Below, piece after piece: positions 1-64,000 of a DNA stretch of 64,000 nucleotides. The notes below the pieces were generated by a model. That model searched no databases and was not told where the DNA came from. It was given only the letters and a program-made list of their open reading frames with translations. Position numbers and translations under genes: made by a program. Positions within the stretch are counted from its first letter, which is position 1. Every line of letters starts with the position of its first letter. The stretch lies in contig JANXME010000326.1 of NCBI GenBank assembly GCA_025354785.1, positions 1,506-65,505 on the forward strand, written 5' to 3'. Source of the DNA: Actinomycetes bacterium. Lineage in GTDB: Bacteria; Actinomycetota; Actinomycetes; Nanopelagicales; Nanopelagicaceae.

Positions 1-1745
1 TCCTTTCTCACTTGCAGACCGGATACTAGTTCACGGCGAAACTGAGACAGTGTTTCGCCGGTAGGCTTGCCGAGGTTTTGCATCATTGCTTGTAAAACTC
101 TTGATTGCTCTATGCCAGTTCGTCTGCGCCACAGGTCTACAGTACGGTTAAGCGCATCCATGAACTCATACTTTGGTTCGGTAGTTAAGATTGTGTCTAT
201 GACTTGTGGTAGTTCCTTGTATTGTGGGAACAATATTGCCATTTCATCACGCACCGACTGGACGGTTACGCTATCAGGCCCAGATAATGTTCTAGCTTTT
301 ATGTGGCATGTGTCTAGTGCGCCGAATACGTATTGATATGCGCCCGTTGTAAACGCTTTAGGATCAGTTATGGCCTGCCTTACAATTGACCAAGCTCTTG
401 GATTGAATAAAATGTGACGAAGTATACTTACTTCCGAATCTTTGTTCAACAGGCCAGACTTAGTCAATTTAAGTTCAGCCACAAACGATTTGATGCTGGC
501 TGGCTCAATCGTTAATTCTTGCGATAGATATGTTGCTGTTAAATCTAGATGTAATTCTGGAATGGAGGACAAGAATCCGCGTAGTTCTTGAATAACTCCA
601 AAACGATCTTTCGTTGATATATTGCCTTGTATGTCTCGTTTGGTATCAACGAAAAATTGGACCGGCAGTACAGCATCATGAAATATCTTATCTAGTGCTG
701 TCTTGCCAGACACTTTGACCATATCATCTGGCTGCGTATCGTTTGGCATTTTTGCCACCAATACATTCATGCTGTCCATTATTGCCACATCGTCTAAGAG
801 ACGAATCGAAGCGGCGCGACCTGCCGCGTCGCCATCAAAGCACACAACAACTTCTTTTACTTGATGCTCTTGCAACATCCGGATCTGCTCTTCATGCAAA
901 GATGAGCCCATCATGGCAACACCTGCACTGGCGATCGCGGCCTTTTGGCCTTCTACTACACGGATGCTATATTTTGTATCTCTAAGGGTTTTCCGGGCAA
1001 GATGGAATCCATAAAGAAGTTTATGGGTCATCAGGGGATGTTTACTGCTAGTGCCAACATACTTGCCACCGAAATCGGGCGGTGGTGAAAGCGGTTTGTT
1101 GTAAAACCGCATGGTTTTACCGGAGGGGTCCTTGACTGGGTAAACCAGGGAGTTGTTCCACATTAATCTATTTGTGAATTCGAGTTTATCAACATCATCC
1201 TGTGTTAGGCCAGGAGTGGTTGTGAATAGATGTCTTACGAGCGTGTCTACGCCTTGCGTCCATCCAACCTCATAGTCCGCAATCTGAGTGTTTGTGAATC
1301 CACTATCTATCTTATACCAGTCAATCAAGGCTTTGTTGTTAAACAATTGAGCGCAACAAAATTTGGATGCAGCGTCCATGATAGAAATGTATCTATTTTT
1401 AAGTATCTCTTCTTCAGTTGGTGGTCGCTCATATGCGGATATGTCTACGCCATATTTGACAGCTAGTAAATATATGGCTTCTGGCCACGTGAGGCCGTAA
1501 TATAACTCAGTCCACTTAACTACATCTCCACCTTTGGTGCAGCCCCAACATTTAAATATCTGCATCTGGCTATGTACGCCAAATGATGGGGAATTCTCTG
1601 AATGTAGCGGACAGCACCAGAAAGAATCATTACCTGAGATTTTGGATGGGGCTCCAATGTCATCAGATATCACTTTTACTATATCTAATTCTTTACGTAC
1701 TTTCGAATGTGCGCCCTTAATATCTGTCAACGTCTTAGTTGTCAA
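1..1745 (-). CDS. DNA primase, DnaG-like (C-terminal part lies beyond the left window edge)
   Basis: Hand translation; absent from ORF track (no ATG, runs off edge). CHC2 zinc finger CCPLHSENSPSFGVH..FKCWGCTKGGDVV and TOPRIM VVEGQKAAIA..CFDGDAAGRAA. Probable TTG start at 1745 overlapping upstream stop as TTGA (alternative TTG 1730). Confidence 0.85.
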   Translation of the reverse strand, partial: MTTKTLTDIKGAHSKVRKELDIVKVISDDIGAPSKISGNDSFWCCPLHSENSPSFGVHSQMQIFKCWGCTKGGDVVKWTELYYGLTWPEAIYLLAVKYGVDISAYERPPTEEEILKNRYISIMDAASKFCCAQLFNNKALIDWYKIDSGFTNTQIADYEVGWTQGVDTLVRHLFTTTPGLTQDDVDKLEFTNRLMWNNSLVYPVKDPSGKTMRFYNKPLSPPPDFGGKYVGTSSKHPLMTHKLLYGFHLARKTLRDTKYSIRVVEGQKAAIASAGVAMMGSSLHEEQIRMLQEHQVKEVVVCFDGDAAGRAASIRLLDDVAIMDSMNVLVAKMPNDTQPDDMVKVSGKTALDKIFHDAVLPVQFFVDTKRDIQGNISTKDRFGVIQELRGFLSSIPELHLDLTATYLSQELTIEPASIKSFVAELKLTKSGLLNKDSEVSILRHILFNPRAWSIVRQAITDPKAFTTGAYQYVFGALDTCHIKARTLSGPDSVTVQSVRDEMAILFPQYKELPQVIDTILTTEPKYEFMDALNRTVDLWRRRTGIEQSRVLQAMMQNLGKPTGETLSQFRRELVSGLQVRK

Positions 1746-2506
1746 TTTTCCTCAATATCTTTGAGCGCTTCAAGCCACTCACGTTCACGACGCCATTTTT
1801 CGGTTTTGTCCGTGCTGTCGTGTTGAATTTTTGGGCCACCATAAGACATTACTTTTGCTAATTTCTCGGCATAACGGGCTCCCATAGCCTGCTCGTGAAC
1901 GTGAGCAACCTGTTGTCTGGACGTCATGTCACGTACTACTGCATATAGATAGCTTATTTTCTTTTGTTCATCGTTAACAATGCCGTTAGCTGCATCTTTG
2001 ATAACCTGAAAATTAAATTCATCAGTGCCCAATTCGGCCATCTTATTTATTTCGGCAGCTGTGAAATCAGTCGTTACAAAGAAGGTGGTCAACCAATCGT
2101 AAAGCTGCATCGTTTTTTCGTTGGTTAAAGATCCAACGCGCAAAGGCTTCAATGGGATACTATGTTCAGATACCCAATTACTGTCCTCAAGATTCTTCAA
2201 GAGCATCACATTTAGTAGATTATCAATCTTATTTGGCTTGTAAGCCTTGTTGACAATCGTCATATATGTCTTCAAATCAAAATAGTGACAAGCTTCTTCG
2301 AATTTTATAGGCTGATATTCAGCAGCAAAATCTCGAATACATACTAGACTTGGATTTGATACTTTATATATCTGTGATGCCCTACTGGTGCCCCATGTGA
2401 TCATATCCTCAAGCAGCTTACGGGCATCCTTAGACATGGGCTTGTTGAACGACACTATGTCGGGAGCATTCAACAGCAAAGCACGTAAATTGGGGTCAAA
2501 TATCAT
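1742..2506 (-). CDS. hypothetical protein
   Basis: 254-aa co-directional ORF; ATGA overlap with upstream gene and TTGA overlap with primase start; no motif recognised. Confidence 0.6.
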   Translation of the reverse strand: MIFDPNLRALLLNAPDIVSFNKPMSKDARKLLEDMITWGTSRASQIYKVSNPSLVCIRDFAAEYQPIKFEEACHYFDLKTYMTIVNKAYKPNKIDNLLNVMLLKNLEDSNWVSEHSIPLKPLRVGSLTNEKTMQLYDWLTTFFVTTDFTAAEINKMAELGTDEFNFQVIKDAANGIVNDEQKKISYLYAVVRDMTSRQQVAHVHEQAMGARYAEKLAKVMSYGGPKIQHDSTDKTEKWRREREWLEALKDIEEN

Positions 2507-2811
2507 TCATTAAACATCGCTTTCAAGAACTCAAGCAAAGTCAACCCACCATTTTCAGACTTTCTCCATAGCAAACAAGCAGACTGAATATGGTCTGGCA
2601 GACCGAAGGGTCCGCTTATGGCACCCCCCATATAGACATATGTCCAGTGGTCATTAGCGGTGATCGCTCCCTCAATATGAATCCATGTCAGATCGGCAAA
2701 TACTGCTTGACAATAAGTCATATTGTTATACTTAAATATTGCATAGTGGCTTGAATCCACAAAATCTTTTAATTCTTCAAACACAAACGTTGATTCTTCA
2801 AACATAGACAT
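2503..2811 (-). CDS. hypothetical protein
   Basis: 102-aa ORF packed between neighbours with 1-4 nt overlaps; no motif recognised. Confidence 0.55.
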   Translation of the reverse strand: MSMFEESTFVFEELKDFVDSSHYAIFKYNNMTYCQAVFADLTWIHIEGAITANDHWTYVYMGGAISGPFGLPDHIQSACLLWRKSENGGLTLLEFLKAMFNE

Positions 2812-3242
2812 TAGAGTTCAATTTCCCAACGCGGACTGAATGGATGCTTAGTTATCTCACATTGTGTAACACGTTCAGGTCTGAAACTATGTATACGTTG
2901 ATGTATGCTACAAAACCCGTAAAAAAGTCTGCCGGTTGTCTTTTCCCTGAAACTATATGGTTCCACCAATCGTGATATGCCATCGTATGTTATCTGAAGC
3001 AACATCATCTTTCGACCAGCCTCGTGAATCATCTGAATTACATTAGATGCGTCGAGAGGGCCTGTTGGTGGTACTTCTGGTGCAGTTACGACGGGCTGGG
3101 GTGAGACAACCGGAGTCCTAACTGGTTGAACAGGGGGTGGCCGCAACGTAGGCTGCCTAACTGGCGAAGGCATACGTTGCGGCCTAGGTTGGGGGCTCCT
3201 AAAAAGTCGACGAATACGCGTCCAGAAGTCGTTAACAGCCAT
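2811..3242 (-). CDS. WYL-domain-like protein with Pro-rich N-terminus
   Basis: C-terminal LLQITYDGISRLVEPYSFREKTTGRLFYGFCSIHQRIHSFRPERV resembles the WYL signature; N-terminal PQPRPQRMPSPVRQPTLRPPPVQP is low complexity. Confidence 0.4.
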   Translation of the reverse strand: MAVNDFWTRIRRLFRSPQPRPQRMPSPVRQPTLRPPPVQPVRTPVVSPQPVVTAPEVPPTGPLDASNVIQMIHEAGRKMMLLQITYDGISRLVEPYSFREKTTGRLFYGFCSIHQRIHSFRPERVTQCEITKHPFSPRWEIEL

Positions 3243-3270
3243 TGGCCACCAGAAATAACTAAAATATGTT

Positions 3271-3552
3271 CTAACTCTTTGGATTTTCTGCGGTCTTCAA
3301 GAATGACACGATCCTGTTTTCATGTGCAACGTCCGTGCCAGCAGCCTCAGCCAATAATAGAAATTCAACCGCCTTCTTGATGCGTGTCTTACTCTCTGCG
3401 AGAGTTTCATTGATTGCTCCGACCAACGCTTTTTTGTTGTCTGAAACTTCTTGCATACTCTTGGTCTCATCGGCAATCATCTTGCGGAGCTCGGTGGTTG
3501 AAAGTTTAGCAAATCCATACGGATCACTGGGGTTTACTTGTTGGGTCGACAT
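3271..3552 (-). CDS. hypothetical protein
   Basis: 93-aa co-directional ORF; helical, charged; no motif. Confidence 0.5.
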   Translation of the reverse strand: MSTQQVNPSDPYGFAKLSTTELRKMIADETKSMQEVSDNKKALVGAINETLAESKTRIKKAVEFLLLAEAAGTDVAHENRIVSFLKTAENPKS

Positions 3553-3553
3553 A

Positions 3554-3925
3554 TTATCCTTTGCTGAGTGGGGTTAAACGTACAACATCTTGTGAGGTAA
3601 AAGCTGGACAGTTGGGTGTGTGGATGCCTTCATATTCAGGTTTGGTCGATATACAATGGGTCGTACCAGATCCTGGACGAATGGGAACATCATGTTCTAA
3701 ACAGTTGTTGCACCAAGGGCAGACTCCGCCTTCGTAGGCGTGGTAGCCAGCAACCTCAGCCTGTTTGATAAGATTCTCTAAATGTGTGACGGTAGATAAC
3801 AGGTGTGTAATTATGTTTATTAGACCATATGTGTCGACATTACCGCCGTATGGTCCAAGCGCATTCAACACTTCTTTCGAAGGCACAGACCCCACTGCGT
3901 CATCTATCACTGTATCGATATTCAT
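3554..3925 (-). CDS. hypothetical Cys/His-containing protein
   Basis: 123-aa ORF with 1-nt spacing to both neighbours; CPWCNNC..H..C cluster. Confidence 0.55.
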   Translation of the reverse strand: MNIDTVIDDAVGSVPSKEVLNALGPYGGNVDTYGLINIITHLLSTVTHLENLIKQAEVAGYHAYEGGVCPWCNNCLEHDVPIRPGSGTTHCISTKPEYEGIHTPNCPAFTSQDVVRLTPLSKG

Positions 3926-3926
3926 A

Positions 3927-5375
3927 TTATCCTAATACTATATTCCCATCGTGTTTATACTGACTACGCCGTATTGAGTGGTGCTTAGCTAAAAACGATA
4001 CATCGGTGTTGAGATCTATTAGCAGACCATTCACCTTACCCGGAGCGGCTCTTTCAACGCGTCCTTTCAGTTGTCGTATATCAGTTACATCACCTGCGAC
4101 AATTAGTGCATCCAGCGAGGGTATGTCCAGACCAGTTGATCCAAGGTCTGAGACTATGCAGAGTACCTTTTTGGTGCGCATATTATCATATGCAGTACGA
4201 CGAGCCAGCCTCTTGGTTTTACCATTAATTAAGACTGAACCTGGAATAAGGTCATGTATCGCTTGAGAAAATGCCAGCTTATGTGGTGCATATACAAAGA
4301 CTGTTCTGCCACCATTCATTAGGTCGAGCGCCAATTTAGCGATCTCTGCATGATATAGTGGATTATCCAGGATCTCTACATCGAGGCAGTGTTTAAAATT
4401 TTTGGCATTGTCAGGCGACAACACTCCGCGAAAGCCCCTCTTAAAATGTTCTTTATATTCGGTTCTGAGTGGCTGCCGATTAATGATGCTTACTATTAGA
4501 GGGGCCTTAACACCCAAGGAGATGAAATCGACCTTCCGACAGTCGTAGATGACCTCCCCGAAATGCTGTTCCAACTCAAGGTTGAATTTTTTCTCGGCTT
4601 TCTCGGCCCAACCATATGGGGTAGCAGACATTCCGAAAAACTTTTCGGTGGCCGTAAAATACGGCATAATTTTCCCGACAGTATTGGAATCGTACAGGTG
4701 GGCTTCGTCAGATATCACGACCCCCACCATATTTACGTGTCGTAACAATAATTTACGTTTATCGGCCGCCTCAATCGATTTAGCGTCGGTAATCGACGCG
4801 AAGGACTGCAGAGTAGTAACGGTGATGGGCTGTAGATCAAATTCACCATCGCCAATTACACCAATTGGCTGATCAAACAACCTAGCGAGGTTTTGCTGCA
4901 TCTGATCGAGTAATACGAGATCGGTTACCAAGACCATGGCATATTTTTTAAGTGTATTGATCATCAATGCGCACATCAGACTTTTGCCGCTACCTGTCGG
5001 GCTTACTATTATGCCCATATCTTTTGCCTCAACAACCGGCAAAAGATTTTGTTGGAACTCATAAGACTTAATCAGATGGGCATTAAACTTATGATCGATA
5101 TGTGGCGTGTGCTTCAGGTTGATCGTAACTATTGGATTATATCCATTCTCGGTCAATATTTGCACCACGCGGGGCAGCAAACCACGCCTAAAAATCGTAG
5201 TGGACGGATTGAAAAGCCGATTATATCCATCCCAGCGTTTATTAATGAAGCTCCATACATGCTCATACCCCTCGGCACGGCACTTGAGTTCTTCGTATAT
5301 TAAAGTTGTAACTGAAGGCGTTAAGGCGCTCTCGATCTTGCAATCGATATTATCTACAGATATTTTAATATCCAT
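3927..5375 (-). CDS. SF2 DEAD/DEAH-box helicase
   Basis: Walker A VSPTGSGKS, DEAH box VISDEAHLY, motif III MSATP, C-terminal helicase motifs GLDIPSLDALI and GRVER. Confidence 0.85.
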   Translation of the reverse strand: MDIKISVDNIDCKIESALTPSVTTLIYEELKCRAEGYEHVWSFINKRWDGYNRLFNPSTTIFRRGLLPRVVQILTENGYNPIVTINLKHTPHIDHKFNAHLIKSYEFQQNLLPVVEAKDMGIIVSPTGSGKSLMCALMINTLKKYAMVLVTDLVLLDQMQQNLARLFDQPIGVIGDGEFDLQPITVTTLQSFASITDAKSIEAADKRKLLLRHVNMVGVVISDEAHLYDSNTVGKIMPYFTATEKFFGMSATPYGWAEKAEKKFNLELEQHFGEVIYDCRKVDFISLGVKAPLIVSIINRQPLRTEYKEHFKRGFRGVLSPDNAKNFKHCLDVEILDNPLYHAEIAKLALDLMNGGRTVFVYAPHKLAFSQAIHDLIPGSVLINGKTKRLARRTAYDNMRTKKVLCIVSDLGSTGLDIPSLDALIVAGDVTDIRQLKGRVERAAPGKVNGLLIDLNTDVSFLAKHHSIRRSQYKHDGNIVLG

Positions 5376-5758
5376 TAGAAAGCTGCGCGAGGCTGCTGGA
5401 CGCCCGTGATCATGCGCGAAGCAGTCTCTCGAATTGCCTCAAGGGTCTGAATGGTTCGGTAGAGGATGTCCTTGCGCTTATTCATACTCTCGGCCATCTC
5501 TTTGGTGGTTGTCTGACCTGAAGAACGTATCGAAGTCTGTGTCGGGGTGGCTCCAACCACTGTCACATATAGTTCTGTGGCAAATGATTGGCGGTTGGCC
5601 AGTTCGGCGAGCATCGGAACTAGTACTCCAGGTATGTTGAGTGTTTCATTGGGCCCCGGCTTGGGTAGGCGCACATTGAGCAGGGTTGAGGCCGCCCATA
5701 GACCTAGTTCGAGTGGGTCGGTAGTGGTTACGTTTAATATGGTGACGTCTGGGAGCAT
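5375..5758 (-). CDS. hypothetical protein
   Basis: 127-aa co-directional ORF; start abuts HNH remnant, stop overlaps helicase start by 1 nt. Confidence 0.5.
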   Translation of the reverse strand: MLPDVTILNVTTTDPLELGLWAASTLLNVRLPKPGPNETLNIPGVLVPMLAELANRQSFATELYVTVVGATPTQTSIRSSGQTTTKEMAESMNKRKDILYRTIQTLEAIRETASRMITGVQQPRAAF

Positions 5759-6281
5759 TTATTTTCCGTTTGCAAGAACTGTGCCATTTAACTGATTAAA
5801 TCTTAACTGATGTGGACATATACGCTCTGGGCTATGTGATTTACCAAACTGGCAGTTCATGCACAATACCTGAAATCCGGCCGGAAAATCATTGTCACGT
5901 AACCAATAATAGATAAATGCTGGTCCGTGGCCCTGTGATATAAGTGCTCGTCTATGTTCAGCGCCATCTTCATTTATGTGATCGATACTTAAGAACAATA
6001 ATGTCGTCTCGCCACAGCACACATGTGCCACCATATCCATTAATTACATCTAATCTTAATTTTTGATTTAATCTTCGCTTCTCAGTCTTAATTTTCAATG
6101 GATCTTTGGCCACTAGCCTTGCCCGGTAGCATCGTATGCAGTCTACGTATCTAGATTTGCCCTTTGGTAGTCCACATGTATGGCATGGCGTAGTCGATAA
6201 AGGTCGTTGGGCGTATTCACAGATGTAGCAACGTTTGCGCCTAGGTGCTGCGGGTCTTTCGCAATCATAGCACTTCCTCAT
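5759..6281 (-). pseudogene. HNH endonuclease (family A), split by a frameshift
   Basis: ORF 5970..6281 carries the Zn-ribbon N-domain up to INGYGGTCV. ORF 5759..6040 in another frame carries CCGETTLLFLSIDHINEDGAEHRR..LCMNCQ. Intact paralogues at 34674 and 51145. Junction lies in GGCACATGTGTGCTGTGGC (6011-6029). Confidence 0.75.
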
Positions 6282-6907
6282 AGTATTTCCAATGCTGCAT
6301 CACCCATGTTGATTGCATCTGCTATATTATCATTCTTGCCAATCTGATCAATCAAATCTTTATGATTTAGATTTGCTATATGGATAGATAACCTCTTCGC
6401 ATCATATCTGGTAACTATCTTACCATCAATCTTAGCTATCTTAGCTCCGGATCTAGTTGGTACCGCCTTACGCTTTATCTTGCCAATTTCTTTATTCCAT
6501 TTTTGTATGTCAGGCCACTGAGATATGTAGCACCTGCAATACTTACGCCAGTCTGAATTCAATAGATATCTAGTCTTGGTTCCCATTGATGAGTCAAAGT
6601 GGGCGAAATGTATGAACTCTAATAAACGTTGGCTAACCCTATGTTTACTGCCCTCGGTATGCTCTGTAACTATCAGTGGCTCACCTAGGCTGATCCACAA
6701 CTCTAGACACATTTTGCTCATAGAGCGAGCTGCATTAATTAGGTTTTGTGGATATGTTATGGGGACATCTCTATATGACCTTAGCTCAGATATGTAATCG
6801 ATTACTTTTACATCGAATGATCCAACGGAGACTAACTTATTGTCGCCATAATATGCCCAACCGGTGTGTGTACTCAAGTCTAGCGACAATAAGTTAGAGG
6901 CCTTCAT
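6278..6907 (-). CDS. RuvC-like Holliday junction resolvase (RNase H fold)
   Basis: Catalytic-acid motifs LSLDLSTHTGWAY, VTEHTEG and NIADAINMGD in RuvC-like order; lies next to recombinase. Confidence 0.6.
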   Translation of the reverse strand: MKASNLLSLDLSTHTGWAYYGDNKLVSVGSFDVKVIDYISELRSYRDVPITYPQNLINAARSMSKMCLELWISLGEPLIVTEHTEGSKHRVSQRLLEFIHFAHFDSSMGTKTRYLLNSDWRKYCRCYISQWPDIQKWNKEIGKIKRKAVPTRSGAKIAKIDGKIVTRYDAKRLSIHIANLNHKDLIDQIGKNDNIADAINMGDAALEIL

Positions 6908-6913
6908 TATGTA

Positions 6914-7432
6914 TTACAATTTGGTGACTGATGCCGGGAATTTTGCCACATGTGCCAATAGATCCTTATTCTCTGGTCTATATAGCCATTCGCGATCTAC
7001 TCCGACTACACCGTTGTTAGCCGCCGATTTGATTGCATAAAGTGGAATTGCGCGCTTATCATTTGGACGCTCTTTACCATTGCTTTGCATGCCGCCAATG
7101 AATCCATTGATGTCGAACCACTCAACAAATCCGTTAACACCAGTGCTGCAATCTACTGGAACATACACAACTGCACTGAGAACCTTAACTGGGGCGACAT
7201 CAGTTACATCATCAAGAGCATCAAAAAGCTCTTCGTTGCCCAATTCAAATAAGCGGGATGTGTCCATCTTAAACATGTCTGCGCATAGAACATCGAGCTC
7301 ATCTAAAGTGCTTAGCAATTTTTCTTTACGAACCTCATGCCATTTCGCTCGCTCACTAAGAGCTAATGCTTGCGATGCTAGTTTGGTTGCCTGTAATGCA
7401 AGTTCCTTAGCTACATCCTGTCGTATACTCAT
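6914..7432 (-). CDS. hypothetical protein
   Basis: Track ORF 6914..7576 reads through a tRNA-like gene. MSIRQDV start at 7432 is preceded by AAGGAG. Confidence 0.55.
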   Translation of the reverse strand: MSIRQDVAKELALQATKLASQALALSERAKWHEVRKEKLLSTLDELDVLCADMFKMDTSRLFELGNEELFDALDDVTDVAPVKVLSAVVYVPVDCSTGVNGFVEWFDINGFIGGMQSNGKERPNDKRAIPLYAIKSAANNGVVGVDREWLYRPENKDLLAHVAKFPASVTKL

Positions 7433-7454
7433 ATCCTTTACAACTCCTTTCCTT

Positions 7455-7473
7455 CCTCTACAATATGTAGAGG
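7455..7473. repeat. perfect 8-bp inverted repeat hairpin (CCTCTACA ATA TGTAGAGG)
   Basis: Read directly. Lies between the tRNA-like gene and the SD of the next gene; no U-run follows, so not a classic terminator. Confidence 0.6.
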
Positions 7474-7481
7474 TACTGCAA

Positions 7482-7594
7482 TGCACATGGTTGGAGTTGA
7501 ACCAACGACCTGGGGCTTTCACGCCCCCCGCTCTACCAATCCTTCCCGTAGTTTCCGGACTCAATAAGGAAGGCACATCCTGAGCTACCTGTGC
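7482..7594 (-). tRNA. tRNA-like gene (Phe-GAA-like) with about 38-nt insertion in the D-loop and irregular anticodon loop
   Basis: Minus strand: GCACAGG TA GCTC AGG [ATGTGCCTTCCTTATTGAGTCCGGAAACTACGGGAAGG] ATTGGTA GAGC GGGGGG CGTGAAAG CCCC AGGTC GTTGG TTCAACT CCAAC CATGTGC A. Acceptor 6/7 bp, good T arm, no U33. Confidence 0.5.
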
Positions 7595-7603
7595 AAGTCT
7601 TCT

Positions 7604-8740
7604 TTAACTCGGTCCGTTTAATACTTCGTCACGGATCTTGTTTACCACTTCAACTGGCGCGGCACGCAATTGTTTGATAAAATTATCTTCACCATTCTCT
7701 TTAATGTCACCCCAGCCATACCATGATGAAGTTTGCTTAATTACTCCACACATGAGTGCTGTTTGGAAGACATCTTTATAGATATCTACCCCAGCATAAT
7801 ATTGAACACCCTTCTCGTCAGTTACAGTCTCAAACAAGACGTCATATTCGATACTGTTCTGAGGAATGGTGGCTGTCTTGTTCTTATGCAAAGTCGCCTT
7901 TACTCTGACACCGATCTTGCGCATCTCATATCCATTGCCGGCACTATTTGGCACGGATCGTACAATATCGTCACGATCGTAGTTCTGTGTCTGGAGTGAG
8001 TAAGACGCAAAAAATTTGAGCGCTGCACCACCGGTATGATCTTCAGTCGGCCCATGCATAACCATTGGCTTATACCGCATTTGGTTGACAAACCAAACGA
8101 TTGGTGTTCTGAAGGCATTAAGGAATGCATTAACCTGCTGCAAGCCTTCAGCCATCATCTGCGCCTGGGTGGCCTTTTGTCCTTGTCCAATGACTGCGGT
8201 GAGTCTTGAACTCGGAATTAAAGCAGGCACTGAGTCAACAATGATCATCTCAATGCCATTCTGAATGAGAATTCCGAGCAGATTGAAATAATCTTCGCCT
8301 GTTAACAGACGCTCTGGTGTGCTGCGGAATAACATTAGCTTATTTGGGTCAACACCCACAGCCGCTGCCATTGATGGACTGTAGGTATTCTCTGCGTCCA
8401 AAAATGCAACCCGCCCTTCGCCAGTTAGATTGGTTGACGAAGGCTCAAATTTGAGCCTTTGGATGTTAGCTGCGACGGTTAATGCAGTGAGTGTCTTACC
8501 ACTGCCCTCCCATCCGAATATGTTAAACACCCGTCCACCAAGCAGACACCCCGTGCCTAGATATTTATCTAGGGATAGAATGCCTGTAGGGTACTTGCGA
8601 ATATGGTTGGTGTCGAACTCCTCGGTATCGCTAGCCAGCGCACTGACCGTGCCACCCATCAATTTATTGATAGAAGCACTAAGGCTAGAAAGATCCTTGC
8701 CCTTTGGAAGGACATACTTCTCTTCTTTTTCTTTTGCCAT
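7604..8740 (-). CDS. RecA-family recombinase
   Basis: Walker A GWEGSGKTLTAL, Walker B IIVDSVPAL; RecA-like core length; neighbours are resolvase and SSB-like gene. Confidence 0.8.
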   Translation of the reverse strand: MAKEKEEKYVLPKGKDLSSLSASINKLMGGTVSALASDTEEFDTNHIRKYPTGILSLDKYLGTGCLLGGRVFNIFGWEGSGKTLTALTVAANIQRLKFEPSSTNLTGEGRVAFLDAENTYSPSMAAAVGVDPNKLMLFRSTPERLLTGEDYFNLLGILIQNGIEMIIVDSVPALIPSSRLTAVIGQGQKATQAQMMAEGLQQVNAFLNAFRTPIVWFVNQMRYKPMVMHGPTEDHTGGAALKFFASYSLQTQNYDRDDIVRSVPNSAGNGYEMRKIGVRVKATLHKNKTATIPQNSIEYDVLFETVTDEKGVQYYAGVDIYKDVFQTALMCGVIKQTSSWYGWGDIKENGEDNFIKQLRAAPVEVVNKIRDEVLNGPS

Positions 8741-8744
8741 TGAG

Positions 8745-9731
8745 TTACGCCTTCTTCGCGCGAATGCTGCTCAATTTAGCAGTCAGAGCGGTTTGAATTA
8801 ACGCAATCTGTTCGGGGGTGCACTTATGATAATTGACACCACCTATTTTTTCTTGAAGGACGGGAATGAGATTGTCAAATGCGCCCATGCCTTGAAATTC
8901 AGGCTGTTGATTTACCCATGTAGAAAACGTGTCAATTATGCTTACTCCACCCATTACAGCTGGCGTTACTGGGATTGGCGTTACTTTTGGTTCAAAGGTG
9001 AAAGTAGCCGGCACTTCTGGCTGCTGTGATACTGAACTAGACATATTCACAGCTGGAACAGAGACGGTTGTTGTGTTGTTATTGAGTGGAATTTCGCCGC
9101 CATTGATGGCGGCCATAAACTGCTCAAGCTTTAGCGGAGCCATATCTTGCTTAGCTCTCTCCATCATAATAGCAGCTTCTGCCTCTAGTTCAGCTGAAGC
9201 TTGAAACTGGGTAGCGTCCAGACGCATGGTGCTGTATTTTGTGAATAGCTCCTTGCCAGTCTTAGTGGCAGTCCACTCACAGCGTCGTAGATCCTTACCA
9301 GAATCTGGCTGTGTGGCAAGCCATAATCCCATATTCTCATAAAGCTGGTTGCCGCCTTTCATAATCTTAACCTTACCAGTATCTAAATCTAGTACCGGCA
9401 ATAGATCAACGCATGACTTTGGAAAGTCTGTTCTGGCACCTTTCTTGTTTGTCTTACTCTTGGCGTCGAGCTTGTCCCACATTGGATCTTGAGTGGTACA
9501 AGGATAACAACCGGCGCCACTTCGACCCGTAGAAACGCAAATCTCAGTTGCATACTTACGTAATATGCGCGGTTGTGCATCAGGACCGATAATCTTCACT
9601 GAGTTGATCTTATGAATCCAAACAGATACCGTGTCCTTTGCTAGCGGACGGAATCGCTTCGGAACATCCGATAGCTCTAGGTATAGATCACTGACCTTCT
9701 TACCACCTTCTTCGTTCTTAACTAATCCCAT
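8745..9731 (-). CDS. possible ssDNA-binding protein (gp32-like); otherwise hypothetical
   Basis: Sits beside the recombinase gene; Cys cluster CVSTGRSGAGCYPC; low-complexity C-terminal half. Weak assignment. Confidence 0.35.
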   Translation of the reverse strand: MGLVKNEEGGKKVSDLYLELSDVPKRFRPLAKDTVSVWIHKINSVKIIGPDAQPRILRKYATEICVSTGRSGAGCYPCTTQDPMWDKLDAKSKTNKKGARTDFPKSCVDLLPVLDLDTGKVKIMKGGNQLYENMGLWLATQPDSGKDLRRCEWTATKTGKELFTKYSTMRLDATQFQASAELEAEAAIMMERAKQDMAPLKLEQFMAAINGGEIPLNNNTTTVSVPAVNMSSSVSQQPEVPATFTFEPKVTPIPVTPAVMGGVSIIDTFSTWVNQQPEFQGMGAFDNLIPVLQEKIGGVNYHKCTPEQIALIQTALTAKLSSIRAKKA

Positions 9732-9792
9732 ATTATTTTAATCCTTGAATCCTTGAATTGGCCGAAGCCTTAAGTTGGATACTACTAACTGC

Positions 9793-9801
9793 ATTATAAC
9801 A
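9793..9801 (-). promoter_or_regulatory. candidate extended -10 promoter element TGTTATAAT
   Basis: Minus-strand TGTTATAAT about 60 nt upstream of ATG 9731, followed by a GGC-TTCG-GCC hairpin and AAGGA SD. Confidence 0.3.
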
Positions 9802-9815
9802 TATGAGTATGACAT

Positions 9816-10001
9816 CTACTCTGGGTAATCTATCTCCATATCTATATCTATACTCTCTGTCATAGACAGGTGTGTGGCCGCTTTTTCTTTTTGCTCATGA
9901 GCGCATGTTCTGCAGGGGGAATATCCGCATTCCGCTCCAATGCACTCGTCTTTATAGCCCTCGCATATACGACCGCAAACTGGGCAAGTTCGTGCTGACA
10001 T
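9816..10001 (-). CDS. small zinc-ribbon protein
   Basis: 61 aa with CPVCGRIC and C..C..C clusters; 1-nt gap to next gene. Confidence 0.5.
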   Translation of the reverse strand: MSARTCPVCGRICEGYKDECIGAECGYSPCRTCAHEQKEKAATHLSMTESIDIDMEIDYPE

Positions 10002-10002
10002 A

Positions 10003-10212
10003 TTACTTCAAAAGCTCGTCAATCTTTACCGCTAAATCGGTCTTGGTTAGAAGAAGACCGGTGGCTATAGCCGCGCAAATCCCTAATGCATTTGCAACTT
10101 CGTGGCGTTCATTGTTTCGTACGCCGCTATTTATGTATGCATGTTGATTTGCGCCAGTCTTGGTACGGCCAAAGGCATTTAGATATACTTGGTAATCAGT
10201 TTCGTCTTTCAT
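10003..10212 (-). CDS. hypothetical protein
   Basis: 69-aa ORF with 4-nt overlap to upstream ORF. Confidence 0.45.
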   Translation of the reverse strand: MKDETDYQVYLNAFGRTKTGANQHAYINSGVRNNERHEVANALGICAAIATGLLLTKTDLAVKIDELLK

Positions 10213-10409
10213 TTTGAGTCTTCCTTTAAATACCCAGCATCTTTTAGTGCCAGGTATATTTTGGTGTAAATACTATAATCATATTCGCCATATATGGCAG
10301 CCATAGAACTAGCCATAGCAGCATCATGATCAGACATGGTTCTGGCTATCAACTTTTGGACTTCATTCCAAGAATTTGGATTTTCCATCATTCCTTCAGG
10401 TTCTTCCAT
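10209..10409 (-). CDS. hypothetical protein
   Basis: 66-aa acidic ORF, co-directional. Confidence 0.45.
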   Translation of the reverse strand: MEEPEGMMENPNSWNEVQKLIARTMSDHDAAMASSMAAIYGEYDYSIYTKIYLALKDAGYLKEDSK

Positions 10410-10531
10410 TTACGTGAATTTTCTTCGGTCCAAAATGGCTGTAAGTTAGTGTAGTGGCACGCTTTTATTAATTCTTGTTTATTGTTTAGATCAAATGAGT
10501 CTAACGGTCTAATATGATCTATAACACATTT

Positions 10532-11662
10532 TCATAACATCCAGATGTAGTCGTCGTGTTCTGCAGAGGTGCCAATCATGACCACTGGTAGGTTGGTTAC
10601 ATCTTCCATCTTTTCAATATACGTTTGAACACTCCGGTGTAGCTTTCGGTATTCGGTGTGACCACCACGTACCTTGTAGGAGCTCCAGTGTATATATTGA
10701 GGAAAGTTGAGAATCAACTTGGTTGCCCCAGTTGCTTGTGCCGAGTCTGCTAGGAGACTCCAAGACTGTGTGGCTACCCGGCGAATCTTTTTCGTGACCG
10801 TCGTCCGCTCTCTCTCTGCCAGCCCGGCTGCCTCGTCGGGCGGCATGCCCGCATCTTTCGCAATTTGCTCCCATGTAGTTTCTTGTTGGTCGCTGCAGAA
10901 ATCACCAGAGTATCCAACCTGTGTCCCATCCTTGGTGAAATTGTTTCCAACACGTATGGCGAAACTTCGCACATTTAGATATACGTCGCCAATTAAACTG
11001 GGTGTAATACAAAAGTCTGAATAGGCTTGCTGCGGAGTGCAGTCACGAAAAGTACTATGGGGATAGTGTGTACCATAGTTAACTGAAAGTGCGAATCCCT
11101 GTGAGACTTCATGCATAAAGGTGCGGCCATCGGCAAATTCTTTGCGAACTGCCTTCATAAAATTCATTGGTGGTAGCGATGTATATTCTGGATAATTTCG
11201 TATTAAATCCACCGTTTCACCGCGCATAGCCTTTTCAGTGAAAGCTGCACCAGATCCACTCATGGTTGAAGAGATACGCTCTGTTGACTGCACTCCGCCA
11301 GGTGACTCCATATCAATATGCCGCTGGCTGGACACAATGGCACGTTCATGGAAGAATACCTCATTGTGTTTATACCCAGTTTCTTTAAGTTCCTTATTTA
11401 ATTGTTCAATGGTAAATCCAGAATTCGGTCCAACCCACAAACGGGGCTTACTTTTACCCATCGTATTCAGATATGATGGTGTAGGAATTGCCTTAGATAC
11501 AAACTTCTTAACCGAATGTACCACACTATGTCCAGCATTCGGAAAGTTACATGTCGAAACATTTTCTGTCTTATAAATGTCGACTAGTCGAGTCGACGCA
11601 GCCCCTTTCGCACTTGAACCCCAAGCAGAATCTACGATACAATTAAACTTACCCTTTTGCAT
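10532..11662 (-). CDS. adenylosuccinate synthetase family protein (divergent PurA homologue; candidate PurZ)
   Basis: Collinear with E. coli PurA motifs: WGSSAKG (GDEGKGK), FPNAGHSV (GGHNAGHT), ISSTMSGSGAAFTEK (IGTTGRGIGPAYEDK), IRVGNN (TRVGAG), TKLI (TKLD), IGTSAEH (ISTGPDR). 376 aa versus about 430. Confidence 0.75.
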   Translation of the reverse strand: MQKGKFNCIVDSAWGSSAKGAASTRLVDIYKTENVSTCNFPNAGHSVVHSVKKFVSKAIPTPSYLNTMGKSKPRLWVGPNSGFTIEQLNKELKETGYKHNEVFFHERAIVSSQRHIDMESPGGVQSTERISSTMSGSGAAFTEKAMRGETVDLIRNYPEYTSLPPMNFMKAVRKEFADGRTFMHEVSQGFALSVNYGTHYPHSTFRDCTPQQAYSDFCITPSLIGDVYLNVRSFAIRVGNNFTKDGTQVGYSGDFCSDQQETTWEQIAKDAGMPPDEAAGLAERERTTVTKKIRRVATQSWSLLADSAQATGATKLILNFPQYIHWSSYKVRGGHTEYRKLHRSVQTYIEKMEDVTNLPVVMIGTSAEHDDYIWML

Positions 11663-11880
11663 TATTGCACCTTAAGTACAACGTCGACGTTAGCCAAATA
11701 TGTCGTGAATTTAATCTTTGGAAGCGCGCTGCCAGCATCGATCTCTATTTCCAGATTAGAGATCAGTCCTACTGGCTTACCATTGTAGTAGAGCATAGAG
11801 CGCTGGCCATGCTTGGTGTCTAGCTCAAGGCGCCAGTCTGGCTTTTTGTCAAAAATATTCTCAATCTTCTTCTTGCTCAT
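11662..11880 (-). CDS. hypothetical protein
   Basis: 72-aa ORF; 1-nt overlap with PurA-like start and 4-nt overlap upstream. Confidence 0.5.
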   Translation of the reverse strand: MSKKKIENIFDKKPDWRLELDTKHGQRSMLYYNGKPVGLISNLEIEIDAGSALPKIKFTTYLANVDVVLKVQ

Positions 11881-12155
11881 TTTTCTATATCCTTGAGTAT
11901 TTTATGCCATGCTTTCTTCTTAGGAAATTTATTTACTAGACGTCCGATAACCTTCTGGCCGTGCATGAATAGTATAGTATATGCAGGTAATATTCTATGC
12001 TTGGCAATGAAAGATAATTCTTCTACATCCATCGTGTAAAAATCTAGGAATGTAGCGTCAGAAACGAACGCCGCTAGCTCCAGAAATTCTTTGTTGCGCG
12101 GGAAGTCGGGGTCAGTTATGAATATAACTTTCACGTCTTTTGACAAGTTGGCCAC
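11877..12155 (-). CDS. thioredoxin-fold-like protein without CxxC
   Basis: VKVIFITD..ILPAYTILFMHGQKVIGRLVN matches thioredoxin beta-alpha-beta topology; no redox cysteines; adjacent to RNR. Confidence 0.35.
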   Translation of the reverse strand: MANLSKDVKVIFITDPDFPRNKEFLELAAFVSDATFLDFYTMDVEELSFIAKHRILPAYTILFMHGQKVIGRLVNKFPKKKAWHKILKDIEK

Positions 12156-12190
12156 CTATTATCATATATGCGCGACTTAGCTGCGGATAA

Positions 12191-14134
12191 CTATATGTGG
12201 CAGACTGCGAATCCGCAATGTGTACAAGTATCGCAACCGCCAGCCGAATCCATCTCTTTCGTGCATTCAGGACATGCATTCTTGATATCCCTCATGGCTA
12301 TATCTATGTGGTTGTTCCCATATCTAATAGATTCTATGGTGCTACTAGCACTGTCAATTACCGCTTTAACAGTATCGATTATACTAGCTTGACCGCTTGA
12401 TAGTGTCTGGTTTGCTCTGCAACCGTCTCGATAGATTGTAATACCCTTACAGCCACTTTTCCAGGCTAACATAAAAGCTTTCTTTACATCTTCAACCGTT
12501 GCCAAATTCGGCAGATTGATGGTCTTAGATATCGCATTGTCTACATGCTTTTGCCACACCGCTTGCATGGCAATGTGCTGTTCTACAGTTACATCATTGG
12601 CCTGTACGAATATGGCCTGATATGCCAGATCAATTTCTGAGCAGCCTTGAATAGTATTGTGTTTGAAGTAATACTCGTGTATAGCATCAACCTTGATGTT
12701 AGGCAGCGTGTCTAAGTATTGCTGGAACAACGGGTGTGTCTCATACATCACCATACCAGCCTGTTCGCGTTTCAGAATTAAAAATGAGATCGGCTCAATG
12801 CCGGTGTCAGCCCCAACAATAATTGCTGTTGATCCGGTTGGAGCCACGTTGGTTCGACAAGCGTTTCGCATGGCCTCCCAACCTTCAGCTTGCACTGCTG
12901 AACCTTCGAAAGAACCAAAGGAACCTCTTTCTACACCCAGATTGCAGGATGCACGATCCGCGATAGACCTGAAAACAAACGCAATCTTGTCCGCAATGTC
13001 TAGAGATTCCTGTGAACCATAAGCGACGCCGAGCTTAATGAATAACCCAGCCTCACCCATTACTCCAAGTCCAATCTTACGATTGGTGCGCTTATGCATC
13101 TGCTCGATAGCGGGTAACGCATAGTGGTTGACTTCTATGACATTATCTAAGAATCTAACAGCAACGTGAATGTCTTTCTTGAATTGATCCCAGTTAAAAT
13201 GAGATTCCCAAGTGCCATTTGTTGGTGGCTTAGCGATATAATATTTACTTAGATCTAAGTGACCTAGTGTACATGCCTCATTTGGCAATAGCCACTGCTC
13301 TCCACAGGGATTAGTAGCCTCTAGTCGACCTATGTGGGGTGTTGGATTTGTTCTGTTCGCCGTATCGATAAATAACATGCCTGGATCGCCGGTCAGCCAT
13401 GCGTTCTGGCATATATCGTCAAACAGTTTGTCTGCGCGGACCATGCTGGTTACATGTCCGTCAACTCTTGATATAAAATCCCAGTTGTCTTGATTAAGCA
13501 CTGCATTCATGAATACGTCTGGAACTGTATGGGAAATGTTGAAAGACTTACATGAACCATCTACGTTTTTAAATGTGATAAATTCTGGGGTGTTTGGATG
13601 GTCAATAGGCAAAGCGGCCATATTGGCGCCATTGCGGGCACCACCTTGGATGATGAACTCTGTCATCATATAATTTTTCAGTTTGATTACTGGAATCGGA
13701 CCAACCGCTCTTTTGCCAGTGCTCTTAATTATGGCTTCAGATTCACGAATTAAGCCATAATTAAATCCAGTGCCTCCGCCACTCTTTTGCACCATGGCTT
13801 GAGCTTTGATGCAGTCCATGATTTCTTCCATGGAATCGCCAATTGGCAAAACGTAGCATGCGGCGAGTTGGCCACGTTCGCGACCAGCATTGATTAATGT
13901 GGGTGTATTCGGCATAAACCGAAGACTACACATCATCTCCATAAACTGTTGCTCAAAAATCTCGATAAGGTCTGCATGGCCAAATATAGCCTCAGCAGAG
14001 GCGACTTTGGTGGCCACGCGCCAAAACATATCTTTCGGAACTTCCAAAGAACCATCGGCTTTGGTCCAATGATATCGTTTGTCAAGGATTTTTAAAGCAT
14101 TGGCAGTAATGGCTGGGTCAATATCTACAGACAT
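12191..14134 (-). CDS. nrdJ: class II (adenosylcobalamin-dependent) ribonucleotide reductase
   Basis: TNPCGEQWLLPNEACTLGHL active-site loop, SGGGTGFNYG, C-terminal CPEC..CDTCTHC ribbon. ATG at 14134 preferred over track TTG at 14155. Confidence 0.85.
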   Translation of the reverse strand: MSVDIDPAITANALKILDKRYHWTKADGSLEVPKDMFWRVATKVASAEAIFGHADLIEIFEQQFMEMMCSLRFMPNTPTLINAGRERGQLAACYVLPIGDSMEEIMDCIKAQAMVQKSGGGTGFNYGLIRESEAIIKSTGKRAVGPIPVIKLKNYMMTEFIIQGGARNGANMAALPIDHPNTPEFITFKNVDGSCKSFNISHTVPDVFMNAVLNQDNWDFISRVDGHVTSMVRADKLFDDICQNAWLTGDPGMLFIDTANRTNPTPHIGRLEATNPCGEQWLLPNEACTLGHLDLSKYYIAKPPTNGTWESHFNWDQFKKDIHVAVRFLDNVIEVNHYALPAIEQMHKRTNRKIGLGVMGEAGLFIKLGVAYGSQESLDIADKIAFVFRSIADRASCNLGVERGSFGSFEGSAVQAEGWEAMRNACRTNVAPTGSTAIIVGADTGIEPISFLILKREQAGMVMYETHPLFQQYLDTLPNIKVDAIHEYYFKHNTIQGCSEIDLAYQAIFVQANDVTVEQHIAMQAVWQKHVDNAISKTINLPNLATVEDVKKAFMLAWKSGCKGITIYRDGCRANQTLSSGQASIIDTVKAVIDSASSTIESIRYGNNHIDIAMRDIKNACPECTKEMDSAGGCDTCTHCGFAVCHI

Positions 14135-14202
14135 AAAAGACACATTCCTACCCAATCGAACAGAGTTCGAGGGGCTTAAATTAGATAATTTGGATAGTTG
14201 AG

Positions 14203-14211
14203 ACTATAACA
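14203..14211 (-). promoter_or_regulatory. candidate extended -10 element TGTTATAGT
   Basis: Minus-strand TGTTATAGT about 70 nt upstream of the nrdJ ATG in a 170-nt intergenic region. Confidence 0.25.
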
Positions 14212-14306
14212 ATGTCAGGATATAGAACGGTGGTCGGAATGATCCAAAATCTGCACAAACCATTAACGTTCATAGATGCACCTGTCACAAAATGTTGCAA
14301 CTGAAA

Positions 14307-14588
14307 TTATAATTTTTGAGCATCAGCTGGAAATGTTTCGACAAACATTCCGAGCAATTTATTTTTACTTGCGCGCTTATTTCTAGCACGTTCCGCTCGT
14401 GAGCGCAGACGATACATACGAGCACACGCTTTACAATATTTCGTTTGACTTTTATCCTGTGCTTTCACATATCTTACTTTAAAGCATCCAGGTTCTTTGC
14501 AAATTATCTTGTAGCAATACAATCCAACATCGATTTTTTCAGGTTGCCCATTTTCATTTAGTTGGGTTGCAAATTTAACTTCATTCAT
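14307..14588 (-). CDS. zinc-ribbon protein with basic tail
   Basis: CYKIICKEPGC..KYCKAC followed by RMYRLRSRAERARNKRASK. Confidence 0.5.
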   Translation of the reverse strand: MNEVKFATQLNENGQPEKIDVGLYCYKIICKEPGCFKVRYVKAQDKSQTKYCKACARMYRLRSRAERARNKRASKNKLLGMFVETFPADAQKL

Positions 14589-14630
14589 TTAGATGCCTTG
14601 CCAGTGTTTGCAGGTTCTCTAGTGGCTTTC

Positions 14631-15869
14631 TTAGTATACAAGTAGCTTCCCTTGTTTCTTGAGTAAATTATATAAAGAGTCACACAGATCGATATCCCGG
14701 TTCTCAGACACATACTTGATAAAATATTTACGAATGGTCTGTATTCGACGTGATGATAATGTTGCAGACACGCCGTGATACTCACCAATCTTCTTACTAT
14801 AATTAATGCATCTGTCTAGAGAAAAAGATTCGGCCCCACATGTCTGTTTAGGGTTTTTAATTTTGAGGTGCTCACATTTACGAGTATTCTTAAATCCAGA
14901 ACATAATTCAGAACATACTGAATCGGCTTTGAGTGAGCACTTGGAGCATATATCTTTGGATGCTACCGGGTCGAAAATGACATCTAATATAGCTCTAGCC
15001 TTGGTGTCAGTTGGTGAAGCTAGTGGGTCTGGATTCAACGGCAGCGCCGCATATGTACCAGAGATTATGATTTGCACCTCGGCTTCCAATTCTTGCTCTA
15101 CATATTGTTCTTCAATATTAAGTTCTTCAGTTGGAAGGTCATGTACGATATCTTCTTTACTATCGAACCGAGATTCAATGTGTACATCCGTCGAAAGACA
15201 TTTTGCACAAACATATGCAAATTTACGCTGCCAAATATTTGAGCAGGTCAGACATTTGCGATATTTATTGGCTTTATATGCGGAATTACCATCTGGCCAA
15301 CATTCGATTGTTAACTGACTGGTGCATTCTGGGCACACTTTGCTGTCAACTTCTCTGGAATCTGCTTTAGAGCGATGTCCACAATCATCGCACACTTGGA
15401 TCAAGTTGTGATTATATATCTTGTTAATTGCGTTACGTACGCCCATGATCCCGCGTTTTTTAAGCCAGTTTATCGGGTTGGCATTTGTTGGCCTCACTAT
15501 GCCTCCACCAACATCAGCTGTCTGACCAACCACTGCCCTAGTGGTGACCACGGTTCCAAACGCTTTAGCGGAAGGTAAATCCTTGAAAATGGTTTCCCAA
15601 AATATGGAGACCACATCGTCAAGATTTATTGAGAAGTTTGAGTAGTCATTATTACGTGAATAATAACGTTTACACTCTTTCTCGAACAAACGCTTAATAA
15701 CGCCTTGTCTGGCGGGGTTATTTATGGTGTATGCAGTAACTCCGGACACGAGGTCCATCATCTCCTGCATCGCAGTTGGATCTTGAATCTTATTTAGTAT
15801 CGATTGTTGCACTCGATTGACTATCAAGTCCGCTTGTTGATTGCTTATCCAACTTTTTGGTTGTGCCAT
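14631..15869 (-). CDS. multi-zinc-ribbon protein with C-terminal sigma-70 region-4-like HTH (putative transcription factor)
   Basis: Several CxxC pairs (CDDCGH, CPEC, CLTC, CAKC, CSKC); C-terminal IGEYHGVSATLSSRRIQTIRKYF resembles a region 4.2 HTH. Start uncertain (80-nt overlap upstream). Confidence 0.3.
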   Translation of the reverse strand: MAQPKSWISNQQADLIVNRVQQSILNKIQDPTAMQEMMDLVSGVTAYTINNPARQGVIKRLFEKECKRYYSRNNDYSNFSINLDDVVSIFWETIFKDLPSAKAFGTVVTTRAVVGQTADVGGGIVRPTNANPINWLKKRGIMGVRNAINKIYNHNLIQVCDDCGHRSKADSREVDSKVCPECTSQLTIECWPDGNSAYKANKYRKCLTCSNIWQRKFAYVCAKCLSTDVHIESRFDSKEDIVHDLPTEELNIEEQYVEQELEAEVQIIISGTYAALPLNPDPLASPTDTKARAILDVIFDPVASKDICSKCSLKADSVCSELCSGFKNTRKCEHLKIKNPKQTCGAESFSLDRCINYSKKIGEYHGVSATLSSRRIQTIRKYFIKYVSENRDIDLCDSLYNLLKKQGKLLVY

Positions 15870-16272
15870 TTTTGTTTGATTTACACTCGCGACACCGTTT
15901 AACTAAAAATGCATCAGCTAAGTGGATGGTCCGCTCACCACCACAGTCTACGCATTTAATTGCAAGTAGCGTGCCACCTAATTTCTCTGGATCTTGGGTA
16001 AATGAGCCCACAACCACCCATGGAAATTTGACGCAGACTTCTTTTTGTTTCTCTACATCTTTGAATACAGGAACCTTAGTCTTAGCTTTGGTTAGACGGA
16101 CTTCTGGATGTCCCTCCACATCAAACTGGGTCTTAATGGCCGCTTTCATTGCGGCTTTAGCCTGCTCTTTAACCAGCTTGGCTGCGTCCTTCAATTCCTT
16201 TTCGGTTTTGATTGGCTCCGGCTGCAGTGCGAGCGGATCAAACGGAACATCTTCAATTGTGAGCTTATTCAT
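15790..16272 (-). CDS. hypothetical protein with C-terminal zinc ribbon
   Basis: KCVDCGGERTIHLADAFLVKRCRECK is the same ribbon pattern as the C-terminus of 16800..18395. MNKLTIEDV start chosen. Confidence 0.5.
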   Translation of the reverse strand: MNKLTIEDVPFDPLALQPEPIKTEKELKDAAKLVKEQAKAAMKAAIKTQFDVEGHPEVRLTKAKTKVPVFKDVEKQKEVCVKFPWVVVGSFTQDPEKLGGTLLAIKCVDCGGERTIHLADAFLVKRCRECKSNKNGTTKKLDKQSTSGLDSQSSATIDTK

Positions 16273-16537
16273 ATATGTTATCATATCCGTAAGATAGAGG
16301 AAATAGTTGAAACCAAACATGTTCTTTAATGCGTGCTAATGCGTACTCTAGAGCAACCACAAATGATGGTTGCTTGAGTAATCTTAAATCATCTGGATGA
16401 CCCATCTCAATTGCCCTCAATCGATGAGCATCAGCGACATGTCCGTCTTCGAACACTCGTATTGACTCCAGAACAGTATGCAAACGCCATACCAATGGTA
16501 TACCAGCTTCGTTTACTATCAGATAGACTGTCGGCAC
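16265..16537 (-). CDS. hypothetical protein
   Basis: 90-aa co-directional ORF. Confidence 0.45.
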   Translation of the reverse strand: MPTVYLIVNEAGIPLVWRLHTVLESIRVFEDGHVADAHRLRAIEMGHPDDLRLLKQPSFVVALEYALARIKEHVWFQLFPLSYGYDNIYE

Positions 16538-16800
16538 CGCTTCCTTGGATCTGGGAGATTTAGTGTCTTTAGTGAAGAGTTGTACATGTCTGGACCAAAC
16601 AACGCTGATACAGGTGTCCAGCCTGTATATGAATACATTTGTGGCAGATTAACAAATGAGGCAACAAAACCAATAATGAAGACCCATTTTAATACACCCA
16701 ATATAAATATGAGTAGTCGGCCCCACCACATCACTGATGACTTAAACATCAGTGATATGAAAAAGATGCCAACACATCCAACCGCCACCAACCCTGACAT
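16519..16800 (-). CDS. small membrane protein
   Basis: 93 aa with three hydrophobic segments (VAVGCVGIFFISLMF, LLIFILGVLKWVFIIGFVASFV). Confidence 0.5.
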   Translation of the reverse strand: MSGLVAVGCVGIFFISLMFKSSVMWWGRLLIFILGVLKWVFIIGFVASFVNLPQMYSYTGWTPVSALFGPDMYNSSLKTLNLPDPRKRCRQSI

Positions 16801-18395
16801 TAAGAGTTCCCAATCATTCTTCGCTCTTTCGCACGTTTCCGACGAGCTTCTTTAGTGCACGCGAGACATTTCTTAACTTGATGAACATCTTGAGGATATA
16901 TAATTCTACCGCCGTGGCAGTCTTCGCACTGAATCATCACCATTGATGTGGGCTTGGAACGAGCTATAATCTTCATTTCATTGCCCTTTGTCAGGGCAAC
17001 AATGGCCAATTTGCCAGCCATACGTTCCGACTCTCGTTGAAATGCCTCATCATGAGTGCCACACGTATTGTGAGCAAATTCGTGTACGATTGTACTTAGA
17101 ACCTTTTCATCCAGCGCATCTTTGAAATCAAAACAATTTACATTAAATCCAATAACCCCAGTGGACCATCTGAAATGCGCCATTTTCTGCACGCCAGTGA
17201 AACTTTGTGGGCGCTTGAAAAACTCGATGCCGACATTCTTGCCTAGCATTTCTTGACCCAAGAAACAAACAAGTCTACGAAATGCTCCAGTTGGCTCTGC
17301 AATGGATTCAGGAACATATTCATCCATGAACTCATTTTCAATACTGCGTACTACAGTTGTTGCGTTGTGAATGTGATTTATAAGTATGTTGACCAAATGG
17401 TTACTAATCCCAGTAAGTTTTATGATGGAATACCCATTTTGCTGTGCGACATCATTGGCAGCCATGTCATGTGATACCAATGCTAGTTTTGATAATGGCC
17501 CATAAAGTTTAGTAGCCACCAGACGTCCCTCTTCATATGTTAGGGCAGCCATGGCTTCATCAACCCATTCATGCTTCAAGGCTCGGGCACTCATTTTCGG
17601 TAGTAATTTGGGTAAAACCATCATGCCAAGTGAGTTCAGATATTCGTCATCAATACTATCTCGATTGTCATTTAGTGGAATGCGTTGGCAAACATTAATA
17701 TGAAATCTAGTACTATGTTCCTGTACCGGAATACCCATCTCATAGATCCAGCCCAGTTTTTCACCCTTAGCTAGATTTAGAATCTCAACTGTTGTGTCGC
17801 CAGACACGTCTTTCTGCACACCATTGATAATAGATTGGGTCCTCAGTGTTGCGCTAAAATGGGTGCGTAAACGACGAGCTTTTACTTCTGAGTTATTTAC
17901 AAATAGTGTTATTCCATTGGGTGGAATAATTCTATTTAGGTATACCGCAGCCGCCTCTACATCTGTTTGAGTCCATTCCGCAACTTTTACAGAGACTTTC
18001 GTTCCAACAATTCGATCCGATTTGACTGTTTCACGGCCATCGGTAAACGTGGTCTTAAATCCGATTGTGTCAACTTCGGCCCACTCAGCTGCCGATATTA
18101 GTTCTTTTAGCCCTCGGCCTTTACGTCCCCGCTTGGTCACGCTATCTTGCTTATCGGTTAAGAACACTGTGGTGACCAATGAGATATCTTGAATACCAAT
18201 CTTAGAATTATCCTCCACTGACACAAATCCAGGTCGGAGTTGGACACGTACTTCAGTAACATCACTAGTGTCGAAAGTGTTGGAAATAGCTTCTCGAATT
18301 AGATCGGCAGGACGTCGACCTGCATTCATCCGTTTCCAACCATCGTTGGAGATAGAAAACCGTTCCACGCTCTTTTCTAGAATGTCATTGCTCAT
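16800..18395 (-). CDS. GHKL-type ATPase-like domain fused to an HExxH metallopeptidase motif and a zinc ribbon
   Basis: Bergerat-like ADLIREAISNTFDT, VEDNSKIG, GRKGRGLK; C-terminal VHEFAHNTCGTHDEAF; terminal CEDCHGGR..CLAC. ATG 18395 preferred (track start 18428 is TTG). Confidence 0.45.
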   Translation of the reverse strand: MSNDILEKSVERFSISNDGWKRMNAGRRPADLIREAISNTFDTSDVTEVRVQLRPGFVSVEDNSKIGIQDISLVTTVFLTDKQDSVTKRGRKGRGLKELISAAEWAEVDTIGFKTTFTDGRETVKSDRIVGTKVSVKVAEWTQTDVEAAAVYLNRIIPPNGITLFVNNSEVKARRLRTHFSATLRTQSIINGVQKDVSGDTTVEILNLAKGEKLGWIYEMGIPVQEHSTRFHINVCQRIPLNDNRDSIDDEYLNSLGMMVLPKLLPKMSARALKHEWVDEAMAALTYEEGRLVATKLYGPLSKLALVSHDMAANDVAQQNGYSIIKLTGISNHLVNILINHIHNATTVVRSIENEFMDEYVPESIAEPTGAFRRLVCFLGQEMLGKNVGIEFFKRPQSFTGVQKMAHFRWSTGVIGFNVNCFDFKDALDEKVLSTIVHEFAHNTCGTHDEAFQRESERMAGKLAIVALTKGNEMKIIARSKPTSMVMIQCEDCHGGRIIYPQDVHQVKKCLACTKEARRKRAKERRMIGNS

Positions 18396-18573
18396 CAGTT
18401 GACTCGTCGAATATAAATGCGTGCGCAAATCCCAACACCAAACCTGCTACGATGCAAACTAAAAGTCCAGTAAAGCTGGTGAGATGACCATGCATTCTAC
18501 CGACTGTAACCAAAGTGGCTACCAACATGCTGCTTAAAATGATTGAGACAAGCTTCTTTGTGTAAGTATTCAT
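18385..18573 (-). CDS. small membrane protein
   Basis: MNTYTKK start; two TM helices (LVSIILSSMLVATLVTV, GLLVCIVAGLVLGFAHAFIF). Confidence 0.45.
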   Translation of the reverse strand: MNTYTKKLVSIILSSMLVATLVTVGRMHGHLTSFTGLLVCIVAGLVLGFAHAFIFDESTDEQ

Positions 18574-18574
18574 A

Positions 18575-19285
18575 TTAATATACTGGGAATGGGAATGGCG
18601 GGTCCATTTCGACTGCACTACGTATATCATCTACTAATCGCTGATATGTTTTGGGAGGCACATTATATCTCTTTTTAGAATATTTTACCAATCTATATAT
18701 TGATTCCATTGGAAATTGGTGTCGATGTATTATCAGATTATTTTTGAATAGATCAATAATAGACATTGGGTTCATGGTCAAAACACCATTATTCACCGCA
18801 AATTGTGTTACAGTGAAATCGAATGAATCGATTACATGTTCAACACTCTCGTACCACACCAATTTCACCAATTGAATAGGTAGCCGCGATTTGCCTGGGT
18901 GCTCAAAATTAACCAATCGTATGGCTGCAGATCGCGCCTTAATATCTTCGCGGGATATGTCGGGTTTATATCCCTTTAATGCCCAAGCATCATCTGCATC
19001 AGGTGGGTTGCAAAGCAATTCGTAAGTATCAATAAACGCTGCGCCTGACGTAAAGAATATATCGATATCTGTTGGTTTACGATTACGATCAATCAAAGAT
19101 GTGATAAAGCTGCCAGCCAGAACAGCGCCATCTGGCAAATATTTTGTCAAACTATCTAACTCTTTATTAAAGATATTTCGTGGTCCAGCCAGGTCTTTCA
19201 GTGCAACACTGTGATACATAGTGCTGGTTAAAGAATAATGCGCGGGACAGTTGTGTTTTAAATAATACGGATCAATAATGGTCAT
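18575..19285 (-). CDS. Pol-beta-superfamily nucleotidyltransferase-like protein
   Basis: hG[GS]x9-13DxD pattern LAGSFITSLIDRNRKPTDIDIFF, downstream acidic DSFDF; adjacent to RNA ligase. Confidence 0.45.
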   Translation of the reverse strand: MTIIDPYYLKHNCPAHYSLTSTMYHSVALKDLAGPRNIFNKELDSLTKYLPDGAVLAGSFITSLIDRNRKPTDIDIFFTSGAAFIDTYELLCNPPDADDAWALKGYKPDISREDIKARSAAIRLVNFEHPGKSRLPIQLVKLVWYESVEHVIDSFDFTVTQFAVNNGVLTMNPMSIIDLFKNNLIIHRHQFPMESIYRLVKYSKKRYNVPPKTYQRLVDDIRSAVEMDPPFPFPVY

Positions 19286-19295
19286 GGACCCTAGA

Positions 19296-20399
19296 TTACG
19301 CAGTATAATCGATATCTTGTAGTTCCAACATTGACATTAGACTCTTGATATTCATGTCTGCCAGATAAGCTTTAATGCTGGCGGCTCTCTTCGATCGGAC
19401 AGAAAACAAAGCTCCAGAGCATCGCGTCTTGACCGCCTCTAAGGCAAATGTCTTTTGGTCCGGAAAATCTTCGATCTGTAAATATGCAGTCTCAAGTTCA
19501 TGAATTAATTTCTTGAGCGCAGTGCCTACTTTTTCAAATTGAGGTGCCCACTCCGGAAAATAGGTTAGAAACTCTGGAACTTCTCCGGAACGCATAATCT
19601 CAACAATTCGACGCATCCCGAAACCATCTTTTAAATGATGGATGGCCACATATCCAGGGTGCTTCATTTTGTTGCGATTAAAATCACTATCCAGAACTAC
19701 ATATCCCTCTTGGGACATTGGGTCGATTGTGTCAAAAGACGATTCGATGGCGGCCACGCTGTTTAGCGCGAAAGCCCGGACCGCTGGGTATCCTGTTGCG
19801 ACGGCGCGCGGGCCATATACTGATAGCTCCTGTCCAGAAAATCTATCGCGGACGCCAATTAATTTTAATTGACAGTCCATGTGTCGCACCACAATTCGAT
19901 TGTAGGGAGTCATTAATTCAAACATATAATTAATGTCCACGTCTGAATGTGGGGGAACAGACAATTTTTGCTTCTGGAATGTATCCCAAAACAAACTTGC
20001 AAAAGTCATGTTTGGCAAGTCGTTTACATTACCGCCAGCATCTGGCGATCCGGAGGTTGCAACATTCCAAATCCCATTGTACCAATATAAAGTACACAAT
20101 GAGCCATCAAGCTTTTCTTGGACCATTGCGGTGTTCCAGTTGATCACTGAGGCATGCCCTTCGCCAAAATTGAAAAATTTATCGAATGGGCGACAGATAA
20201 CACGCCAATTATCGGATTCATCTAAGATGAGTCCACGACATTCACGAACCAATGGTTCGGCCATTGGAGAATCTATCTGATTATATTTGAACAGAAGCAG
20301 ATTGTCGAATTTAGGATGATGGCGTGCCACAATAGCATATTTCTCAGTCAGCTGGGCGGGCGTAGCCCCAGACATAAGCGCTTCTTGTATTTTGAGCAT
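19296..20399 (-). CDS. ATP-dependent RNA ligase, Rnl1-like
   Basis: Motif I EKLDGSL; FELMTPYNRIVV as in T4 Rnl1-type ligases; size 367 aa. Confidence 0.65.
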   Translation of the reverse strand: MLKIQEALMSGATPAQLTEKYAIVARHHPKFDNLLLFKYNQIDSPMAEPLVRECRGLILDESDNWRVICRPFDKFFNFGEGHASVINWNTAMVQEKLDGSLCTLYWYNGIWNVATSGSPDAGGNVNDLPNMTFASLFWDTFQKQKLSVPPHSDVDINYMFELMTPYNRIVVRHMDCQLKLIGVRDRFSGQELSVYGPRAVATGYPAVRAFALNSVAAIESSFDTIDPMSQEGYVVLDSDFNRNKMKHPGYVAIHHLKDGFGMRRIVEIMRSGEVPEFLTYFPEWAPQFEKVGTALKKLIHELETAYLQIEDFPDQKTFALEAVKTRCSGALFSVRSKRAASIKAYLADMNIKSLMSMLELQDIDYTA

Positions 20400-20404
20400 A
20401 TTTA

Positions 20405-20851
20405 CTATTCGCGATAATCGTTAAGTAGGTCTGCATCACTCATGAATCTAATTACATCTCTAACCAATTCATCATTCTGAGACACACTGCCGTCTACTCT
20501 TACTTTGTGCAAAAATCGTGCCAAAAGATCTTGCATTCTTACAAAATCATTGCGCGATGGAATTGCATTATCAACTCTTACAATGGTCGATATTTCATCG
20601 CGCAATTGGTGAACATTTATTGTGTCATTTATTGTATCCCAAACTAATATGCTTATCCTACGTGCAGATTCAAGCAGATTGATTTGGTCCGCTTCCATCT
20701 TTTTAAACTTGCCATAGATCGTCTCTGCTTCCATGAGAACAGACAGGACGTCGTCAGTCAGAAGACCGTCTTTTCGTAAACGTTCCTTAACATCGTCTAA
20801 ATTATTTAGCTTTAAGCTTGTGACAAGAAGCCCAGGCATTGAAGAGTCCAA
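20405..20851 (-). CDS. hypothetical protein
   Basis: 148-aa ORF; about 40-50 nt overlap with upstream ORF, start uncertain. Confidence 0.5.
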   Translation of the reverse strand: MDSSMPGLLVTSLKLNNLDDVKERLRKDGLLTDDVLSVLMEAETIYGKFKKMEADQINLLESARRISILVWDTINDTINVHQLRDEISTIVRVDNAIPSRNDFVRMQDLLARFLHKVRVDGSVSQNDELVRDVIRFMSDADLLNDYRE

Positions 20852-21029
20852 CGATTTGCTCCAGACCTTGTAGGTCGGAATGAGACAGACAATCTAGATG
20901 AGATCCGTTATCGTCTATAATATAGAAGCTTGAATCACTTCGTAAAATTAATGTAAAATGTCCAATCACTCCAATCACCAATCCTTCATTCTTGATTTTA
21001 TCAGCATCTAACGTTCTTTCTATTTCCAT
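20802..21029 (-). CDS. hypothetical protein
   Basis: 75-aa co-directional ORF. Confidence 0.4.
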   Translation of the reverse strand: MEIERTLDADKIKNEGLVIGVIGHFTLILRSDSSFYIIDDNGSHLDCLSHSDLQGLEQIVGLFNAWASCHKLKAK

Positions 21030-21063
21030 ATGCTAGATATTAGTATCGTTAACTATGTTGGGT

Positions 21064-22227
21064 CTATTGACACTCGTCAATCATGTTGTCGAGTTCGTTT
21101 TCCATTGCAGCAGCACTCATGTATATATCAAGAATCTTGCCGCCGGTTTGAGTGGCAGCTGCTTGATATGATAGCGCGACTCCGGCCTCTGTAAAGATAA
21201 ATACTTTCATGTTTGCATCAGATGCCTCAGTGGCTGCTTCGTCAATAGTGTGTGTAATCGGAGCATAGGATTGAGCGTACTCGTCTGAAAACATAATGAA
21301 GGTTCTCTTGGCGCCCGCCCGCCAATTCAAATGCAGATGGTTAACTGGATCAGCGGTCATATATATCGCATCAATAGTTGGCTCACTCCCAGTATCACCA
21401 GAGCGTTCATAGGCCATTCTTTGATTAAATACAGATACGGTCGTAAAATTTTGGACGAGTTTTACCTTATAGTCGTCAATTGTATCTGGCCCCGGACACT
21501 CCTCTAAGGCCCACGTGAGATCTGCGCGCCCCGCATATTTGGTGGTCCATTGCTGCGTAACTCCTTTAATCGTATTAATTACATTGCCCATTGACCCAGA
21601 ATTGTCTATGCAGATAACTATATCACGTGGATACAATGATGTTCCATTGTCTACGATTCCGTCACAATTATCATCAATATGATTGCACATTTCTGGCCTT
21701 GGAAGCACTTGTCCAATACATTTAGATGAGCCGTCCACGCATGATTTTATTCCAGCTTTGCAGTTGCCCTTGCCAAGTGTGTCAAGTGGAGCATCATAGC
21801 AAACTGCATCCGATATCGTTTTGTACACAATATTATCTATAATACCATCACAATCATTATCCAAGCCGTCACATACCTCTGGGCCACCTTCGTTGCCAAG
21901 ACATGACGATTGGACCCCACCTACACAAGTTTTAATGCCTGAACCACACGGGTTAACACATTGGGTGACTGGCTCATCTATAAATCCGTCACAATTATTG
22001 TCTAGTCCATTGCAGACCACTGGACCGGGTTTGCCTGATCCAAGACACACCGGATTTTGATCGTCATCGGCACAATCCCATTTGCCAAAAGCACAAACAC
22101 CCTTACCTGCCAGATTGTTTTCGCCATCGAAACATGGGGAGTCGCATTTTGGATTTGGCGCTTTAACCAAATGATACTTAGTGCACCCGGCAAACAGTGC
22201 TAGAACCACCAAAATACAAACTCTCAT
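21064..22227 (-). CDS. lipoprotein with Cys-rich DNDCDG repeats and C-terminal vWA domain
   Basis: Signal peptide with lipobox LFAG-C; repeats CNGLDNNCDGFID, CDGLDNDCDGIID, CNHIDDNCDGIVD; MIDAS CIDNSGSM. Confidence 0.7.
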   Translation of the reverse strand: MRVCILVVLALFAGCTKYHLVKAPNPKCDSPCFDGENNLAGKGVCAFGKWDCADDDQNPVCLGSGKPGPVVCNGLDNNCDGFIDEPVTQCVNPCGSGIKTCVGGVQSSCLGNEGGPEVCDGLDNDCDGIIDNIVYKTISDAVCYDAPLDTLGKGNCKAGIKSCVDGSSKCIGQVLPRPEMCNHIDDNCDGIVDNGTSLYPRDIVICIDNSGSMGNVINTIKGVTQQWTTKYAGRADLTWALEECPGPDTIDDYKVKLVQNFTTVSVFNQRMAYERSGDTGSEPTIDAIYMTADPVNHLHLNWRAGAKRTFIMFSDEYAQSYAPITHTIDEAATEASDANMKVFIFTEAGVALSYQAAATQTGGKILDIYMSAAAMENELDNMIDECQ

Positions 22228-22236
22228 ATCATCTCT

Positions 22237-22716
22237 TTACATATAAAATATAGCAGGTCGACTGTTTAGATGTTCACGAATTTTGCGAACCACTTTAAAA
22301 GGTATTCCCTCTTTATCCATTAGATCTTCCAGATCTGCGGTAGGAATAACTCCGAATCCAGCGGTATTAACACGGCCAATGATTATATATGGCGGATCAC
22401 CATATACTTTATAGTCCTCTATAGTGGTTGATGGCCATGCATAAATGTCAGTAAAATCTTCATTGGGACGTTTAAAATCGTGAATATGACATTCGTCAGC
22501 CATGCGATTTACAGTTTTTGAGCAGGGATACCAATCAGCCTTTTCTGGGTCTGGACGAAAAATTGTTAGATCAGGCAGCCTGGCGAATAAAATCTTGAAG
22601 GCGTCAATAACATTTTGATCTGCTCCACATGCAGATAATGTCTCAATACCTTTTTGGGCTGGCGTCAGAAAATGCTGGATCATGTGTCTATCCTCTCTTA
22701 AATGGTCTTCAGTCAT
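22237..22716 (-). CDS. hypothetical protein
   Basis: 159-aa co-directional ORF. Confidence 0.55.
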   Translation of the reverse strand: MTEDHLREDRHMIQHFLTPAQKGIETLSACGADQNVIDAFKILFARLPDLTIFRPDPEKADWYPCSKTVNRMADECHIHDFKRPNEDFTDIYAWPSTTIEDYKVYGDPPYIIIGRVNTAGFGVIPTADLEDLMDKEGIPFKVVRKIREHLNSRPAIFYM

Positions 22717-22719
22717 TTC

Positions 22720-23301
22720 TCACCTGGATATGTGTCCCATACGATTCTTGAGACGAGGGGCCTTATGTCTAACCTTTCTCTTAACATTTTCTTCTTCGTC
22801 TATTTCCTCATATTCTACTTTATGTTTACCAAAAACTCGACGATTTTTGGGTACGCTCGCATTGGATTTTTGCGGGCGCATTGATAATATATATTGCTTA
22901 AGTGTTAGATCCGCAAATCCGCCGGTATTTCGATACATCTTAAATGCGGCATGCACCCAATCTGGCAGCCACACGAGTGTGTCCGATATTCTACACAGAT
23001 CTCTGGCGCCACGCAAACTATCAATTAACATATCTATATCTGTGTCGCTAAGCATCGACGGAACAAAGCCTTCAGCATATAATTTGAGCGCTGACATTTG
23101 CCCCAATAACACATTCTTGTGGCGCCAATCAACATATTCATTTATATGACATGGGTCGTTAAATATCGCAATAGCTTCGTTGAGCATGCCTGTGGCAACG
23201 CGAACCAGCAAGTTGACACATCGCCCAGCTGGATTGTCGGCAGTGTCAATTTTTTGCAGACATTCGAGGGCTTCTCGGAGGGCTCTTAATTGGTCGTTCA
23301 C
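22720..23301 (-). CDS. hypothetical protein
   Basis: 193-aa ORF with basic C-terminus. Confidence 0.55.
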   Translation of the reverse strand: MNDQLRALREALECLQKIDTADNPAGRCVNLLVRVATGMLNEAIAIFNDPCHINEYVDWRHKNVLLGQMSALKLYAEGFVPSMLSDTDIDMLIDSLRGARDLCRISDTLVWLPDWVHAAFKMYRNTGGFADLTLKQYILSMRPQKSNASVPKNRRVFGKHKVEYEEIDEEENVKRKVRHKAPRLKNRMGHISR

Positions 23302-23732
23302 GGCTTAACAGGGGCTGTGCTGCGTTTTAGATCCCTATGAAAATTTTCTTTAAGGGTGGCTGCCAACGGCGCGCCAGAATCCCTCGCAACCGCTTCCCTG
23401 AATTCATTTCGCAACACCACTTTAACCACAAACTCTTTCACGGCGCGACTAAGAGCCAATGATCGACCACGGAGCAACATTGGCTGGTCAGTTGGATTGC
23501 GTTTAGACACGCCAACAGACATGGCCTTACCGTCACTGGCCTCATATAGCACAGCGACGGTAAAGTCATCTTGTTGGAAATACTGGACACCAAGACCCTC
23601 CAGAACGGTAGTCAAGATTGAATCGTGGTTATCTTCTCGGAGTACCTTCTTTTCCAAAAGACGTTTTAGGGTGCCAGTCACAACTTCAGTAAAATTCGGG
23701 GTGCTATTTTTAGCCATTGCGTATGCCTTCAT
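23298..23732 (-). CDS. hypothetical protein
   Basis: 144-aa ORF, 4-nt overlaps on both sides. Confidence 0.5.
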   Translation of the reverse strand: MKAYAMAKNSTPNFTEVVTGTLKRLLEKKVLREDNHDSILTTVLEGLGVQYFQQDDFTVAVLYEASDGKAMSVGVSKRNPTDQPMLLRGRSLALSRAVKEFVVKVVLRNEFREAVARDSGAPLAATLKENFHRDLKRSTAPVKP

Positions 23733-24202
23733 AAGTATGAGATGGTGTTAATCACGTGTTTAATACTCGGACCAATATACATGAAACCGACTGATAGTAT
23801 ATACCAAAACAAGGCGTAATCCAGTCTTATTAACCCCATTATGCTAAAACGATGTATCTCCTCACTTGTGTCAGATTTGGTGTACTTCCAGAAACATCGA
23901 CCATATATTTTTATCGACAACAAACCAAACAAAAATTCGATGACGAATATTGCAAGTGTCATCGGAATTGCCTTTAGAAAAATATTCCACGACAACGACC
24001 AATCAAGTAATTCAAGAAGTGTGCCACCAATTCCGTAAACAAAAAAGACTGGCAGATTGCTCTTGGTCGGCGCATCCCATCTGCCCTGTGATAGTGCTTT
24101 AAGTCCTGTGAACCAATGTTCTGTTAGAATGCCTAGTAGGCCCCAGGCAGCAAGCCGCTGGAGAGCTTGGTTAAAGAAATGAAGAGTAATCATGCTGCAC
24201 AC
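23729..24202 (-). CDS. integral membrane protein
   Basis: 157 aa with about 4 hydrophobic helices. Confidence 0.55.
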   Translation of the reverse strand: MCSMITLHFFNQALQRLAAWGLLGILTEHWFTGLKALSQGRWDAPTKSNLPVFFVYGIGGTLLELLDWSLSWNIFLKAIPMTLAIFVIEFLFGLLSIKIYGRCFWKYTKSDTSEEIHRFSIMGLIRLDYALFWYILSVGFMYIGPSIKHVINTISYL

Positions 24203-24231
24203 CCAAATATTTCTTGAATGATTTTGTCTAT

Positions 24232-25320
24232 TTACTCACCAGCAGTATGCCGAGTCAAGATTCTCCAACCTTTTACAGCTAAGAAACCTGCGCATCGTTG
24301 CAGATACTCACCATCTTCAATGGGTAGCTCAGTGGCTGTGCGTGCTAGTGCTTCGATAACGTCTGCCCGAGTATTTTTCCGAAACATATTGTCACCGATG
24401 CGCTTCAGAGTGTTTTCATTGAATTCGAATTCTTTCTTGAGCGCATCATGGAGATCTTCTGCAGAGTTGAAATGCCCCATGATAGTATCCTCATACGAAG
24501 CATCCAACATGTCGATGAATGGTTCGATAGCCTCGAATGTGGCATCAAGCTTTTGGGAGAGACGGTCGGCTGCATTGCCAATATGCCGAATCGCCACCTC
24601 AGACCGATTGGTCGGTACGATAATCGATGCATGGTATCCTACACTATGTACAATAGGATCTAGGCTAATACTGGAGGCTCCGGTTTCAGAATTGGAGAGT
24701 CGAACGGCCACCATCAAGGGTTCACCGTTTACCAGAGTGCGTTTCATGGTAGGCCAGATTACATCATATCGCGATTTAATATCTCCGCGAGCACTCCTCA
24801 TCTTTGCGCCGGCTGGCGCAATCTCCAAGAAATTCTTGAGCACAACCGGGTCATCAATCGGGACATAGGACTGGCTTACAACTGCCCGAAGGATGGCACA
24901 TCCGACCTCGCCGGCTCGGGTTCTCAATAGAGCATCATTCTTGGTGAGTGTCTTAACATCTGGGCCATATCGCTCGTTGTGCCAGAAATTGAAATTGACA
25001 GCCCGAAGATCAGGTGGACACACAGCTAGATATCCTGCCATACCGACCACACCTTCAGGTTTGATACGCATTACTGCCTGGGTAAGGGCATGGCGCGTAT
25101 ATTGGAATTGAAGGCCAACATTGTCGTGCGAATATGCTAACCCACCATCATCTTCCATGCTCAACTTGTCGAAATCGACCGGCAAATCGATATGATACTC
25201 TGACTTAACCATCTGATTAAGAATGTTTACGCCATCTGCAATATCTGGGAGTTTGAATACATCACCCAAAATAGTCTGAATATTGGATTCGCGCTGCGGC
25301 ACAAGGGCTACAAATTTCAT
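24232..25320 (-). CDS. hypothetical protein (possibly DUF932-like)
   Basis: 362-aa ORF with AGGAGG SD; RLSNSETGASS resembles the DUF932 core. Weak. Confidence 0.55.
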   Translation of the reverse strand: MKFVALVPQRESNIQTILGDVFKLPDIADGVNILNQMVKSEYHIDLPVDFDKLSMEDDGGLAYSHDNVGLQFQYTRHALTQAVMRIKPEGVVGMAGYLAVCPPDLRAVNFNFWHNERYGPDVKTLTKNDALLRTRAGEVGCAILRAVVSQSYVPIDDPVVLKNFLEIAPAGAKMRSARGDIKSRYDVIWPTMKRTLVNGEPLMVAVRLSNSETGASSISLDPIVHSVGYHASIIVPTNRSEVAIRHIGNAADRLSQKLDATFEAIEPFIDMLDASYEDTIMGHFNSAEDLHDALKKEFEFNENTLKRIGDNMFRKNTRADVIEALARTATELPIEDGEYLQRCAGFLAVKGWRILTRHTAGE

Positions 25321-25470
25321 AGACTGCCTCCTATTAGAAGAATTGCAATACCCATGCCAATATATCTATTGATGGGTAGCCTATCATCATTGTCGTACAC
25401 AACTTTTAGATAGTCTAGTTGTTACCATAGACATCTTAATTCGCATTATATTTTAGCGAGGATATATTTC

Positions 25471-26109
25471 ATGGCTAACATCTCAGTTCAAAATCTAACT
25501 ACCAGCATTCTTTCCACTGAGGTCGGATCTCTGCTTCCTGGCGAGACTAAGTCAGTGCCAATGGGTCCACTTCAGGCTTATAGAGCAGCTGATAGCCTGA
25601 AGGCTATGCAGGACGCTGGCAAGATACAGGTCACTGTGACCGAAGAGTCATCCAAATTGGATGCCATGGAACTTGGTCCGACAGTGGTTTCACAAATTGA
25701 CGTAACTATTCCTACCGCAGCGGTGTTAACTTTAAATGCAACACCAGTTCAAATTGTTCCTGCTCCAGGTGCCGGCTTTTGCGTTATTTTTGAAGGTGCC
25801 GTTCTTTCAATGAAATATAACTCAATCGCCTACAACGGTGTTGCTGCCGGCGAAGACCTAGTATTCAGCTACACCAACGGCGCTGGTGTTAAGGTTGCGT
25901 TGGTTGAATCAACCGGGTTTGTTGATCAAACCACCAATCAGATGCGATATGCACGTCCTTATGGTGCACTAATCACAACCGACTCTTCAATGATTCCGAC
26001 CGCTGGGGCCGCTCTAATGTTGAGCAACCTTTCAGGTGAGTGGGCGACTGGTAACTCCGATTTGAAGGTACGTTGCTTCTTCCGCATCGTTCCAGCCACT
26101 CTCGGATAA
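25471..26109 (+). CDS. hypothetical protein; only non-HNH plus-strand gene (A/G/T/V-rich, structural-like composition)
   Basis: 212-aa ORF, GAGGA SD 8 nt before ATG, 150-nt divergent AT-rich region upstream. Confidence 0.6.
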   Translation: MANISVQNLTTSILSTEVGSLLPGETKSVPMGPLQAYRAADSLKAMQDAGKIQVTVTEESSKLDAMELGPTVVSQIDVTIPTAAVLTLNATPVQIVPAPGAGFCVIFEGAVLSMKYNSIAYNGVAAGEDLVFSYTNGAGVKVALVESTGFVDQTTNQMRYARPYGALITTDSSMIPTAGAALMLSNLSGEWATGNSDLKVRCFFRIVPATLG

Positions 26110-26385
26110 TTAAACAGCTACAGTCTTGAAGGTAGTCCAACCCTCAAGGTTATCTTGAGGATCAAAAACCTGTACAAGTGTAGGTTTGGCGGCAATCCGT
26201 CGCAAACACACCTTGGCTTGGGTCAGCGAAATATCTGTAAATATTACCTTGTATGGATGTGGGTCATCTTTGGACCCTGCCAACCAATCGGACCAAGTTC
26301 CAATACTCTCCAACTGGTCTAGTGCAGCCTCTGCATCCTTCTGTGTATTGTAAAATGCGCGCACTACCAATGGTTGACTATGCAT
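26110..26385 (-). CDS. hypothetical protein
   Basis: 91-aa ORF, 1-nt overlap with deaminase stop. Confidence 0.5.
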   Translation of the reverse strand: MHSQPLVVRAFYNTQKDAEAALDQLESIGTWSDWLAGSKDDPHPYKVIFTDISLTQAKVCLRRIAAKPTLVQVFDPQDNLEGWTTFKTVAV

Positions 26386-26810
26386 TAATGCTTCCTCGGA
26401 TTTTTACTGATGAAGTGGTATTCCAGATACATTGGAGCATCGTTGTTAGAGGCCAGTTTGAGACTTTCAAGACTACCGTCGTTGTTGGAAAATATAATCT
26501 TCTTTATGCCCGCTTGGCTAAGCCTAGACATACAGAGATGACAAGGCTTAGCCATTCCCAGACTGCCATCTTTACGCACACGAATAACCAAGAGGGTGGT
26601 GCCTTCAACATCACTTCGCCAAGCTCGGTTGAGAACAGAATGCTCGGCATGTATGAATGAATGATTCCAACCAACTTTGATTATACTACCGCCACGGACG
26701 ATGGCAGCCGCAATTTTATGTTGTTTATGATCTGATTTACCAACATGCTTCAATAAAGTGCGTACATGTTTTGCAGGGTTTCCGTCAATTGTGTATGACA
26801 GGCCAATCAT
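26385..26810 (-). CDS. dCMP/cytidine deaminase family zinc enzyme
   Basis: HAEHSVLN and PCHLCMSRL zinc-binding motifs at the expected spacing. Confidence 0.85.
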   Translation of the reverse strand: MIGLSYTIDGNPAKHVRTLLKHVGKSDHKQHKIAAAIVRGGSIIKVGWNHSFIHAEHSVLNRAWRSDVEGTTLLVIRVRKDGSLGMAKPCHLCMSRLSQAGIKKIIFSNNDGSLESLKLASNNDAPMYLEYHFISKNPRKH

Positions 26811-26842
26811 GACTACCTCTCTGCGTTATACTATATATCTGT

Positions 26843-27199
26843 TTAATTCAGTTGGCTCTTATCCAGAGGTGGCACTTCATCCATCGACGGTTTGTGGAAT
26901 TCCTGAGCAGTCGTGAGAATATGCATACTGGCCCCCTGAAGGAGCATTGAAATAGTCTCTTTCAACAAGGCACCATCTACTGCGTTGATATATCGTCGAG
27001 CCGGTTCGTTGTTTGAAACGAACACAAGACGGTTTATCTTCAGTTTTGGTTGAGGATTCCCCGCTCTGTTAACCTCCACATCAAACCCAACCCCAATCTC
27101 AAACGACAATGAGTTATTTGGGTCAATAGTATCAACGAGACTAATTGCGTTGGCCGGCTGAGGCTTTTTCTTGAATAGTTTCTTAAAAAATTCGAACAT
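26843..27199 (-). CDS. hypothetical protein
   Basis: 118-aa co-directional ORF. Confidence 0.5.
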   Translation of the reverse strand: MFEFFKKLFKKKPQPANAISLVDTIDPNNSLSFEIGVGFDVEVNRAGNPQPKLKINRLVFVSNNEPARRYINAVDGALLKETISMLLQGASMHILTTAQEFHKPSMDEVPPLDKSQLN

Positions 27200-27256
27200 A
27201 GTTATTTGTGCCTTTGAACATTACCGTAATGTTTACATTTGTTACTATTAAGGTAT

Positions 27257-27514
27257 ATGGATCCTATACTCAAAAAATGTTGGCGATGTCCAGCTGACAA
27301 AGGTGGGCAACCGCCTGAAAACTTCTGTCGTGATGGTAAAGACTCGGTGTGTAAGTCATGTCGATATGAACTGAATGCTGAATGGGCTAAGAATAACCGT
27401 GAGAAGCTGCGTCCAAAGCGCGCCGAATACATGCGCCACTATCGCGCGCAAAAAGCAAAAGAACAAGCTGCAAAAGACGTGCCAGCGGCCCCCACTGAAG
27501 ATCCAGAAAAATAG
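27257..27514 (+). CDS. N-terminal Zn-ribbon module of HNH family B without the nuclease core (truncated remnant)
   Basis: CWRC..FC..SVCKSCRYELNAEW parallels CTGC..F..SKCKKCYSN of 57596..58051; no DH..N..CH core. Stop TAG touches the 3' end of the opposite-strand tRNA. ATG 27257 with AAGG SD. Confidence 0.5.
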   Translation: MDPILKKCWRCPADKGGQPPENFCRDGKDSVCKSCRYELNAEWAKNNREKLRPKRAEYMRHYRAQKAKEQAAKDVPAAPTEDPEK

Positions 27515-27595
27515 CTCCGTGAGGGAGTCGAACCCACGCGTTCTTACGAAGCCTGCTTACAAAGCAGGTGCACTCGGCCACTATGCGAACGGAGC
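27514..27595 (-). tRNA. type II (long variable arm) tRNA with apparent UGU (Thr) anticodon
   Basis: GCTCCGT TC GCA TAGTGGCCGAG TGC A CCTGC TTTGTAA GCAGG CTTCGTAAGAACGC GTGGG TTCGACT CCCTC ACGGAGC. 7-bp acceptor, 3-bp D stem, 14-nt variable arm, one U-U in the T stem. Confidence 0.6.
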
Positions 27596-27626
27596 ACGTA
27601 ATACTTACACCAGTCAACCAATCTAG

Positions 27627-27857
27627 TTATTTGCAATACTGATCGTAGATCCTTAGCTCGTCTGGGGTTAAGCTACATATCTCAGAACGCCGCATGCATA
27701 GGTCGATGAATCCACATTTAGCCTTTTGCACGCGATTGAGTTGTTCATATTGTGCCTTATATTCTTCCTGTTGCAAATGGGCCGCTAAGAACAGTAGGCC
27801 AAAGATCATGGCGTACATAATAATTATTAGTCTTTTTGCCAAGTTCATTGCACTCAC
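27627..27857 (-). CDS. small membrane protein
   Basis: 76 aa; N-terminal TM LIIIMYAMIFGLLFLAA. Confidence 0.45.
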   Translation of the reverse strand: MSAMNLAKRLIIIMYAMIFGLLFLAAHLQQEEYKAQYEQLNRVQKAKCGFIDLCMRRSEICSLTPDELRIYDQYCK

Positions 27858-27937
27858 TTTTGCCAGACGATGCCGCTTGATCTATTATATTACGCGCGTC
27901 GCGCGCTTGAATTGGCGCAGTCAGGGCCATTATTTCT

Positions 27938-28240
27938 TCAAGTTTTAGCATTACTGTCACGCTTGCCACATGCCTTACAGGTAGTAAATAAAGATCCGCT
28001 TGGAGTTGTTATGGCACGTATGTTGGTACTATCGCAAAACTTACACTTGGGCAAATCATTAGGTAAGGTGTATTCTGACGAAACATCTTCATACTTTACT
28101 ATCTCTGGCTTATTTGCCTCTTTTCTAAGCCTAGCTACCTGTTTGCGCAAGAGTTTGATCTCTGATTTTAGCTCTTGGACCTCTTGATTCTTTCGTTCTT
28201 CTCGTGTTGGTTTATGTTGTGTGCGCTTAGGCTGCCTCAT
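27938..28240 (-). CDS. coiled-coil plus zinc-ribbon protein
   Basis: Basic/heptad N-terminus, CKFC..CKAC ribbon; 4-nt overlap upstream. Confidence 0.5.
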   Translation of the reverse strand: MRQPKRTQHKPTREERKNQEVQELKSEIKLLRKQVARLRKEANKPEIVKYEDVSSEYTLPNDLPKCKFCDSTNIRAITTPSGSLFTTCKACGKRDSNAKT

Positions 28241-29421
28241 CGAGTTCTACGTTCCGGCATCTCGCAGAAGATAACCTGGGCGCCCTGAGGTGGTTTGGTG
28301 TGGATTTCGCGGGCGAAAGCACCAACGATTAGCTGTCTGGCAGGGATGGGTGAGGGCCACGCTGCGAAAAATTCGCAGTCAGTGAAATGAATGCACGCAT
28401 CGAACTTACCTTTCTTGCTTGCTTGCCTGCACGCCACGTACGCTGGCTCGGGGTCAGTCCCACCAGAGAACGAAACAGCTTCATTCAGCTTCCACTGCTC
28501 ATTCTCAGACAACCAACCAGACCACACCAATTCGCTGGTGTGAACCGCCAAAAACACCTTCACGCCACTGAATGAATGCATCAGATTGACCGTTTCGGCG
28601 ACAATCTGGTTAATCCATTCACGGTCCATCGACCCAGATGCATCGATAATTACGCTAAGGCTCGGCTGATGTCCCTTCCATCCAGGCAACTGCACACCTT
28701 CTTCCGGGGACCGGCGATTACGCTTTGAAAAAGTCTGATAGTCGCGGGTCGGCTTTGATGCTGTAACTTCGAAACCGTGACGGATAATCTTCTTCCAGTC
28801 GATGCGGGCTGCACGTGGAGATAGCAATGCTGCGACCGCTGAGCTACCTTTCCCAGCCGCTTGGGCGTGGGCTCGCGCCTCAATAGCAACTTGTTTCCAA
28901 TCTGGAGCGCCCTCGGTGTTGTCGTCAATAACGCCACAGCCTGCTGCGGCATCCCCCTGCCCACTATCCTTTGATTGCTGTGGCATATTCTTCGGATTTT
29001 TCTTTAAAAATTCGAAGATCGCCTCTGCGAATATGTCTCCATGATACTCATGGGGTGGATATAGCGCATCCTTTGGCAATTTAATATCATCGAGCTTCAG
29101 AGCATGATTGATCGCCATGTCGGTTGCCACATTCCACATCCAAGCATCACGCCCACCACGCCGACCATGATGAAGCAAAATTAGATGCAACATCTCGTGC
29201 GCCAGAACTCCCTGGAGCTCCTCCTTTGTGAGCTTGTTCACAAATTCGGGGTTCAACAAGATTCGACCAGCGGCAGTGATACCCATCGTACCAACACCCT
29301 GCTCTTTATTTGAGATTTGATACAATTCGCGAATACGTTGGTGGATTAGCAAGAAATGTGGTTGAGTAAAACCAAGCACGTAGACAGCATTCCTACATTT
29401 CTCGATTGCGTCGTGGCTCAT
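28237..29421 (-). CDS. putative metallopeptidase (HExxH) fused to vWA-like domain; MoxR partner type
   Basis: VLAHEMLHLILLHH; C-terminal MIDAS-like VIIDASGSM; lies just downstream of the AAA+ ATPase. Confidence 0.65.
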   Translation of the reverse strand: MSHDAIEKCRNAVYVLGFTQPHFLLIHQRIRELYQISNKEQGVGTMGITAAGRILLNPEFVNKLTKEELQGVLAHEMLHLILLHHGRRGGRDAWMWNVATDMAINHALKLDDIKLPKDALYPPHEYHGDIFAEAIFEFLKKNPKNMPQQSKDSGQGDAAAGCGVIDDNTEGAPDWKQVAIEARAHAQAAGKGSSAVAALLSPRAARIDWKKIIRHGFEVTASKPTRDYQTFSKRNRRSPEEGVQLPGWKGHQPSLSVIIDASGSMDREWINQIVAETVNLMHSFSGVKVFLAVHTSELVWSGWLSENEQWKLNEAVSFSGGTDPEPAYVACRQASKKGKFDACIHFTDCEFFAAWPSPIPARQLIVGAFAREIHTKPPQGAQVIFCEMPERRTR

Positions 29422-29477
29422 TATGGATCTATCTCACTAATGGTGTTTGGATGCGTGTTACTAGACATATGATACAT

Positions 29478-29672
29478 TTAATTTTTGTTGTGATTCGCCC
29501 AATAAATCCATGCTCTAGGGAATAAATTAAAAATCATTCTACTGAATAGACTAAACCAGTGGTTGCGCCACGCCCCTATCCGGCAGCGTGGACACAACCG
29601 GTCCAATTCATTGTGCTGGGAACAAACAGAATAGAAGTCCCGGCGCCACCATAAATGACCCTTATAAAGCAT
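29478..29672 (-). CDS. hypothetical small protein
   Basis: 64 aa, Trp/Arg-rich with CPRC; start overlaps ATPase stop by 1 nt. Confidence 0.35.
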   Translation of the reverse strand: MLYKGHLWWRRDFYSVCSQHNELDRLCPRCRIGAWRNHWFSLFSRMIFNLFPRAWIYWANHNKN

Positions 29673-30841
29673 TACTGACCGCGAATAGCCTGTCCGATAG
29701 AACGAAGAAGACGGCCTTGCGCGAGAGTGCCTTCCTTGTGGAAAGGAGAGGAAGTGAACTTCTGCATTCCGAAACGACCCATCACATTCATTGCCGCTAC
29801 GCGGGTTTCATTCTGCAAACGGTCAGAATAGATCCATGCGGGGCAGGGGTCGGTCTGTGAAACTTGGGCAAGAATGCCAAGCACCGCGATTGCGGAATTC
29901 ACATCGGTGGGCAATTTAGCGGAGGCCGGGTTCTTCAAAATCTCCTTGATGCTCGGAAGGCTGTGGCGAACTTTACGAATGGTCATATACGATGCCGCCG
30001 CATCTTCACCCACATTGCCAGCCAGCACAGCGGCAAAAACAGACCCGCTATCCTGTTCACCAGCATCAAGCGCTTGGGCAATGACACGAATGCCACGCTC
30101 CCATGACCGTGGAGCGCCCCAAGCCTTACCCGACGACGATGCGCCCGGCGGTGGGTCAATGCACAACAAATCCGGAGCCATCTCAATAGTGGCGGCGAAG
30201 TCCGTGGCGATAGTCTGTGCAGTGGTCATCTCCTTAACCAGCCGCTCCTTCTCGCCATTAACTTCAACAAACTTGGCATCGAGGTTGTAAAAATACTCTT
30301 GGACCTCTTTGTTCGCCGGGCGCATATTGATTTGCGTCATACGACCGAGAAGAGGAAGTGAAAGTTCCCATCCGCCAGACGCCTGCTCTGGTGGGTTGGC
30401 TGCCGCCACGATGCGCGTTCCGGGGTGCAGCTTGACATCACCAGCCCAACGCTCATACACCAGCCGCAACGCTGCGCCCTGAACAGCCGGGGAGGCGCAG
30501 GTAAGCTCGTCTAGGAACAGCAGTACGGGCTCTTGCGTCGCGCGCTTAATACAGCCGAGCGGCAGCCGGTTGATGCTGCCGAGCTTATTTTCCGCATTGC
30601 CGCCAGTTGACACCGGGAAACCACCGATATCAGTAGGATCGCAAAGTGAAAGGATAAGCGGCTCAAACGGCAACTTGAGCTCCGCCGCAACAATGGCGAC
30701 GATAGCCGACTTGCCAATTCCAGGCGGACCAATCAAATTGATCGGCTGGTTGGCCAGGATGGAATGCCGCAAAGCCCGAATGCATTCTGCCAGATTCAAC
30801 ACATCAATTCCACTCGTCTTATCTGAAGTAATTTTACTCAT
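29672..30841 (-). CDS. MoxR/CbbQ/CobS-like AAA+ ATPase
   Basis: Walker A GPPGIGKSAIV, Walker B LLFLDELT; GAGGAAAG SD before ATG 30841 (track start 30883 less likely). Confidence 0.75.
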   Translation of the reverse strand: MSKITSDKTSGIDVLNLAECIRALRHSILANQPINLIGPPGIGKSAIVAIVAAELKLPFEPLILSLCDPTDIGGFPVSTGGNAENKLGSINRLPLGCIKRATQEPVLLFLDELTCASPAVQGAALRLVYERWAGDVKLHPGTRIVAAANPPEQASGGWELSLPLLGRMTQINMRPANKEVQEYFYNLDAKFVEVNGEKERLVKEMTTAQTIATDFAATIEMAPDLLCIDPPPGASSSGKAWGAPRSWERGIRVIAQALDAGEQDSGSVFAAVLAGNVGEDAAASYMTIRKVRHSLPSIKEILKNPASAKLPTDVNSAIAVLGILAQVSQTDPCPAWIYSDRLQNETRVAAMNVMGRFGMQKFTSSPFHKEGTLAQGRLLRSIGQAIRGQ

Positions 30842-30905
30842 CTTTCCTCTTCTGCGTTGTGTGTGAACTGCAATAAACTGCAATAATTATGCCAGTGCAA
30901 CATCG

Positions 30906-30915
30906 AATATAACCA
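30906..30915 (-). promoter_or_regulatory. candidate extended -10 element TGGTTATATT
   Basis: Minus-strand TGGTTATATT about 65 nt upstream of ATG 30841. Confidence 0.25.
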
Positions 30916-30955
30916 CAGATGCGATCCTGACTACAACTTATATAAAAAATATTAT

Positions 30956-31028
30956 TGAGAATGACAGGAGTTGAACCCGCGTCTACTAAGTCGATACTTT
31001 AGTCGCTCTACCGTTGAGCTACATTCCC
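30956..31028 (-). tRNA. tRNA-like gene with 9-nt anticodon loop (isotype undetermined)
   Basis: GGGAATG TA GCTC AACGGTA GAGC G ACTAA AGTATCGAC TTAGT AGAC GCGGG TTCAACT CCTGT CATTCTC A. Acceptor, D and T arms fold normally; the loop does not fit a 7-nt U33 pattern. Confidence 0.5.
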
Positions 31029-31063
31029 ATTTATTGCCTAATTAAGACCTTTTGACGTGTCAC

Positions 31064-31423
31064 TCACGGCTTCAGATTTGTTAGGAAATCGGTCATCGAC
31101 AACCCGTCGATTTGCATTGAATAGTACATGTTTACGCCCTCATAAAGCCAATTTGGGGCATATAGTGCTATCATATGTCCATTTATGATATCAACGCGAA
31201 ATTCTTCGAATGGTAGTCCATGGGTGGTCTTAAGCAGGTCAGTCAATTCTGTTGTAACATCAACCCGCTTTAACTTATTACGCTCAATATTAGCCAGATG
31301 CTTGTTTAAGCAACATTCATACGTGTGATTAATAATGGCGTTCGCATACACAGTCAATATACGTTCGCCACAATCATCACAAGTTTTAGCCAACTGTGCA
31401 TTCTTACCAACTGGTTTGGTCAT
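31064..31423 (-). CDS. C2HC zinc-finger / C-terminal-helix paralogue family member
   Basis: CDDCGERILTVYANAIINHTYEC, then ..NWLYEGVNMYY..GLSMTDFLTNLKP. ATG 31423 forms an ATGA overlap with the upstream stop. Confidence 0.55.
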   Translation of the reverse strand: MTKPVGKNAQLAKTCDDCGERILTVYANAIINHTYECCLNKHLANIERNKLKRVDVTTELTDLLKTTHGLPFEEFRVDIINGHMIALYAPNWLYEGVNMYYSMQIDGLSMTDFLTNLKP

Positions 31424-31647
31424 CTTATACCCGTACCATCGAGAAATTCTTGTAAAGAGATTGCTCCAGCACAACTTGCGACCCATATGCGACAAGCGGC
31501 ATTTAAATCTTCATCCAACACGTAGGCGAATTTGTTATTAGTATAAGCCGATCTCGCCAATATCACGTAGTCATTCGAAAGGCCAAACATAAACGTCCTA
31601 AATTCATATCCAGCATAAATTGCTGCGCAATGTGACAAGAGGTACAT
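31420..31647 (-). CDS. hypothetical protein
   Basis: 75-aa ORF, ATGA-coupled to the downstream family member. Confidence 0.45.
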   Translation of the reverse strand: MYLLSHCAAIYAGYEFRTFMFGLSNDYVILARSAYTNNKFAYVLDEDLNAACRIWVASCAGAISLQEFLDGTGIR

Positions 31648-31651
31648 GGCA

Positions 31652-32506
31652 TTATTGGGTTGATTCTGGTTTCATTGCACAAAGAAATTCTGCAAGTGTC
31701 ATGCCAGCATATTCCGGCCCAGATTTATTATAAGATTTGATTGCTTCAACCACCCACGGTGGTGTCCACATGCGCCAGAATGTACTACACATTTCATGTG
31801 TAATGTCAGCAGAACGTATCGCGAGCAATTCAGTCATGTTTTCAATCTGAACATATCCTTTATCACTCATCTTTTGTTGATCTGCTTGTATCCTACATTC
31901 GGGATGCAGCTTGTGCATGGCCATGTCTTCGACTGGCCTGATGCTCTGGCATACATCACATTCTGCTCCATCTATTAAATTAACCTGATATATAACACCT
32001 TGATTGTGCAGAGATGGTTTAGACATAAATGGCGGCACGAGTCCTTCTAATAAATATATTTGTTGATCAACTATTGGCCTGCCAGCTAAAATTTCTACGA
32101 ATGCGGCGGTGTCGCTTGCTTGCATCGAGGCCAATTGACGCAACGCATTTTCACCTCTTTCAACACTATTATGTGATTCTATTGATTCAGTGCCTAGGAT
32201 TGAACACCATTTCGGCCAGTGTGTTTTATTGAGCGCCAGTTCATCTCGGTAGTTATCGAAGTAGTTAGTAGAGTTAACATCTACTTTATCAAATCTGACC
32301 CATAATGTGTCTATATACTTAATTGCATTTTGTAACAGCAATAGTAATTGATCCCGTTCGATGCGTGCATAACGATACTGGTTACGGTAAGGCTTAGCCT
32401 TGAACATGTTGCTACAAAAATATCCAACCTTATTTTGGTTTGATTGCATGTCTGTCATCTGCCATCTTGCTAATAAAGTCTGCAAGACACATGTCGCCAA
32501 ATCCAT
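31652..32506 (-). CDS. C2HC zinc-finger / C-terminal-helix paralogue family member (long form)
   Basis: CDVCQSIRPVEDMAMHKLHPEC, then WTPPWVVEAIKSYNKSGPEYAGMTLAEFLCAMKP. Start may be ATG 32449. Confidence 0.6.
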   Translation of the reverse strand: MDLATCVLQTLLARWQMTDMQSNQNKVGYFCSNMFKAKPYRNQYRYARIERDQLLLLLQNAIKYIDTLWVRFDKVDVNSTNYFDNYRDELALNKTHWPKWCSILGTESIESHNSVERGENALRQLASMQASDTAAFVEILAGRPIVDQQIYLLEGLVPPFMSKPSLHNQGVIYQVNLIDGAECDVCQSIRPVEDMAMHKLHPECRIQADQQKMSDKGYVQIENMTELLAIRSADITHEMCSTFWRMWTPPWVVEAIKSYNKSGPEYAGMTLAEFLCAMKPESTQ

Positions 32507-32801
32507 TATTTTTGATGTAAAGCCGGATTGCGTCTGCTCCCCAAGATTCTACAAACAAATCCGCTGGTATGCCATTTACACGAATCGGCTTTGATGCCAA
32601 CTTAGGATAGATATTTGCTAAATTGCCGGCTACATAGTCAAATGTGTATTTTGATTCGGAAAGCATGCCGTATACGCTAACCATATTATATTTTGGCGCT
32701 TCGATATTTCTGAATCTCATCCAACTACATACCTGTGATGCATGGTCAGGCGCTGACGACGAAATTTTGGTCATACATTTCGGACAGATATTATCAGTCA
32801 T
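32430..32801 (-). CDS. C2HC zinc-finger / C-terminal-helix paralogue family member (short form)
   Basis: CPKCMTKISSSAPDHASQVC, then ESWGADAIRLYIKNNGFGDMCLADFISKM. Confidence 0.55.
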   Translation of the reverse strand: MTDNICPKCMTKISSSAPDHASQVCSWMRFRNIEAPKYNMVSVYGMLSESKYTFDYVAGNLANIYPKLASKPIRVNGIPADLFVESWGADAIRLYIKNNGFGDMCLADFISKMADDRHAIKPK

Positions 32802-33597
32802 CTTTTGTGCCCATGCTTGTTAAATAGTCGGCAAGTGACATGTCTAGAAACATGCCCCGACTTTGCATCGCATTAAATGTTTTAATCACTTTATCCACCC
32901 AATCTGGAACAAACATGGCATAGCCAATTGGAAGAAATTCAAATGGAATATTTTTAGCCCTTATGATTTGAGTTTCTTCAGCAATACTAACATTGTAAAT
33001 ATTTTGTTTGCTGATCAATTGCATGCGCATAGTTTCCATACATGCAATTGATTTCATGTGATCTTCTACCGCCTCTGTCACCACATTGCACAAGCATTTT
33101 GGACAAACGATTGGTTTTAATAGCGTATGTTTAGTAACATATCCGTCAAAATCAATCTGATGCTCAACTAGATAAACAGTTTTCCCATGTACTTGTTGAG
33201 CCGTTGCATCATTAATTCCATTTAGTAGAATGGAAGATGATTCACTGTTATGCGTGCGAATTGTCTCAATCGCAGACAATGACAAATTTGAAATGTGCTG
33301 ATCAAATGGTGCCTGATATATAGACATCCCATGATTATCATTTTCCAGACGTTCGATCATATATGGGCAGTGTGGCATACTTAAACTATTTTCAGCGCGC
33401 GCAGCTTCCAATCTGTCTTTAAGTCTTAGTAGATACACATCTGTCGACTGAATTAGTTTAATGAAGCCATTAGTATCATACGCACGGGCATTTATGTGGC
33501 CGAGTGAAATAACGCGCTGTACCAATATGTTTGATTCTATATTAGGTTTGAGTCCCATCGGTCTGGTCGGTCTGGTCGATTGCAATGCTCTCACCAT
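32794..33597 (-). CDS. C2HC zinc-finger / C-terminal-helix paralogue family member (long form)
   Basis: CPKCLCNVVTEAVEDHMKSIAC, then FVPDWVDKVIKTFNAMQSRGMFLDMSLADYLTSM. Confidence 0.6.
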   Translation of the reverse strand: MVRALQSTRPTRPMGLKPNIESNILVQRVISLGHINARAYDTNGFIKLIQSTDVYLLRLKDRLEAARAENSLSMPHCPYMIERLENDNHGMSIYQAPFDQHISNLSLSAIETIRTHNSESSSILLNGINDATAQQVHGKTVYLVEHQIDFDGYVTKHTLLKPIVCPKCLCNVVTEAVEDHMKSIACMETMRMQLISKQNIYNVSIAEETQIIRAKNIPFEFLPIGYAMFVPDWVDKVIKTFNAMQSRGMFLDMSLADYLTSMGTKDD

Positions 33598-34282
33598 TAA
33601 TTGCTCTGAGGAATTCGTGTAGTTTTAAACCGGCAAATTCTGATGATTTACGATAATCTTGGATGGCTTTATCAACCCAAGCTGGCACCCACATGTCTAG
33701 TGCTTGTGGACGAATTTTGAATTCAATGCCCGATTTACGAATAGCATTAGTTGCAGCCGGGTCATCTACAATGACATATCCGGCCTGTTGAACATCGCGT
33801 ATCTGGGTATCACGCAAGCATCTAAGCGACCCCATGTGGGAATTCATGCCACTCTTGGTGTATTGTTTATGACATTGAGGGCATTCACTCGCCTTAATTA
33901 TGGTAGCTAAATAATATCGATAGAATGTTGGAGTGGAGGTGGCAACGTCCCATACGAAACTAATCTTGGGCATCTTGTCGCCCTTTTTGACCGCATCTAA
34001 CACCAATCTAGAACACTTGATAGTGTGGTCTAGATCCTGCATGTCGGCGAGCATGTTGTATTTGTATACGGATATGTTCACGTCAACTATACTATATCCA
34101 ACACTAATCGTGGTGTAATGCCACACACCACCACGATTAGTTATGCTTTCTAAGTTGATGGCCCGGAATTGCTCTAATGCTACAACAATCCCCTCGACAC
34201 GCTTGATAATATCCTGGATATCAAATTTGCATATTGTGTTTTGTGTCTGCACCGCATATTCGTCCAAAATATAACCCCTCAA
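33542..34282 (-). CDS. C2HC zinc-finger / C-terminal-helix paralogue family member (long form)
   Basis: CPQCHKQYTKSGMNSHMGSLRC, then WVPAWVDKAIQDYRKSSEFAGLKLHEFLRAI. TTG start in a TTGA overlap. Confidence 0.6.
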   Translation of the reverse strand: MRGYILDEYAVQTQNTICKFDIQDIIKRVEGIVVALEQFRAINLESITNRGGVWHYTTISVGYSIVDVNISVYKYNMLADMQDLDHTIKCSRLVLDAVKKGDKMPKISFVWDVATSTPTFYRYYLATIIKASECPQCHKQYTKSGMNSHMGSLRCLRDTQIRDVQQAGYVIVDDPAATNAIRKSGIEFKIRPQALDMWVPAWVDKAIQDYRKSSEFAGLKLHEFLRAINGESIAIDQTDQTDGTQT

Positions 34283-34479
34283 TAGTCAGAGCAGTCTGGG
34301 CACGCGGTCCGCGTGCCATTGCTGGCAGCAACGACTCCTGTGTCATTACACGTTTTGCAAAGGGCGTGCCAACTTTTATCATCCATAGGCCCAGCACTCA
34401 TCCGCATCTTGGCATGCAAAGCAACGATGTTACGGCGCCTTGGCTGTTTTATCGTTATCGGCTTGATTGGTTTTTTCAT
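34279..34479 (-). CDS. small Cys-rich protein (CxxCxxxG-type)
   Basis: CKTCNDTG..CPDC; start uncertain (may be 34407). Confidence 0.4.
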   Translation of the reverse strand: MKKPIKPITIKQPRRRNIVALHAKMRMSAGPMDDKSWHALCKTCNDTGVVAASNGTRTACPDCSDY

Positions 34480-34588
34480 GACATTCGCACATATGATAAT
34501 GCAAATTAGTAGATAATTCGCATCCTAGAGTTTTATCACCAATGCAAGCAAAATAGCCTTTGTCTTCACAAGCTTTACAATTAAACAT
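34430..34588 (-). CDS. small Cys-rich protein (below ORF-track cutoff)
   Basis: Hand-translated 52 aa MFNCKACEDKGYFACIGDKTLGCELSTNLHYHMCECHEK..; GGTGA SD before ATG 34588. Confidence 0.3.
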   Translation of the reverse strand: MFNCKACEDKGYFACIGDKTLGCELSTNLHYHMCECHEKTNQADNDKTAKAP

Positions 34589-34673
34589 CAATCACCAGTT
34601 TGGGGTTAAATGGTACATCAACATCTTCATGGACACGATATTACTAGTGTGTCCATGGACTTAAATATCTAAT

Positions 34674-35231
34674 ATGTCCACCACATATAATAGTAGAAGA
34701 TCCCTGAATAAATGTGTTAAATGTTCTAAACAATTAAATGACATTACTCAAGCTAGATGCCAGACATGCCGTAATTTTGAGCAAGAAAATACAAAATCTT
34801 ATCAGTCAAAGCGTATTCTTGCACATTTATGCCGGAGTTGTTGCAAGTCCAACAATAATGGGAAAGTTCATTGTGATATTTGCGGTTTTAAAGCAAGAGT
34901 CCGTGCCCGTAAGCGCGCCATAGAATTAAAAATTATGATATTAAATGCATATGGTGGACCACAGTGCGCTTGTAGAGGGTGCAGTTGGCATAATCAACGC
35001 TGTGTCTGTAGTCACATAGACGTCTTAACTATAGACCATATCGACAATAGTGGCGCCAAACATAGGAGAGAGATGACTGGCGGAGATCGCGTCGGTGGCG
35101 GCGATACCACCTATCGATGGCTTAAGAAGAATAATTACCCATCTGGATATCAAGTTCTATGCTGGAATTGTAATTGGATCAAATATAAACATTTAGTCTC
35201 TCCACAAAATCTGGATTCTCATTTTCATTAG
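34674..35231 (+). CDS. HNH endonuclease, family A (free-standing, opposite strand)
   Basis: N-terminal Zn ribbons, LNAYGG, TIDHIDNSGAKHRRE, LCWNCNW. 53-nt convergent overlap with the phosphoesterase gene. Confidence 0.8.
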   Translation: MSTTYNSRRSLNKCVKCSKQLNDITQARCQTCRNFEQENTKSYQSKRILAHLCRSCCKSNNNGKVHCDICGFKARVRARKRAIELKIMILNAYGGPQCACRGCSWHNQRCVCSHIDVLTIDHIDNSGAKHRREMTGGDRVGGGDTTYRWLKKNNYPSGYQVLCWNCNWIKYKHLVSPQNLDSHFH

Positions 35232-35916
35232 GATATCCCATTGGATTGGCAAAAACGCGCGTGCTGCCAATCTTAATATCGATTGGACAGTGTGTATGCC
35301 CATGTATCCACAATTTTGGCTTGCGAGCAACCATCAAATCTTCCACGTCACACACGAAAAATCGATTTAATGAAGACTTTTGAAATTTTGGATGAATACT
35401 CTTTGAAGATGGAAGATGGTGTGTGACCACCACATCATTTTCACATAAATTATCTTGTAGACCTTGAACAGTTAATTTATTTTCTTCGTAGACCCATGGA
35501 TCAAATCCATCGATTACATGAAAGTCGTTCATCTGCTGTGCGTGCAGACGATTGTTCTTCTCTTGACGAAACCAGAGAGTGCCTCCAAGAAAACGCTGAC
35601 CATCAATTACCTTTACGCCACCGTGACGTAATACATGGAGATTGGTGAGATTATACTCAATTGCATTGAGGTGTCTCTCAGCAGTTCCAACATCGGTATT
35701 GTAATACTCATGATTACCGCAAACCATGAGTACTTTGTTATATTTAGAACAAAATTCAGACAGAATGTCTTGGGACCAATAGTAGTCGCGCAAAACAGTG
35801 ACGTCGCCGGCTAAAACTAATATGTCTACCCCGCTTGGGTCAAGACTTTTTAAGAAAGAAATTCCATGGTCCCTGTGAAATTCTAGGTGGAGATCACTCA
35901 TAATGGCCAGTTTCAT
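35179..35916 (-). CDS. calcineurin-like metallophosphoesterase
   Basis: MSDLHLEF, LAGDV, GNHEYY, THHLP, GHTHCP in canonical order. Confidence 0.85.
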   Translation of the reverse strand: MKLAIMSDLHLEFHRDHGISFLKSLDPSGVDILVLAGDVTVLRDYYWSQDILSEFCSKYNKVLMVCGNHEYYNTDVGTAERHLNAIEYNLTNLHVLRHGGVKVIDGQRFLGGTLWFRQEKNNRLHAQQMNDFHVIDGFDPWVYEENKLTVQGLQDNLCENDVVVTHHLPSSKSIHPKFQKSSLNRFFVCDVEDLMVARKPKLWIHGHTHCPIDIKIGSTRVFANPMGYPNENENPDFVERLNVYI

Positions 35917-36875
35917 TTAGTCGATTCCAGATCAACACTATCTTCATTGCGCTGACGGAAATAATTCCTGATCGCATCTCTGAACTCTGGCTTATTGTCC
36001 TCCAATTGAAGGACGCCATTATATCCATATTTAATATCTTTCAATGGATCGTAATCGTGCTTTGTAATTATATCCCATCGTTCAACATATTTTCGATCTT
36101 TCTTTTTACCATGGAAGGCGTGACATATAATTCCTGGAACATAGCCCACATCGCGTTTGATCAAACGCTCACATCTGTCCTGAAATGTATATAGCGCATC
36201 TGAGTAATTTTTGTGGATTCCGCCCGGCATTGAGTTTTTAACATTTCCAACAAACGCTAGGGCCATGTGGTGATCGGCTGCGCCCAAGATGGCGTAATCG
36301 ATCAATCGACCAATAGCATTGAAAGCATCTCGTCTAATAGCCCAAGCATATCCTGGATGCCAAAATGTGTACTCTGGCTTCATGATTTGTCCTGTAATAT
36401 ACTGATAACCAAATCCGGTATGAGTCTGGATTGCACTACCATCAGGACCAGTATCGATACAGTTTTGGAACATCTGAACGATCTTGTAGTGTTGTAGGGC
36501 GTTAAGCGTGTCGTGAACCCATTCCGGATTCATAAATTCAATGTCGCCATCAACCCACGCCGCATACTCCCAATCATCAGGCAGTCGTGCAAATCCGAGA
36601 TTAATTAGATTTTCCTTGTGCCATAGTTCGTCCTTGCCACGCACCTGCACGTGATTTGGATTGGTCGCATTGGTGACCTCGAATTGTCTTGCTCCAAAAG
36701 CCATCTCAACTACAATCAGATTTACATCATGAAGAGCCATAACCGCTTGAAATTGCTTAAAGAGCACATATCGACTCTTAAATGCAACCGGGTTACTCAC
36801 TACAGCAATTACATGCAATGTACTGCTGGGACTGTGATGTACAATCTCATGATGGTGCTTCATTAAATGACGCAT
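35913..36875 (-). CDS. putative glycosyltransferase (nucleotide-diphospho-sugar transferase fold)
   Basis: VIAVVSNP N-terminal strand and DxD-like WVDGDIEF; 320 aa. Moderate guess. Confidence 0.4.
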   Translation of the reverse strand: MRHLMKHHHEIVHHSPSSTLHVIAVVSNPVAFKSRYVLFKQFQAVMALHDVNLIVVEMAFGARQFEVTNATNPNHVQVRGKDELWHKENLINLGFARLPDDWEYAAWVDGDIEFMNPEWVHDTLNALQHYKIVQMFQNCIDTGPDGSAIQTHTGFGYQYITGQIMKPEYTFWHPGYAWAIRRDAFNAIGRLIDYAILGAADHHMALAFVGNVKNSMPGGIHKNYSDALYTFQDRCERLIKRDVGYVPGIICHAFHGKKKDRKYVERWDIITKHDYDPLKDIKYGYNGVLQLEDNKPEFRDAIRNYFRQRNEDSVDLESTK

Positions 36876-36893
36876 TATATCCTCGGATTAATG

Positions 36894-36967
36894 TCTAGAT
36901 GACTGGAGTTGAACCAGCGACACCTTGCTCCCAAAGCAAGTGCTCTACCAAACTGAGCTACATCTAG
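36894..36967 (-). tRNA. tRNA-Pro (UGG)
   Basis: CTAGATG TA GCTC AGTTTGGTA GAGC A CTTGC TTTGGGA GCAAG GTGTC GCTGG TTCAACT CCAGT CATCTAG A; perfect acceptor. Confidence 0.85.
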
Positions 36968-37142
36968 ATATGCTTCTTGAACCACTTAATTAATGCTTCT
37001 ACTGTTGAAACAATGATTAATATAATATCTTCAATTACCTGTTCTAGTACAAACAGCATTGTTAAACATGCCGTCACCGTTAGTAACCACATAATACCAT
37101 CTAGCACGCCTTCCAACATTTGGACCTGGAGTCGATTTTATA

Positions 37143-37215
37143 TGGACGTTCCGGGGATCGAACCCGGCGCCTTCTGCGTGCAAAGCAGACGCTCTCCCAA
37201 ATGAGCTAAACGCCC
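37143..37215 (-). tRNA. tRNA-Ala (UGC) with G3:U70
   Basis: GGGCGTT TA GCTC ATTTGGGA GAGC G TCTGC TTTGCAC GCAGA AGGCG CCGGG TTCGATC CCCGG AACGTCC A. Confidence 0.9.
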
Positions 37216-37299
37216 TAGACTATCGTTCCAAATATGTTCGTTTACATTTCTGGTTGCCATTGTGTGACACCATATTTTGCGACCTTCATCAACCATAAT

Positions 37300-38007
37300 T
37301 TAAAATGTTATGATGCCATTTAATTCACAAAATCGGCTCTTAATAGTTTGTGCTGCCTGCTCTGCTGGTAGCTTATTCTGAATGGGCGTTCCATCGAGTC
37401 TAGGTGCCACACTAAAGTCGATTGCCAAACGTTCATGTCCTATAGCCACGAAATCAATTGCGTAAAGAGGGGAGTTGATCTCGTAGATTGGCCCGCGCAT
37501 ACCACGGTCATATCGATTGTCAATCTCAGTAATGGTCACATCGCCTGAATTTGATCGCCAATCGTCTTTACTCGTGTACTCCAGCCAGAATTGGCGATCG
37601 CCCATAACCACCAATCGTTCCGTACGTGAAGCAAATGTTTTGGCGGTAGGAATGAATTGTGCTGCAAAATGGCCTGGATATTTCTTACGTGCGTCATCCA
37701 AGGACATTTTTTCTTTACCTTCGCCCGCATGCGCATGGATGTCGATAAAAACCACCAACTCTACCAACTTACCATATCCACTAGATTTTAGACTGGACAC
37801 TCCGCCATTCTGCGTACCCAAATCCTTGTAAAGTTCGGCAACCATACCGAACTTAGGTGTCTTCAGTCCAACCATGTTCAGAGCTTTATATGTTTCAATC
37901 CGATTGAGCTTAGGTACTGTGTGACGTTGGAGCATGAGCTCACCATCTAGGTCCATGAAATGGTCATAATAGTCGACGAAATCACTATCAAGTTTGATCT
38001 TAGCCAT
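37300..38007 (-). CDS. hypothetical protein
   Basis: 235-aa co-directional ORF; no motif. Confidence 0.6.
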   Translation of the reverse strand: MAKIKLDSDFVDYYDHFMDLDGELMLQRHTVPKLNRIETYKALNMVGLKTPKFGMVAELYKDLGTQNGGVSSLKSSGYGKLVELVVFIDIHAHAGEGKEKMSLDDARKKYPGHFAAQFIPTAKTFASRTERLVVMGDRQFWLEYTSKDDWRSNSGDVTITEIDNRYDRGMRGPIYEINSPLYAIDFVAIGHERLAIDFSVAPRLDGTPIQNKLPAEQAAQTIKSRFCELNGIITF

Positions 38008-38060
38008 GTGTTATCACCAAATTTGTAAGATGCCTAGTAAAGTGTGTCTCAGAATCGTTT

Positions 38061-38459
38061 CTACGTATCACGTGGCACCATGGAAACAAGAAATTCTGCA
38101 AATGTCATGCCAGCATATCCTTCTTTTAGGGCATAGTACACACGCACAGCGTCGATTATATCTTCAGATACAAAAACTTCAAAGAAACTCCCGCCTATAC
38201 CCGACATCTTAAAGGTTTTTGCAGAATATCCTAGTGAGATTAACGTTTCATTAACCTCACTAAGTTTATCCATTTCACTATTATGCCTCATGTAGCCAGG
38301 ATGACCAAAACTTATGCCCACATCATTATATGTAAGACTACAGAGTTTTAGCATTGGCGCTTCTTGTGATTTAAATCGCAGATATTCGCAGATATCTTCA
38401 TGCATGTGCCCCCATACACCAGTTACTATCTGGTGGCCGCAAACGCTACACTGATTCAT
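38061..38459 (-). CDS. C2HC zinc-finger / C-terminal-helix paralogue family member (short form)
   Basis: CSVCGHQIVTGVWGHMHEDIC, then IIDAVRVYYALKEGYAGMTFAEFLVSM. Confidence 0.55.
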   Translation of the reverse strand: MNQCSVCGHQIVTGVWGHMHEDICEYLRFKSQEAPMLKLCSLTYNDVGISFGHPGYMRHNSEMDKLSEVNETLISLGYSAKTFKMSGIGGSFFEVFVSEDIIDAVRVYYALKEGYAGMTFAEFLVSMVPRDT

Positions 38460-38919
38460 AGTCGCCCATTCTAATTAATTTTCGAAGTCTTGCCTTATAA
38501 CGGAATCTATCACTTCTGCCTTTATAATATTTCATGCGCTTCGCATTGCGACTACGGCCCGACCGTCTGCCACGGGCGCGGACATATGGATGATAGTACA
38601 TTGGAACGGTGCAATATTGCGCCTTGCCAAGATACCGATTAAGTATGTGTGTACGCTCTAAGCGATTAAGAAAGAACATTTCCCAGCATGCACTATGATC
38701 GTTGACTATAAATTGTTGATATCCATACACCCTATAATGCGTAGTATCCAATTCAACAATTGCCCCGCTTTCAATAAGACATGGGGCCATGAATATATCA
38801 TGTACAATAATCTTTATTCTATTTGCATCTACAGTCGCTATGTGTATAAGAGCCACGCTATCGGTATAGCGCGGGCTATTCTTTAGTCTATTATGTCGAA
38901 GCCGTTCTGTTCTAGACAT
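38446..38919 (-). CDS. hypothetical protein with Arg-rich C-terminus
   Basis: 157-aa ORF; RARGRRSGRSRNAKRMKYYKGRSDRFRYKARLRK tail. Confidence 0.5.
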   Translation of the reverse strand: MSRTERLRHNRLKNSPRYTDSVALIHIATVDANRIKIIVHDIFMAPCLIESGAIVELDTTHYRVYGYQQFIVNDHSACWEMFFLNRLERTHILNRYLGKAQYCTVPMYYHPYVRARGRRSGRSRNAKRMKYYKGRSDRFRYKARLRKLIRMGDYESV

Positions 38920-38920
38920 A

Positions 38921-39088
38921 TTAAAACATGGCGTTGAGATATGCTTGAAGACTCATTGAATCAGAAAAGGTCTTGGCCCAGATTTCACACTTCATTCTAA
39001 TGGCGTCGAGATCGTCTTGCGCCAATTTTGGATGATGTTTATTCGTATATCCTATGAGGATTCTGGGCGATCCGAATAAGTGTATATC
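38921..39088 (-). CDS. possible short member of the paralogue family (helix module only)
   Basis: Hand-translated about 55 aa from GTG: ..HHPKLAQDDLDAIRMKCEIWAKTFSDSMSLQAYLNAMF. Ends 2 nt before the next ATG. Below ORF-track cutoff. Confidence 0.3.
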   Translation of the reverse strand, partial: DIHLFGSPRILIGYTNKHHPKLAQDDLDAIRMKCEIWAKTFSDSMSLQAYLNAMF

Positions 39089-39140
39089 CACATAAATTTC
39101 TAAGCACCAAAGTGTGCGTCACAATGTTCTATAGAATAGC

Positions 39141-39569
39141 TCACATCGCACTCCATATACCAATGGAATATGTCTCACCCTTACTGGTTGACCATCGTTT
39201 AAGCAGTTGGCGCTTGGTAAGCACCAGGGTGCCGACTTGAGGATCAAAAATGATGGTTAGATCGTCATGGCTACCTATTTTAACAACCCAATGATCAAAC
39301 TCATCAATGCATAATATATTAATGTACTTTGAAGTGGTCAACTGTTCATATGCGACTTTATTGCTGAACGTCTGACGCACTTCGAAATTGAGCTTAAAAT
39401 GTTCAAGTACCTTCAGGATGTTTTTGGAGTCTGTACCGTTTATTCTGGAAGTCTCAGCCAGTTTGTATATTGCTTTATATGATTCATCGATCCCGAAAAA
39501 CAGGAGAGCCGCCCGAAGGGCTGCCACGCCACAATCTGCAGTCGTTCGCTGGAGCTCTAAGACGCTCAC
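39141..39569 (-). CDS. peptidase C39-like cysteine protease (stand-alone)
   Basis: LQRTTADCGVAALRAALLFFG (Gln/Cys), DHWVVKIG (His), IFDPQ (Asp). GTG start with GAGG SD. Confidence 0.6.
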   Translation of the reverse strand: MSVLELQRTTADCGVAALRAALLFFGIDESYKAIYKLAETSRINGTDSKNILKVLEHFKLNFEVRQTFSNKVAYEQLTTSKYINILCIDEFDHWVVKIGSHDDLTIIFDPQVGTLVLTKRQLLKRWSTSKGETYSIGIWSAM

Positions 39570-39580
39570 GAGAGCCTCGA

Positions 39581-39658
39581 TTACTTAGGGGGCCTGTGAC
39601 ATCCACACATAACACATTTCCCGTCATTGCCAAATTTACATGTATTATTCGGACACAT
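39581..39658 (-). CDS. 25-aa Cys-rich peptide MCPNNTCKFGNDGKCVMCGCHRPPK
   Basis: Hand-found. ATG shares a base with the upstream TAA (TAATG); stop lies 11 nt before the C39 peptidase start. Confidence 0.3.
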   Translation of the reverse strand: MCPNNTCKFGNDGKCVMCGCHRPPK

Positions 39659-39894
39659 TATATGCCTGCCTTTGCAAATACTTCTTTCCAATCCATACCA
39701 CTAGCCACAGATTTAAATCCATGCACTATAGTATAATTCTCGCTAATTCGCTCATGAATCTCTGGTAGAATCAGCGTACCAACTTCTTTTAGACCATTTT
39801 CATGAATACGTGCCATACCTAAATAATCCCACCTTGACCTACATCGATGTTGCGCATCGACCAATTCGGTAAGCTGTTTGGTATTTAGGCGCAT
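39658..39894 (-). CDS. hypothetical protein
   Basis: 78-aa co-directional ORF. Confidence 0.45.
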   Translation of the reverse strand: MRLNTKQLTELVDAQHRCRSRWDYLGMARIHENGLKEVGTLILPEIHERISENYTIVHGFKSVASGMDWKEVFAKAGI

Positions 39895-39896
39895 CG

Positions 39897-40085
39897 CTAA
39901 TATTCGCTAGATTGGCCACGCTTTTGCGGCTCTGGTGGCAGATTGACACCCAAGTCTTGTGCAATCAATAGAATTGACTGAACAATCCACTCCATACGCT
40001 CATTTGCATAATCGATTTGATTCTGTAAGTCTATCCTGTTTTGGCATTCATCACAGGTATAACTACAGTTACATTCGCAAGACAT
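39897..40085 (-). CDS. small Cys-rich protein
   Basis: MSCECNCSYTCDEC N-terminus; AAGGA SD. Confidence 0.45.
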   Translation of the reverse strand: MSCECNCSYTCDECQNRIDLQNQIDYANERMEWIVQSILLIAQDLGVNLPPEPQKRGQSSEY

Positions 40086-40243
40086 ATTTTCCTTGGTGGC
40101 GTGGGTCGGCCATCACTCTGACATACTGAGGGTTAGCATACTCTCTGCTCTACTAAGGTTTTTATTCAAACCTCTGATGCCATGTTGTTAAACCAAGCAT
40201 TTCATGAAATGCTGGGCGCACTCCATGCTTAAGCTACCACGCA

Positions 40244-40315
40244 TGCGGCCTATCGGATTTGAACCGATAACCCTCGACTTGGAAGGCAGATGCTCTACCG
40301 TTGAGCTAAGGACGC
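40244..40315 (-). tRNA. tRNA-Gly (UCC), two stem mismatches
   Basis: GCGTCCT TA GCTC AACGGTA GAGC A TCTGC CTTCCAA GTCGA GGGTT ATCGG TTCAAAT CCGAT AGGCCGC A. U4-C69 and U29-C41 mismatches. Confidence 0.7.
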
Positions 40316-40530
40316 TGATTCTGACATTTGTCACAAGGTGTCTTGTAAACTTTGTATTTTGGACTATAGTCCACGACATGTTGAACATATACTGACCTAC
40401 ATATTTCGCATGGATAGATCTCACGACTGCGCAAGAATCGATAACACTCATAACAGTGCATATGGTGTGCCGACACTTTAGCGCCAACCTTTAAATCGCG
40501 TCCATGGTCCGCACTTGGAATCTTGCCCAT
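40306..40530 (-). CDS. possible zinc-ribbon protein filling the gap between two tRNAs
   Basis: 74 aa with CYEC, CEIC, CDKC. ATG follows directly after the tRNA-Met 3' end; stop lies 10 nt inside tRNA-Gly. Confidence 0.35.
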   Translation of the reverse strand: MGKIPSADHGRDLKVGAKVSAHHMHCYECYRFLRSREIYPCEICRSVYVQHVVDYSPKYKVYKTPCDKCQNQRP

Positions 40531-40531
40531 A

Positions 40532-40605
40532 TAGCGGGAGTGGGATTTGAACCCACAACAGGCGGGTTATGAGCCCGCTGATCTACCGGATTGATCTATC
40601 CCGCA
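40532..40605 (-). tRNA. tRNA-Met (CAU) with initiator-type features
   Basis: TGCGGGA TA GATC AATCCGGTA GATC A GCGGG CTCATAA CCCGC CTGTT GTGGG TTCAAAT CCCAC TCCCGCT A. Unpaired 1:72, A11:U24, three G-C pairs closing the anticodon stem. Confidence 0.8.
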
Positions 40606-40606
40606 A

Positions 40607-40688
40607 TGTCGGATACTGGAATTGAACCAGTGGCCCCTAAAATCGCCCTTTCGGGATACTTAGCACTCTTTCTCTGAGCTAATCCGAC
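40607..40688 (-). ncRNA. tRNA-shaped RNA with 17-nt anticodon region forming a GAAA-capped hairpin
   Basis: GTCGGAT TA GCTC AGAGAAA GAGT G CTAAG TAT-CCC-GAAA-GGG-CGAT TTTAG GGGCC ACTGG TTCAATT CCAGT ATCCGAC A. Perfect acceptor and T arm; no 7-nt anticodon loop. Confidence 0.5.
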
Positions 40689-40770
40689 TAACTCCAGCAG
40701 CTTCTTAGGTAATTTCGCGCCTATACCCAATTCTTTCTGACATAATTAAACAAGCTTACAGTCATCCATC

Positions 40771-40824
40771 TTAGATGGGAATCGAACCCACATTGCGCTA
40801 GACCTCTACCTGCTCAACTACATC
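40771..40824 (-). other. tRNA fragment-like sequence (T arm GTGGG TTCGATT CCCAT, no matching acceptor or anticodon arm)
   Basis: GATGTAGTTGAGCAGGTAGAGGTCTAGCGCAATGTGGGTTCGATTCCCATC; no 5' partner for the 3' acceptor strand could be found. Confidence 0.35.
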
Positions 40825-40896
40825 TGGTGGGGAGTCCCGGTCGTGAGACGGGATCCTTGGCCGTAAGGCCGCCGTTCTACTTTGAACTAACTCCCC
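40825..40896 (-). ncRNA. 68-nt tRNA-like small RNA, paralogue A, with encoded ACCA tail
   Basis: GGGGAGT TA GTTC AAAGTA GAAC G GC GGCC TTAC GGCC AAG GA TCCCG TCTCACGAC CGGGA CTCCCC ACCA. Central tetraloop hairpin instead of an anticodon loop; 9-nt loop in the T position. Confidence 0.45.
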
Positions 40897-40901
40897 ATAA
40901 A

Positions 40902-40970
40902 GCCCGAGGGCGGTTGCGAGGCGCCATCTCTCCCCTATAACGGGGCCGCTCTGCTTTGAGCTACTCGGGC
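40902..40970 (-). ncRNA. 69-nt tRNA-like small RNA, paralogue B (possible UAU loop)
   Basis: GCCCGAG TA GCTC AAAGCA GAGC G G CCCC GTTATA GGGG AG AGAT GGCG CCTCGCAAC CGCC CTCGGGC. Same architecture and loop motifs (AAAGYA, YCTCRCRAC) as 40825..40896. Confidence 0.45.
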
Positions 40971-41039
40971 ACAAAAACCACAGCACGGGTTGTGCAACAC
41001 TCGTGCCAATATCTGTTTATCAAGTCAATGTTATCCTCT

Positions 41040-43085
41040 TTACTGACATATCCAATTGTCATTGGAATTTTTAGCCGTGAACAAAAGTTCATACCCAGTC
41101 TCTAGATTTACAGTGACTGCTCCAGTAAATGTTAGATAATCTGGTTCAATGAATGTACCGCCGCCACTTATAGCATTTGACAATGGCGTCCAACTGGACC
41201 ATGGACCATAGTTATCACGATGCGTTATATATATATTGTTATCAGTTCCAACAGTGGCCATCGCTTGTTTGTTTACGCCGCCAATGTCAGTACTAACAAG
41301 TGTTTCACCAGTACGACTGGCGCCCATGACATTCAATGGCGGGCGCTGGCTTATACCTACCGTTCCGCCTTGATTCCCTGCGCCGCCAGTCCCCTGCCAT
41401 GTGCAGGGATAATCCTGCGCCAAATCGGTGTACATGTCATAAGTTGCGATATATCTGTTTGGATCATTCATTGTAAATGCAATCGTGCATGCACGAGCAG
41501 GATCGACAGGTGTTGCTGGCCAAAATAGATCGCTGCATGACACAACGGGCGCTTGTGATGAAATAATAAATCCCGCTGGGAAGTTTGACCAGACTTGTGT
41601 CCATTGTTTCTCAGAGTAGTCAGAAGTTGTTGAGATTGTTGTCCAACTTACTGCGCCGCTAGGCCCATTAGGCTGCCAATACTGCCCCGGCCCCGGCGGT
41701 GGATTAACAATGTCTTGTCCATCGAAGAGATCCTGAGAATAGTCTAGATATACTACCACAATCAAATTCATTCCAGGTTCGTAGGCAACACTCACTGGTA
41801 GACGTGTTTCAATGGGGATCTGATATGGCGGACTCTTCAGCATGCCACATGATGTATTACACGACGGTGTGTCCTTGCAACCGTTAGGATAGTTGTAGCT
41901 GTTCCATGAATCCACCGTAGTACGACGTACCAAGCCATGGTAGGTCCAATTCGCTCGATCCGTGCTTGTCCAATATGAGACATTCCGGGTATTGGAGCCG
42001 CGAACGAATCCGAATGCCCACCATACCTTATGAACAGGATCGAATGTGACTGCCGGCTTGCGAAGTGAATCAAAGGGGCTTGCTGGAGCAAAGAGGCCAC
42101 CCGATCCCTTGTAATCATTGAATTTTACTGGGTGAAACTGATCGCTATCAATCACATGAATGTTTGATTCGGCAAACAGGCCCCACGGTGCTATGCCACC
42201 AGTATCTGATCCTCGCACTGCATCGAACCCACCAGCGCCACCAATCTGATTAGATGGGCTCAGCACTGCTGCGGTGAAGTTACTACCAGTGGGCAGCCAC
42301 GATGCTGTCGTTGTTTTATATATCGAATTGGTATAGTACCCATCAGTCCGTCTTGCGTCAGCGCAAGTAGTACCGGGGCGACTGCCATATCCAGCCACCA
42401 ATTTCATTATTTCATCTTCACATAAGGCATTTCGACTATAATACAAAACTTTGTTTAGATCCGTGCCCGTCGCTGGACCTGTTAGACAGGAAGAGTCCGA
42501 AACCATGCCATTGCCAGCAATCATCAAAAAGGCGCGTAGAATTATTTGTGATATTTCAATTCTATTCGGATTAGTTACGTAGTATGTACCATCCAAGTCA
42601 TATAGACTGGGATCTCTTAGTTCACCACCTCGATTCCATGTAACCCACAGTGTACCTGGGTTATTATATAGTGTGATTAACCAAGGGCCAGCTGGCGTGC
42701 CACTGCAATTTGACCAAGCCATGTGGCCAACTGGACACCCAGTCTTAGGACACGAAGTCATAACGCGTATGACAGTTTGCGTGGGGAGACAAGAAGACGC
42801 CGTTGTGATGCCATCATATACAAACTGCGTTCTAGAATTACCTTGTGACTGCAATACTGCAGCGGCTTGCAAAATGCTGGCCGTTGGGTCACCGTTCGCA
42901 TGGGCGCCGCCATTTGGTAAATTGATTACTGCCTGTTGCATTACGTAATGCTGCGGGAAGTATGATTGTCCAAACTGAGTGTGATTGCCATCGGTACTGG
43001 CTACATTTGAATCCATGGGTGGAATTGCCCAGGCTGACCTGTAACACAATACTAAGATTACACTATACCATCGAATTAGGTTCAT
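41040..43085 (-). CDS. secreted protein, function unknown (one Asp-box-like motif)
   Basis: Signal peptide MNLIRWYSVILVLCYRSAWA; WTSTDRANWTY resembles an SxDxGxTW Asp-box; 681 aa, Gly/Thr/Ser-rich. Confidence 0.6.
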   Translation of the reverse strand: MNLIRWYSVILVLCYRSAWAIPPMDSNVASTDGNHTQFGQSYFPQHYVMQQAVINLPNGGAHANGDPTASILQAAAVLQSQGNSRTQFVYDGITTASSCLPTQTVIRVMTSCPKTGCPVGHMAWSNCSGTPAGPWLITLYNNPGTLWVTWNRGGELRDPSLYDLDGTYYVTNPNRIEISQIILRAFLMIAGNGMVSDSSCLTGPATGTDLNKVLYYSRNALCEDEIMKLVAGYGSRPGTTCADARRTDGYYTNSIYKTTTASWLPTGSNFTAAVLSPSNQIGGAGGFDAVRGSDTGGIAPWGLFAESNIHVIDSDQFHPVKFNDYKGSGGLFAPASPFDSLRKPAVTFDPVHKVWWAFGFVRGSNTRNVSYWTSTDRANWTYHGLVRRTTVDSWNSYNYPNGCKDTPSCNTSCGMLKSPPYQIPIETRLPVSVAYEPGMNLIVVVYLDYSQDLFDGQDIVNPPPGPGQYWQPNGPSGAVSWTTISTTSDYSEKQWTQVWSNFPAGFIISSQAPVVSCSDLFWPATPVDPARACTIAFTMNDPNRYIATYDMYTDLAQDYPCTWQGTGGAGNQGGTVGISQRPPLNVMGASRTGETLVSTDIGGVNKQAMATVGTDNNIYITHRDNYGPWSSWTPLSNAISGGGTFIEPDYLTFTGAVTVNLETGYELLFTAKNSNDNWICQ

Positions 43086-43101
43086 TTATTTCCTTGTGTA
43101 G

Positions 43102-43491
43102 TTAGACAGCAACTTCTCGTGTGAAATCCACCGGTAAATTCCTAAATACAGACTTAATATGCCATTTCTTTAAATATTCTTGACGATGCAGTATGAAGTT
43201 ACGTGCAATCTCTATGAACAATTTTTGAGTGGCTAGACTATCAATTTCCATTGTAAAATGTCGTGGATTGGTGTCCATTGCCATGCCAGTCTTGAATTTA
43301 TATGGATAAATCATATTCCAGTGTGTCATATGTAGGTGACCACGAAAATCTGATGCCACACAATATAGGTAGGTGGCGTATAGCGCCAAGTCTGAAAGGT
43401 ACGCATCATCGCCTACGTTTCGCTGCAACGCAGTTGTGGCATGGATCTCTCGCTTAAGTTTTATCCAATCTGGCTTAATTAGAGTTTTCAC
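43102..43491 (-). CDS. hypothetical protein
   Basis: GTG at 43491 preceded by AAGGAG at 6-nt spacing, directly after the upstream TAA. Track start 43554 rejected. Confidence 0.5.
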   Translation of the reverse strand: MKTLIKPDWIKLKREIHATTALQRNVGDDAYLSDLALYATYLYCVASDFRGHLHMTHWNMIYPYKFKTGMAMDTNPRHFTMEIDSLATQKLFIEIARNFILHRQEYLKKWHIKSVFRNLPVDFTREVAV

Positions 43492-43501
43492 AGTCGGCTC
43501 C

Positions 43502-43822
43502 TTATTTTGAGAGAGGATATTTTTGAAGAATTTTCTTAACCAAGCTACGATCACAAGGCACCAAGCCTATCGCCATTAACTGGTTGCATAGATCGGGTTC
43601 ACGAATGGCGACGTGAGGAATAGTGTGTTCTATGAGTTTTTGCTCTAACAGAGCAAGATCCATCTCATTTTGAGCGACGAGCGAGACGGCGTGGGTATTG
43701 TTCGGTAAAAGAACTTGATTCTGAAGTGTCCAGATGCTTGTGGACACATCTGCTGCATGTGTTAACTGAGCATCCCACATACCTCTTGGGACATCACCTC
43801 GGCCAACAATGTAATGGTACAG
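43502..43822 (-). CDS. divergent PTH2-like protein, no ATG at the true N-terminus
   Basis: Upstream in-frame extension gives YHYIVGRGDVPRGMWDAQLTHAA (compare KQVLVMRADLKMRKGKCVAQGAHAS in 44498..44893). C-terminus AIGLVPCDRSLVKKILQKYPL. Start codon uncertain (CTG 43822, ATT 43810 or ATA 43849). Confidence 0.4.
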   Translation of the reverse strand: MYHYIVGRGDVPRGMWDAQLTHAADVSTSIWTLQNQVLLPNNTHAVSLVAQNEMDLALLEQKLIEHTIPHVAIREPDLCNQLMAIGLVPCDRSLVKKILQKYPLSK

Positions 43823-43895
43823 CGGTGTATTATCGGTTGTATCGCATATTCAAAACCTCAGTACATAATTATAACATGGGAAAGTCCTACGGAAA

Positions 43896-44021
43896 CTACT
43901 CATCATTGCTACGATCCATGGTGGACAGGGCGACTACTTGTAGAACTGAATAGATGGCCTGCAAGCAGGCAAGAGCCAAAATGAAAGTCATCCAGGGATG
44001 TTCTCGCATTAGTTCAATCAT
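43896..44021 (-). CDS. 41-aa membrane peptide (below ORF-track cutoff)
   Basis: MIELMREHPWMTFILALACLQAIYSVLQVVALSTMDRSNDE; ATGA overlap with the upstream stop. Confidence 0.3.
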   Translation of the reverse strand: MIELMREHPWMTFILALACLQAIYSVLQVVALSTMDRSNDE

Positions 44022-44344
44022 TGTGGTTGCTCCTTGGCCTTCTCTAGCATTTCTAGATGCTTGCGAATGTAGCGCATGAATAGAATGGCCTTGTCTTGAG
44101 ACAAGAAAGTTGTAGTGCCAATGTCTGTTATTGGCACCGGGAACTCAAACTGCTCGTAGTTGGCGTCTTCTGGGCTACCTGACATATCTGGCACCACATA
44201 GTCCACCTGATACCAAAGGTTTCCGTCAAAATATCGGGTGAAATATGCACTATTCTCGCCGACCACCATCAATTTAATTAAGTCCGTATTGCCCATATAC
44301 ATATCCTCAAGCATCTCGATTAATGACAAACTTGCCCAACGCAT
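44018..44344 (-). CDS. hypothetical protein
   Basis: 108-aa co-directional ORF. Confidence 0.5.
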   Translation of the reverse strand: MRWASLSLIEMLEDMYMGNTDLIKLMVVGENSAYFTRYFDGNLWYQVDYVVPDMSGSPEDANYEQFEFPVPITDIGTTTFLSQDKAILFMRYIRKHLEMLEKAKEQPQ

Positions 44345-44497
44345 TAACTGTCTCGATGATCATCTGGCGTATGATCACCCATCTGTTGAATATTGTCGCA
44401 ATTACTGCAAATGTGTGTCTCACATCCATAGCAGTAGTCATCGTCGTCGCATTTAGTTTTGCAGAAATAGCAGAAACCATCGTTGTGTAGGGCCATA

Positions 44498-44893
44498 TTA
44501 ATATAGTTTAAGGTGTCCTGTCACCTGGTTTATCTTCTCTTCTGTGTCCGGGCCAATGGCTAGGCATGTGCGGGTTGGTACGCCGTTGAACTCAGTCTTA
44601 CCTGCGTCGGTAATCATATGCACCTCAAGACCACTAGTTTCGGCCTGCTCATAAATCTCCATTAATTCTGCCTCTGAGCTGACTTGAAGACATATTTTGG
44701 TAAATGCGCCGCCAAACATCCACTCTATTTCATTTTTACTAAAGTTGCCTTCATATTGGCCCGTTCCTAGACTATCCCAGGCTGTGGTTAGCCGTTTCAC
44801 TAAGAATGAAATAGATGCATGAGCACCTTGAGCAACACACTTACCTTTTCTCATTTTTAGATCGGCGCGCATCACTAGCACTTGTTTGATCAT
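44498..44893 (-). CDS. pth2: peptidyl-tRNA hydrolase, PTH2 (archaeal/eukaryotic) type
   Basis: KQVLVMRADLKMRKGKCVAQGAHAS, ITDAGKTEF, TCLAIGPDTEEKINQVTGHLKLY. ATG 44893 (or GTG 44899 in a GTGA overlap). Confidence 0.85.
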   Translation of the reverse strand: MIKQVLVMRADLKMRKGKCVAQGAHASISFLVKRLTTAWDSLGTGQYEGNFSKNEIEWMFGGAFTKICLQVSSEAELMEIYEQAETSGLEVHMITDAGKTEFNGVPTRTCLAIGPDTEEKINQVTGHLKLY

Positions 44894-44895
44894 GC

Positions 44896-47502
44896 TCACC
44901 TTAATAGTTGTAATAGTGCAGCCAGTTCGACCGGCGCCATCTTAGCAACACCAGCACATGTGTTGTTTACCTGATTGCAATTTGCTCCTACGTTAGGGTG
45001 AATACCATCACGAAGGTCTGCCAACGTTAATACCGAGTTAACATCTGCTAAACGCACTTTCTGCCCCGCAGTGACCCTTGCAGCTACCAGCCGGCGCAAC
45101 TCGGTATTATACTGTTGTGCAAGTACGGCCCGATCTACATTGTTCGGTGCTACCAACACTGACGACTGAGGTGGGATTGTTTGCACCACAATTTTTACGT
45201 TCGGTAGTGTTTGTTGAATGGTGGTGATTAGAACATCCTGTCGACCTGCAACACTCGTGCCAGTCTCGGCTGTCCACCATGCAATATCATTAGTTCCGGC
45301 CATGACGACCACAACATCTGGTTGATAGGTATTCAGCCACCCTACAACTTGCGCACTAATATCTCCAATTGTCCAACCTGGATGTCCCTCGTGGCGTGTG
45401 GAACATGGATCGTATGTATTTGCCTGAGACCCTACAGGTACGATATTATATCCAGCTGCGATTGCCTGTGTGGTAAGTGCGCAGCGCCATGACCATTCTT
45501 CTTGTGTTATCGAGTCACCAAGGTCCATGAGCTTAATGGCTGCGCCCGTGACCGGTGCACCCGCATCGACAACCCCGGCGTCTGGAACCACGGTGCCAGC
45601 GTCCTTTGCCACAACTCCTGCATCTGTCACTGGTGGCGGGGGTGTGCCCGCATCCGGTGTTTGAGTGCCCGCGCCCCACGAAATTGAGTCAACATATATA
45701 ATACCAGACAGGGCTGCGTTTGGCTGCAGTTCCACACCAAGGCTTTGCAACACACCTGGAACAGTGGGCAGAGTGAGTGTGAACGTATTCCATCCGACAA
45801 TCAGTGCTGACTGTGGGAACCAGTTAGAGTTCCATTTCCATGAAGTGGTTGCGTCTTCCTGAGCAAACACCTGTAATGAAGTGAGGGCCGTGACCACAGG
45901 GATATAGACATGGTATGTAATCGTCGTGCCGCGCGGGACTGCTGGGTTGGCTACGATGAAGCTCTGATTGGCAGATGAGGAGCCATTGAATGTTCCAGCC
46001 AGTGACCGTAAGCCAGCAAATGCCTTGGCCGTACTGGTACCAAGCGTGCCACCCCCGCCAGTTAGAGTAAACCCCTGCAGATTGCCCGCAGTCTCGAAGT
46101 TGCATTGTGCAGGATCCAAAACAACTCCACCTGCGTCTGGTGTGCCAGCATCCTTAGTGCCTGCGTCAGGTGACCCAGCATCAACAACTATCGTGCCTGC
46201 ATCCTTTATACCCGCATCCACAACCGTTCCAGCGTCAGGTGTTATACACACACAAGTACACACGGCACCTGCATCTGGCGACCCGGCATCAACAATGCCT
46301 GCGTCAGGCACAGGGGCGCTAGATGGTAGATTCATGCCTCCACTAGCATAAAATGTACCAACATTGACTTTCAGGAAATCGTTGTCAACTTCTTGACGGC
46401 TCTGGCATCCCTCGCCCGCTCCGAACAACAGTGAAATCATGCCACTGCTTACAAATTTTTGTAGATGCGTGGTGCCACCGTTGCCGAAGAAATATTCTGA
46501 ACGATTGTCTTTGTATCCACTACCTATGCTACCATTGTAGCATACATCCTTACTAAAGGAGTTGCCAATCGGCACCTGCCAAAGCACCCAACGCTTGGAT
46601 GCCTTTACGTTCCAGAGGCGCATCCATTCAGCATAACGATTGAAGCTTCTGGTGTTTATGGCAGCTGTATCAGCTGTGTCCCACCAACGATTCTCTCCTC
46701 TTACAAGCGTGTAGTAGTTAGAATCTCTGTCAAGAGGGTCGCCCACTAATATATCATATGTATCACCAGTTATATTAGCGACTAGCCCCAGTGGCGCTAA
46801 GAAGTTGTATACATTGTCAACAGCTGGCTGTAGCGGATCGGTCACATTGAAATGTATGATGTCTAACCCAGTTGCCCAGCCAGAAATGTGCATACCCAAT
46901 ATTACGTTTGTTGCACCAACAGACTTGCGCATCTGCAAAAATGCTAACCCCCATCCTGCAGCCGTATTGGGTAGCCCGGCTAGCTCTGGTAGACCAGTGG
47001 ATGCGATTGCGGCTGGAGCAGTTGGTACTACGGCTGACTCTTGTAGATATGCATATCCATCTGGTTCAAGCATAACTAGGACCGGTCTGCCAAATGTCTT
47101 TGCTTGCTGCATTAGCAGCTTGAAATCGCCAAAATATTCGGCCATTGCTGTGGGCGATTGTACCTTTTGGTAGAATCCGGTATTAGCGGGCGGGATGTCA
47201 TACATTTCATAGTACGAGATAGCTGGAATGTATCCGTTGGCGTCTGCGGACTTGAAGAAGGACTGAGCGAAGGCGCCGTCACGTGGGCCACCGCCCCAAT
47301 TGGTGGCCCAGGAGTATGTCAGATAGATATATTCCAGATCCCACTGGACACCGCTATTGTGCATCCAGGTTGTGGACGCTGAGTCGTTGTTGTTGAATAG
47401 CCCGATAGATAACTTTTGCGGCATTGGTGCCGGCACAGACCCAGATGGGCCTGCCCATGCATTAACAGTAAGAAGGAGGCAGATTAAGCAGCTTAATTTC
47501 AT
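44896..47502 (-). CDS. secreted modular protein: N-terminal domain, DAG-rich linkers, beta-sandwich (CBM-like) domain, C-terminal SGNH/GDSL hydrolase
   Basis: Signal peptide MKLSCLICLLLTVNAWA; linkers PDAGIVDAGSPDAG..DAGTKDAGTPDAGG; SGNH blocks LGDSITQ, MAGTNDI, DGIHPN. Confidence 0.75.
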   Translation of the reverse strand: MKLSCLICLLLTVNAWAGPSGSVPAPMPQKLSIGLFNNNDSASTTWMHNSGVQWDLEYIYLTYSWATNWGGGPRDGAFAQSFFKSADANGYIPAISYYEMYDIPPANTGFYQKVQSPTAMAEYFGDFKLLMQQAKTFGRPVLVMLEPDGYAYLQESAVVPTAPAAIASTGLPELAGLPNTAAGWGLAFLQMRKSVGATNVILGMHISGWATGLDIIHFNVTDPLQPAVDNVYNFLAPLGLVANITGDTYDILVGDPLDRDSNYYTLVRGENRWWDTADTAAINTRSFNRYAEWMRLWNVKASKRWVLWQVPIGNSFSKDVCYNGSIGSGYKDNRSEYFFGNGGTTHLQKFVSSGMISLLFGAGEGCQSRQEVDNDFLKVNVGTFYASGGMNLPSSAPVPDAGIVDAGSPDAGAVCTCVCITPDAGTVVDAGIKDAGTIVVDAGSPDAGTKDAGTPDAGGVVLDPAQCNFETAGNLQGFTLTGGGGTLGTSTAKAFAGLRSLAGTFNGSSSANQSFIVANPAVPRGTTITYHVYIPVVTALTSLQVFAQEDATTSWKWNSNWFPQSALIVGWNTFTLTLPTVPGVLQSLGVELQPNAALSGIIYVDSISWGAGTQTPDAGTPPPPVTDAGVVAKDAGTVVPDAGVVDAGAPVTGAAIKLMDLGDSITQEEWSWRCALTTQAIAAGYNIVPVGSQANTYDPCSTRHEGHPGWTIGDISAQVVGWLNTYQPDVVVVMAGTNDIAWWTAETGTSVAGRQDVLITTIQQTLPNVKIVVQTIPPQSSVLVAPNNVDRAVLAQQYNTELRRLVAARVTAGQKVRLADVNSVLTLADLRDGIHPNVGANCNQVNNTCAGVAKMAPVELAALLQLLR

Positions 47503-47662
47503 TTTTTAATTCTTCCTTTACGATCTTACGAATAAGATCTTGTAGTTTCTTGTTTTTGATCGAGTTAGACTGTCTCTCGCGATACTCTGCCACATCTAAC
47601 TGAGTATGTGGACACATATCAAAATCTTCTTTACAAATAACACATTCTTCATGTCTAGACAT
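47462..47662 (-). CDS. hypothetical small protein
   Basis: 66 aa, CVICKEDFDMCPH; 41-nt overlap with the downstream gene start. Confidence 0.4.
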   Translation of the reverse strand: MSRHEECVICKEDFDMCPHTQLDVAEYRERQSNSIKNKKLQDLIRKIVKEELKNEIKLLNLPPSYC

Positions 47663-47870
47663 TTATATCTTCAGGCAATAGATAGAGAGTGTATTTCCTA
47701 TTCACTTGCAAAAGTTGATATGTTTCCGAATCCACAGTTAGGCCGATGCGCGGCCAAGGCTGGCCATCTTGCGCCAATTCCACTTCAAAGTGATTAACGG
47801 TTTCTTCCTTTTTCACGATTCGGAAAGTCTTCTTGGACTCTATAACTTCTTTATCGATTTTAGTAATCAT
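47655..47870 (-). CDS. hypothetical protein
   Basis: 71-aa co-directional ORF. Confidence 0.45.
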   Translation of the reverse strand: MITKIDKEVIESKKTFRIVKKEETVNHFEVELAQDGQPWPRIGLTVDSETYQLLQVNRKYTLYLLPEDINV

Positions 47871-47873
47871 TGT

Positions 47874-48167
47874 TTACCCACTTAAACCAGTAAGCATCCG
47901 TTCTATTGTCTGTTTCGGCGTCAAATCGGCATAAGTATTAGATATTTTAAATATGATATTTAAAATATCTAATATGTACCACAACTTGCTCGCATCGTGA
48001 TGTGAGACTTCTCCTAATAGTATATAACTCCAGTGCACATAATCACCGTAGGCTTCTCTGTAAAAAGCAAATGTTGTTCCATCGAATTGGAAAGTAAAGA
48101 GTTCAGGATGGTTCCTACTAAGATCATGCAACTGTTTACGTCGAGATTTACCTGGTCTGGACATCAT
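47874..48167 (-). CDS. hypothetical protein (paralogue of 48148..48525)
   Basis: Shares ..WYILDILNIIFKISNTYADLTPKQTIERMLTGL with ..YTLSKIEMVIDFLNKSDNYAGLAPKQIAKQLLTDL of the neighbour. Confidence 0.5.
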   Translation of the reverse strand: MMSRPGKSRRKQLHDLSRNHPELFTFQFDGTTFAFYREAYGDYVHWSYILLGEVSHHDASKLWYILDILNIIFKISNTYADLTPKQTIERMLTGLSG

Positions 48168-48525
48168 TTAGATCTGTCAACAACTGCTTTGCAATCTGTT
48201 TAGGAGCCAAACCCGCATAGTTGTCCGACTTGTTTAGGAAATCTATTACCATCTCGATTTTTGACAGAGTATAGTATATGCTATTGGATGCGATAGGACG
48301 CCACTGCCAATATTTTTTCAATATTCCGTCTATCATGTGTCCCATATAAACATAATAAAGAACTGAATCTATTAGTATGGTGAAATGGTCTGCATGGAAG
48401 CCGGAAGCATTAGCCATCCAGAAATGTCTCTTTTCATAAGACAACAAACTAAAAGCCTTAGATTCTGAACGGTTGATTTGTGTATGATAGTCAGTAGCCA
48501 CGATGGCTTTTACCAACCTTTTCAA
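48148..48525 (-). CDS. hypothetical protein (paralogue of 47874..48167)
   Basis: See neighbour; tandem duplication. Confidence 0.5.
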   Translation of the reverse strand: MKRLVKAIVATDYHTQINRSESKAFSLLSYEKRHFWMANASGFHADHFTILIDSVLYYVYMGHMIDGILKKYWQWRPIASNSIYYTLSKIEMVIDFLNKSDNYAGLAPKQIAKQLLTDLNDVQTR

Positions 48526-49034
48526 CCATTGCCATCAGCTGGCGGATATTCTTCGGCCTATATTCGTTTACATCCACACCAACATTAATGATCGGACCCT
48601 TACGATTAAACGCCTCGTGAACGTGACCATGTAGATGAACATCTGCCTTCTCGTTTGGCAGAAATGCCATATCTGGCTCATGGCGTAGGTAAAGTTTTAC
48701 TCCATCGACAGTCAAAAAAAGCTCAGTGTTGATTGAGGCCCATTCAGCATTCTCAATTTGAGATAGGATGGTCACACCGTTATGCTTCATGTCATGATTG
48801 CCCAAAACAATATGCTTAACGCCATTCAGGCGCGCCCAGATGCCTGGAATGAGCCCCTTGTCACCCATGGCAAAATCGCCCAAATGATAAATAGTGTCTT
48901 GTGGACTAACAACCTCATTCCAATTCTTAACTAACTCTTCGGTCATGTGGGCGCAGTCTTTAAACGGCCTACTCGAATATTGTATAATATTGTTATGGTT
49001 GAAAGTGCGTATCCGAAGTAAAGTATGTACTCAA
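48491..49034 (-). pseudogene. small metallophosphoesterase interrupted by a 1-nt frameshift near its 5' end
   Basis: Track ORF (to 48946) has HLGDF, GNHD, GHVH but lacks the first DxH motif. Upstream, one frame encodes (TTG)STYFTSDTHFQP-stop and the main frame continues FNHNNIIQYSSRPFKDCAHMTEEL. The shift lies in CTTTC at 49001-49005. Confidence 0.65.
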
Positions 49035-49783
49035 GAGTCACCTCCTTTGTGTAGATGTAGATAAATTTTATCTACCCAGGCCGTAAATTCTCCTACGGCC
49101 ATTGTGTGTTTCGCTATATTGCAAATCTTACAGCAAGATACTACGTTTCCTACTGTATATCCGAGTGCGTTATTTAACCTATCTATGCCATTGTTGTAAA
49201 TAAAATCACCATATTTCATTTTAGTTAATGTCAATGGCGATGTTCCGCAAAATTTGCAGTTGGAAAATATAAGTAACTCAAATTGTTCACGTGTGAGCGC
49301 CCATTCGTAGCTGCGTACTGCTGCGTTACGCTTATAATAGTTCCATACGGATGTAGTTGCTGAGGTGCCCAGAGCTTTTCTTGTTCTTATACTAGCAGAT
49401 TCCTTCTGCCAACACCCACAACTTTGTGTTCCACCACTCATCAGATTGGTATATGTAACTTCCGTAAAAGTACCACAATCACATACGCACTTGTATTTAA
49501 CCATCTTGCGACTACGTGGAGTCGCGGGACGGGGGAGGGGTGTCAGACGTTCTATCGCCACTAAACGACCAAATCTCTTATTTATTACGGAATATGCAGC
49601 GGCATCTTTAAAGAGGTGCTGTCTACAGCCGCAACTCTTAGTACGTTTGATGTTAGAACCAGTTATCTTCGTTAAGTTTCCACATTCACACAAACATTGG
49701 TACTTAGTTGCGGCACCATTGACACTTGGTATGCTGTATAATAATTCTAAACAACCAAATTTGTACCCTGAAGTATACTTCAT
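49031..49783 (-). CDS. HNH endonuclease (third family), minus strand
   Basis: Repeats YQCLCECG..SCGC and YKCVCDCG..SCGC; C-terminal GIDRLNNALGYTVGNVVSCCKICNIAK. Confidence 0.7.
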   Translation of the reverse strand: MKYTSGYKFGCLELLYSIPSVNGAATKYQCLCECGNLTKITGSNIKRTKSCGCRQHLFKDAAAYSVINKRFGRLVAIERLTPLPRPATPRSRKMVKYKCVCDCGTFTEVTYTNLMSGGTQSCGCWQKESASIRTRKALGTSATTSVWNYYKRNAAVRSYEWALTREQFELLIFSNCKFCGTSPLTLTKMKYGDFIYNNGIDRLNNALGYTVGNVVSCCKICNIAKHTMAVGEFTAWVDKIYLHLHKGGDS

Positions 49784-50076
49784 CTTTGTTCCTGTGGAAA
49801 CATCATTGATAGTAATTCTTCGTGAGATAAATCTGCGTATTTAATATACTCACCATTTGCCATCTTCTGTATAATGTTGAATGGGGCCATAGCATGCCTG
49901 CAAAATGGCCCCTCGTCGCAATAGTTAAGCCCATCAACATCATCGTCTACACATTTAAAATGTCTGCCACCATAGTCGTCGTGGTTGTTCCATCTGGTAC
50001 AGAAGATTCTAGACATGATATCTCGGGTAATGTGGGTGTCGATTCGGCTTGGTTGGCGAGGAGTGCTCCTAGACAC
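49780..50076 (-). CDS. hypothetical Cys/His-rich protein
   Basis: 98-aa ORF overlapping 49947..50330 by 130 nt in another frame. Start probably MSRIFC at 50016; possible further frameshift. Confidence 0.35.
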   Translation of the reverse strand: MSRSTPRQPSRIDTHITRDIMSRIFCTRWNNHDDYGGRHFKCVDDDVDGLNYCDEGPFCRHAMAPFNIIQKMANGEYIKYADLSHEELLSMMFPQEQR

Positions 50077-50330
50077 TCTTCAGAACATATAGGGGTGGGC
50101 CAGTAATCATTCGCGCCAGAATCATGTCTAAATGCGGTGGTAACGTCGCATATATTACATCCAGCATACATGCCTGAGAAATATATGGTTGGCTCCACTA
50201 GCATGCTTTCTGATTTATACGGATCGCGATACTCCGCTTTCGGCTGGTTAAATACCCCTGGGTGCTTTGTGTTGAAATCCATCAGTGTCCGCCACAATTG
50301 GTTCTGCGCCATCGAAAAAAACCTCCACAC
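49947..50330 (-). CDS. hypothetical protein
   Basis: 127-aa ORF overlapping the Thg1-like 3' end; start uncertain (50312 or 50282). Confidence 0.35.
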   Translation of the reverse strand: MWRFFSMAQNQLWRTLMDFNTKHPGVFNQPKAEYRDPYKSESMLVEPTIYFSGMYAGCNICDVTTAFRHDSGANDYWPTPICSEECLGALLANQAESTPTLPEISCLESSVPDGTTTTTMVADILNV

Positions 50331-51117
50331 GATTCACAACACGTGCCAGCGGCGGCATATTAATTTGAGCCACAACATGGCGTTCAATCTCTAGATTGGG
50401 ATTTACGCGTGCTGCGTGTTTTGGCGGTAGTGCCTCCAATTCTTCTTGGGTAAATTTTCCAGTCATCTTAATACGGCGCACATATGCACCACGTTTGAAA
50501 AACGTCGGATAGTCAGACCAGTTCACACCCTTTTTATGGAGCATCTCGATCATCTCTGTCCGACCCTGGTTCGCCATTTCTAAATGGGAGTAATAGTGGC
50601 GTGTGGCCATAGATACACTATTTTTGGTGGCATCTTGCTCACGCCACAAAATGGCATTAACAGCTTCATCCTTGTTAGGCACATTCCAAACACGACAATC
50701 GAATGTCGGAAGAGATTCTGCCTTTTCTGGAATGTACATAGCCAAATTTTTGTTGAAAAAGGCGCTTGCTTGTGAAGCGAGATTGCTTACGATCTTTTGA
50801 ATTTTACCATCAAACCATACCTGTTCACGGAAATCATGCGCATATATCAGTAGACTGATCTCGTCGGATTGAGTGTAGCCCACCAACGCATTAGTTTCCT
50901 CTACTAGATGGATGGTGGTGTCGGCCATCAAACTTGACATACGGCGATCGTATGGACGTTTTAGTCCGCGAGTAAATTTACTAAAACTACGTCCATCTAG
51001 ACGGGCAATGAGCGGCAATAGAGGCATAAGTTTGCGACCAGCCTCAACCTGCTCGTAAGACTTCATCCTTATTGCCACATCTGTATTGTCTTTGCTCATA
51101 AATTTAATTATTTCCAT
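50248..51117 (-). CDS. Thg1-like protein (tRNA-His guanylyltransferase family, 3'-5' nucleotidyltransferase)
   Basis: LIARLDGRSFSKFTRGLKRPYDRRM and VGYTQSDEISLLI match the Thg1/TLP palm-domain carboxylate motifs. Confidence 0.8.
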   Translation of the reverse strand: MEIIKFMSKDNTDVAIRMKSYEQVEAGRKLMPLLPLIARLDGRSFSKFTRGLKRPYDRRMSSLMADTTIHLVEETNALVGYTQSDEISLLIYAHDFREQVWFDGKIQKIVSNLASQASAFFNKNLAMYIPEKAESLPTFDCRVWNVPNKDEAVNAILWREQDATKNSVSMATRHYYSHLEMANQGRTEMIEMLHKKGVNWSDYPTFFKRGAYVRRIKMTGKFTQEELEALPPKHAARVNPNLEIERHVVAQINMPPLARVVNRVEVFFDGAEPIVADTDGFQHKAPRGI

Positions 51118-51144
51118 GAATAGATTTGGTGATGATCATTAGCC

Positions 51145-51672
51145 ATGAATACACTATGCATATATTGCAATAAACAACCGCCACGTATAGGCAAAAGTCA
51201 GTGTGCCGATTGCAGGGTGCAATTAACTAAGATGGAGCGCATTAGAGTAGCCCGTAGAAGAGTGGCTGGAGTGTGCATTAAATGCGGTGATAAAAGATAT
51301 CTCAATTTTGTTGAATGTGAATATTGCCATAATATAAATGCAGCTAGACGTCGCGTTGTACAGCACAACTTAAAATTGGAAACATTAAATGCATATGGTG
51401 GACTTAGATGTGCTTGTTCGAAATGTCCATATGCTATCGCAATTCCTGCCATTCAATTTGCCACACTTGACCATATAAACAATGATGGCGCCAAACACAG
51501 AAAAGAGGTTGGTGTTGGATCACATTCAGGTAAGACATTCTATAGATACTTGAAGCAGCAGGGATTTCCGTTTGGATTGCAAGTAATGTGTTTCAATTGC
51601 AACTCTGGACGTCAATTAAATGCTGGCATTTGTCCACATATGGGTGACGAATCACCCATAAATCTTCTTTAG
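51145..51672 (+). CDS. HNH endonuclease, family A (free-standing, opposite strand)
   Basis: LNAYGG, TLDHINNDGAKHRKE, MCFNCNS; paralogue of 34674..35231. Confidence 0.8.
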   Translation: MNTLCIYCNKQPPRIGKSQCADCRVQLTKMERIRVARRRVAGVCIKCGDKRYLNFVECEYCHNINAARRRVVQHNLKLETLNAYGGLRCACSKCPYAIAIPAIQFATLDHINNDGAKHRKEVGVGSHSGKTFYRYLKQQGFPFGLQVMCFNCNSGRQLNAGICPHMGDESPINLL

Positions 51673-51966
51673 CCTCTCATATTCCTGTCTCTCACATTCC
51701 TGTCTCTTAGTCAACTTTTGTGCGTTATCGCTCAGTCTAATGGCCATTTCAATTTTAGACTCTGGGCGATAGCCAGACAATAACAATTCCACGTCTGTGT
51801 CGCCATAGTTGGTTGATACTTCAATTTTTAATTCTAAATTGCGCCAACGTCCGAGTCGAACCTTGTCCTCAGCGTCGCCAATGATATCTTTGATCTCATT
51901 CAATGTGATATATCTACCAAAATTATGATAGATATCACGCACCCATTCGGTATTTTCTTCAGCCAT
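51652..51966 (-). CDS. hypothetical protein
   Basis: 104-aa ORF; 21-nt convergent overlap with the HNH gene. Confidence 0.5.
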   Translation of the reverse strand: MAEENTEWVRDIYHNFGRYITLNEIKDIIGDAEDKVRLGRWRNLELKIEVSTNYGDTDVELLLSGYRPESKIEMAIRLSDNAQKLTKRQECERQEYERLKKIYG

Positions 51967-52279
51967 TCCGCATCTCCTTGATCAATTGTTCTCCACGTGT
52001 TCGATTTTTGCAATTTCGACACCAGAAACGGTCGGGTAGTGGTAGACCCCGTTCTCCCTTTGGGGCACGACTCCCACGTAATTCATGGCACCAAGTTGTA
52101 TCACCCTGAGCTAAACATTGCGCCGTATCTTTTAACAGTTTGAATAATTCTTCGCAACGTTCTAAATCAGCCGATGTCATCTGGGTGGCGGATGGCTCGG
52201 TAGGTTGGAAGAATTGGAACATTGTCATCACTGAGCCTTTGATATTTAAAATTAACAATCTTGCCAATAAGTTTCTCAT
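51959..52279 (-). CDS. hypothetical protein (start uncertain, possibly 52180)
   Basis: Track ORF overlaps the ligase 3' end by 113 nt; the internal ATG at 52180 gives a 14-nt overlap. Confidence 0.4.
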   Translation of the reverse strand: MRNLLARLLILNIKGSVMTMFQFFQPTEPSATQMTSADLERCEELFKLLKDTAQCLAQGDTTWCHELRGSRAPKGERGLPLPDRFWCRNCKNRTRGEQLIKEMRNG

Positions 52280-53471
52280 CGTCCCATAACTCTTGTCGCA
52301 ATGCTTTGGTCAGCCCTTCGCCAGTGCCCATGCCGAATACTGGACCAGTTGGCTTGCCTTTGACAAGTAAACGGCATTCAAGTTTGCCGAGAGATCCGAC
52401 CAACCAGCCTTCTCCCTCAACCTTGCCAACGATCATTGCTTCTGCGTCTTCAAATGGCTTGATTTTGGTGATGTCGGAAGTTTTCTTATTAGTTGGTGCC
52501 TTGTCCAGACGACGGATAATAGCTCCGTCACAACCAAGGGTAGTCACGAAATCACCAGCTTCTTTGTCAAGGAATTCTTGGGTTGGGTCGATCACCACCC
52601 GCGAGCTCACAATCCTTAATACACCATGACTGAACGAATGTGTACTATGAGACTGCATCATGTTTCTTAAATGTTGTAGCCGATCTTCATAAATAGTATG
52701 CGGGTCGTCATATTCATCACTGGCGGCACAATCAAACATCACATATACCAATAAACCTTTTTCCGGTTCGCGACCATCATCCGCATGGAATAATTTCTGA
52801 ACCGCCTGGAAGTCCATGCGGCCATAACTGTCAAACACTACAACTTCACCATCAATCGTAGTGCCTGACTGCAGTTTGAGACGTGTGATTTCCGCCTTGA
52901 TCGACTGAAAGCCTTTCCATTCTTTGCCAGTCCTGGATAAAAGAGTGACTGCGCCGCCTTCACCAATGCGAGCGATCGTACGTCCTCCATCCATTTTGGG
53001 CTGTAATGCCCATCGGCCCTTAAGAGATTTAAGCTCTTTAAAAGGCTTGGCGAGCGGAATCGAAAATAGAGCAATCGTGCCCGGCATAACCTTGTTTACA
53101 TCCTTGGCGCCGACGCTCAGGCGCAGATCTTGCTTGATAATACGCTCGGTCCACTTCACTTCTACCGAACTACACAATCCGAGAAAGGAAGCGATGGCAC
53201 TTTTAGCCGCATTACCAGTCAGCGTACGATCCGACAAGGGGACGAGCAAATGTTCTTCCAAATATTTGAACCAATCGTCCTCATCCATGGAAGCTACCTG
53301 GGCCGGTGCTGGCGATGGTACCTGCTTAATACCAAAGGTGATCGCTGGAGAAAGAGCATAGTTCAACAACTTACGCATCTCGGGTGAATCACCCTTTTTC
53401 ATCGCTTCAAGACGCGCATTACCCAACGGAGCGGCCTCAAATTTTTCTAGCTGTTTGACTAATTCATTCAT
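52167..53471 (-). CDS. ATP-dependent DNA ligase
   Basis: Motif I KMDGGR, III DGEVVVFD, IV DGAIIRR, V ITKIKP. ATG 53471 forms an ATGA overlap with the upstream stop. Confidence 0.85.
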   Translation of the reverse strand: MNELVKQLEKFEAAPLGNARLEAMKKGDSPEMRKLLNYALSPAITFGIKQVPSPAPAQVASMDEDDWFKYLEEHLLVPLSDRTLTGNAAKSAIASFLGLCSSVEVKWTERIIKQDLRLSVGAKDVNKVMPGTIALFSIPLAKPFKELKSLKGRWALQPKMDGGRTIARIGEGGAVTLLSRTGKEWKGFQSIKAEITRLKLQSGTTIDGEVVVFDSYGRMDFQAVQKLFHADDGREPEKGLLVYVMFDCAASDEYDDPHTIYEDRLQHLRNMMQSHSTHSFSHGVLRIVSSRVVIDPTQEFLDKEAGDFVTTLGCDGAIIRRLDKAPTNKKTSDITKIKPFEDAEAMIVGKVEGEGWLVGSLGKLECRLLVKGKPTGPVFGMGTGEGLTKALRQELWDDEKLIGKIVNFKYQRLSDDNVPILPTYRAIRHPDDIG

Positions 53472-53896
53472 AATTCTCCAGATTGGGGACAATCCACTAC
53501 ATGTCCGCACAAAGCGGCTCGATCTTCCCATCTCCAATTTCTCGTAAGATGGTCACATTCACAAACTAACTTAGTTGGCTTAGTTGCGCCATCGGCATAC
53601 ACTATATGACATTCATCGCTTAATACGTAGTACATAACTGCCTTCTGGCGATAGTGGTCGATCGTTATTTGCACGATTTGTGCCATGATATCGTCGGCAC
53701 ACATAATTCTAACTGGAATTACCCTTTCTAAGAAAGTTTCTCCTTCATGTTCCCAAACACCCTTTCCAGGAGTAAAGATGGTAAGTCCACCCGTAAGCTT
53801 TTGCACTTTAGCGTCCCAGTTCTTATGATGTTTCGTGCGAATGGGCTTGATTGTGTCGCCATACATCGTTGGCACTAATATCTCATAAAGCTTCAT
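53468..53896 (-). CDS. hypothetical protein
   Basis: MKLYEILVPT start in an ATGA overlap; C-terminal Cys/His cluster. Confidence 0.5.
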   Translation of the reverse strand: MKLYEILVPTMYGDTIKPIRTKHHKNWDAKVQKLTGGLTIFTPGKGVWEHEGETFLERVIPVRIMCADDIMAQIVQITIDHYRQKAVMYYVLSDECHIVYADGATKPTKLVCECDHLTRNWRWEDRAALCGHVVDCPQSGEL

Positions 53897-54402
53897 TTGT
53901 GAGCACTCTCGGTGGCGCCACATATAACGCAGCCATTTACATATATCGGATGGGACCTAAATTGATGGTTCGGCGCTGGAGCGGGACGTGTCGAAGCTTT
54001 ATTTGTCATACCTTTTAGATTTCCAATCGTTATGTGGAACACTGGGCGACTGTCAGGGGGCCTAGATTGGACACTTGTTCGTGGGAGCCCCAACCCTAGT
54101 CGAAGTAGTTCCAACTCCGCACTCATTGCATTTACCCAATAATATTTGCCATCGTCATGGACAAACGGATTATATTCAAAATTAATAGGCAGGCCATCAT
54201 TTAGGCCCCATAGTGTTAAGTCTATTGGAACCTCATGGCGAATAACTGAAATATGTGGCGCATATTTCTGATGATTAAGTCCCACTGGCGTCAAGGCTCT
54301 AGCAACCGCAACTATTCCTGGATCTACTTCGACTATAAGCTTATGCCCGGTTGAGTCGTGGGTGTAACGTAATATACCAGTTGAGTCATGCCAACCATTC
54401 AT
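53893..54402 (-). CDS. 2H phosphoesterase superfamily protein (LigT/CPDase-like or Acb1-like)
   Basis: Two Hx(S/T)x motifs, PHISVI and FHITIG, about 80 aa apart. Confidence 0.6.
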   Translation of the reverse strand: MNGWHDSTGILRYTHDSTGHKLIVEVDPGIVAVARALTPVGLNHQKYAPHISVIRHEVPIDLTLWGLNDGLPINFEYNPFVHDDGKYYWVNAMSAELELLRLGLGLPRTSVQSRPPDSRPVFHITIGNLKGMTNKASTRPAPAPNHQFRSHPIYVNGCVICGATESAHK

Positions 54403-54593
54403 GTGGCTTTATTCATCTCTTCAGCAGATAGCACGTGTGTGCCTTCAGGTATGGCGAAATACCATGCCTGCTCCACGCCTTCAGACTCTCTCACATTCAG
54501 GCGATGGGACTCAGCTTCATCTTCGGTATTGTACGGTCCGTTAGAGCCATAATATTGACCAGCAACCTTCCACATCACATAGTATTTATTCAT
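54399..54593 (-). CDS. hypothetical protein
   Basis: 64-aa ORF, 4-nt overlap downstream. Confidence 0.45.
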   Translation of the reverse strand: MNKYYVMWKVAGQYYGSNGPYNTEDEAESHRLNVRESEGVEQAWYFAIPEGTHVLSAEEMNKAT

Positions 54594-54698
54594 ATCACCG
54601 TTGCTTAGGGCGAGTAAGCTTCCTCTCCCTCAACTTTGCGCGTCCGCAAGTTTATAGATAGTGGTTTCAATAACCTAAACGATGGCTTCCTTCTAGGA

Positions 54699-56873
54699 TT
54701 AGATATCTACTTTAACTTCACGAACGCCAATTGTGAATTCGTTGCCATCCACCGTCAGCTTATTATCTTCGCGGCTAGTGAACTCTGAAAACCACCGCTT
54801 CGCAAGTAGAACCGAGAACTTGGTGCGTTGAATGTCTCCACGAACAGTCGCGAGCGCGCCCTTCTCAGCCTTAATCTGCAAATCTAGTTTGGCCAGCTTA
54901 TCCGTCTTACTAGACCCGGCGCGCACGAGGGTTGCGACAGCCTTAACCAAGCCGTTGGCCACCAGTTGACCACTGACCGTCAAAACCTTCTTGGAAGCGA
55001 CCTTAGTCTTCACCTCTTCGACCTTAGGCAAGGATGACAGCCCCTTGATCTTAATCTCGAACTCCTTCGCCATATAAAAGTCGGTGGCGTCGAGCTTCTC
55101 GGTCGGAGGGTTGAATCCAGACTTCGTAACCCCCTTCTCTTTAAGGAACTCTTCCTGCTCGTCGGTCAAGTTCAGACCAAGACTGCGTTCAGTGAGTGGT
55201 TCAAGTTCATTGCGTGCGAAGTTGAGGGCCTTGATGTTCGCCATTAACTCCATCTCTTGGAAGCTGTTGACGCAAAGTACCTTGGCAGATGTCTTCCCAT
55301 CGGCAATCTTACGATTGATGACCGGAATACGATCGAGGTTCAGTGTGTAGCAGCGGCCCTTATAGTGTCGATTGTGTTCGGCGTCGATCACACCCTCAGC
55401 GAGGAATCGGTCGTAAGACGCCTTGGACAGCGTGACCGGGAGCCTCTGCACATTTAGGAAACCATCCTTTACCAGTGCGTAGTTGCGCCACACGTAGGTG
55501 TCGAAGGTGTTCTCCAAGCCAAGGTACTTTGCGTCCTTTCCGAGCTCGATCGTGCCGTCAATTTTGGCTCGAATAGACAGGTTGAGCTTGGTGTCATTCC
55601 ACACCAGTCCGGTCATCGGGACACGCGTATCCTTCTTAGCCTCGAACTTAGGGAAGTCTCCCTTGGTCTTGGTGCCAACTCCTACCTTATGGTATTCGAA
55701 ATCGTCGTGATAGGGGTAGAATTCCGCTTCCTCGTCGTTCATAAGAATGTCGAGCGCATCCAAAAGGCAAAATACATCGGGCTTTGGAAGATAATTCTTG
55801 ACGCGGCCAGCTGAGAAACGCTTATTTTCGGAGCCGATTGCCTCAAGAATACTTTGTTCGACCGCACCATACTCGGCATTGGTGAAGGCATTATTCACTC
55901 GATCGATTACTGCCTTATCGCCGATTACAGAGAGGACGTCAAGAGCAACATCGGTCTTAGTGCACTGAGTGAGTACGTATGCTGCCGCATACATTGCTTT
56001 AGTAAACGTCTCTTCACCTACATTGGATAGTGTAACGGACTCGCCATTCTTCGGTTTCTTATCCGATAGGACGTAGAGATTCTCGTTGGAATTCTTGGTA
56101 GGGGAGAATGCAACCGCGCCATTCTCGACGGCATAGAGATTGACTGTACCTCCGCTCAACGAGAACACCGCACCACCTTCGGAGGCGGGTCTAACCAGAA
56201 GCTCGACTAGCATCTTCGGCTCCGAGTCACGCGACTTGTCCATGAACTTCTGGTAGGCGGTCGGAAAATCAGACAGCTTGCTGGAGTGAATGAGGGCGCC
56301 CGACAGTTGCGACGCCATGTCCGAGAGGAGTTCCTTGTTGTAGTAGTTGCCGTAGCCGACGAGCAACGAAGACGCAATCTCGCCAGACACGTTGGCAATG
56401 GCGGCCTTGATCGCCTTGATCTCCTTCTCATAGGGATGCACTGTCGGATATCCGTCAGTCAGGAAGCAAAGCGCGAACCCATTACCGAGCGGCTTCAGAT
56501 CCTTGACCACCTGCTTAGTGTCATCCAGGATCTCAGAGAAGCACGTCGAGCCTAGAGTTGTGCTGTTAGCGTCGAGAACCTTATCGATATTGTCGAAGTC
56601 CGCCTTGCCAGCGATCTTTAGACCCTTGAGAGGAAATCGAAATTCACCGGGGCTCGAAAAATATCCAACAGTGACAGTATCACCATTTGGTACTGTCCGC
56701 AGACGCGCCTTGAGATCGACGATGAGGGTGTCCAGCACACCATACATCGAACCTGACCGGTCATAGATGAAAATATGATTAAGCCCCTTCGGAAGCTTAA
56801 CCTCCTTCGCCCCATTCTTTACAACTTCCTGTTCAACGAGGTACAACGAATTATTAATTTCAATATAGCGCAT
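54699..56873 (-). CDS. large vWA-domain protein
   Basis: N-terminal MIDAS IFIYDRSGSM; 724 aa; G+C-richer than flanks. Confidence 0.6.
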   Translation of the reverse strand: MRYIEINNSLYLVEQEVVKNGAKEVKLPKGLNHIFIYDRSGSMYGVLDTLIVDLKARLRTVPNGDTVTVGYFSSPGEFRFPLKGLKIAGKADFDNIDKVLDANSTTLGSTCFSEILDDTKQVVKDLKPLGNGFALCFLTDGYPTVHPYEKEIKAIKAAIANVSGEIASSLLVGYGNYYNKELLSDMASQLSGALIHSSKLSDFPTAYQKFMDKSRDSEPKMLVELLVRPASEGGAVFSLSGGTVNLYAVENGAVAFSPTKNSNENLYVLSDKKPKNGESVTLSNVGEETFTKAMYAAAYVLTQCTKTDVALDVLSVIGDKAVIDRVNNAFTNAEYGAVEQSILEAIGSENKRFSAGRVKNYLPKPDVFCLLDALDILMNDEEAEFYPYHDDFEYHKVGVGTKTKGDFPKFEAKKDTRVPMTGLVWNDTKLNLSIRAKIDGTIELGKDAKYLGLENTFDTYVWRNYALVKDGFLNVQRLPVTLSKASYDRFLAEGVIDAEHNRHYKGRCYTLNLDRIPVINRKIADGKTSAKVLCVNSFQEMELMANIKALNFARNELEPLTERSLGLNLTDEQEEFLKEKGVTKSGFNPPTEKLDATDFYMAKEFEIKIKGLSSLPKVEEVKTKVASKKVLTVSGQLVANGLVKAVATLVRAGSSKTDKLAKLDLQIKAEKGALATVRGDIQRTKFSVLLAKRWFSEFTSREDNKLTVDGNEFTIGVREVKVDI

Positions 56874-56940
56874 TGGCTCTTCCTTATTTACACGACATTT
56901 GTGGGGACTACTAGAGAATTATATCATAACAGTATGACAT

Positions 56941-57171
56941 TTACTTATTGTTATAGTACTTGGTCAAATCACACTCGAAATGGCAGGTGACGTCACCGCA
57001 CCCACACTTGACAATATCTGTGTGGTTACTACGTTTATATTCACCGCGTTTCACGCGACTGTTACGGACAGCCTCGGCATGTTTCATGGTCGCAATGGCA
57101 ACTTTGGTTAAGAAGTATCCGCCAGATCTGCCCATGTAGACCAACTTAGTTTTAATATCATATAGTTTCAT
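56941..57171 (-). CDS. hypothetical protein
   Basis: 76 aa, basic, CGCGDVTCHFEC. Confidence 0.45.
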   Translation of the reverse strand: MKLYDIKTKLVYMGRSGGYFLTKVAIATMKHAEAVRNSRVKRGEYKRSNHTDIVKCGCGDVTCHFECDLTKYYNNK

Positions 57172-57179
57172 GCATCACC

Positions 57180-57587
57180 TCAATATGACCGATCGTCGCG
57201 ATTATATTCAGCATCATCATCTTCATGCTGCTGTATCTCAGGTTTTACAACAATTGGGTCTGTGTCAAAAAATCTTACGCCCTCGCACCACACTCTTACA
57301 TAGCTATCTGAGCTAGTACCGCACGTGGTGCATCCTGAGTCAGTGTATTCTACGACACTGCGGAAGTTAATAAGTTTCGTGTCGGTAATCTTGGCGATTT
57401 CCTCTAAACGGTCATACTCGATTTCATATCCCCTCACCCAAAATTCTAAAGTCTTAGCAGTATGATTCTCGCTATATCGCTCAACATTTCCGAACTGTTG
57501 GCTGATTAACTGGTCAAATATGTTCTTAGACATAGTACCCCAGGCAGAGCGAATTAGAATTGCTAAACGACTTCTAATTGACAACAT
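57180..57587 (-). CDS. hypothetical protein
   Basis: 135-aa ORF with acidic C-terminus. Confidence 0.5.
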   Translation of the reverse strand: MLSIRSRLAILIRSAWGTMSKNIFDQLISQQFGNVERYSENHTAKTLEFWVRGYEIEYDRLEEIAKITDTKLINFRSVVEYTDSGCTTCGTSSDSYVRVWCEGVRFFDTDPIVVKPEIQQHEDDDAEYNRDDRSY

Positions 57588-57595
57588 TTCTCCAC

Positions 57596-58051
57596 ATGAC
57601 TATTTTTAATAAATGTACAGGCTGCCATCGCAAATTACCAGAACATGACTTCAGTTTTAAAAACAAGTCTACTGGCTATAGACAATCCAAGTGCAAGAAG
57701 TGTTATAGTAACATTTTGAAAGTCCATTATATGCTGAATAAAGAGGGTTATATTCATAAATATAAGTATCGAGCTAAACAAATCAAATCCAACATTGCTT
57801 CGATCAAATCGAGTAAACCATGTCTAGACTGCGGTGTCGCGTATCCATATTATGTTATGGATTTTGATCATCGACCGGGTGAACTTAAGACTGCTGACAT
57901 AAGTGTAATGATTAGAGCAAAAATGGCATATAATTCGATTTTGACTGAAATATCTAAATGTGACTTAGTATGTGCAAATTGCCATAGGGTACGCACATTT
58001 ATACGTTCTAAACGCCCCCTGAGGGCCTCGAACCCCCGACCTTCAGAGTAG
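57596..58051 (+). CDS. HNH endonuclease, family B; 3' end antisense to tRNA-Arg
   Basis: CTGC..KCKKC, PCLDCGVAYPYYVMDFDH, CDLVCANCHRVRT. The last 38 nt overlap the opposite-strand tRNA. ATG 57596 preferred over track TTG 57578. Confidence 0.8.
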   Translation: MTIFNKCTGCHRKLPEHDFSFKNKSTGYRQSKCKKCYSNILKVHYMLNKEGYIHKYKYRAKQIKSNIASIKSSKPCLDCGVAYPYYVMDFDHRPGELKTADISVMIRAKMAYNSILTEISKCDLVCANCHRVRTFIRSKRPLRASNPRPSE

Positions 58052-58086
58052 AAATCTGACGCTCTATCCATCTGAGCTAAGGGGGC
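58014..58086 (-). tRNA. tRNA-Arg (UCU)
   Basis: GCCCCCT TA GCTC AGATGGATA GAGC G TCAGA TTTCTAC TCTGA AGGTC GGGGG TTCGAGG CCCTC AGGGGGC. Confidence 0.85.
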
Positions 58087-58101
58087 TACTGGGGCAGGAG
58101 A

Positions 58102-58374
58102 TTAGTATTCGCGTGATATGGTTACATGTACGGCTGGGGACTTATTCTCAAATGTTTCGGTAAAGATTGTGACTACCCCTAAAGCGCGCATCCACGCTCG
58201 CGGATTGCTCTTCTTGGTTGGTTTAAAGATGGTTTCGCTTGGCACTTCGAATTTGACCGTGGAGGCTGGAATGCATGCGCCGCGATAATGTACAGTCCAC
58301 GGCAGACCATGCGCGACGCCGGCCTTGCGGAAATGTACTAAGACCACTCGCGCCCTTATTTTGTTGGTAGACAT
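58102..58374 (-). CDS. hypothetical protein
   Basis: 90-aa co-directional ORF. Confidence 0.45.
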   Translation of the reverse strand: MSTNKIRARVVLVHFRKAGVAHGLPWTVHYRGACIPASTVKFEVPSETIFKPTKKSNPRAWMRALGVVTIFTETFENKSPAVHVTISREY

Positions 58375-58508
58375 TCGTGATTTTTAGCCATGGAGCACTC
58401 GCAGCTTGGCGAGGGTGGATAATATAGCAGATATAGAAATGCTGAGAGCGAGACAAATACTAAGAAGATCAAAAGCGCTAAGTCTTGCTCTTTACGGTAC
58501 TCATTCAT
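58353..58508 (-). CDS. 51-aa membrane peptide (below ORF-track cutoff)
   Basis: MNEYRKEQDLALLIFLVFVSLSAFLYLLYYPP..; overlaps the next start. Confidence 0.3.
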
Positions 58509-58552
58509 GACTTTAACCCGAATGCTCTATCAACCACTGTATCTTATCTTCA

Positions 58553-58768
58553 TCACTCATTCGAGTGTGGGTAGCAGATAATGTAGCTCTTGGCGTCGTT
58601 TTTGTCATTGAACGTCTCGCAGCGAACCACCGACTTCTGTTGGTCCGCCAATAGGACAAACTGTTCTTCGCGATTGCAAATGGGGCAGTCAGCCCAGACG
58701 TTACGGAATTCGGGATCAGGGTGCGGATGGGTGCTCCATCCTTCTACTACTTTCATGGTCATCTCCAT
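58553..58768 (-). CDS. hypothetical protein
   Basis: 71-aa ORF with CPIC. Confidence 0.45.
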   Translation of the reverse strand: MEMTMKVVEGWSTHPHPDPEFRNVWADCPICNREEQFVLLADQQKSVVRCETFNDKNDAKSYIICYPHSNE

Positions 58769-58998
58769 TAGACGAATGCTACTTTCCTACCCTTCGCGAC
58801 TGTGGCTACATTATGAAGATTGTTTAGCATCGAAGATGCGTCACGCAGATCGCCCAATGTGACAGTTGACAAGCCGGGTGCATCTGAAATTATCTCGTAA
58901 TCATCGGGGGTGTCATCTGACACCCCGCTCCAGTCCAACAACGTATTGACCACTTTGAGGAGCAATTCAATCTCCTCCACCTTAACCTCATTCGACAT
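58768..58998 (-). CDS. hypothetical protein
   Basis: 76-aa acidic ORF, 1-nt overlap. Confidence 0.45.
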   Translation of the reverse strand: MSNEVKVEEIELLLKVVNTLLDWSGVSDDTPDDYEIISDAPGLSTVTLGDLRDASSMLNNLHNVATVAKGRKVAFV

Positions 58999-59016
58999 TA
59001 TGTATGCTTCTCCCAG

Positions 59017-59400
59017 TTACTTTGAATGATCAAAAAGGGCCATGGGACGATTATAAGGCGCATGGTCGCGATTTTCTTGAGAGAGTTCATCACGCTTTTT
59101 AATGTATTCTCCCCAAGCGATAATCGCCTTGGCCTCGGCGCGCTGCCCTTCCCACGCCTGCTGAAACGCCTCGTTTACGCGATTCAGTTCAGCACGGGCG
59201 TGGGAGAATGTGACAACTGCCTCGTCAAGTTCCCTTGCTGCTTTACGATGTTCTATAGCCGCACCGCTGCTAAAACAAATCACTCCACCAAGAACTAGAG
59301 AGGTAGCCCACCCGGCATACCAAAACTTGGTACGGACCTGTAGGCGATCCAAAAGAAATTGGGACACGATCACCGGACGATCTTCTTTCTTTGTCATCAA
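59017..59400 (-). CDS. membrane-anchored protein
   Basis: 127 aa; TM WYAGWATSLVLGGVICFSSGAAI. Confidence 0.5.
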   Translation of the reverse strand: MMTKKEDRPVIVSQFLLDRLQVRTKFWYAGWATSLVLGGVICFSSGAAIEHRKAARELDEAVVTFSHARAELNRVNEAFQQAWEGQRAEAKAIIAWGEYIKKRDELSQENRDHAPYNRPMALFDHSK

Positions 59401-59624
59401 TTATCCTGTGGACGCATATTACTGAGGAATTCTTCCAGAGACAGCCCGGCAAACCCATCATTCTTACGATAAAGCTCGATAGCGTTCTTTACCCATCGTG
59501 GAACCCATGCTTGTCCTATCATTTTATCAGCCTTGAGTCCCTGACGAATCAATATGTCTCTCAGCATGGCATCCATGTTGATTTTCACATATCCACCGAT
59601 CGCCGGAGTTCGTTTGCGTTCCAT
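59397..59624 (-). CDS. short member of the paralogue family (C-terminal helix module only)
   Basis: WVPRWVKNAIELYRKNDGFAGLSLEEFLSNMRP. Confidence 0.5.
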   Translation of the reverse strand: MERKRTPAIGGYVKINMDAMLRDILIRQGLKADKMIGQAWVPRWVKNAIELYRKNDGFAGLSLEEFLSNMRPQDN

Positions 59625-59626
59625 GG

Positions 59627-59845
59627 CTACTTCTTCTTTTCGGCCTTAGCAACAGCCTTGGCAACGATTGCCAGATTCTCCTTGGCAATGCGGCCCATAA
59701 GACGAGCGCGCTGATGAGCAGCCTTGGGTTCGGGTTCAGTACGATTCAAGACCTCCAGCTTTTGCTGGGTAGTCAATTTGTCGTATCGCTCCTTGCGAGC
59801 GGCGGCAGACTTCTGACGATTCACACGGTTATAGCTGGGCTTCAT
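59627..59845 (-). CDS. hypothetical basic protein
   Basis: 72 aa, Lys/Arg/Ala-rich. Confidence 0.45.
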   Translation of the reverse strand: MKPSYNRVNRQKSAAARKERYDKLTTQQKLEVLNRTEPEPKAAHQRARLMGRIAKENLAIVAKAVAKAEKKK

Positions 59846-59852
59846 GATTTCC

Positions 59853-60062
59853 TCAGAACGGCGGGGTGGGTTCAGGTTCAGGGTAAGGGTATGGGTATGG
59901 CAGCGGGGGCGTTATGTGCGGGACGGGGATTTCTATTTCCTGTGTAACCCTACGTCTACTCGGAGTGGGAAGGTCATACACTCTGGCACAGCGAGCGCAC
60001 ACAGGTATCTTCTCACCTGGATGACGCTCTTCATTATAATCACAAATGTAACAGGCTCTCAT
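59853..60062 (-). CDS. small zinc-binding protein with Pro-rich tail
   Basis: CYICD..CARC; PLPYPYPYPEPEPTPP. Confidence 0.45.
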   Translation of the reverse strand: MRACYICDYNEERHPGEKIPVCARCARVYDLPTPSRRRVTQEIEIPVPHITPPLPYPYPYPEPEPTPPF

Positions 60063-60316
60063 TTAAGCCTCTTAAGCACGATTCGCCGCATTGTAACAAA
60101 CAACACTGCAATCGCAATGCCACCGGGTAGTAATATAAGACCGACCAATACTATCGTTTCGGTCTTATTCGGCTTCGGTCCGAATATTACGGTTGAGGCT
60201 CGCTTTGAAAAGCTTAACAGTGCGATGCCCAATTGCGCTGTGTACATCCTTGCCTTCAACAAGTTCGCCTTTACCTTCTCTGAGCACATCTTCCACCATT
60301 GCACTAATAATGTCAC
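60059..60316 (-). CDS. possible small membrane protein (start unclear)
   Basis: C-terminal TM IVLVGLILLPGGIAIAVLFV; the N-terminal part overlaps the Rnl2 3' end in another frame. Confidence 0.3.
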   Translation of the reverse strand: MTLLVQWWKMCSEKVKANLLKARMYTAQLGIALLSFSKRASTVIFGPKPNKTETIVLVGLILLPGGIAIAVLFVTMRRIVLKRLK

Positions 60317-61121
60317 GCATAGAATTGATAGTACGCTTCTCTTCGGGCATCTTATCTAACACGTGCTGCAAACGAACATCGGTCACCCATTCGTCGGCGA
60401 TTGCTTTAGCATTGTCGAGTACAGCTAGTTTCGCCGGATCGACAACTTTGCGCACACTCGTTGTCTCGCGCCACTCGGGGCGCTTGTGTTTTGCAATCAC
60501 CCGGTCCCCGTTGTTCGCGCGCAACTCTATTAGCGGTCTGGCGACGACGCCTTCGGCGATCTTGTCCGCGCCACACCCATTCCGGATTGCCTGTGTGGAG
60601 AAAGCGTCTCGTTGCGCATCCAATGCCTCAACGGTAGCAGGAATACGAACATAGTGCACAAAGTCAAATCCTAGATCTAGAGCAACCTTCTCGGCCTTAG
60701 GTACACTGAGCCACAAGTTGCCAATTTTTACGTCGAAGGCAACAAACTTGAGCTCTTTCCCGTAGGTATTAGACATACCTTGACATTTGCCACCATATGC
60801 TTCGCCAAAGACAATGACCTTATCCATGCCCAATCTAGTGAAGGCTTCAGACAACTTATCCTTGTCAAATAAGCTAACAAATTTTTCGTATTTCTCCCCA
60901 CCAGAGAAAAATCCGACGCCCACTTGAGGCTTCCCATCACACCCCTCGCATGGTAGCCCTAGATTTTGCGCACTGCCTCCACCACCGCCACATTCGGCAC
61001 AGGGAGTGAGTCGGAAAGATACATGGGCGCTCGTGCCATGAATCTTTTCCATGGCATAACACTCCTTGAAAAGGAGTATTTCTTGGTTCTTGTACAGGTT
61101 CTCTATATGTAAGTATCCCAT
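60165..61121 (-). CDS. ATP-dependent RNA ligase, Rnl2-like
   Basis: Motif I EKIHGTS, FGEAYGGKCQG, EGVVARP, KHKRPEW. ATG 61121 lies directly after the upstream stop. Confidence 0.8.
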   Translation of the reverse strand: MGYLHIENLYKNQEILLFKECYAMEKIHGTSAHVSFRLTPCAECGGGGGSAQNLGLPCEGCDGKPQVGVGFFSGGEKYEKFVSLFDKDKLSEAFTRLGMDKVIVFGEAYGGKCQGMSNTYGKELKFVAFDVKIGNLWLSVPKAEKVALDLGFDFVHYVRIPATVEALDAQRDAFSTQAIRNGCGADKIAEGVVARPLIELRANNGDRVIAKHKRPEWRETTSVRKVVDPAKLAVLDNAKAIADEWVTDVRLQHVLDKMPEEKRTINSMRDIISAMVEDVLREGKGELVEGKDVHSAIGHRTVKLFKASLNRNIRTEAE

Positions 61122-61123
61122 TA

Positions 61124-61600
61124 TCAACTCACGTTTGTAACTGCGTATAGGGGGTATGTTCCCCGAACAAACACACTGCTTAAAACTTCTGGAGCACGAG
61201 ATACTGCGAAACATCGTTTAAGATCAATGTCATCATAATTCAAGCTCCATCCGGCATCTTCTAGCTCATCTCTTAGGCTGCCCATGCTATCATAAGTCGC
61301 TTGTAGTATAGCTGCGATGCCGTCTATTATGTCGTTTTCGACATGAACATGAAGCTCGTCAAGCTTGACACCACATTCTGGGCAAAATTTACACTGCGTC
61401 TTAATCGCACCATCAGCCTTACAGTCTCCTAGATGCCCGTCGTCTTCGTCAATATCTTGACCAAATACCCTAGCGAGGCTCTGCAGTGCATCTAGCACAG
61501 AGTCAAATCCTTTAATGTGGCTAATAACCATGCAGGACATGCTCTGGTCCTCTGCATACCCTTGATAGAGCCATAGTGTTTTGACCGGCTTTTTCTTCAT
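61124..61600 (-). CDS. hypothetical protein
   Basis: MKKKPVKTLW start with AGGAG SD; CKFCPEC ribbon. Confidence 0.5.
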   Translation of the reverse strand: MKKKPVKTLWLYQGYAEDQSMSCMVISHIKGFDSVLDALQSLARVFGQDIDEDDGHLGDCKADGAIKTQCKFCPECGVKLDELHVHVENDIIDGIAAILQATYDSMGSLRDELEDAGWSLNYDDIDLKRCFAVSRAPEVLSSVFVRGTYPLYAVTNVS

Positions 61601-61872
61601 AGTTGCTCCTAAAATTTTGCACCCCATATTAGCCAATACTAATATGATTAGATGTGTGGGTCCGTAACTGGACTAGGACCCCATCTCCACGAATGATCGT
61701 CGCAGGCCGATATATCCACACCAGATTCAACCCTGGCGTTTGTACTATACCACCAACCGGACCTTAACTAGTCTAACCGGCTGAAGTGATGTACTGCGCA
61801 AATCCGAATAGTGGTTCGACGCAGCGTTGTGTCTCTTCCCCATAGGTGCATTCTGGGATCGGGGACGGTTTC
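61601..61872 (-). ncRNA. candidate structured non-coding RNA region 2 (class unknown; strand inferred)
   Basis: 272-nt gap in a tightly packed genome; G+C-rich. Hairpins CCAG-GGTTGAAT-CTGG, GGGTCC..GGACCC, CTGCG..CGCAG. Only a poor 72-aa ORF overlaps it. Confidence 0.4.
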
Positions 61873-62424
61873 TTACAACAACTGCTTCGCGAGTTCGTAT
61901 AAAACAATATTTCCCGCTTGTGAAGTATTCAAACAAAATCCAACTCCCGGCATTGGAATGCAAACAATCATGTCTGACACATGAAGGATTTCCTCTGGGA
62001 CGCCGGTAGTTTCGTGACCAAGCACCAACATAATCTCCTTGCCCCTCTCTACCCTTAGCTCCGACAATGGGATTGCTCGCTCATCTAACTCTAACGAAAT
62101 AAGTGGAATGTTTTTTGCTAGCGTATATTCGAGAAAAGAGCTTGGGTTGGAATGTTGCCTGATATTAATCAGGCGGTTAAGACCACCAGATAGACTAACC
62201 ATATCTCGATAGCTGGGTGCGGCGCCAATGATGTGCAGATCCATTGCTCCGAAACAAGCCATCGCACGGATGATAAACCCAATATTGCCATCACACCGAA
62301 AATTTATAGTAGCAACGGATATGGGGATGGTCTTGGCGCCAAGAGCCTTAGCCATATGTCGCTCAGCGCGAGTTTTTCTCTGGAGAAGAGGCGAGAATAC
62401 ATTCCCACTCTGTAAGACCTGCAT
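61873..62424 (-). CDS. SpoU/TrmH-family RNA 2'-O-methyltransferase
   Basis: NIGFIIRAMACFGA, MLVLGHETTGVPEEIL, CIPMPGVGFCLNTSQAGNIVLYE. GGAGG SD before ATG 62424 (alternatives 62439, 62355). Confidence 0.85.
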   Translation of the reverse strand: MQVLQSGNVFSPLLQRKTRAERHMAKALGAKTIPISVATINFRCDGNIGFIIRAMACFGAMDLHIIGAAPSYRDMVSLSGGLNRLINIRQHSNPSSFLEYTLAKNIPLISLELDERAIPLSELRVERGKEIMLVLGHETTGVPEEILHVSDMIVCIPMPGVGFCLNTSQAGNIVLYELAKQLL

Positions 62425-62677
62425 ATGAATTACCTCCATCAGCTAATTTACGGTACAATTGCTGCACCTCAATGACCCATGGCTCAACAAAAGCCATGTA
62501 ATAAGGTGGCCAATCAGGTTCTTTCGGCACCCACACCCTAATACCAGCCTCTCTGAGTGTTAGCACCTTGTCCATGCGCAAATAACCTAGCGTAACCATC
62601 CCCGGTGGACCTTGATGCAATTTTGCCTCCGATCTTGCGAAATCAGGATGCAGTGGATCGTGCAAAAATCGTGCCAT
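62363..62677 (-). CDS. member of the paralogue family (helix module, no zinc finger)
   Basis: FVEPWVIEVQQLYRKLADGGNSYAGLTEWE. MARFLHD start at 62677; the track start reads into tRNA-Lys. Confidence 0.45.
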   Translation of the reverse strand: MARFLHDPLHPDFARSEAKLHQGPPGMVTLGYLRMDKVLTLREAGIRVWVPKEPDWPPYYMAFVEPWVIEVQQLYRKLADGGNSYAGLTEWECILASSPEKNSR

Positions 62678-62679
62678 AA

Positions 62680-62753
62680 TGGGATTGGTGAGACTTGAAC
62701 TCACGACCTTGCGCTTAAAAGGCGCTTGCTCTAACCAACTAAGCTACAACCCC
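62680..62753 (-). tRNA. tRNA-Lys (UUU)
   Basis: GGGGTTG TA GCTT AGTTGGTTA GAGC A AGCGC CTTTTAA GCGCA AGGTC GTGAG TTCAAGT CTCAC CAATCCC A. Confidence 0.85.
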
Positions 62754-62775
62754 AAAACACCTAAATCATATTAAG

Positions 62776-62848
62776 TTGCACGTATCGGATTTGAACCAAT
62801 GTTTCCACTCTGTACGAATGGTATCCTAGACCTCTAGATGAACGTGAA
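62776..62848 (-). tRNA. tRNA-like gene, UAC (Val) anticodon position but G at position 33
   Basis: TTCACGT TC ATC TAGAGGTCTAG GAT A CCATT CGTACAG AGTGG AAAC ATTGG TTCAAAT CCGAT ACGTGCA A. 3-bp D stem, one acceptor mismatch. Confidence 0.55.
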
Positions 62849-62857
62849 CTTCTCTAT

Positions 62858-62895
62858 AGATGGGTACTATTCGAATCATAGTTAGTATCCCATCT
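62858..62895. repeat. long imperfect hairpin (AGATGGG..CCCATCT) around a TTCGAA core
   Basis: AGATGGGTACTATTCGAATCATAGTTAGTATCCCATCT. The AGATGGG word also occurs beside the tRNA fragment at 40771. Confidence 0.5.
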
Positions 62896-62907
62896 GTATT
62901 GCGAGAA

Positions 62908-62988
62908 TGGAAGTTGCAGGAATCGAACCTGCTTGTATTTCTACGTCCGATTTACAGTCGGGTGTCAAGTCCGTAAGACGGAACTTCC
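62908..62988 (-). tRNA. tRNA-Tyr (GUA), type II
   Basis: GGAAGTT CC GTC TTACGGACTT GAC A CCCGA CTGTAAA TCGGA CGTAGAAATACAA GCAGG TTCGATT CCTGC AACTTCC A. Confidence 0.85.
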
Positions 62989-63281
62989 GTAAATACTGCG
63001 CCCCAAACACCACCTCAACACCTCAAACGGTTGGTCAGTCTTATCCATGCGCCGGCCAACAGACACATGGGCTCGTGACTCTGTGGGTTTATAACGTGGC
63101 AGGTGCCACACTTAACAGTTTGTCACTATTTAGTACTCGTCTCGGCGTCTCAACCCGTCCGGATTCAACCCCGGACTAGCCACCTCTTCACTGGATGGCC
63201 CCAACTCCCCTGCGCAGTACCAGGGATTCGGTTCAAGTGTTATGTAGCTAGCGGAGGGCCGGTGCCCAGAGGCAATCGCAT
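62989..63281 (-). ncRNA. candidate structured non-coding RNA region 1 (class unknown)
   Basis: 293 nt between a CDS stop and tRNA-Tyr; about 56 percent G+C by hand count over 63001-63280. Helices GTCCGG-GGTTGAAT-CCGGAC, GCCATC..GGTGGC (G-U only on minus strand), GTGGC-ACCT-GCCAC, CCCTG..CAGGG, CCATG..CATGG. Terminal pairing CGCCCCAA/TTGGGGCG. Confidence 0.45.
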
Positions 63282-63653
63282 TTAATACTTGGGGCGGGTA
63301 GTGCCAACCGGTATGGTCAGATCCAGCGCTATGACTCTATCCGCAAATTGAAGATAGGACAATATTGATGCATCATCCATAAGCCGCAGATCACCAGCGG
63401 TAGATGATACGTTATCCAGATATGTTACATTAATTTGAAACAATCTGAGCGCTATTTCAATGCGATCAATCATAAACGTACACTCCAATTTAACCAAGGC
63501 AGCAACGATGGGAGTGGCTCCTGTACCCCACATTCGCGTGTAATCCTGCTGTACATCTACCTTCGCAGATTCAACTCTGCCACGTGAGGTCCCTCTCCCG
63601 AGCGTGTACACCCGGATCAGCCATGGCGCCATATGCGTGGTGACGGTCTGCAA
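63282..63653 (-). CDS. hypothetical protein
   Basis: 123-aa co-directional ORF. Confidence 0.5.
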   Translation of the reverse strand: MQTVTTHMAPWLIRVYTLGRGTSRGRVESAKVDVQQDYTRMWGTGATPIVAALVKLECTFMIDRIEIALRLFQINVTYLDNVSSTAGDLRLMDDASILSYLQFADRVIALDLTIPVGTTRPKY

Positions 63654-63731
63654 CTAGCGTCACTCCTAGTATCTTGTGAAAACTGTAATGCGGATACAAT
63701 AACATAATTGCTACAGACTCGTCGGCCTGCT

Positions 63732-64000
63732 ACCATTTTGCATGAAAACTTGTTCAAAATGTAGCAGCAGTGCCGGCCCATTTAAGGGAAGTTGCAACTA
63801 TTGTCAAAAATGTCAGAGTGAGTATTTCAAAGCTCGTTATCAACTAAAATACAAAGACAGTGTTAAGGAACATAAAAAGCAGCACATTAGAACTATTGTT
63901 GCCTATATTCAACAAGTTAAAGATGGCAAACCATGTTTAGATTGTGGGAAGCTATACCCATATTATGTAATGGACTTCGACCATGTGCGAGGGGAGAAAA
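63732..64000 (+). CDS. HNH endonuclease, family B (3' part beyond the right window edge)
   Basis: Hand translation MKTCSKCSSSAGPFKGSCNYCQKCQSEYF..KPCLDCGKLYPYYVMDFDHVRGEK; paralogue of 57596..58051. Confidence 0.75.

What the first reader, a model, noticed from the sequence alone, without database searches (positions are those of the whole stretch)
18575..62439. Distributed tRNA/RNA maintenance arsenal
One 44-kb span holds many RNA-maintenance genes. The enzymes are Rnl1-like and Rnl2-like ligases, a Pol-beta NTase, a Thg1-like enzyme, a 2H phosphoesterase, two metallophosphoesterases, PTH2 (two copies) and a SpoU methyltransferase. The RNA genes are at least 7 canonical tRNAs (including an initiator type) and at least 6 aberrant tRNA-like genes. 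The density suggests a coordinated strategy against host tRNA-targeting defences such as anticodon nucleases and tRNA-cleaving toxins. That strategy would combine replacement, repair and possibly decoy RNAs.
Basis: inference. Interest (0 to 1): 0.6.

Follow-up and report, generated by a model that had tools for sequence, protein, structure and literature searches.

The report
Large-phage tRNA and RNA-repair gene set
This stretch of a large uncultured bacteriophage really does pack two RNA ligases, end-trimming and end-rebuilding enzymes, two peptidyl-tRNA hydrolase-type genes, an RNA methyltransferase and about ten tRNA genes, but such tRNA-repair kits are already described for big phages, so it is a rich new example and not a new kind of system.

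Summary
They are Rnl1-like and Rnl2-like ligases, a Pol-beta nucleotidyltransferase, a Thg1-like protein, a 2H phosphoesterase, two metallophosphoesterases, one canonical and one divergent PTH2, and a SpoU methyltransferase. There are also 8-10 tRNAs, one of initiator type, and about six aberrant tRNA-shaped genes.

Three corrections apply:
- One metallophosphoesterase is frameshifted.
- The nucleotidyltransferase carries the Pfam label Gad2 (anti-Gabija) and is not RlaP.
- No polynucleotide kinase or RtcB was detected.

The genes form four small modules that keep their order in three or four related uncultured phages. They are not one operon.

The anti-anticodon-nuclease reading is the standard published inference for jumbo phages (Iyer et al. 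2021, Viruses 13:63). It remains untested here. The MAG that holds the contig showed no PrrC/RloC, OLD-Toprim or PIN nuclease. Codon-usage support for the tRNAs is mixed.

This scan reached the same verdict earlier for similar kits on other DNA.

The less precedented details are a conserved Rnl1/Gad2-family NTase gene pair, a SpoU methyltransferase that is almost absent from catalogued phages, and tRNA-shaped genes with closed anticodon arms.

Verdict: new member of a known kind, moderate interest.

The parts
19296..20399 (-). Rnl1-like ATP-dependent RNA ligase
   Evidence: PF09511 3.8e-13. TIGR02308 5.2e-18, below the equivalog cut-off. Motif I KLDG at residue 96. T4 Rnl1 structures 2c5u/5tt6 at 1e-10. 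47-85% identical in relatives L123, L125, L126 and L127.
18575..19285 (-). Pol-beta-type nucleotidyltransferase, 10 nt downstream of Rnl1. Pfam label PF26128 'Gad2'. No match to RlaP PF10127.
   Evidence: phrog_1614 7.5e-9 and phrog_4400 5.6e-14. GS-x10-DID motif. PF26128 is precomputed on this protein and on all 23 homologues. The Rnl1-NTase pair is conserved in four relatives.
27513..27595 (-). 83-nt tRNA-Thr(UGU) with a long variable arm (aberrant body)
   Evidence: ARAGORN and Rfam 50.7 bits. Relative L126 has a normal 73-nt tRNA-Thr(UGU) at the same place.
30955..31029 (-). tRNA with an unusual AUC (Asp) anticodon and an A.C mismatch in the anticodon stem
   Evidence: ARAGORN and Rfam 53.5 bits.
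35179..35916 (-). Calcineurin-like metallophosphoesterase 1 (intact)
   Evidence: PF00149 2e-13. DLH, GNHE and GHTH motifs. 64% identical in L129. No characterised close relative: best PDB hit 6unc at 0.004.
36893..37215 (-). tRNA-Pro(UGG) and tRNA-Ala(UGC)
   Evidence: ARAGORN; Rfam 66.1 and 62.8 bits. Same pair present in L129.
40244..40606 (-). tRNA-Gly(UCC) and initiator-type tRNA-Met(CAU)
   Evidence: Rfam 59.5 and 64.2 bits. The Met tRNA has U1.U72, A73 and three G:C pairs next to the anticodon loop.
40607..40970 (-). Three tRNA-shaped genes without a normal anticodon loop (40607-40688, 40828-40896, 40901-40970), plus a T-arm-bearing fragment between them
   Evidence: Each has a perfect 7-bp acceptor stem and a D arm. 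The anticodon arm is closed or elaborated. One has an encoded CCA. Rfam scores 40828-40896 at 29.9 bits. A counterpart of 40607-40688 lies upstream of tRNA-Met in L129, with a compensatory change in the acceptor stem.
43502..43780 (-). Divergent PTH2-fold paralogue (IREPD in place of the D-A-G-x-T motif)
   Evidence: PF01981 0.003-0.005, below the cut-off. 707 family representatives, of which 87 of 88 sampled hit PF01981. The family profile hits PTH2 structures at 6.8e-8. 49-54% identical in L128 and L129.
44498..44899 (-). Canonical PTH2 peptidyl-tRNA hydrolase. It overlaps by 4 nt the upstream 868-aa GDSL-domain gene.
   Evidence: PF01981 2.6e-33. TIGR00283 104.7 bits, above its cut-off of 82. 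63-69% identical in L128 and L129.
48491..49030 (-). Metallophosphoesterase 2, disrupted by a 1-nt frameshift directly after motif I. An HNH endonuclease gene (49031-49783) abuts it.
   Evidence: PF12850 1.6e-7. Frame analysis. DNA alignment with the intact 180-aa and 209-aa genes of L128 and L129. The intact homologue matches Aquifex aq_1665 (1xm7) at 6.3e-13.
50248..51117 (-). Thg1-like protein (TLP type), a 3'-5' nucleotidyltransferase
   Evidence: PF04446 7.9e-32. PDB 4kgk 1.2e-34. 73-85% identical in relatives and about 60% identical to bacterial TLPs.
53893..54402 (-). 2H phosphoesterase of the 'Swiss Army Knife' (2H-SAK) type
   Evidence: PF22547 0.0027 for the protein itself. 20 of 22 homologues hit PF22547, best 6.8e-8. 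HISV50 and HITI123 are invariant. No homologue in L128 or L129.
58013..58086 (-). tRNA-Arg(UCU)
   Evidence: Rfam 64.1 bits. Conserved position in L128 and L130.
60165..61214 (-). Rnl2-like RNA ligase with a Cys-rich insert. The true start is probably Met32.
   Evidence: PF09414 2.6e-11 and TIGR02307 1.8e-10. EKIHG motif I. 72 IMG/VR homologues at 42-54% identity. 77% identical in L128 and L130.
61873..62439 (-). SpoU/TrmH-family RNA 2'-O-methyltransferase
   Evidence: PF00588 1.7e-24. Best matches are TrmH Gm18 enzymes: NF008295 2.9e-15 and PDB 7edc 4.8e-12. 82% identical in L130, again next to tRNA-Lys and 2 kb from Rnl2.
62679..62988 (-). tRNA-Lys(UUU), a Val(UAC)-like aberrant tRNA (62775-62848) and a low-scoring tRNA-Tyr(GUA) (62908-62988). 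All lie just beyond the stated end of the finding.
   Evidence: Rfam 70.2 bits (Lys) and 37.2 bits (Tyr). The Val-like gene is found by ARAGORN only at relaxed settings.

Best explanation
The span is part of the auxiliary-gene region of a large uncultured tailed phage. The contig is 65.6 kb. The matching pieces in one relative add up to at least 124 kb. The contig was binned into a 1.95-Mb bacterial MAG.

It carries a real and dense RNA/tRNA maintenance set of the kind already catalogued for jumbo phages. The set is arranged as four small modules that keep their order in related phages:
1. Rnl1 followed directly by a Pol-beta nucleotidyltransferase.
2. DNA ligase, Thg1-like protein and metallophosphoesterase 2, and further on GDSL protein, PTH2 and PTH2-like gene.
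3. Metallophosphoesterase 1 beside tRNA-Pro and tRNA-Ala.
4. SpoU methyltransferase and Rnl2 beside tRNA-Lys, tRNA-Tyr and tRNA-Arg.
A less conserved 2H-SAK phosphoesterase is also present.

What is shown: the gene identities, the catalytic motifs and the conserved neighbourhoods.

What is inferred from the T4 paradigm and from family biochemistry:
- During infection the phage keeps translation running by supplying its own tRNAs (Lys-UUU, Tyr-GUA, Thr-UGU, Arg-UCU, initiator Met and others).
- Rnl1 reseals nicks in tRNA loops and Rnl2 reseals nicks in duplex regions. This works directly on the 5'-phosphate/3'-OH ends that metal-dependent (Toprim or PIN type) nucleases leave.
- The 2H enzyme opens 2',3'-cyclic phosphates.
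- The nucleotidyltransferase adds back lost 3' nucleotides.
- The Thg1-like enzyme rebuilds truncated 5' ends.
- PTH2 releases peptidyl-tRNA from stalled ribosomes.
- SpoU 2'-O-methylates tRNA.
For: - Family assignments and motifs.
- Second PTH2 and the 2H gene resolved at family level.
- Synteny with relatives L123 and L125-L130, at 41-94% protein identity across the modules.
- Thg1 lies within 10 kb of Rnl2 homologues in 10 of 72 IMG/VR loci. A PTH2-like gene lies next to Thg1 in a 394-kb phage.
- Uncultured huge phages LR745208 and LR756511 share Thg1, PTH2 and Rnl1 or Rnl2.
- Iyer et al. 2021 describe the same repertoire and the same reading for jumbo phages.
- Toprim nucleases leave ends that Rnl1 and Rnl2 seal without a kinase (PMC12445682).
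Against: - No polynucleotide kinase, HAD phosphatase, RtcB or CCA enzyme was found in the window. Repair of PrrC-type or colicin-type breaks is therefore incomplete as far as can be seen.
- The metallophosphoesterases are from uncharacterised clades, and one is frameshifted.
- The NTase does not match RlaP and bears the anti-Gabija Gad2 label.
- The 2H gene is absent from the closest relatives.
- The genes are scattered among unrelated genes.
- The MAG that holds the contig has no AAA_13 (PrrC/RloC), OLD-Toprim or PIN match. The host link itself is uncertain.
Confidence: 0.6

Rival explanations
1. Translation self-sufficiency, with no counter-defence role. The tRNAs adjust the tRNA pool to phage codon usage after host shut-off. 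SpoU, the Thg1-like protein and PTH2 serve the maturation, quality control and recycling of the phage's own tRNAs. The ligases are general RNA housekeeping.
For: - The codons read by several phage tRNAs are used more in the phage than in the MAG: ACA 1.77x, TAT 1.7x, AGA 1.5x, AAA 1.28x.
- The phage tRNA-Lys anticodon loop is identical to the MAG's, so there is no sign of nuclease-evading loop changes.
- SpoU is closest to TrmH (Gm18), a general tRNA-body modification enzyme.
- No tRNA nuclease was found in the MAG.
Against: - GGA (0.61x) and GAU (about 1x) do not fit codon compensation.
- There is no tRNA-His in the window for a classical Thg1 role, and the enzyme is of the TLP repair type.
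- Two RNA ligases plus an end-adding NTase and a 2H enzyme have no known role in bacterial tRNA maturation.
- The host assignment of the MAG is unproven.
Confidence: 0.22
2. A mixed bag of independent auxiliary and anti-defence genes with different targets. The Gad2-family NTase blocks Gabija. The 2H and metallophosphoesterase enzymes destroy cyclic-nucleotide immune signals, as the anti-CBASS 2H enzyme Acb1 and T5 A1-type phosphodiesterases do. Rnl2 and the DNA ligase seal nicks in nucleic-acid duplexes. Only the tRNAs and PTH2 concern translation.
For: - The PF26128 'Gad2' label on the NTase and on all of its homologues.
- Gad2 is an experimentally shown anti-Gabija NTase.
- Iyer et al. assign 2H and calcineurin-like enzymes to counter-nucleotide defence as well.
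- The genes are dispersed and do not form an operon.
- The 2H gene is variable between close relatives, as anti-defence cargo tends to be.
Against: - The NTase sits 10 nt behind Rnl1, and the pair is kept in four relatives. That argues for a shared RNA-end function.
- The 2H family hits the RNA-repair 'Swiss Army Knife' model. The family profile finds no solved 2H structure, Acb1 included.
- The NTase has no detectable tblastn similarity to Bacillus SPbeta-group phages, where Gad2 was tested.
Confidence: 0.15

Closest known systems
Jumbo-phage RNA repair repertoire (Iyer, Anantharaman, Krishnan, Burroughs and Aravind 2021, Viruses 13:63, section 3.4.9), with examples such as Burkholderia phages BcepSaruman and BcepSauron
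   Same: It combines phage tRNAs, Rnl1 and Rnl2 ligases, 2H and calcineurin-like phosphoesterases, a ligase-linked Pol-beta NTase, sporadic Thg1 and PTH2. It is read as a counter to anticodon nucleases. BcepSaruman and BcepSauron also carry Thg1.
   Different: Here no PNK/HAD or RtcB is visible. The ligase-linked NTase is not RlaP (PF10127) and carries the Gad2 family label. A SpoU methyltransferase and a second, divergent PTH2 are added. Genome size is unknown because only a 65.6-kb contig is held.
Bacteriophage T4 tRNA repair (Pnkp + Rnl1 against PrrC; Rnl2; eight tRNAs; stable RNAs C and D)
   Same: Rnl1-type and Rnl2-type ligases with the same catalytic lysine motifs (KxDG, EKIHG). A tRNA cluster that includes odd tRNA-like RNAs.
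   Different: No Pnkp homologue was found. The ligases are only 25-30% identical to T4-type enzymes. No PrrC was found in the MAG.
Huge phages from metagenomes (records LR745208, 485 kb, and LR756511, 595 kb, in the phage collection)
   Same: These are the best database matches for Thg1 (52% and 45%), PTH2 (50% and 52%), Rnl2 (51.5%, LR745208) and Rnl1 (31.5%, LR756511). They are large phages with many translation-related genes.
   Different: These records are unannotated and only distantly related. No synteny was examined.
Gad2, the anti-Gabija nucleotidyltransferase of Bacillus phage SPbetaL7 (Yirmiya et al., bioRxiv 10.1101/2023.05.01.538930)
   Same: The NTase here and all of its homologues carry the Pfam family label built on Gad2. 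Both are phage Pol-beta-type NTases.
   Different: 236 aa against 400 aa. There is no direct tblastn similarity to SPbeta-group phages. Here the gene is coupled to an RNA ligase. Gad2's mechanism is unknown.
Bacterial Pnkp-Hen1 RNA repair (seal and 2'-O-methylate the junction)
   Same: A ligase and an RNA 2'-O-methyltransferase are kept near each other (SpoU lies 0.7-2 kb from Rnl2).
   Different: SpoU has a different fold from Hen1. It is closest to TrmH (Gm18) enzymes, which do not modify RNA ends. The resemblance is an idea only.

Membership tests
Rnl1 (T4 RnlA) RNA ligase family | Match to the PF09511 nucleotidyltransferase domain, with the catalytic lysine in KxDG | tested here: met
   50.2 bits against a cut-off of 28.3. 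KLDG at residue 96. T4 Rnl1 structures at 1.7e-10. The stricter NCBIfam equivalog TIGR02308 is not reached (65 bits against 242).
Rnl2 RNA ligase family | PF09414 domain with EKxHG motif I, plus an Rnl2-type C-terminal domain | tested here: met
   44.4 bits against a cut-off of 27. EKIHG at residue 57. TIGR02307 aligns residues 130-318 at 1.8e-10 but below its equivalog cut-off. No solved structure was matched by sequence.
Thg1 / Thg1-like proteins (TLP) | PF04446 domain and closest similarity to bacterial TLPs | tested here: met
   110.4 bits against a cut-off of 29.2. B. thuringiensis TLP 4kgk at 1.2e-34, ahead of eukaryotic Thg1 at 2e-8. The metal-binding carboxylates (RLDG, SDE) were seen by eye in the sequence.
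PTH2 peptidyl-tRNA hydrolase | PF01981 above its cut-off | tested here: met
   Copy 1 (44498-44899) scores 115.1 bits against a cut-off of 23. Copy 2 (43502-43780) scores only 17.7-18.2 bits. It belongs to a family whose members hit PF01981 (87 of 88) and whose profile hits PTH2 structures at 6.8e-8. The D-A-G-x-T motif is replaced by IREPD.
2H phosphoesterase superfamily (2H-SAK) | Two H-x-S/T-x motifs about 70-80 residues apart, and a match to a 2H model | tested here: met
   HISV50 and HITI123 are invariant in 22 homologues. The protein itself scores 18.4 bits against a cut-off of 27, but 20 of 22 homologues hit PF22547. The fold was not confirmed: the AlphaFold single-sequence model had pLDDT 29.
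[quoted passage not shown] | Match to PF10127 | tested here: not met
   No Pfam family at E <= 0.01 for 18575-19285. Only the gene-neighbourhood feature (next to an RNA ligase) is met.
Gad2 (PF26128) anti-Gabija NTase | Match to PF26128, and anti-Gabija activity | not testable with these tools
   The label is precomputed on this protein and on 23 homologues. The model is not in the local Pfam copy. There is no tblastn hit to SPbeta-group phages. The activity was not tested.
SpoU/TrmH 2'-O-methyltransferases | PF00588 above its cut-off; which subfamily (TrmH, TrmL, TrmJ or RlmB) | tested here: inconclusive
   Superfamily membership is met (87 bits against a cut-off of 29.7). The subfamily is not resolved. 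TrmH is the best match, but every equivalog model scores far below its cut-off.
T4-type Pnkp/Rnl1 anticodon-nuclease counter-defence | A 5' kinase / 3' phosphatase partner of the ligase, and a PrrC-type nuclease in the host | tested here: not met
   No kinase-type Walker A protein and no AAA_33 match on the contig. No AAA_13 match in the MAG. The contig and the MAG are incomplete and the host link is unproven, so absence is not shown.
Bacterial initiator tRNA | 1:72 mismatch, three consecutive G:C pairs at the bottom of the anticodon stem, CAU anticodon | tested here: met
   U1.U72, A73, stem GCGGG/CCCGC, loop CUCAUAA.

The most novel reading that the evidence does not exclude
The directly adjacent Rnl1/Gad2-family NTase pair, kept in four related phages, is a new two-enzyme RNA-end repair module that works like RlaP plus a ligase. 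If so, Gad2-type anti-Gabija proteins may act by adding nucleotides to damaged RNA or tRNA. That in turn would suggest that OLD-family nucleases such as GajA have an RNA side to their action. Alongside this, SpoU with Rnl2 would seal and 2'-O-methylate tRNAs so that they cannot be cut again. The tRNA-shaped genes with closed anticodon arms would serve as decoys or substrates of this system.
Probability: 0.12. Interest if true: 0.75.

Novelty: new member of a known kind. Interest (0 to 1): 0.36.

Why it matters
As a whole this adds one more example, a very dense one, to the RNA-repair kits already catalogued in large phages. It does not change the picture.

Three details could be worth a bench test:
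- A second NTase family, labelled Gad2 and of unknown mechanism, is genetically coupled to an RNA ligase.
- A TrmH-like methyltransferase, almost unseen in catalogued phages, is kept beside Rnl2 and tRNA genes.
- A widespread divergent PTH2-fold family (707 representatives) has an altered motif.

Each is a defined protein that can be expressed and assayed on damaged tRNA.

Tried and rejected
- Megablast of the span against 50,697 phage records found no relative.
- A second PTH2 was not found by tblastn, phmmer, BLASTP or shallow hhalign. It was resolved only by a family-level profile search.
- AlphaFold on single sequences of the 2H and PTH2-like proteins gave unusable models (pLDDT 29 and 50), so no fold search was run.
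- A profile of the NTase family found no solved structure.
- An HMM of the NTase family found nothing beside nine IMG/VR Rnl1 homologues. The weak cultured-phage homologues are not next to a ligase. The Rnl1-NTase pair is therefore specific to this lineage.
- The first Thg1-based IMG/VR loci (G001-G003) share only isolated genes with the window.
- The anticodon-loop comparison with the MAG's tRNAs was uninformative.
- The idea that other tRNA-dense contigs of the bin (C283, C269) continue this phage was set aside, because they duplicate its tRNA types.

Full report
**Setting.** The window is G000:C128:1506-65505. C128 (65,566 bp, 44.6% G+C) is the largest contig of a 1.95-Mb, 356-contig genome bin whose other contigs average 48.7% G+C. 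The bin is a genuine small-genome bacterium, 92.9% complete with 0.94% contamination. None of twelve same-genus genomes carries Thg1. All genes on the contig run on the minus strand. The first 18 kb holds ribonucleotide reductase, RecA, a primase, a helicase and an adenylosuccinate-synthetase-like gene. No part of the contig looks bacterial. It is a phage contig that was binned with the bacterium, so the bacterium is only a candidate host. Megablast against 50,697 phage records found no relative.

**Checking the enzymes.** Pfam, PHROG and NCBIfam scans of about 115 ORFs confirmed the following directly:
- Rnl1-like ligase, 19296-20399: PF09511 3.8e-13, KLDG96, T4 Rnl1 structures 1.7e-10.
- Rnl2-like ligase, 60165-61214: PF09414 2.6e-11, EKIHG motif.
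- Thg1-like protein, 50248-51117: PF04446 7.9e-32. The best solved relative is the Bacillus thuringiensis TLP 4kgk at 1.2e-34.
- PTH2, 44498-44899: 2.6e-33.
- SpoU, 61873-62439: 1.7e-24, closest to TrmH Gm18 enzymes.
- Two calcineurin-like phosphoesterases, 35179-35916 and 48491-48946.

Three items needed more work.

- *The NTase (18575-19285).* It has no hit in the local Pfam copy. It matches PHROG nucleotidyltransferase families and has the GS...DID motif. A protein search found 23 homologues, and all of them, like the query, carry the precomputed label PF26128 'Gad2'. That model is not in the local library, so I could not score it myself.
- *The second PTH2.* Pairwise methods did not see it. 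A six-frame Pfam search gave a sub-threshold hit at 43502-43780 (17.7 bits). A profile built from this ORF and its two orthologues retrieved 707 representative proteins. Of 88 sampled, 87 hit PF01981, and the family profile hits solved PTH2 structures at 6.8e-8. It is therefore a divergent PTH2-fold paralogue in which IREPD replaces the D-A-G-x-T motif.
- *The 2H candidate (53893-54402).* On its own it is sub-threshold (0.0027). However, 20 of 22 homologues hit the RNA-repair 'Swiss Army Knife' 2H model, and both H-x-S/T motifs are invariant.

One correction concerns metallophosphoesterase 2. Its motif I (YFTSDTHF) lies in another frame. Alignment with the intact genes of two relatives shows one extra base right after the His codon, and an HNH endonuclease gene abuts it.

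**tRNAs.** ARAGORN finds eight tRNAs and Rfam ten. tRNA-Met has U1.U72, A73 and three G:C pairs in the anticodon stem, so it is of initiator type. Two of the eight are odd: an 83-nt Thr(UGU) with a long variable arm, and Asp with an AUC anticodon. Upstream of tRNA-Met lie three tRNA-shaped genes with perfect acceptor stems and D arms but closed or elaborated anticodon arms. One of them has an encoded CCA. A Val-like gene and a weak Tyr gene lie next to tRNA-Lys, just past the stated end of the finding. Relatives carry similar elaborated tRNA-like genes. One sits at the same place upstream of tRNA-Met and has a compensatory change in its acceptor stem.

**Relatives and architecture.** Homologues of the NTase and of Thg1 led to contigs of three or four related uncultured phages:
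- GCA_040384425.1, two contigs of 72 and 52 kb;
- GCA_034680565.1, 58 kb;
- two Logan contigs of 102 and 61 kb.

tblastn shows 41-94% protein identity with conserved gene order. The maintenance genes fall into four modules that keep their order in these relatives:
1. Rnl1 directly followed by the NTase, in all four relatives.
2. DNA ligase, Thg1 and metallophosphoesterase 2, and further on GDSL protein, PTH2 and PTH2-like gene.
3. Metallophosphoesterase 1 next to tRNA-Pro and tRNA-Ala.
4. tRNA-Lys, SpoU and Rnl2, with tRNA-Arg further on.

The 2H gene, the HNH gene and a 681-aa ORF are absent from the relatives. Among 72 more distant Rnl2 homologues in IMG/VR, Thg1 lies within 10 kb in ten. 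In a 394-kb phage a PTH2-like gene sits beside Thg1. The Rnl1-NTase pairing is not general. No NTase of this family lies near nine other Rnl1 homologues or next to a ligase in cultured phages.

**Rarity.** In 50,697 phage records the number of records with a match is:

| Gene | Records matched |
|---|---|
| Rnl1 | 733 |
| Thg1 | 162 (almost all phages of 150-630 kb) |
| Rnl2 type | 42 |
| PTH2 | 34 |
| SpoU | 7 (mostly bacterial or fragment records) |
| NTase | 4 |

. The combination is far denser than independent occurrence would give. These genes are nevertheless known to accumulate together in large phages.

**What is known.** Iyer et al. 2021 (PMC7824862, section 3.4.9) describe this repertoire for jumbo phages. 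It comprises tRNAs, Rnl1/Rnl2/RtcB, kinase and HAD, 2H and calcineurin-like phosphoesterases, the ligase-associated RlaP NTase, the CCA enzyme, sporadic Thg1 and PTH2. They read it as a counter to anticodon nucleases. RlaP (PF10127) was recently shown to add one or two nucleotides to damaged RNA 3' ends. Phage tRNAs are known to neutralise PARIS, Septu/retron PtuAB and P2-OLD. This scan has also reported comparable kits on other DNA, with the same verdict. The finding is therefore a new member of a known kind.

**Mechanism and its limits.** The most likely working is replacement plus repair plus ribosome rescue, as set out under the best explanation.

A notable gap is that no kinase, HAD phosphatase or RtcB is present in the window. 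With the genes seen, only breaks with 5'-phosphate and 3'-OH ends can be sealed directly. Toprim nucleases such as P2-OLD leave exactly such ends. The contig is only part of the genome, so the gap may not be real.

Other limits:
- The metallophosphoesterases have no tie to RNA repair beyond superfamily membership.
- The candidate host bin shows no PrrC/RloC, OLD-Toprim or PIN nuclease.
- Codon usage supports compensation for some tRNAs (ACA, AGA, UAU) but not for others (GGA, GAU).

**Less precedented details.** Three stand out:
- The ligase-coupled NTase bears the Gad2 (anti-Gabija) family label and does not match RlaP.
- A TrmH-like SpoU methyltransferase is conserved beside Rnl2 and tRNA-Lys, although such genes are almost absent from catalogued phages.
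- tRNA-shaped genes lack a usable anticodon loop.

These support a speculative reading of a new NTase-ligase repair pair and a seal-and-methylate pair. I rate that reading at about 0.12.

Noticed in passing
window 48900-49783: Metallophosphoesterase 2 carries one extra base right after its first metal-binding motif, compared with the intact genes of two relatives. It starts with TTG. A free-standing HNH endonuclease gene (49031-49783, phrog_374 1.3e-25), absent from the relatives, ends exactly where it begins. This could be a real disruption linked to the endonuclease insertion, or an assembly error.
   Followed up: partly
G000 contigs C283 (5.1 kb), C269 (2.3 kb), C107 (2.3 kb): Other short, low-G+C contigs of the same bin are packed with tRNA genes: 12, 8 and 2. 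C107 also has a metallophosphoesterase-2-like gene. They duplicate tRNA types of C128, so they probably come from another large phage in the sample.
   Followed up: partly
window 41040-43085, 53468-54402: A 681-aa ORF with no family match has no counterpart in the two closest relatives. Neither does the pair formed by the 2H-SAK gene and a 151-aa ORF with a weak S-adenosylmethionine-lyase hit (0.00055). These look like variable cargo islands inside an otherwise syntenic region.
   Followed up: partly
window 43502-43849: The PTH2-like gene's conserved N-terminal segment (YHYIVGRGDVPRG...) lies in frame upstream of the first ATG/GTG/TTG. The true start may therefore be a rare start codon, or this copy may be N-terminally shortened.
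   Followed up: no
window 60165-61214: The Rnl2-like ligase has a Cys-rich insert (CAECGGGGGSAQNLGLPCEGCDG) shortly after motif I. Homologues align only from residue 31-32 onwards, so the annotated first 31 residues are probably not translated.
   Followed up: no
window 16800-18630: A 542-aa protein and an 81-aa ORF directly downstream of the NTase are conserved with the Rnl1-NTase pair in all four relatives (43-73% identity). The conserved unit may therefore be a four-gene block. A weak WLM (zinc protease) Pfam hit was seen among the scanned ORFs, but I did not establish which ORF gave it.
   Followed up: no
window 10532-11662: An adenylosuccinate-synthetase-like gene (PF00709 7e-19) is conserved at 71-74% identity in all relatives, next to ribonucleotide reductase. 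It was not examined here.
   Followed up: no
L129:12164-12436 and L128:6859-6948 (relatives): Related phages carry 90-100-nt tRNA-like genes with extra hairpins in the anticodon or variable region. One is called by ARAGORN as a UUA ('stop') anticodon tRNA.
   Followed up: no

What the first reader, a model, noticed from the sequence alone, without database searches (positions are those of the whole stretch)
31064..34282. Expanded paralogue family: C2HC zinc finger plus conserved C-terminal helix motif (at least 9 copies)
Four tandem genes here carry a Cx2Cx9-14Hx4-6C finger. About 60-80 aa later comes a terminal module W(V/T)PxWVxxAIxxYxxxxx(F/Y)AG(L/M)xLxEFLxxM. Dispersed copies lie at 38061..38459, 38921..39088, 59397..59624 and 62363..62677. 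N-terminal regions differ completely and lengths range from 55 to 284 aa. Some copies keep only the helix module. Lineage-specific tandem expansion with variable heads and a constant tail is typical of host-interaction or counter-defence arsenals. I do not recognise the family.
Basis: seen in the sequence. Interest (0 to 1): 0.7.

Follow-up and report, generated by a model that had tools for sequence, protein, structure and literature searches.

The report
Expanded zinc-finger gene family in phage
An uncultivated phage carries at least ten copies of a previously undescribed protein family with a variable head, a small zinc finger and a constant tail; the family is real and conserved in related phages, but its function is not known.

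Summary
A profile built only from other phages finds eight window ORFs at E 1e-11 to 5e-33. Two more are marginal (62363, 2503). One is a probable remnant (31420). One claimed copy (38921) is not supported.

The shared unit is about 105 aa: a C2HC beta-beta-alpha zinc finger, a helix and a beta-alpha-beta-beta-alpha-alpha module. AlphaFold2 models it at pLDDT 88.

A scan of 1.84 billion proteins finds 265 clusters. Most are about 250 aa, with a highly diverse 125-175 aa head in front of this tail.

Nothing matches in Pfam, PHROGs, NCBIfam, PADLOC, PDB sequences, Foldseek PDB or BFVD, or cultured phage genomes. Motif scans of representative bacterial genomes found nothing. Every family-bearing contig examined for context belongs to one clade of uncultivated freshwater, groundwater and sediment phages.

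A six-slot tandem array sits between a metallophosphatase gene and MoxR-DUF2201 genes. Each slot has its own orthologue in three genomes. The expansion is therefore old and stable, not a recent burst, although these genes diverge faster than their neighbours.

My best guess, at modest confidence, is non-enzymatic adaptors: a constant docking tail with variable recognition heads. Function is untested.

The parts
33542..34282 (-). Array slot 1. A 246-aa ORF (database aa, from ATG 34267) with head, C2HC finger (CPQC...H...C) and tail module.
   Evidence: Independent HMM E 5e-33. AlphaFold2 model of the C-terminal unit has pLDDT 88. Orthologues are L010 8379-9257 (55%) and L025 3035-3793 (37%).
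32794..33597 (-). Array slot 2. A 267-aa ORF (likely start M14 at 33558) with head, C2HC finger and tail.
   Evidence: Independent HMM E 2e-24. The full-length AlphaFold2 model has pLDDT 85. Its head family has 13 representative clusters.
32430..32801 (-). Array slot 3. A short 123-aa member with the finger at the N-terminus, a longer linker and the tail.
   Evidence: Independent HMM E 1e-13. Orthologue P0006 is 65% identical.
31652..32506 (-). Array slot 4. A 284-aa ORF (database aa, from 32407) with head, C2HC finger and tail.
   Evidence: Independent HMM E 2e-30. Orthologues are L010 10308-11177 (53%) and L025 4890-5759 (31%).
31420..31647 (-). Array slot 5. A 75-aa probable degenerate remnant that keeps only the last two helices (…AGAISLQEFL…).
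   Evidence: The HMM does not detect it. hhalign aligns it in register with the tail at 62% probability, and L025 has an intact 128-aa member in this slot. Its orthologue in L010 is 43% identical.
31064..31423 (-). Array slot 6. A 119-aa member (the ORF extends to 31495) with a C-x2-C-x14-H-x3-C finger and a divergent tail.
   Evidence: Independent HMM E 8e-12 over the finger plus tail. The tail alone is not significant (E 0.15). Orthologues are P0005 (73%) and L025 6075-6488 (45%).
38061..38459 (-). Dispersed short member of 132 aa, with the finger at the N-terminus, a long linker and the tail.
   Evidence: Independent HMM E 3e-11. Orthologue L010 4710-5123 is 48% identical.
59397..59624 (-). 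Stand-alone 75-aa tail module with no finger and no head. This minimal form is conserved.
   Evidence: Leave-one-out E 6.5e-17 and independent HMM E 4e-16. Orthologues with the same neighbour gene occur in L001, L016, L019 and L023.
22720..23301 (-). It has no finger. The tail module lies at residues about 105-146 and is followed by a basic 45-aa extension.
   Evidence: Leave-one-out E 1e-10 and independent HMM E 5e-12. Orthologue at L025 13933-14508.
62363..62677 (-). Divergent module-only member. The true start may be Met at 62599, giving 78 aa beginning MVTLGYL….
   Evidence: Independent HMM E 1e-3. It is the best non-seed hit in nine of the ten leave-one-out runs, at E 4e-5 to 2e-2. A sigma-54-type motif lies at 62676-62662.
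2503..2811 (-). A 102-aa ORF whose last 35 aa resemble the final two helices of the tail (…GLTLLEFLKAMFNE).
   Evidence: Leave-one-out E 5e-4 and independent HMM E 7e-3.
38921..39091 (-). Membership is not supported.
   Evidence: Leave-one-out E 1.1 and no hit with the independent HMM. The relative genome has no ORF between the orthologues of its two neighbours.
34357..34371 (-). Sigma-54-type promoter consensus (TGGCACGCCCTTTGCA), about 75-90 nt upstream of the first array gene. It is a candidate promoter of the array.
   Evidence: It is an exact match to TGGCAC-N5-TTGC. All nine exact matches in the window are on the coding strand. With up to one mismatch there are 23 matches, against 5.4±2.3 in shuffles. 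The same motif sits at the equivalent place in the relative genome (L010 8411).

Best explanation
This is a multigene family of small, non-enzymatic two-domain proteins that, so far as I could trace it, belongs to one clade of uncultivated phages.

The constant C-terminal unit is about 105 aa. It contains a zinc-stabilised beta-beta-alpha C2HC knuckle packed against a beta-alpha-beta-beta-alpha-alpha module. I propose that this unit is a docking or assembly domain recognising one common partner. That partner could be a phage or host protein machine, or another family member.

The 125-175 aa N-terminal alpha/beta heads have diversified into many sequence types, and I propose that they supply different binding specificities. 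Each paralogue would then tether a different target to the same partner. The headless 75-aa module proteins would act as a base subunit or as competitors.

The genes lie in the replication and nucleotide-metabolism (non-structural) part of the genome. They form a translationally coupled array behind a sigma-54-type promoter, so they probably act inside the infected cell and are not virion parts.

Shown here: the family, its architecture, the predicted fold, its distribution, the synteny and the relative divergence rates. Inferred: the docking role, the specificity role of the heads, and action in host takeover or regulation.
For: - The family and its architecture are statistically solid.
- The tail is a confidently predicted compact domain, pLDDT 88 and pTM 0.69.
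- The tail also exists as an autonomous, conserved 75-80 aa gene.
- Conserved tail columns are the four zinc ligands plus mostly hydrophobic or structural residues: G-Y-V, P, W-V-P-x-W-V-x-x-A-I-x-x-Y and G-[YF]-A-G-M-x-L-x-E-[FY]-L-x-K-M. There is no catalytic-looking polar constellation.
- Tails are on average electrically neutral, with net charge about 0 and median pI 7.0. This fits protein docking better than non-specific nucleic-acid binding.
- Heads fall into 64 BLAST clusters among 122 representatives yet keep a constant length. Some clusters are linked by hhalign at 85-92% probability.
- Heads diverge faster than tails in two of three orthologue trios.
- Family genes diverge faster than flanking enzymes.
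- No head or tail hits any enzyme family in Pfam across 78 members.
- The genomic neighbourhood is non-structural.
- Adjacent array ORFs overlap or abut.
- A conserved sigma-54-type motif precedes the array.
Against: - No partner has been identified and nothing here tests binding.
- The array is old, with strict positional orthology. That fits fixed, distinct housekeeping roles as well as it fits an arms-race arsenal.
- In one long paralogue (32794) head and tail diverge equally.
- A zinc finger followed by helices is also a classic nucleic-acid-binding layout.
- The three head types in the window are not detectably related to each other: hhalign gives at most 35%. A common ancestral head is therefore unproven.
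- The host is unknown, so expression timing is unknown.
Confidence: 0.4

Rival explanations
1. They are sequence-specific nucleic-acid-binding regulators. The finger plus the C-terminal helices would bind DNA or RNA. The variable heads would act as oligomerisation, sensing or effector domains. The result would be a set of phage transcription or translation factors, in the manner of a LuxR-like or I-TevI-like layout with the binding module at the C-terminus.
For: - The beta-beta-alpha C2HC finger superposes on classical small fingers at rmsd 1.4-3 Å over 26-40 residues. The matches include U1-type, C2H2 and BED-like hits in PDB and BFVD.
- The module has an RRM/ferredoxin-like beta-alpha-beta-beta-alpha order.
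- A few basic columns are conserved: position 51 is R/K in 62% of sequences and position 96 is K/R in 75%.
- The genes sit among replication, tRNA and RNA-repair genes.
- The stable positional orthology fits fixed regulatory roles.
Against: - Tails carry about zero net charge on average, and several are acidic, with pI 5.0-5.3 in the window copies.
- The best-conserved residues are hydrophobic and probably buried.
- There is no significant match to any DNA- or RNA-binding family by sequence or fold.
- I found no repeated operator-like motif associated with the genes.
Confidence: 0.25
2. The paralogues are subunits of one hetero-oligomeric complex. The constant tails would be the assembly interface and each array slot would contribute a distinct subunit. 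The adjacent MoxR AAA+ ATPase and DUF2201 VWA/metallopeptidase-like protein may assemble or remodel the complex.
For: - One-to-one positional orthology of six slots is kept in three genomes.
- Adjacent array ORFs overlap or abut, so a single operon is plausible.
- A family gene or the array lies directly upstream of MoxR-DUF2201 in the window, L010, L025, L013/L021 and L016.
- A stand-alone tail module is conserved.
- Paralogue tails show no concerted evolution.
Against: - All these genomes belong to one clade with generally conserved gene order, so the synteny may carry no functional meaning.
- Slot 5 has decayed in two genomes.
- Copy number and positions differ in more distant relatives. 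The 98-kb phage has two extra copies elsewhere.
- Several members are dispersed far from the array.
Confidence: 0.2
3. They are mobile selfish genes of the homing-endonuclease type, with a C-terminal zinc-finger DNA-binding module, which would explain the many dispersed copies.
For: - I-TevI-like endonucleases are about 245 aa, with an N-terminal catalytic domain, a zinc finger and C-terminal helices (from my own knowledge).
- The window does carry true HNH-like paralogues on the opposite strand.
- Weak BFVD hits to HNH or NUMOD proteins appear, at probability 0.15 or less.
Against: - No nuclease motif or Pfam nuclease hit is found in any of 78 members or in the window copies.
- The genes are syntenic orthologues at 31-73% identity across genomes, not sporadically present.
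- They are co-oriented and translationally coupled with their neighbours.
Confidence: 0.03
4. The similarity is a chance or ORF-calling artefact.
For: Two of the listed pieces (38921 and the tail of 31064 taken alone) are not individually significant.
Against: - Independent-profile E-values reach 5e-33.
- There are 265 homologous clusters in other genomes.
- Orthologues are conserved.
- The fold predictions are confident.
Confidence: 0.01

Closest known systems
UBZ4 / RAD18-type C2HC zinc fingers (RAD18, WRNIP1; eukaryotic ubiquitin-binding fingers)
   Same: - The ligand order and spacing match (C-x2-C-x10-14-H-x3-5-C).
- The predicted beta-beta-alpha knuckle matches. Foldseek local superposition on the WRNIP1 UBZ gives rmsd 1.4-1.7 Å over 23-29 residues (probability 0.60-0.93), and on the RAD18 UBZ 3.4 Å over 35 residues.
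- The RAD18 UBZ is the best PDB sequence hit, at E 0.12.
   Different: - The similarity is confined to about 25-30 residues and is not statistically significant (Foldseek E above 0.9; HMM E 0.12).
- The helix Asp that UBZ fingers use to bind ubiquitin (from my own knowledge) has no conserved counterpart. Columns 20-23 are variable K/S/L/K.
- Here the finger is fused to a 75-aa module with no counterpart in UBZ proteins.
- The context is a phage.
Lineage-specific multigene families of large phages, with variable and constant regions, generally assumed to be host-takeover or accessory genes
   Same: - There are many paralogues per genome, both in tandem arrays and dispersed.
- They are small, lie in non-structural regions and have no database annotation.
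- They evolve faster than core genes.
   Different: - No sequence or fold relationship to any described phage family was found in PHROGs, BFVD or INPHARED.
- The array is unusually stable, with positional orthologues.
I-TevI-type modular homing endonucleases (catalytic head, linker, zinc finger, C-terminal helices)
   Same: The overall length is similar (about 250 aa). The order is also similar: a variable or functional head, then a zinc finger, then a helical C-terminal module.
   Different: - There is no GIY-YIG or HNH catalytic domain.
- The finger is C2HC, not C4.
- The genes are syntenic and vertically inherited.
MoxR AAA+ / VWA partner systems (MoxR-VWA chaperone pairs; DUF2201 VWA-metallopeptidase proteins)
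   Same: A family gene or array lies immediately upstream of a MoxR-like ATPase and a DUF2201 protein in five related genomes.
   Different: - The family proteins have neither an AAA+ nor a VWA domain.
- The link is positional only, within a clade whose gene order is conserved anyway.
- Most dispersed copies are not near MoxR.

Membership tests
UBZ4 (RAD18-type) zinc finger | C2HC ligand set with C-x2-C-x(about 11)-H-x(3-5)-C spacing | tested here: met
   All six finger-bearing window copies have it. So do 134 of 144 representatives. C, C, H and C are conserved at 99-100% in the family alignment.
UBZ4 (RAD18-type) zinc finger | Significant sequence or profile similarity to known UBZ4 fingers | tested here: not met
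   The best PDB sequence hit is the RAD18 UBZ at E 0.12. Pfam zinc-finger hits are all below their cut-offs.
UBZ4 (RAD18-type) zinc finger | Beta-beta-alpha fold | tested here: met
   The AlphaFold2 model has strands at residues 4-6 and 13-15 and a helix at 16-23. It superposes locally on the WRNIP1 UBZ at 1.4-1.7 Å. This rests on a prediction only.
UBZ4 (RAD18-type) zinc finger | Conserved acidic residue on the helix that contacts ubiquitin (from my own knowledge of the family) | tested here: not met
   Columns 20-23, between the His and the last Cys, show no conserved Asp or Glu.
Homing endonuclease (GIY-YIG or HNH with a C-terminal DNA-binding module) | A recognisable nuclease catalytic domain | tested here: not met
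   No Pfam hit in the window copies or in 78 diverse members.
Homing endonuclease (GIY-YIG or HNH with a C-terminal DNA-binding module) | Sporadic, mobile distribution among related genomes | tested here: not met
   Positional orthologues are present in three genomes.
Known anti-defence or defence families (PADLOC models) | Profile match | tested here: not met
   The only hit is one sub-threshold match, E 0.003 at 15 bits, to a candidate family.
Any Pfam, PHROG or NCBIfam family | Profile match above the curated threshold | tested here: not met
MoxR-VWA partner or substrate | Physical or functional interaction with the adjacent MoxR and DUF2201 proteins | not testable with these tools
   Only conserved adjacency is shown.

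The most novel reading that the evidence does not exclude
The constant tail is a docking domain for the adjacent phage MoxR AAA+ / VWA (DUF2201) machine. The conserved Glu of the terminal L-x-E-[FY]-L helix might serve as the ligand for the VWA metal site. The six-slot array would then encode interchangeable substrate adaptors, letting one ATP-driven remodeller act on many different host targets during takeover. That would be a phage-encoded, adaptor-programmed protein-remodelling system with no described precedent.
Probability: 0.08. Interest if true: 0.85.

Novelty: new variant of a known kind. Interest (0 to 1): 0.5.

Why it matters
If the reading is right, about 8% of this window's coding capacity goes to one family that no database describes. 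That family's tail domain has no detectable structural relative.

The layout is a constant, confidently folding tail, a stand-alone tail gene and a panel of diversified heads. This offers a tractable way into how a widespread clade of uncultivated freshwater and groundwater phages manipulates its host.

The tail could serve as bait to find the common partner. The heads could serve as a natural library of binders.

The conserved adjacency to a MoxR-VWA pair, together with the sigma-54-type promoters, gives concrete hypotheses that can be tested.

Tried and rejected
1. Megablast and tblastn against 50,697 phage records found nothing, using the array DNA, an 868-aa neighbour, a tail unit and a distant member. 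The phage's RecA-like protein is only about 30% identical to anything cultured.

2. The word-indexed protein search with the family alignment returned only seven proteins from this phage and one relative. This gave a false impression of extreme rarity. The exhaustive HMMER scan found 265 clusters.

3. The top hits of that scan (P0008, P0009, P0144) are long proteins made of tandem 'DMTVEEYLKSMKP' repeats, seemingly eukaryotic. They match only the last helix many times over, so I rejected them as repeat artefacts.

   - A strict W-V-P-x-W-V-x-x-A-I-x-x-Y DNA pattern found nothing in IMG/VR.
   - A gapped pattern found one 98-kb IMG/VR contig, no GTDB genomes and ten metagenome loci.
   - The single GTDB hit from a peptide-pattern scan was a chance match.

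5. Foldseek with the tail model (PDB and BFVD) and with the full-length model (PDB) gave no hit at E 0.001 or better. Weak hits to YbjN, longin and LuxR-type proteins have probability 0.1 or less, and I disregarded them.

6. A head-only profile search found only family members, so the heads are not borrowed from other proteins at this sensitivity.

7. The sigma-70 promoter and terminator scan of the array was no better than shuffled sequence.

8. Two literature searches found nothing relevant.

9. I considered Ogr/Delta-type and Ros/MucR-type prokaryotic zinc fingers from memory and set them aside. Ogr/Delta uses four Cys, Ros/MucR uses C2H2, and their topologies differ. Neither was formally tested.


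Full report
**1. What the window is**

Nearly all long ORFs lie on the minus strand, and eight tRNA genes are scattered among them. The recognisable genes are non-structural:
- ribonucleotide reductase and a DEAD/ResIII helicase;
- ATP-dependent DNA ligase and two RNA-ligase-like proteins;
- a SpoU methylase and a RecA/UvsX-like recombinase;
- a MoxR-like AAA+ ATPase next to a DUF2201 (metallopeptidase plus VWA-like) protein, and a 724-aa protein.

Neither DNA nor protein searches find a near relative among 50,697 deposited phage genomes. The RecA-like protein is only about 30% identical to anything there. Identical or related contigs come from metagenome assemblies and one NCBI metagenome-assembled genome. 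The window is therefore part of an uncultivated phage.

**2. Checking the observation**

Within 31064-34282 there are five finger-bearing genes, not four: 33542-34282, 32794-33597, 32430-32801, 31652-32506 and 31064-31423/31495. A 75-aa ORF (31420-31647) lies between the last two. A sixth finger copy is at 38061-38459. The finger reads C-x2-C-x10-14-H-x3-5-C.

Leave-one-out profiles of the 35-40 aa tail recover seven copies at E 6e-6 to 6e-17 and 2503 at 5e-4. They do not recover 31064 (0.15) or 38921 (1.1).

A profile built only from 141 homologues found in other phages gives:
- E 1e-11 to 5e-33 for eight ORFs, including 31064 once finger and tail are scored together;
- 1e-3 for 62363 and 7e-3 for 2503;
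- nothing for 38921 or 31420.

The count is therefore eight solid copies and two probable ones. 31420 is a probable remnant, and 38921 is unsupported. One further 260-aa copy lies just past the window end. Together the supported copies take up about 4.9 kb, roughly 8% of the window.

**3. The real extent of the shared unit**

Pairwise alignments run from the finger to the C-terminus, about 105-110 aa, not just over the terminal helix. The stand-alone 75-aa protein (59397) aligns from a 'G-Y-V' strand onward.

AlphaFold2 on the unit of 33542, using 13 sequences, gives pLDDT 88 and pTM 0.69. The predicted order is two short strands and a helix (the finger), a long helix, then strand-helix-strand-strand-helix-helix.

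The conserved columns are:
- the four zinc ligands (99-100%);
- G-[YLW]-V;
- A-I-[RK]-x-A-G-[IV]-P;
- a Pro;
- [WY]-[VA]-P-x-W-V-x-x-A-I-x-x-Y;
- G-[YF]-A-G-[ML]-[TS]-L-x-E-[FY]-L-x-K-M-x-P.

These are mostly hydrophobic or structural. Nothing resembles a catalytic set. Tails are on average uncharged, with median pI 7.0.

**4. The wider family**

The word-indexed search found only seven proteins. The exhaustive HMMER scan of 1.84 billion representatives found 265 clusters at E 1e-3 or better and 127 at 1e-10 or better. Three top hits are tandem-repeat proteins that match only the last helix, and I rejected them as spurious.

Among the best 144 real hits:
- 134 carry the C2HC finger;
- 117 end within five residues of the tail;
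- most are 225-300 aa, with a 125-175 aa region in front.

The ancestral form is therefore a protein of about 250 aa. The short window copies are reduced forms.

The heads split into 64 BLAST clusters among 122 sequences. A few clusters are linked by hhalign at 85-92% probability. The three head types in the window are not linked to each other; the best pair reaches 35%.

The head family of 32794 aligns across 13 clusters. Its full-length model is confident, at pLDDT 85, and shows an alpha/beta head of two long helices on a sheet.

None of ten family proteins looked up carries an informative name. Nine have none and one is labelled only 'hypothetical protein'.

**5. Comparison with what is known**

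No member reaches a curated threshold or a significant E-value in any of the following:
- Pfam, for the window copies and for 78 diverse members;
- PHROGs, PADLOC and NCBIfam;
- PDB by sequence;
- Foldseek against PDB with either model, or against BFVD with the tail model.

The only consistent resemblance is local. The finger superposes on the WRNIP1 UBZ finger at 1.4-1.7 Å over 23-29 residues and on the RAD18 UBZ at 3.4 Å over 35 residues, and the RAD18 UBZ is the best PDB sequence hit at E 0.12. That makes it a UBZ4-like beta-beta-alpha C2HC knuckle in shape. The similarity is not significant, and the ubiquitin-contacting acidic residue that I recall for that family is not conserved here. 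I do not file it as a UBZ.

tblastn against cultured phages finds nothing. DNA-pattern scans find one IMG/VR contig of 98 kb, no representative bacterial or archaeal genome, and ten metagenome loci from groundwater, sediment and similar samples. One peptide-pattern hit in a bacterial genome was a chance match. A head-only profile finds only family members.

**6. Genomic behaviour**

Every contig I could inspect belongs to the same phage clade. They share MoxR, DUF2201, the ligase, the 724-aa protein and others at 50-93% identity. They also carry several copies each, often in tandem runs of two or three.

In three genomes the same six-slot array lies between a metallophosphatase gene and the MoxR-DUF2201 pair:
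- the window;
- a relative in GCA_040384425.1 (loci L010 and L001);
- a 102.5-kb contig (L025).

Each slot holds the orthologue of the same paralogue, head included. Family orthologues are 43-73% identical to the nearer relative and 31-45% to the farther one. MoxR is 92% and 79% identical, and other enzymes 61-93%.

Heads diverge faster than tails for 33542 (39 against 70%, and 18 against 63%) and for 31652 (51 against 61%, and 26 against 42%). They do not for 32794.

Tails of different paralogues in one genome are only about 25-32% identical. There is therefore no concerted evolution, and the duplications are old.

Slot 5 is an intact 128-aa member in L025 but a 75-aa remnant in the window and its nearer relative.

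In more distant relatives a family gene again sits directly upstream of MoxR (L013/L021 and L016). Extra copies occur at other places.

**7. Regulation**

The sigma-70 and terminator scan was uninformative.

A repeat search turned up TGGCACG-N4-TTGCA, the sigma-54 promoter consensus. There are nine exact TGGCAC-N5-TTGC sites, all on the coding strand. With up to one mismatch there are 23 sites, against 5.4±2.3 in shuffles.

One site (34371-34357) lies 75-90 nt upstream of the first array gene. The equivalent site is present in the relative (L010 8411), and such motifs fall only on the coding strand in every related locus that has them. Another lies just upstream of the 62363 copy.

This suggests the array is a transcription unit with a sigma-54-type promoter. 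That is a consensus match only, not evidence of function.

**8. Interpretation**

Shown:
- a real, large family matching nothing in the libraries searched and, in every contig examined for context, carried by one uncultivated phage clade;
- a variable head, a C2HC finger and a constant tail;
- a confidently predicted but unmatched tail fold;
- an autonomous tail-only gene;
- many copies per genome;
- an old, syntenic array;
- faster divergence than neighbouring genes.

Inferred. Conservation is structural and not catalytic. The tail is neutral and can stand alone. The heads diversify while keeping their length. The most economical model is therefore a set of adaptors: the tail docks on a common partner or on other family members, and the heads supply specificity. 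They would act inside the infected cell. I put this at about 0.4.

Rivals:
- A nucleic-acid-binding regulator family is the main rival, at about 0.25. The layout of a finger plus helices favours it. The charge and conservation pattern count against it.
- A hetero-oligomeric complex, possibly serviced by the adjacent MoxR-VWA pair, fits the strict positional orthology (about 0.2).
- Homing-endonuclease-like mobility and artefact are effectively excluded.

The architecture and divergence fit it, but the expansion is ancient and stable, and no result ties it to defence.

**9. Novelty and score**

The family and its tail domain are undescribed in every library available here. The kind of thing is familiar: a lineage-specific multigene family of small zinc-finger accessory proteins in a large phage. 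I rate it a new variant of a known kind, with interest 0.5.

It is solid and tractable, with a clear experimental handle, but has no demonstrated function. The most novel reading still open is that the array encodes adaptors for the neighbouring MoxR-VWA machine (probability about 0.08).

Noticed in passing
window 3326, 5772, 15962, 20509, 27470, 34357, 40994, 45248 and 62662 (all minus strand); also L010 1826, 8411, 15900 and 18687; L013 5559, 7541 and 10978; L012 5408: The sigma-54-type promoter consensus TGGCACG-N4-TTGCA recurs only on the coding strand. There are nine exact sites, and 23 with up to one mismatch against 5.4±2.3 expected. It is conserved at equivalent positions in related phages. 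No sigma-54 activator (bEBP) domain was seen in the proteins scanned. Heavy use of sigma-54-type promoters by a phage would be unusual and deserves its own study.
   Followed up: partly
window 29672-30883 and 28237-29421 (minus strand): A MoxR-like AAA+ ATPase (AAA_5/bpMoxR) and a DUF2201 protein (metallopeptidase-like N-domain plus VWA-like domain) form a highly conserved pair, 79-92% identical between genomes. They lie immediately downstream of the family array in five related genomes.
   Followed up: partly
window 34674-35231, 51145-51672 and 57578-58051 (plus strand): Three Cys-rich paralogous ORFs lie on the opposite strand to almost everything else, and two of them share DNA-level repeats (34926-35072 and 51370-51507). 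They look like HNH-type homing endonuclease insertions. The first sits just upstream of the array and is absent at that place in the relative genome.
   Followed up: no
window 31692-31706 and 38098-38112 (minus strand): The codons for the conserved A-G-M-T-L/F-A-E-F motif in two copies spell TGGCATGACAYTTGCA, one mismatch from the sigma-54 consensus. The surrounding 40 nt are 88% identical between the two genes (31673-31712 and 38079-38118). This may be coincidence, gene conversion, or internal promoters for the genes downstream.
   Followed up: no
window 34279-34479, 34430-34591 and 39897-40085 (minus strand): Several very small Cys-rich ORFs (53-66 aa, with CxxC pairs) are conserved in the relative at 45-77% identity. 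Besides the family studied here, the phage encodes many mini zinc-ribbon-like proteins.
   Followed up: no
window 30955-31029 (minus strand): ARAGORN calls a tRNA-Asp with anticodon ATC, which is unusual; GTC is the normal Asp anticodon. It lies between the array and MoxR. The window also carries a Thg1-like protein, two RNA-ligase-like proteins and a SpoU methylase, and the related contig carries a PTH2 domain. Together these suggest an extensive tRNA repair or modification toolkit.
   Followed up: no
window 44896-47502 (minus strand): An 868-aa protein with a C-terminal GDSL lipase/acylhydrolase domain and internal imperfect 43-nt repeats (45543-46308). It may be a tail fibre or depolymerase-like protein, the only structural-looking gene noticed in the window.
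   Followed up: no
P0008, P0009 and P0144 (database proteins, not in the window): Long proteins, seemingly eukaryotic, with 15-27 tandem 'DMTVEEYLKSMKPDEP' repeats score highly against the tail profile (E down to 3e-35) purely through repetition of a helix-like motif. This is a caution for anyone building a profile of this family.
   Followed up: yes
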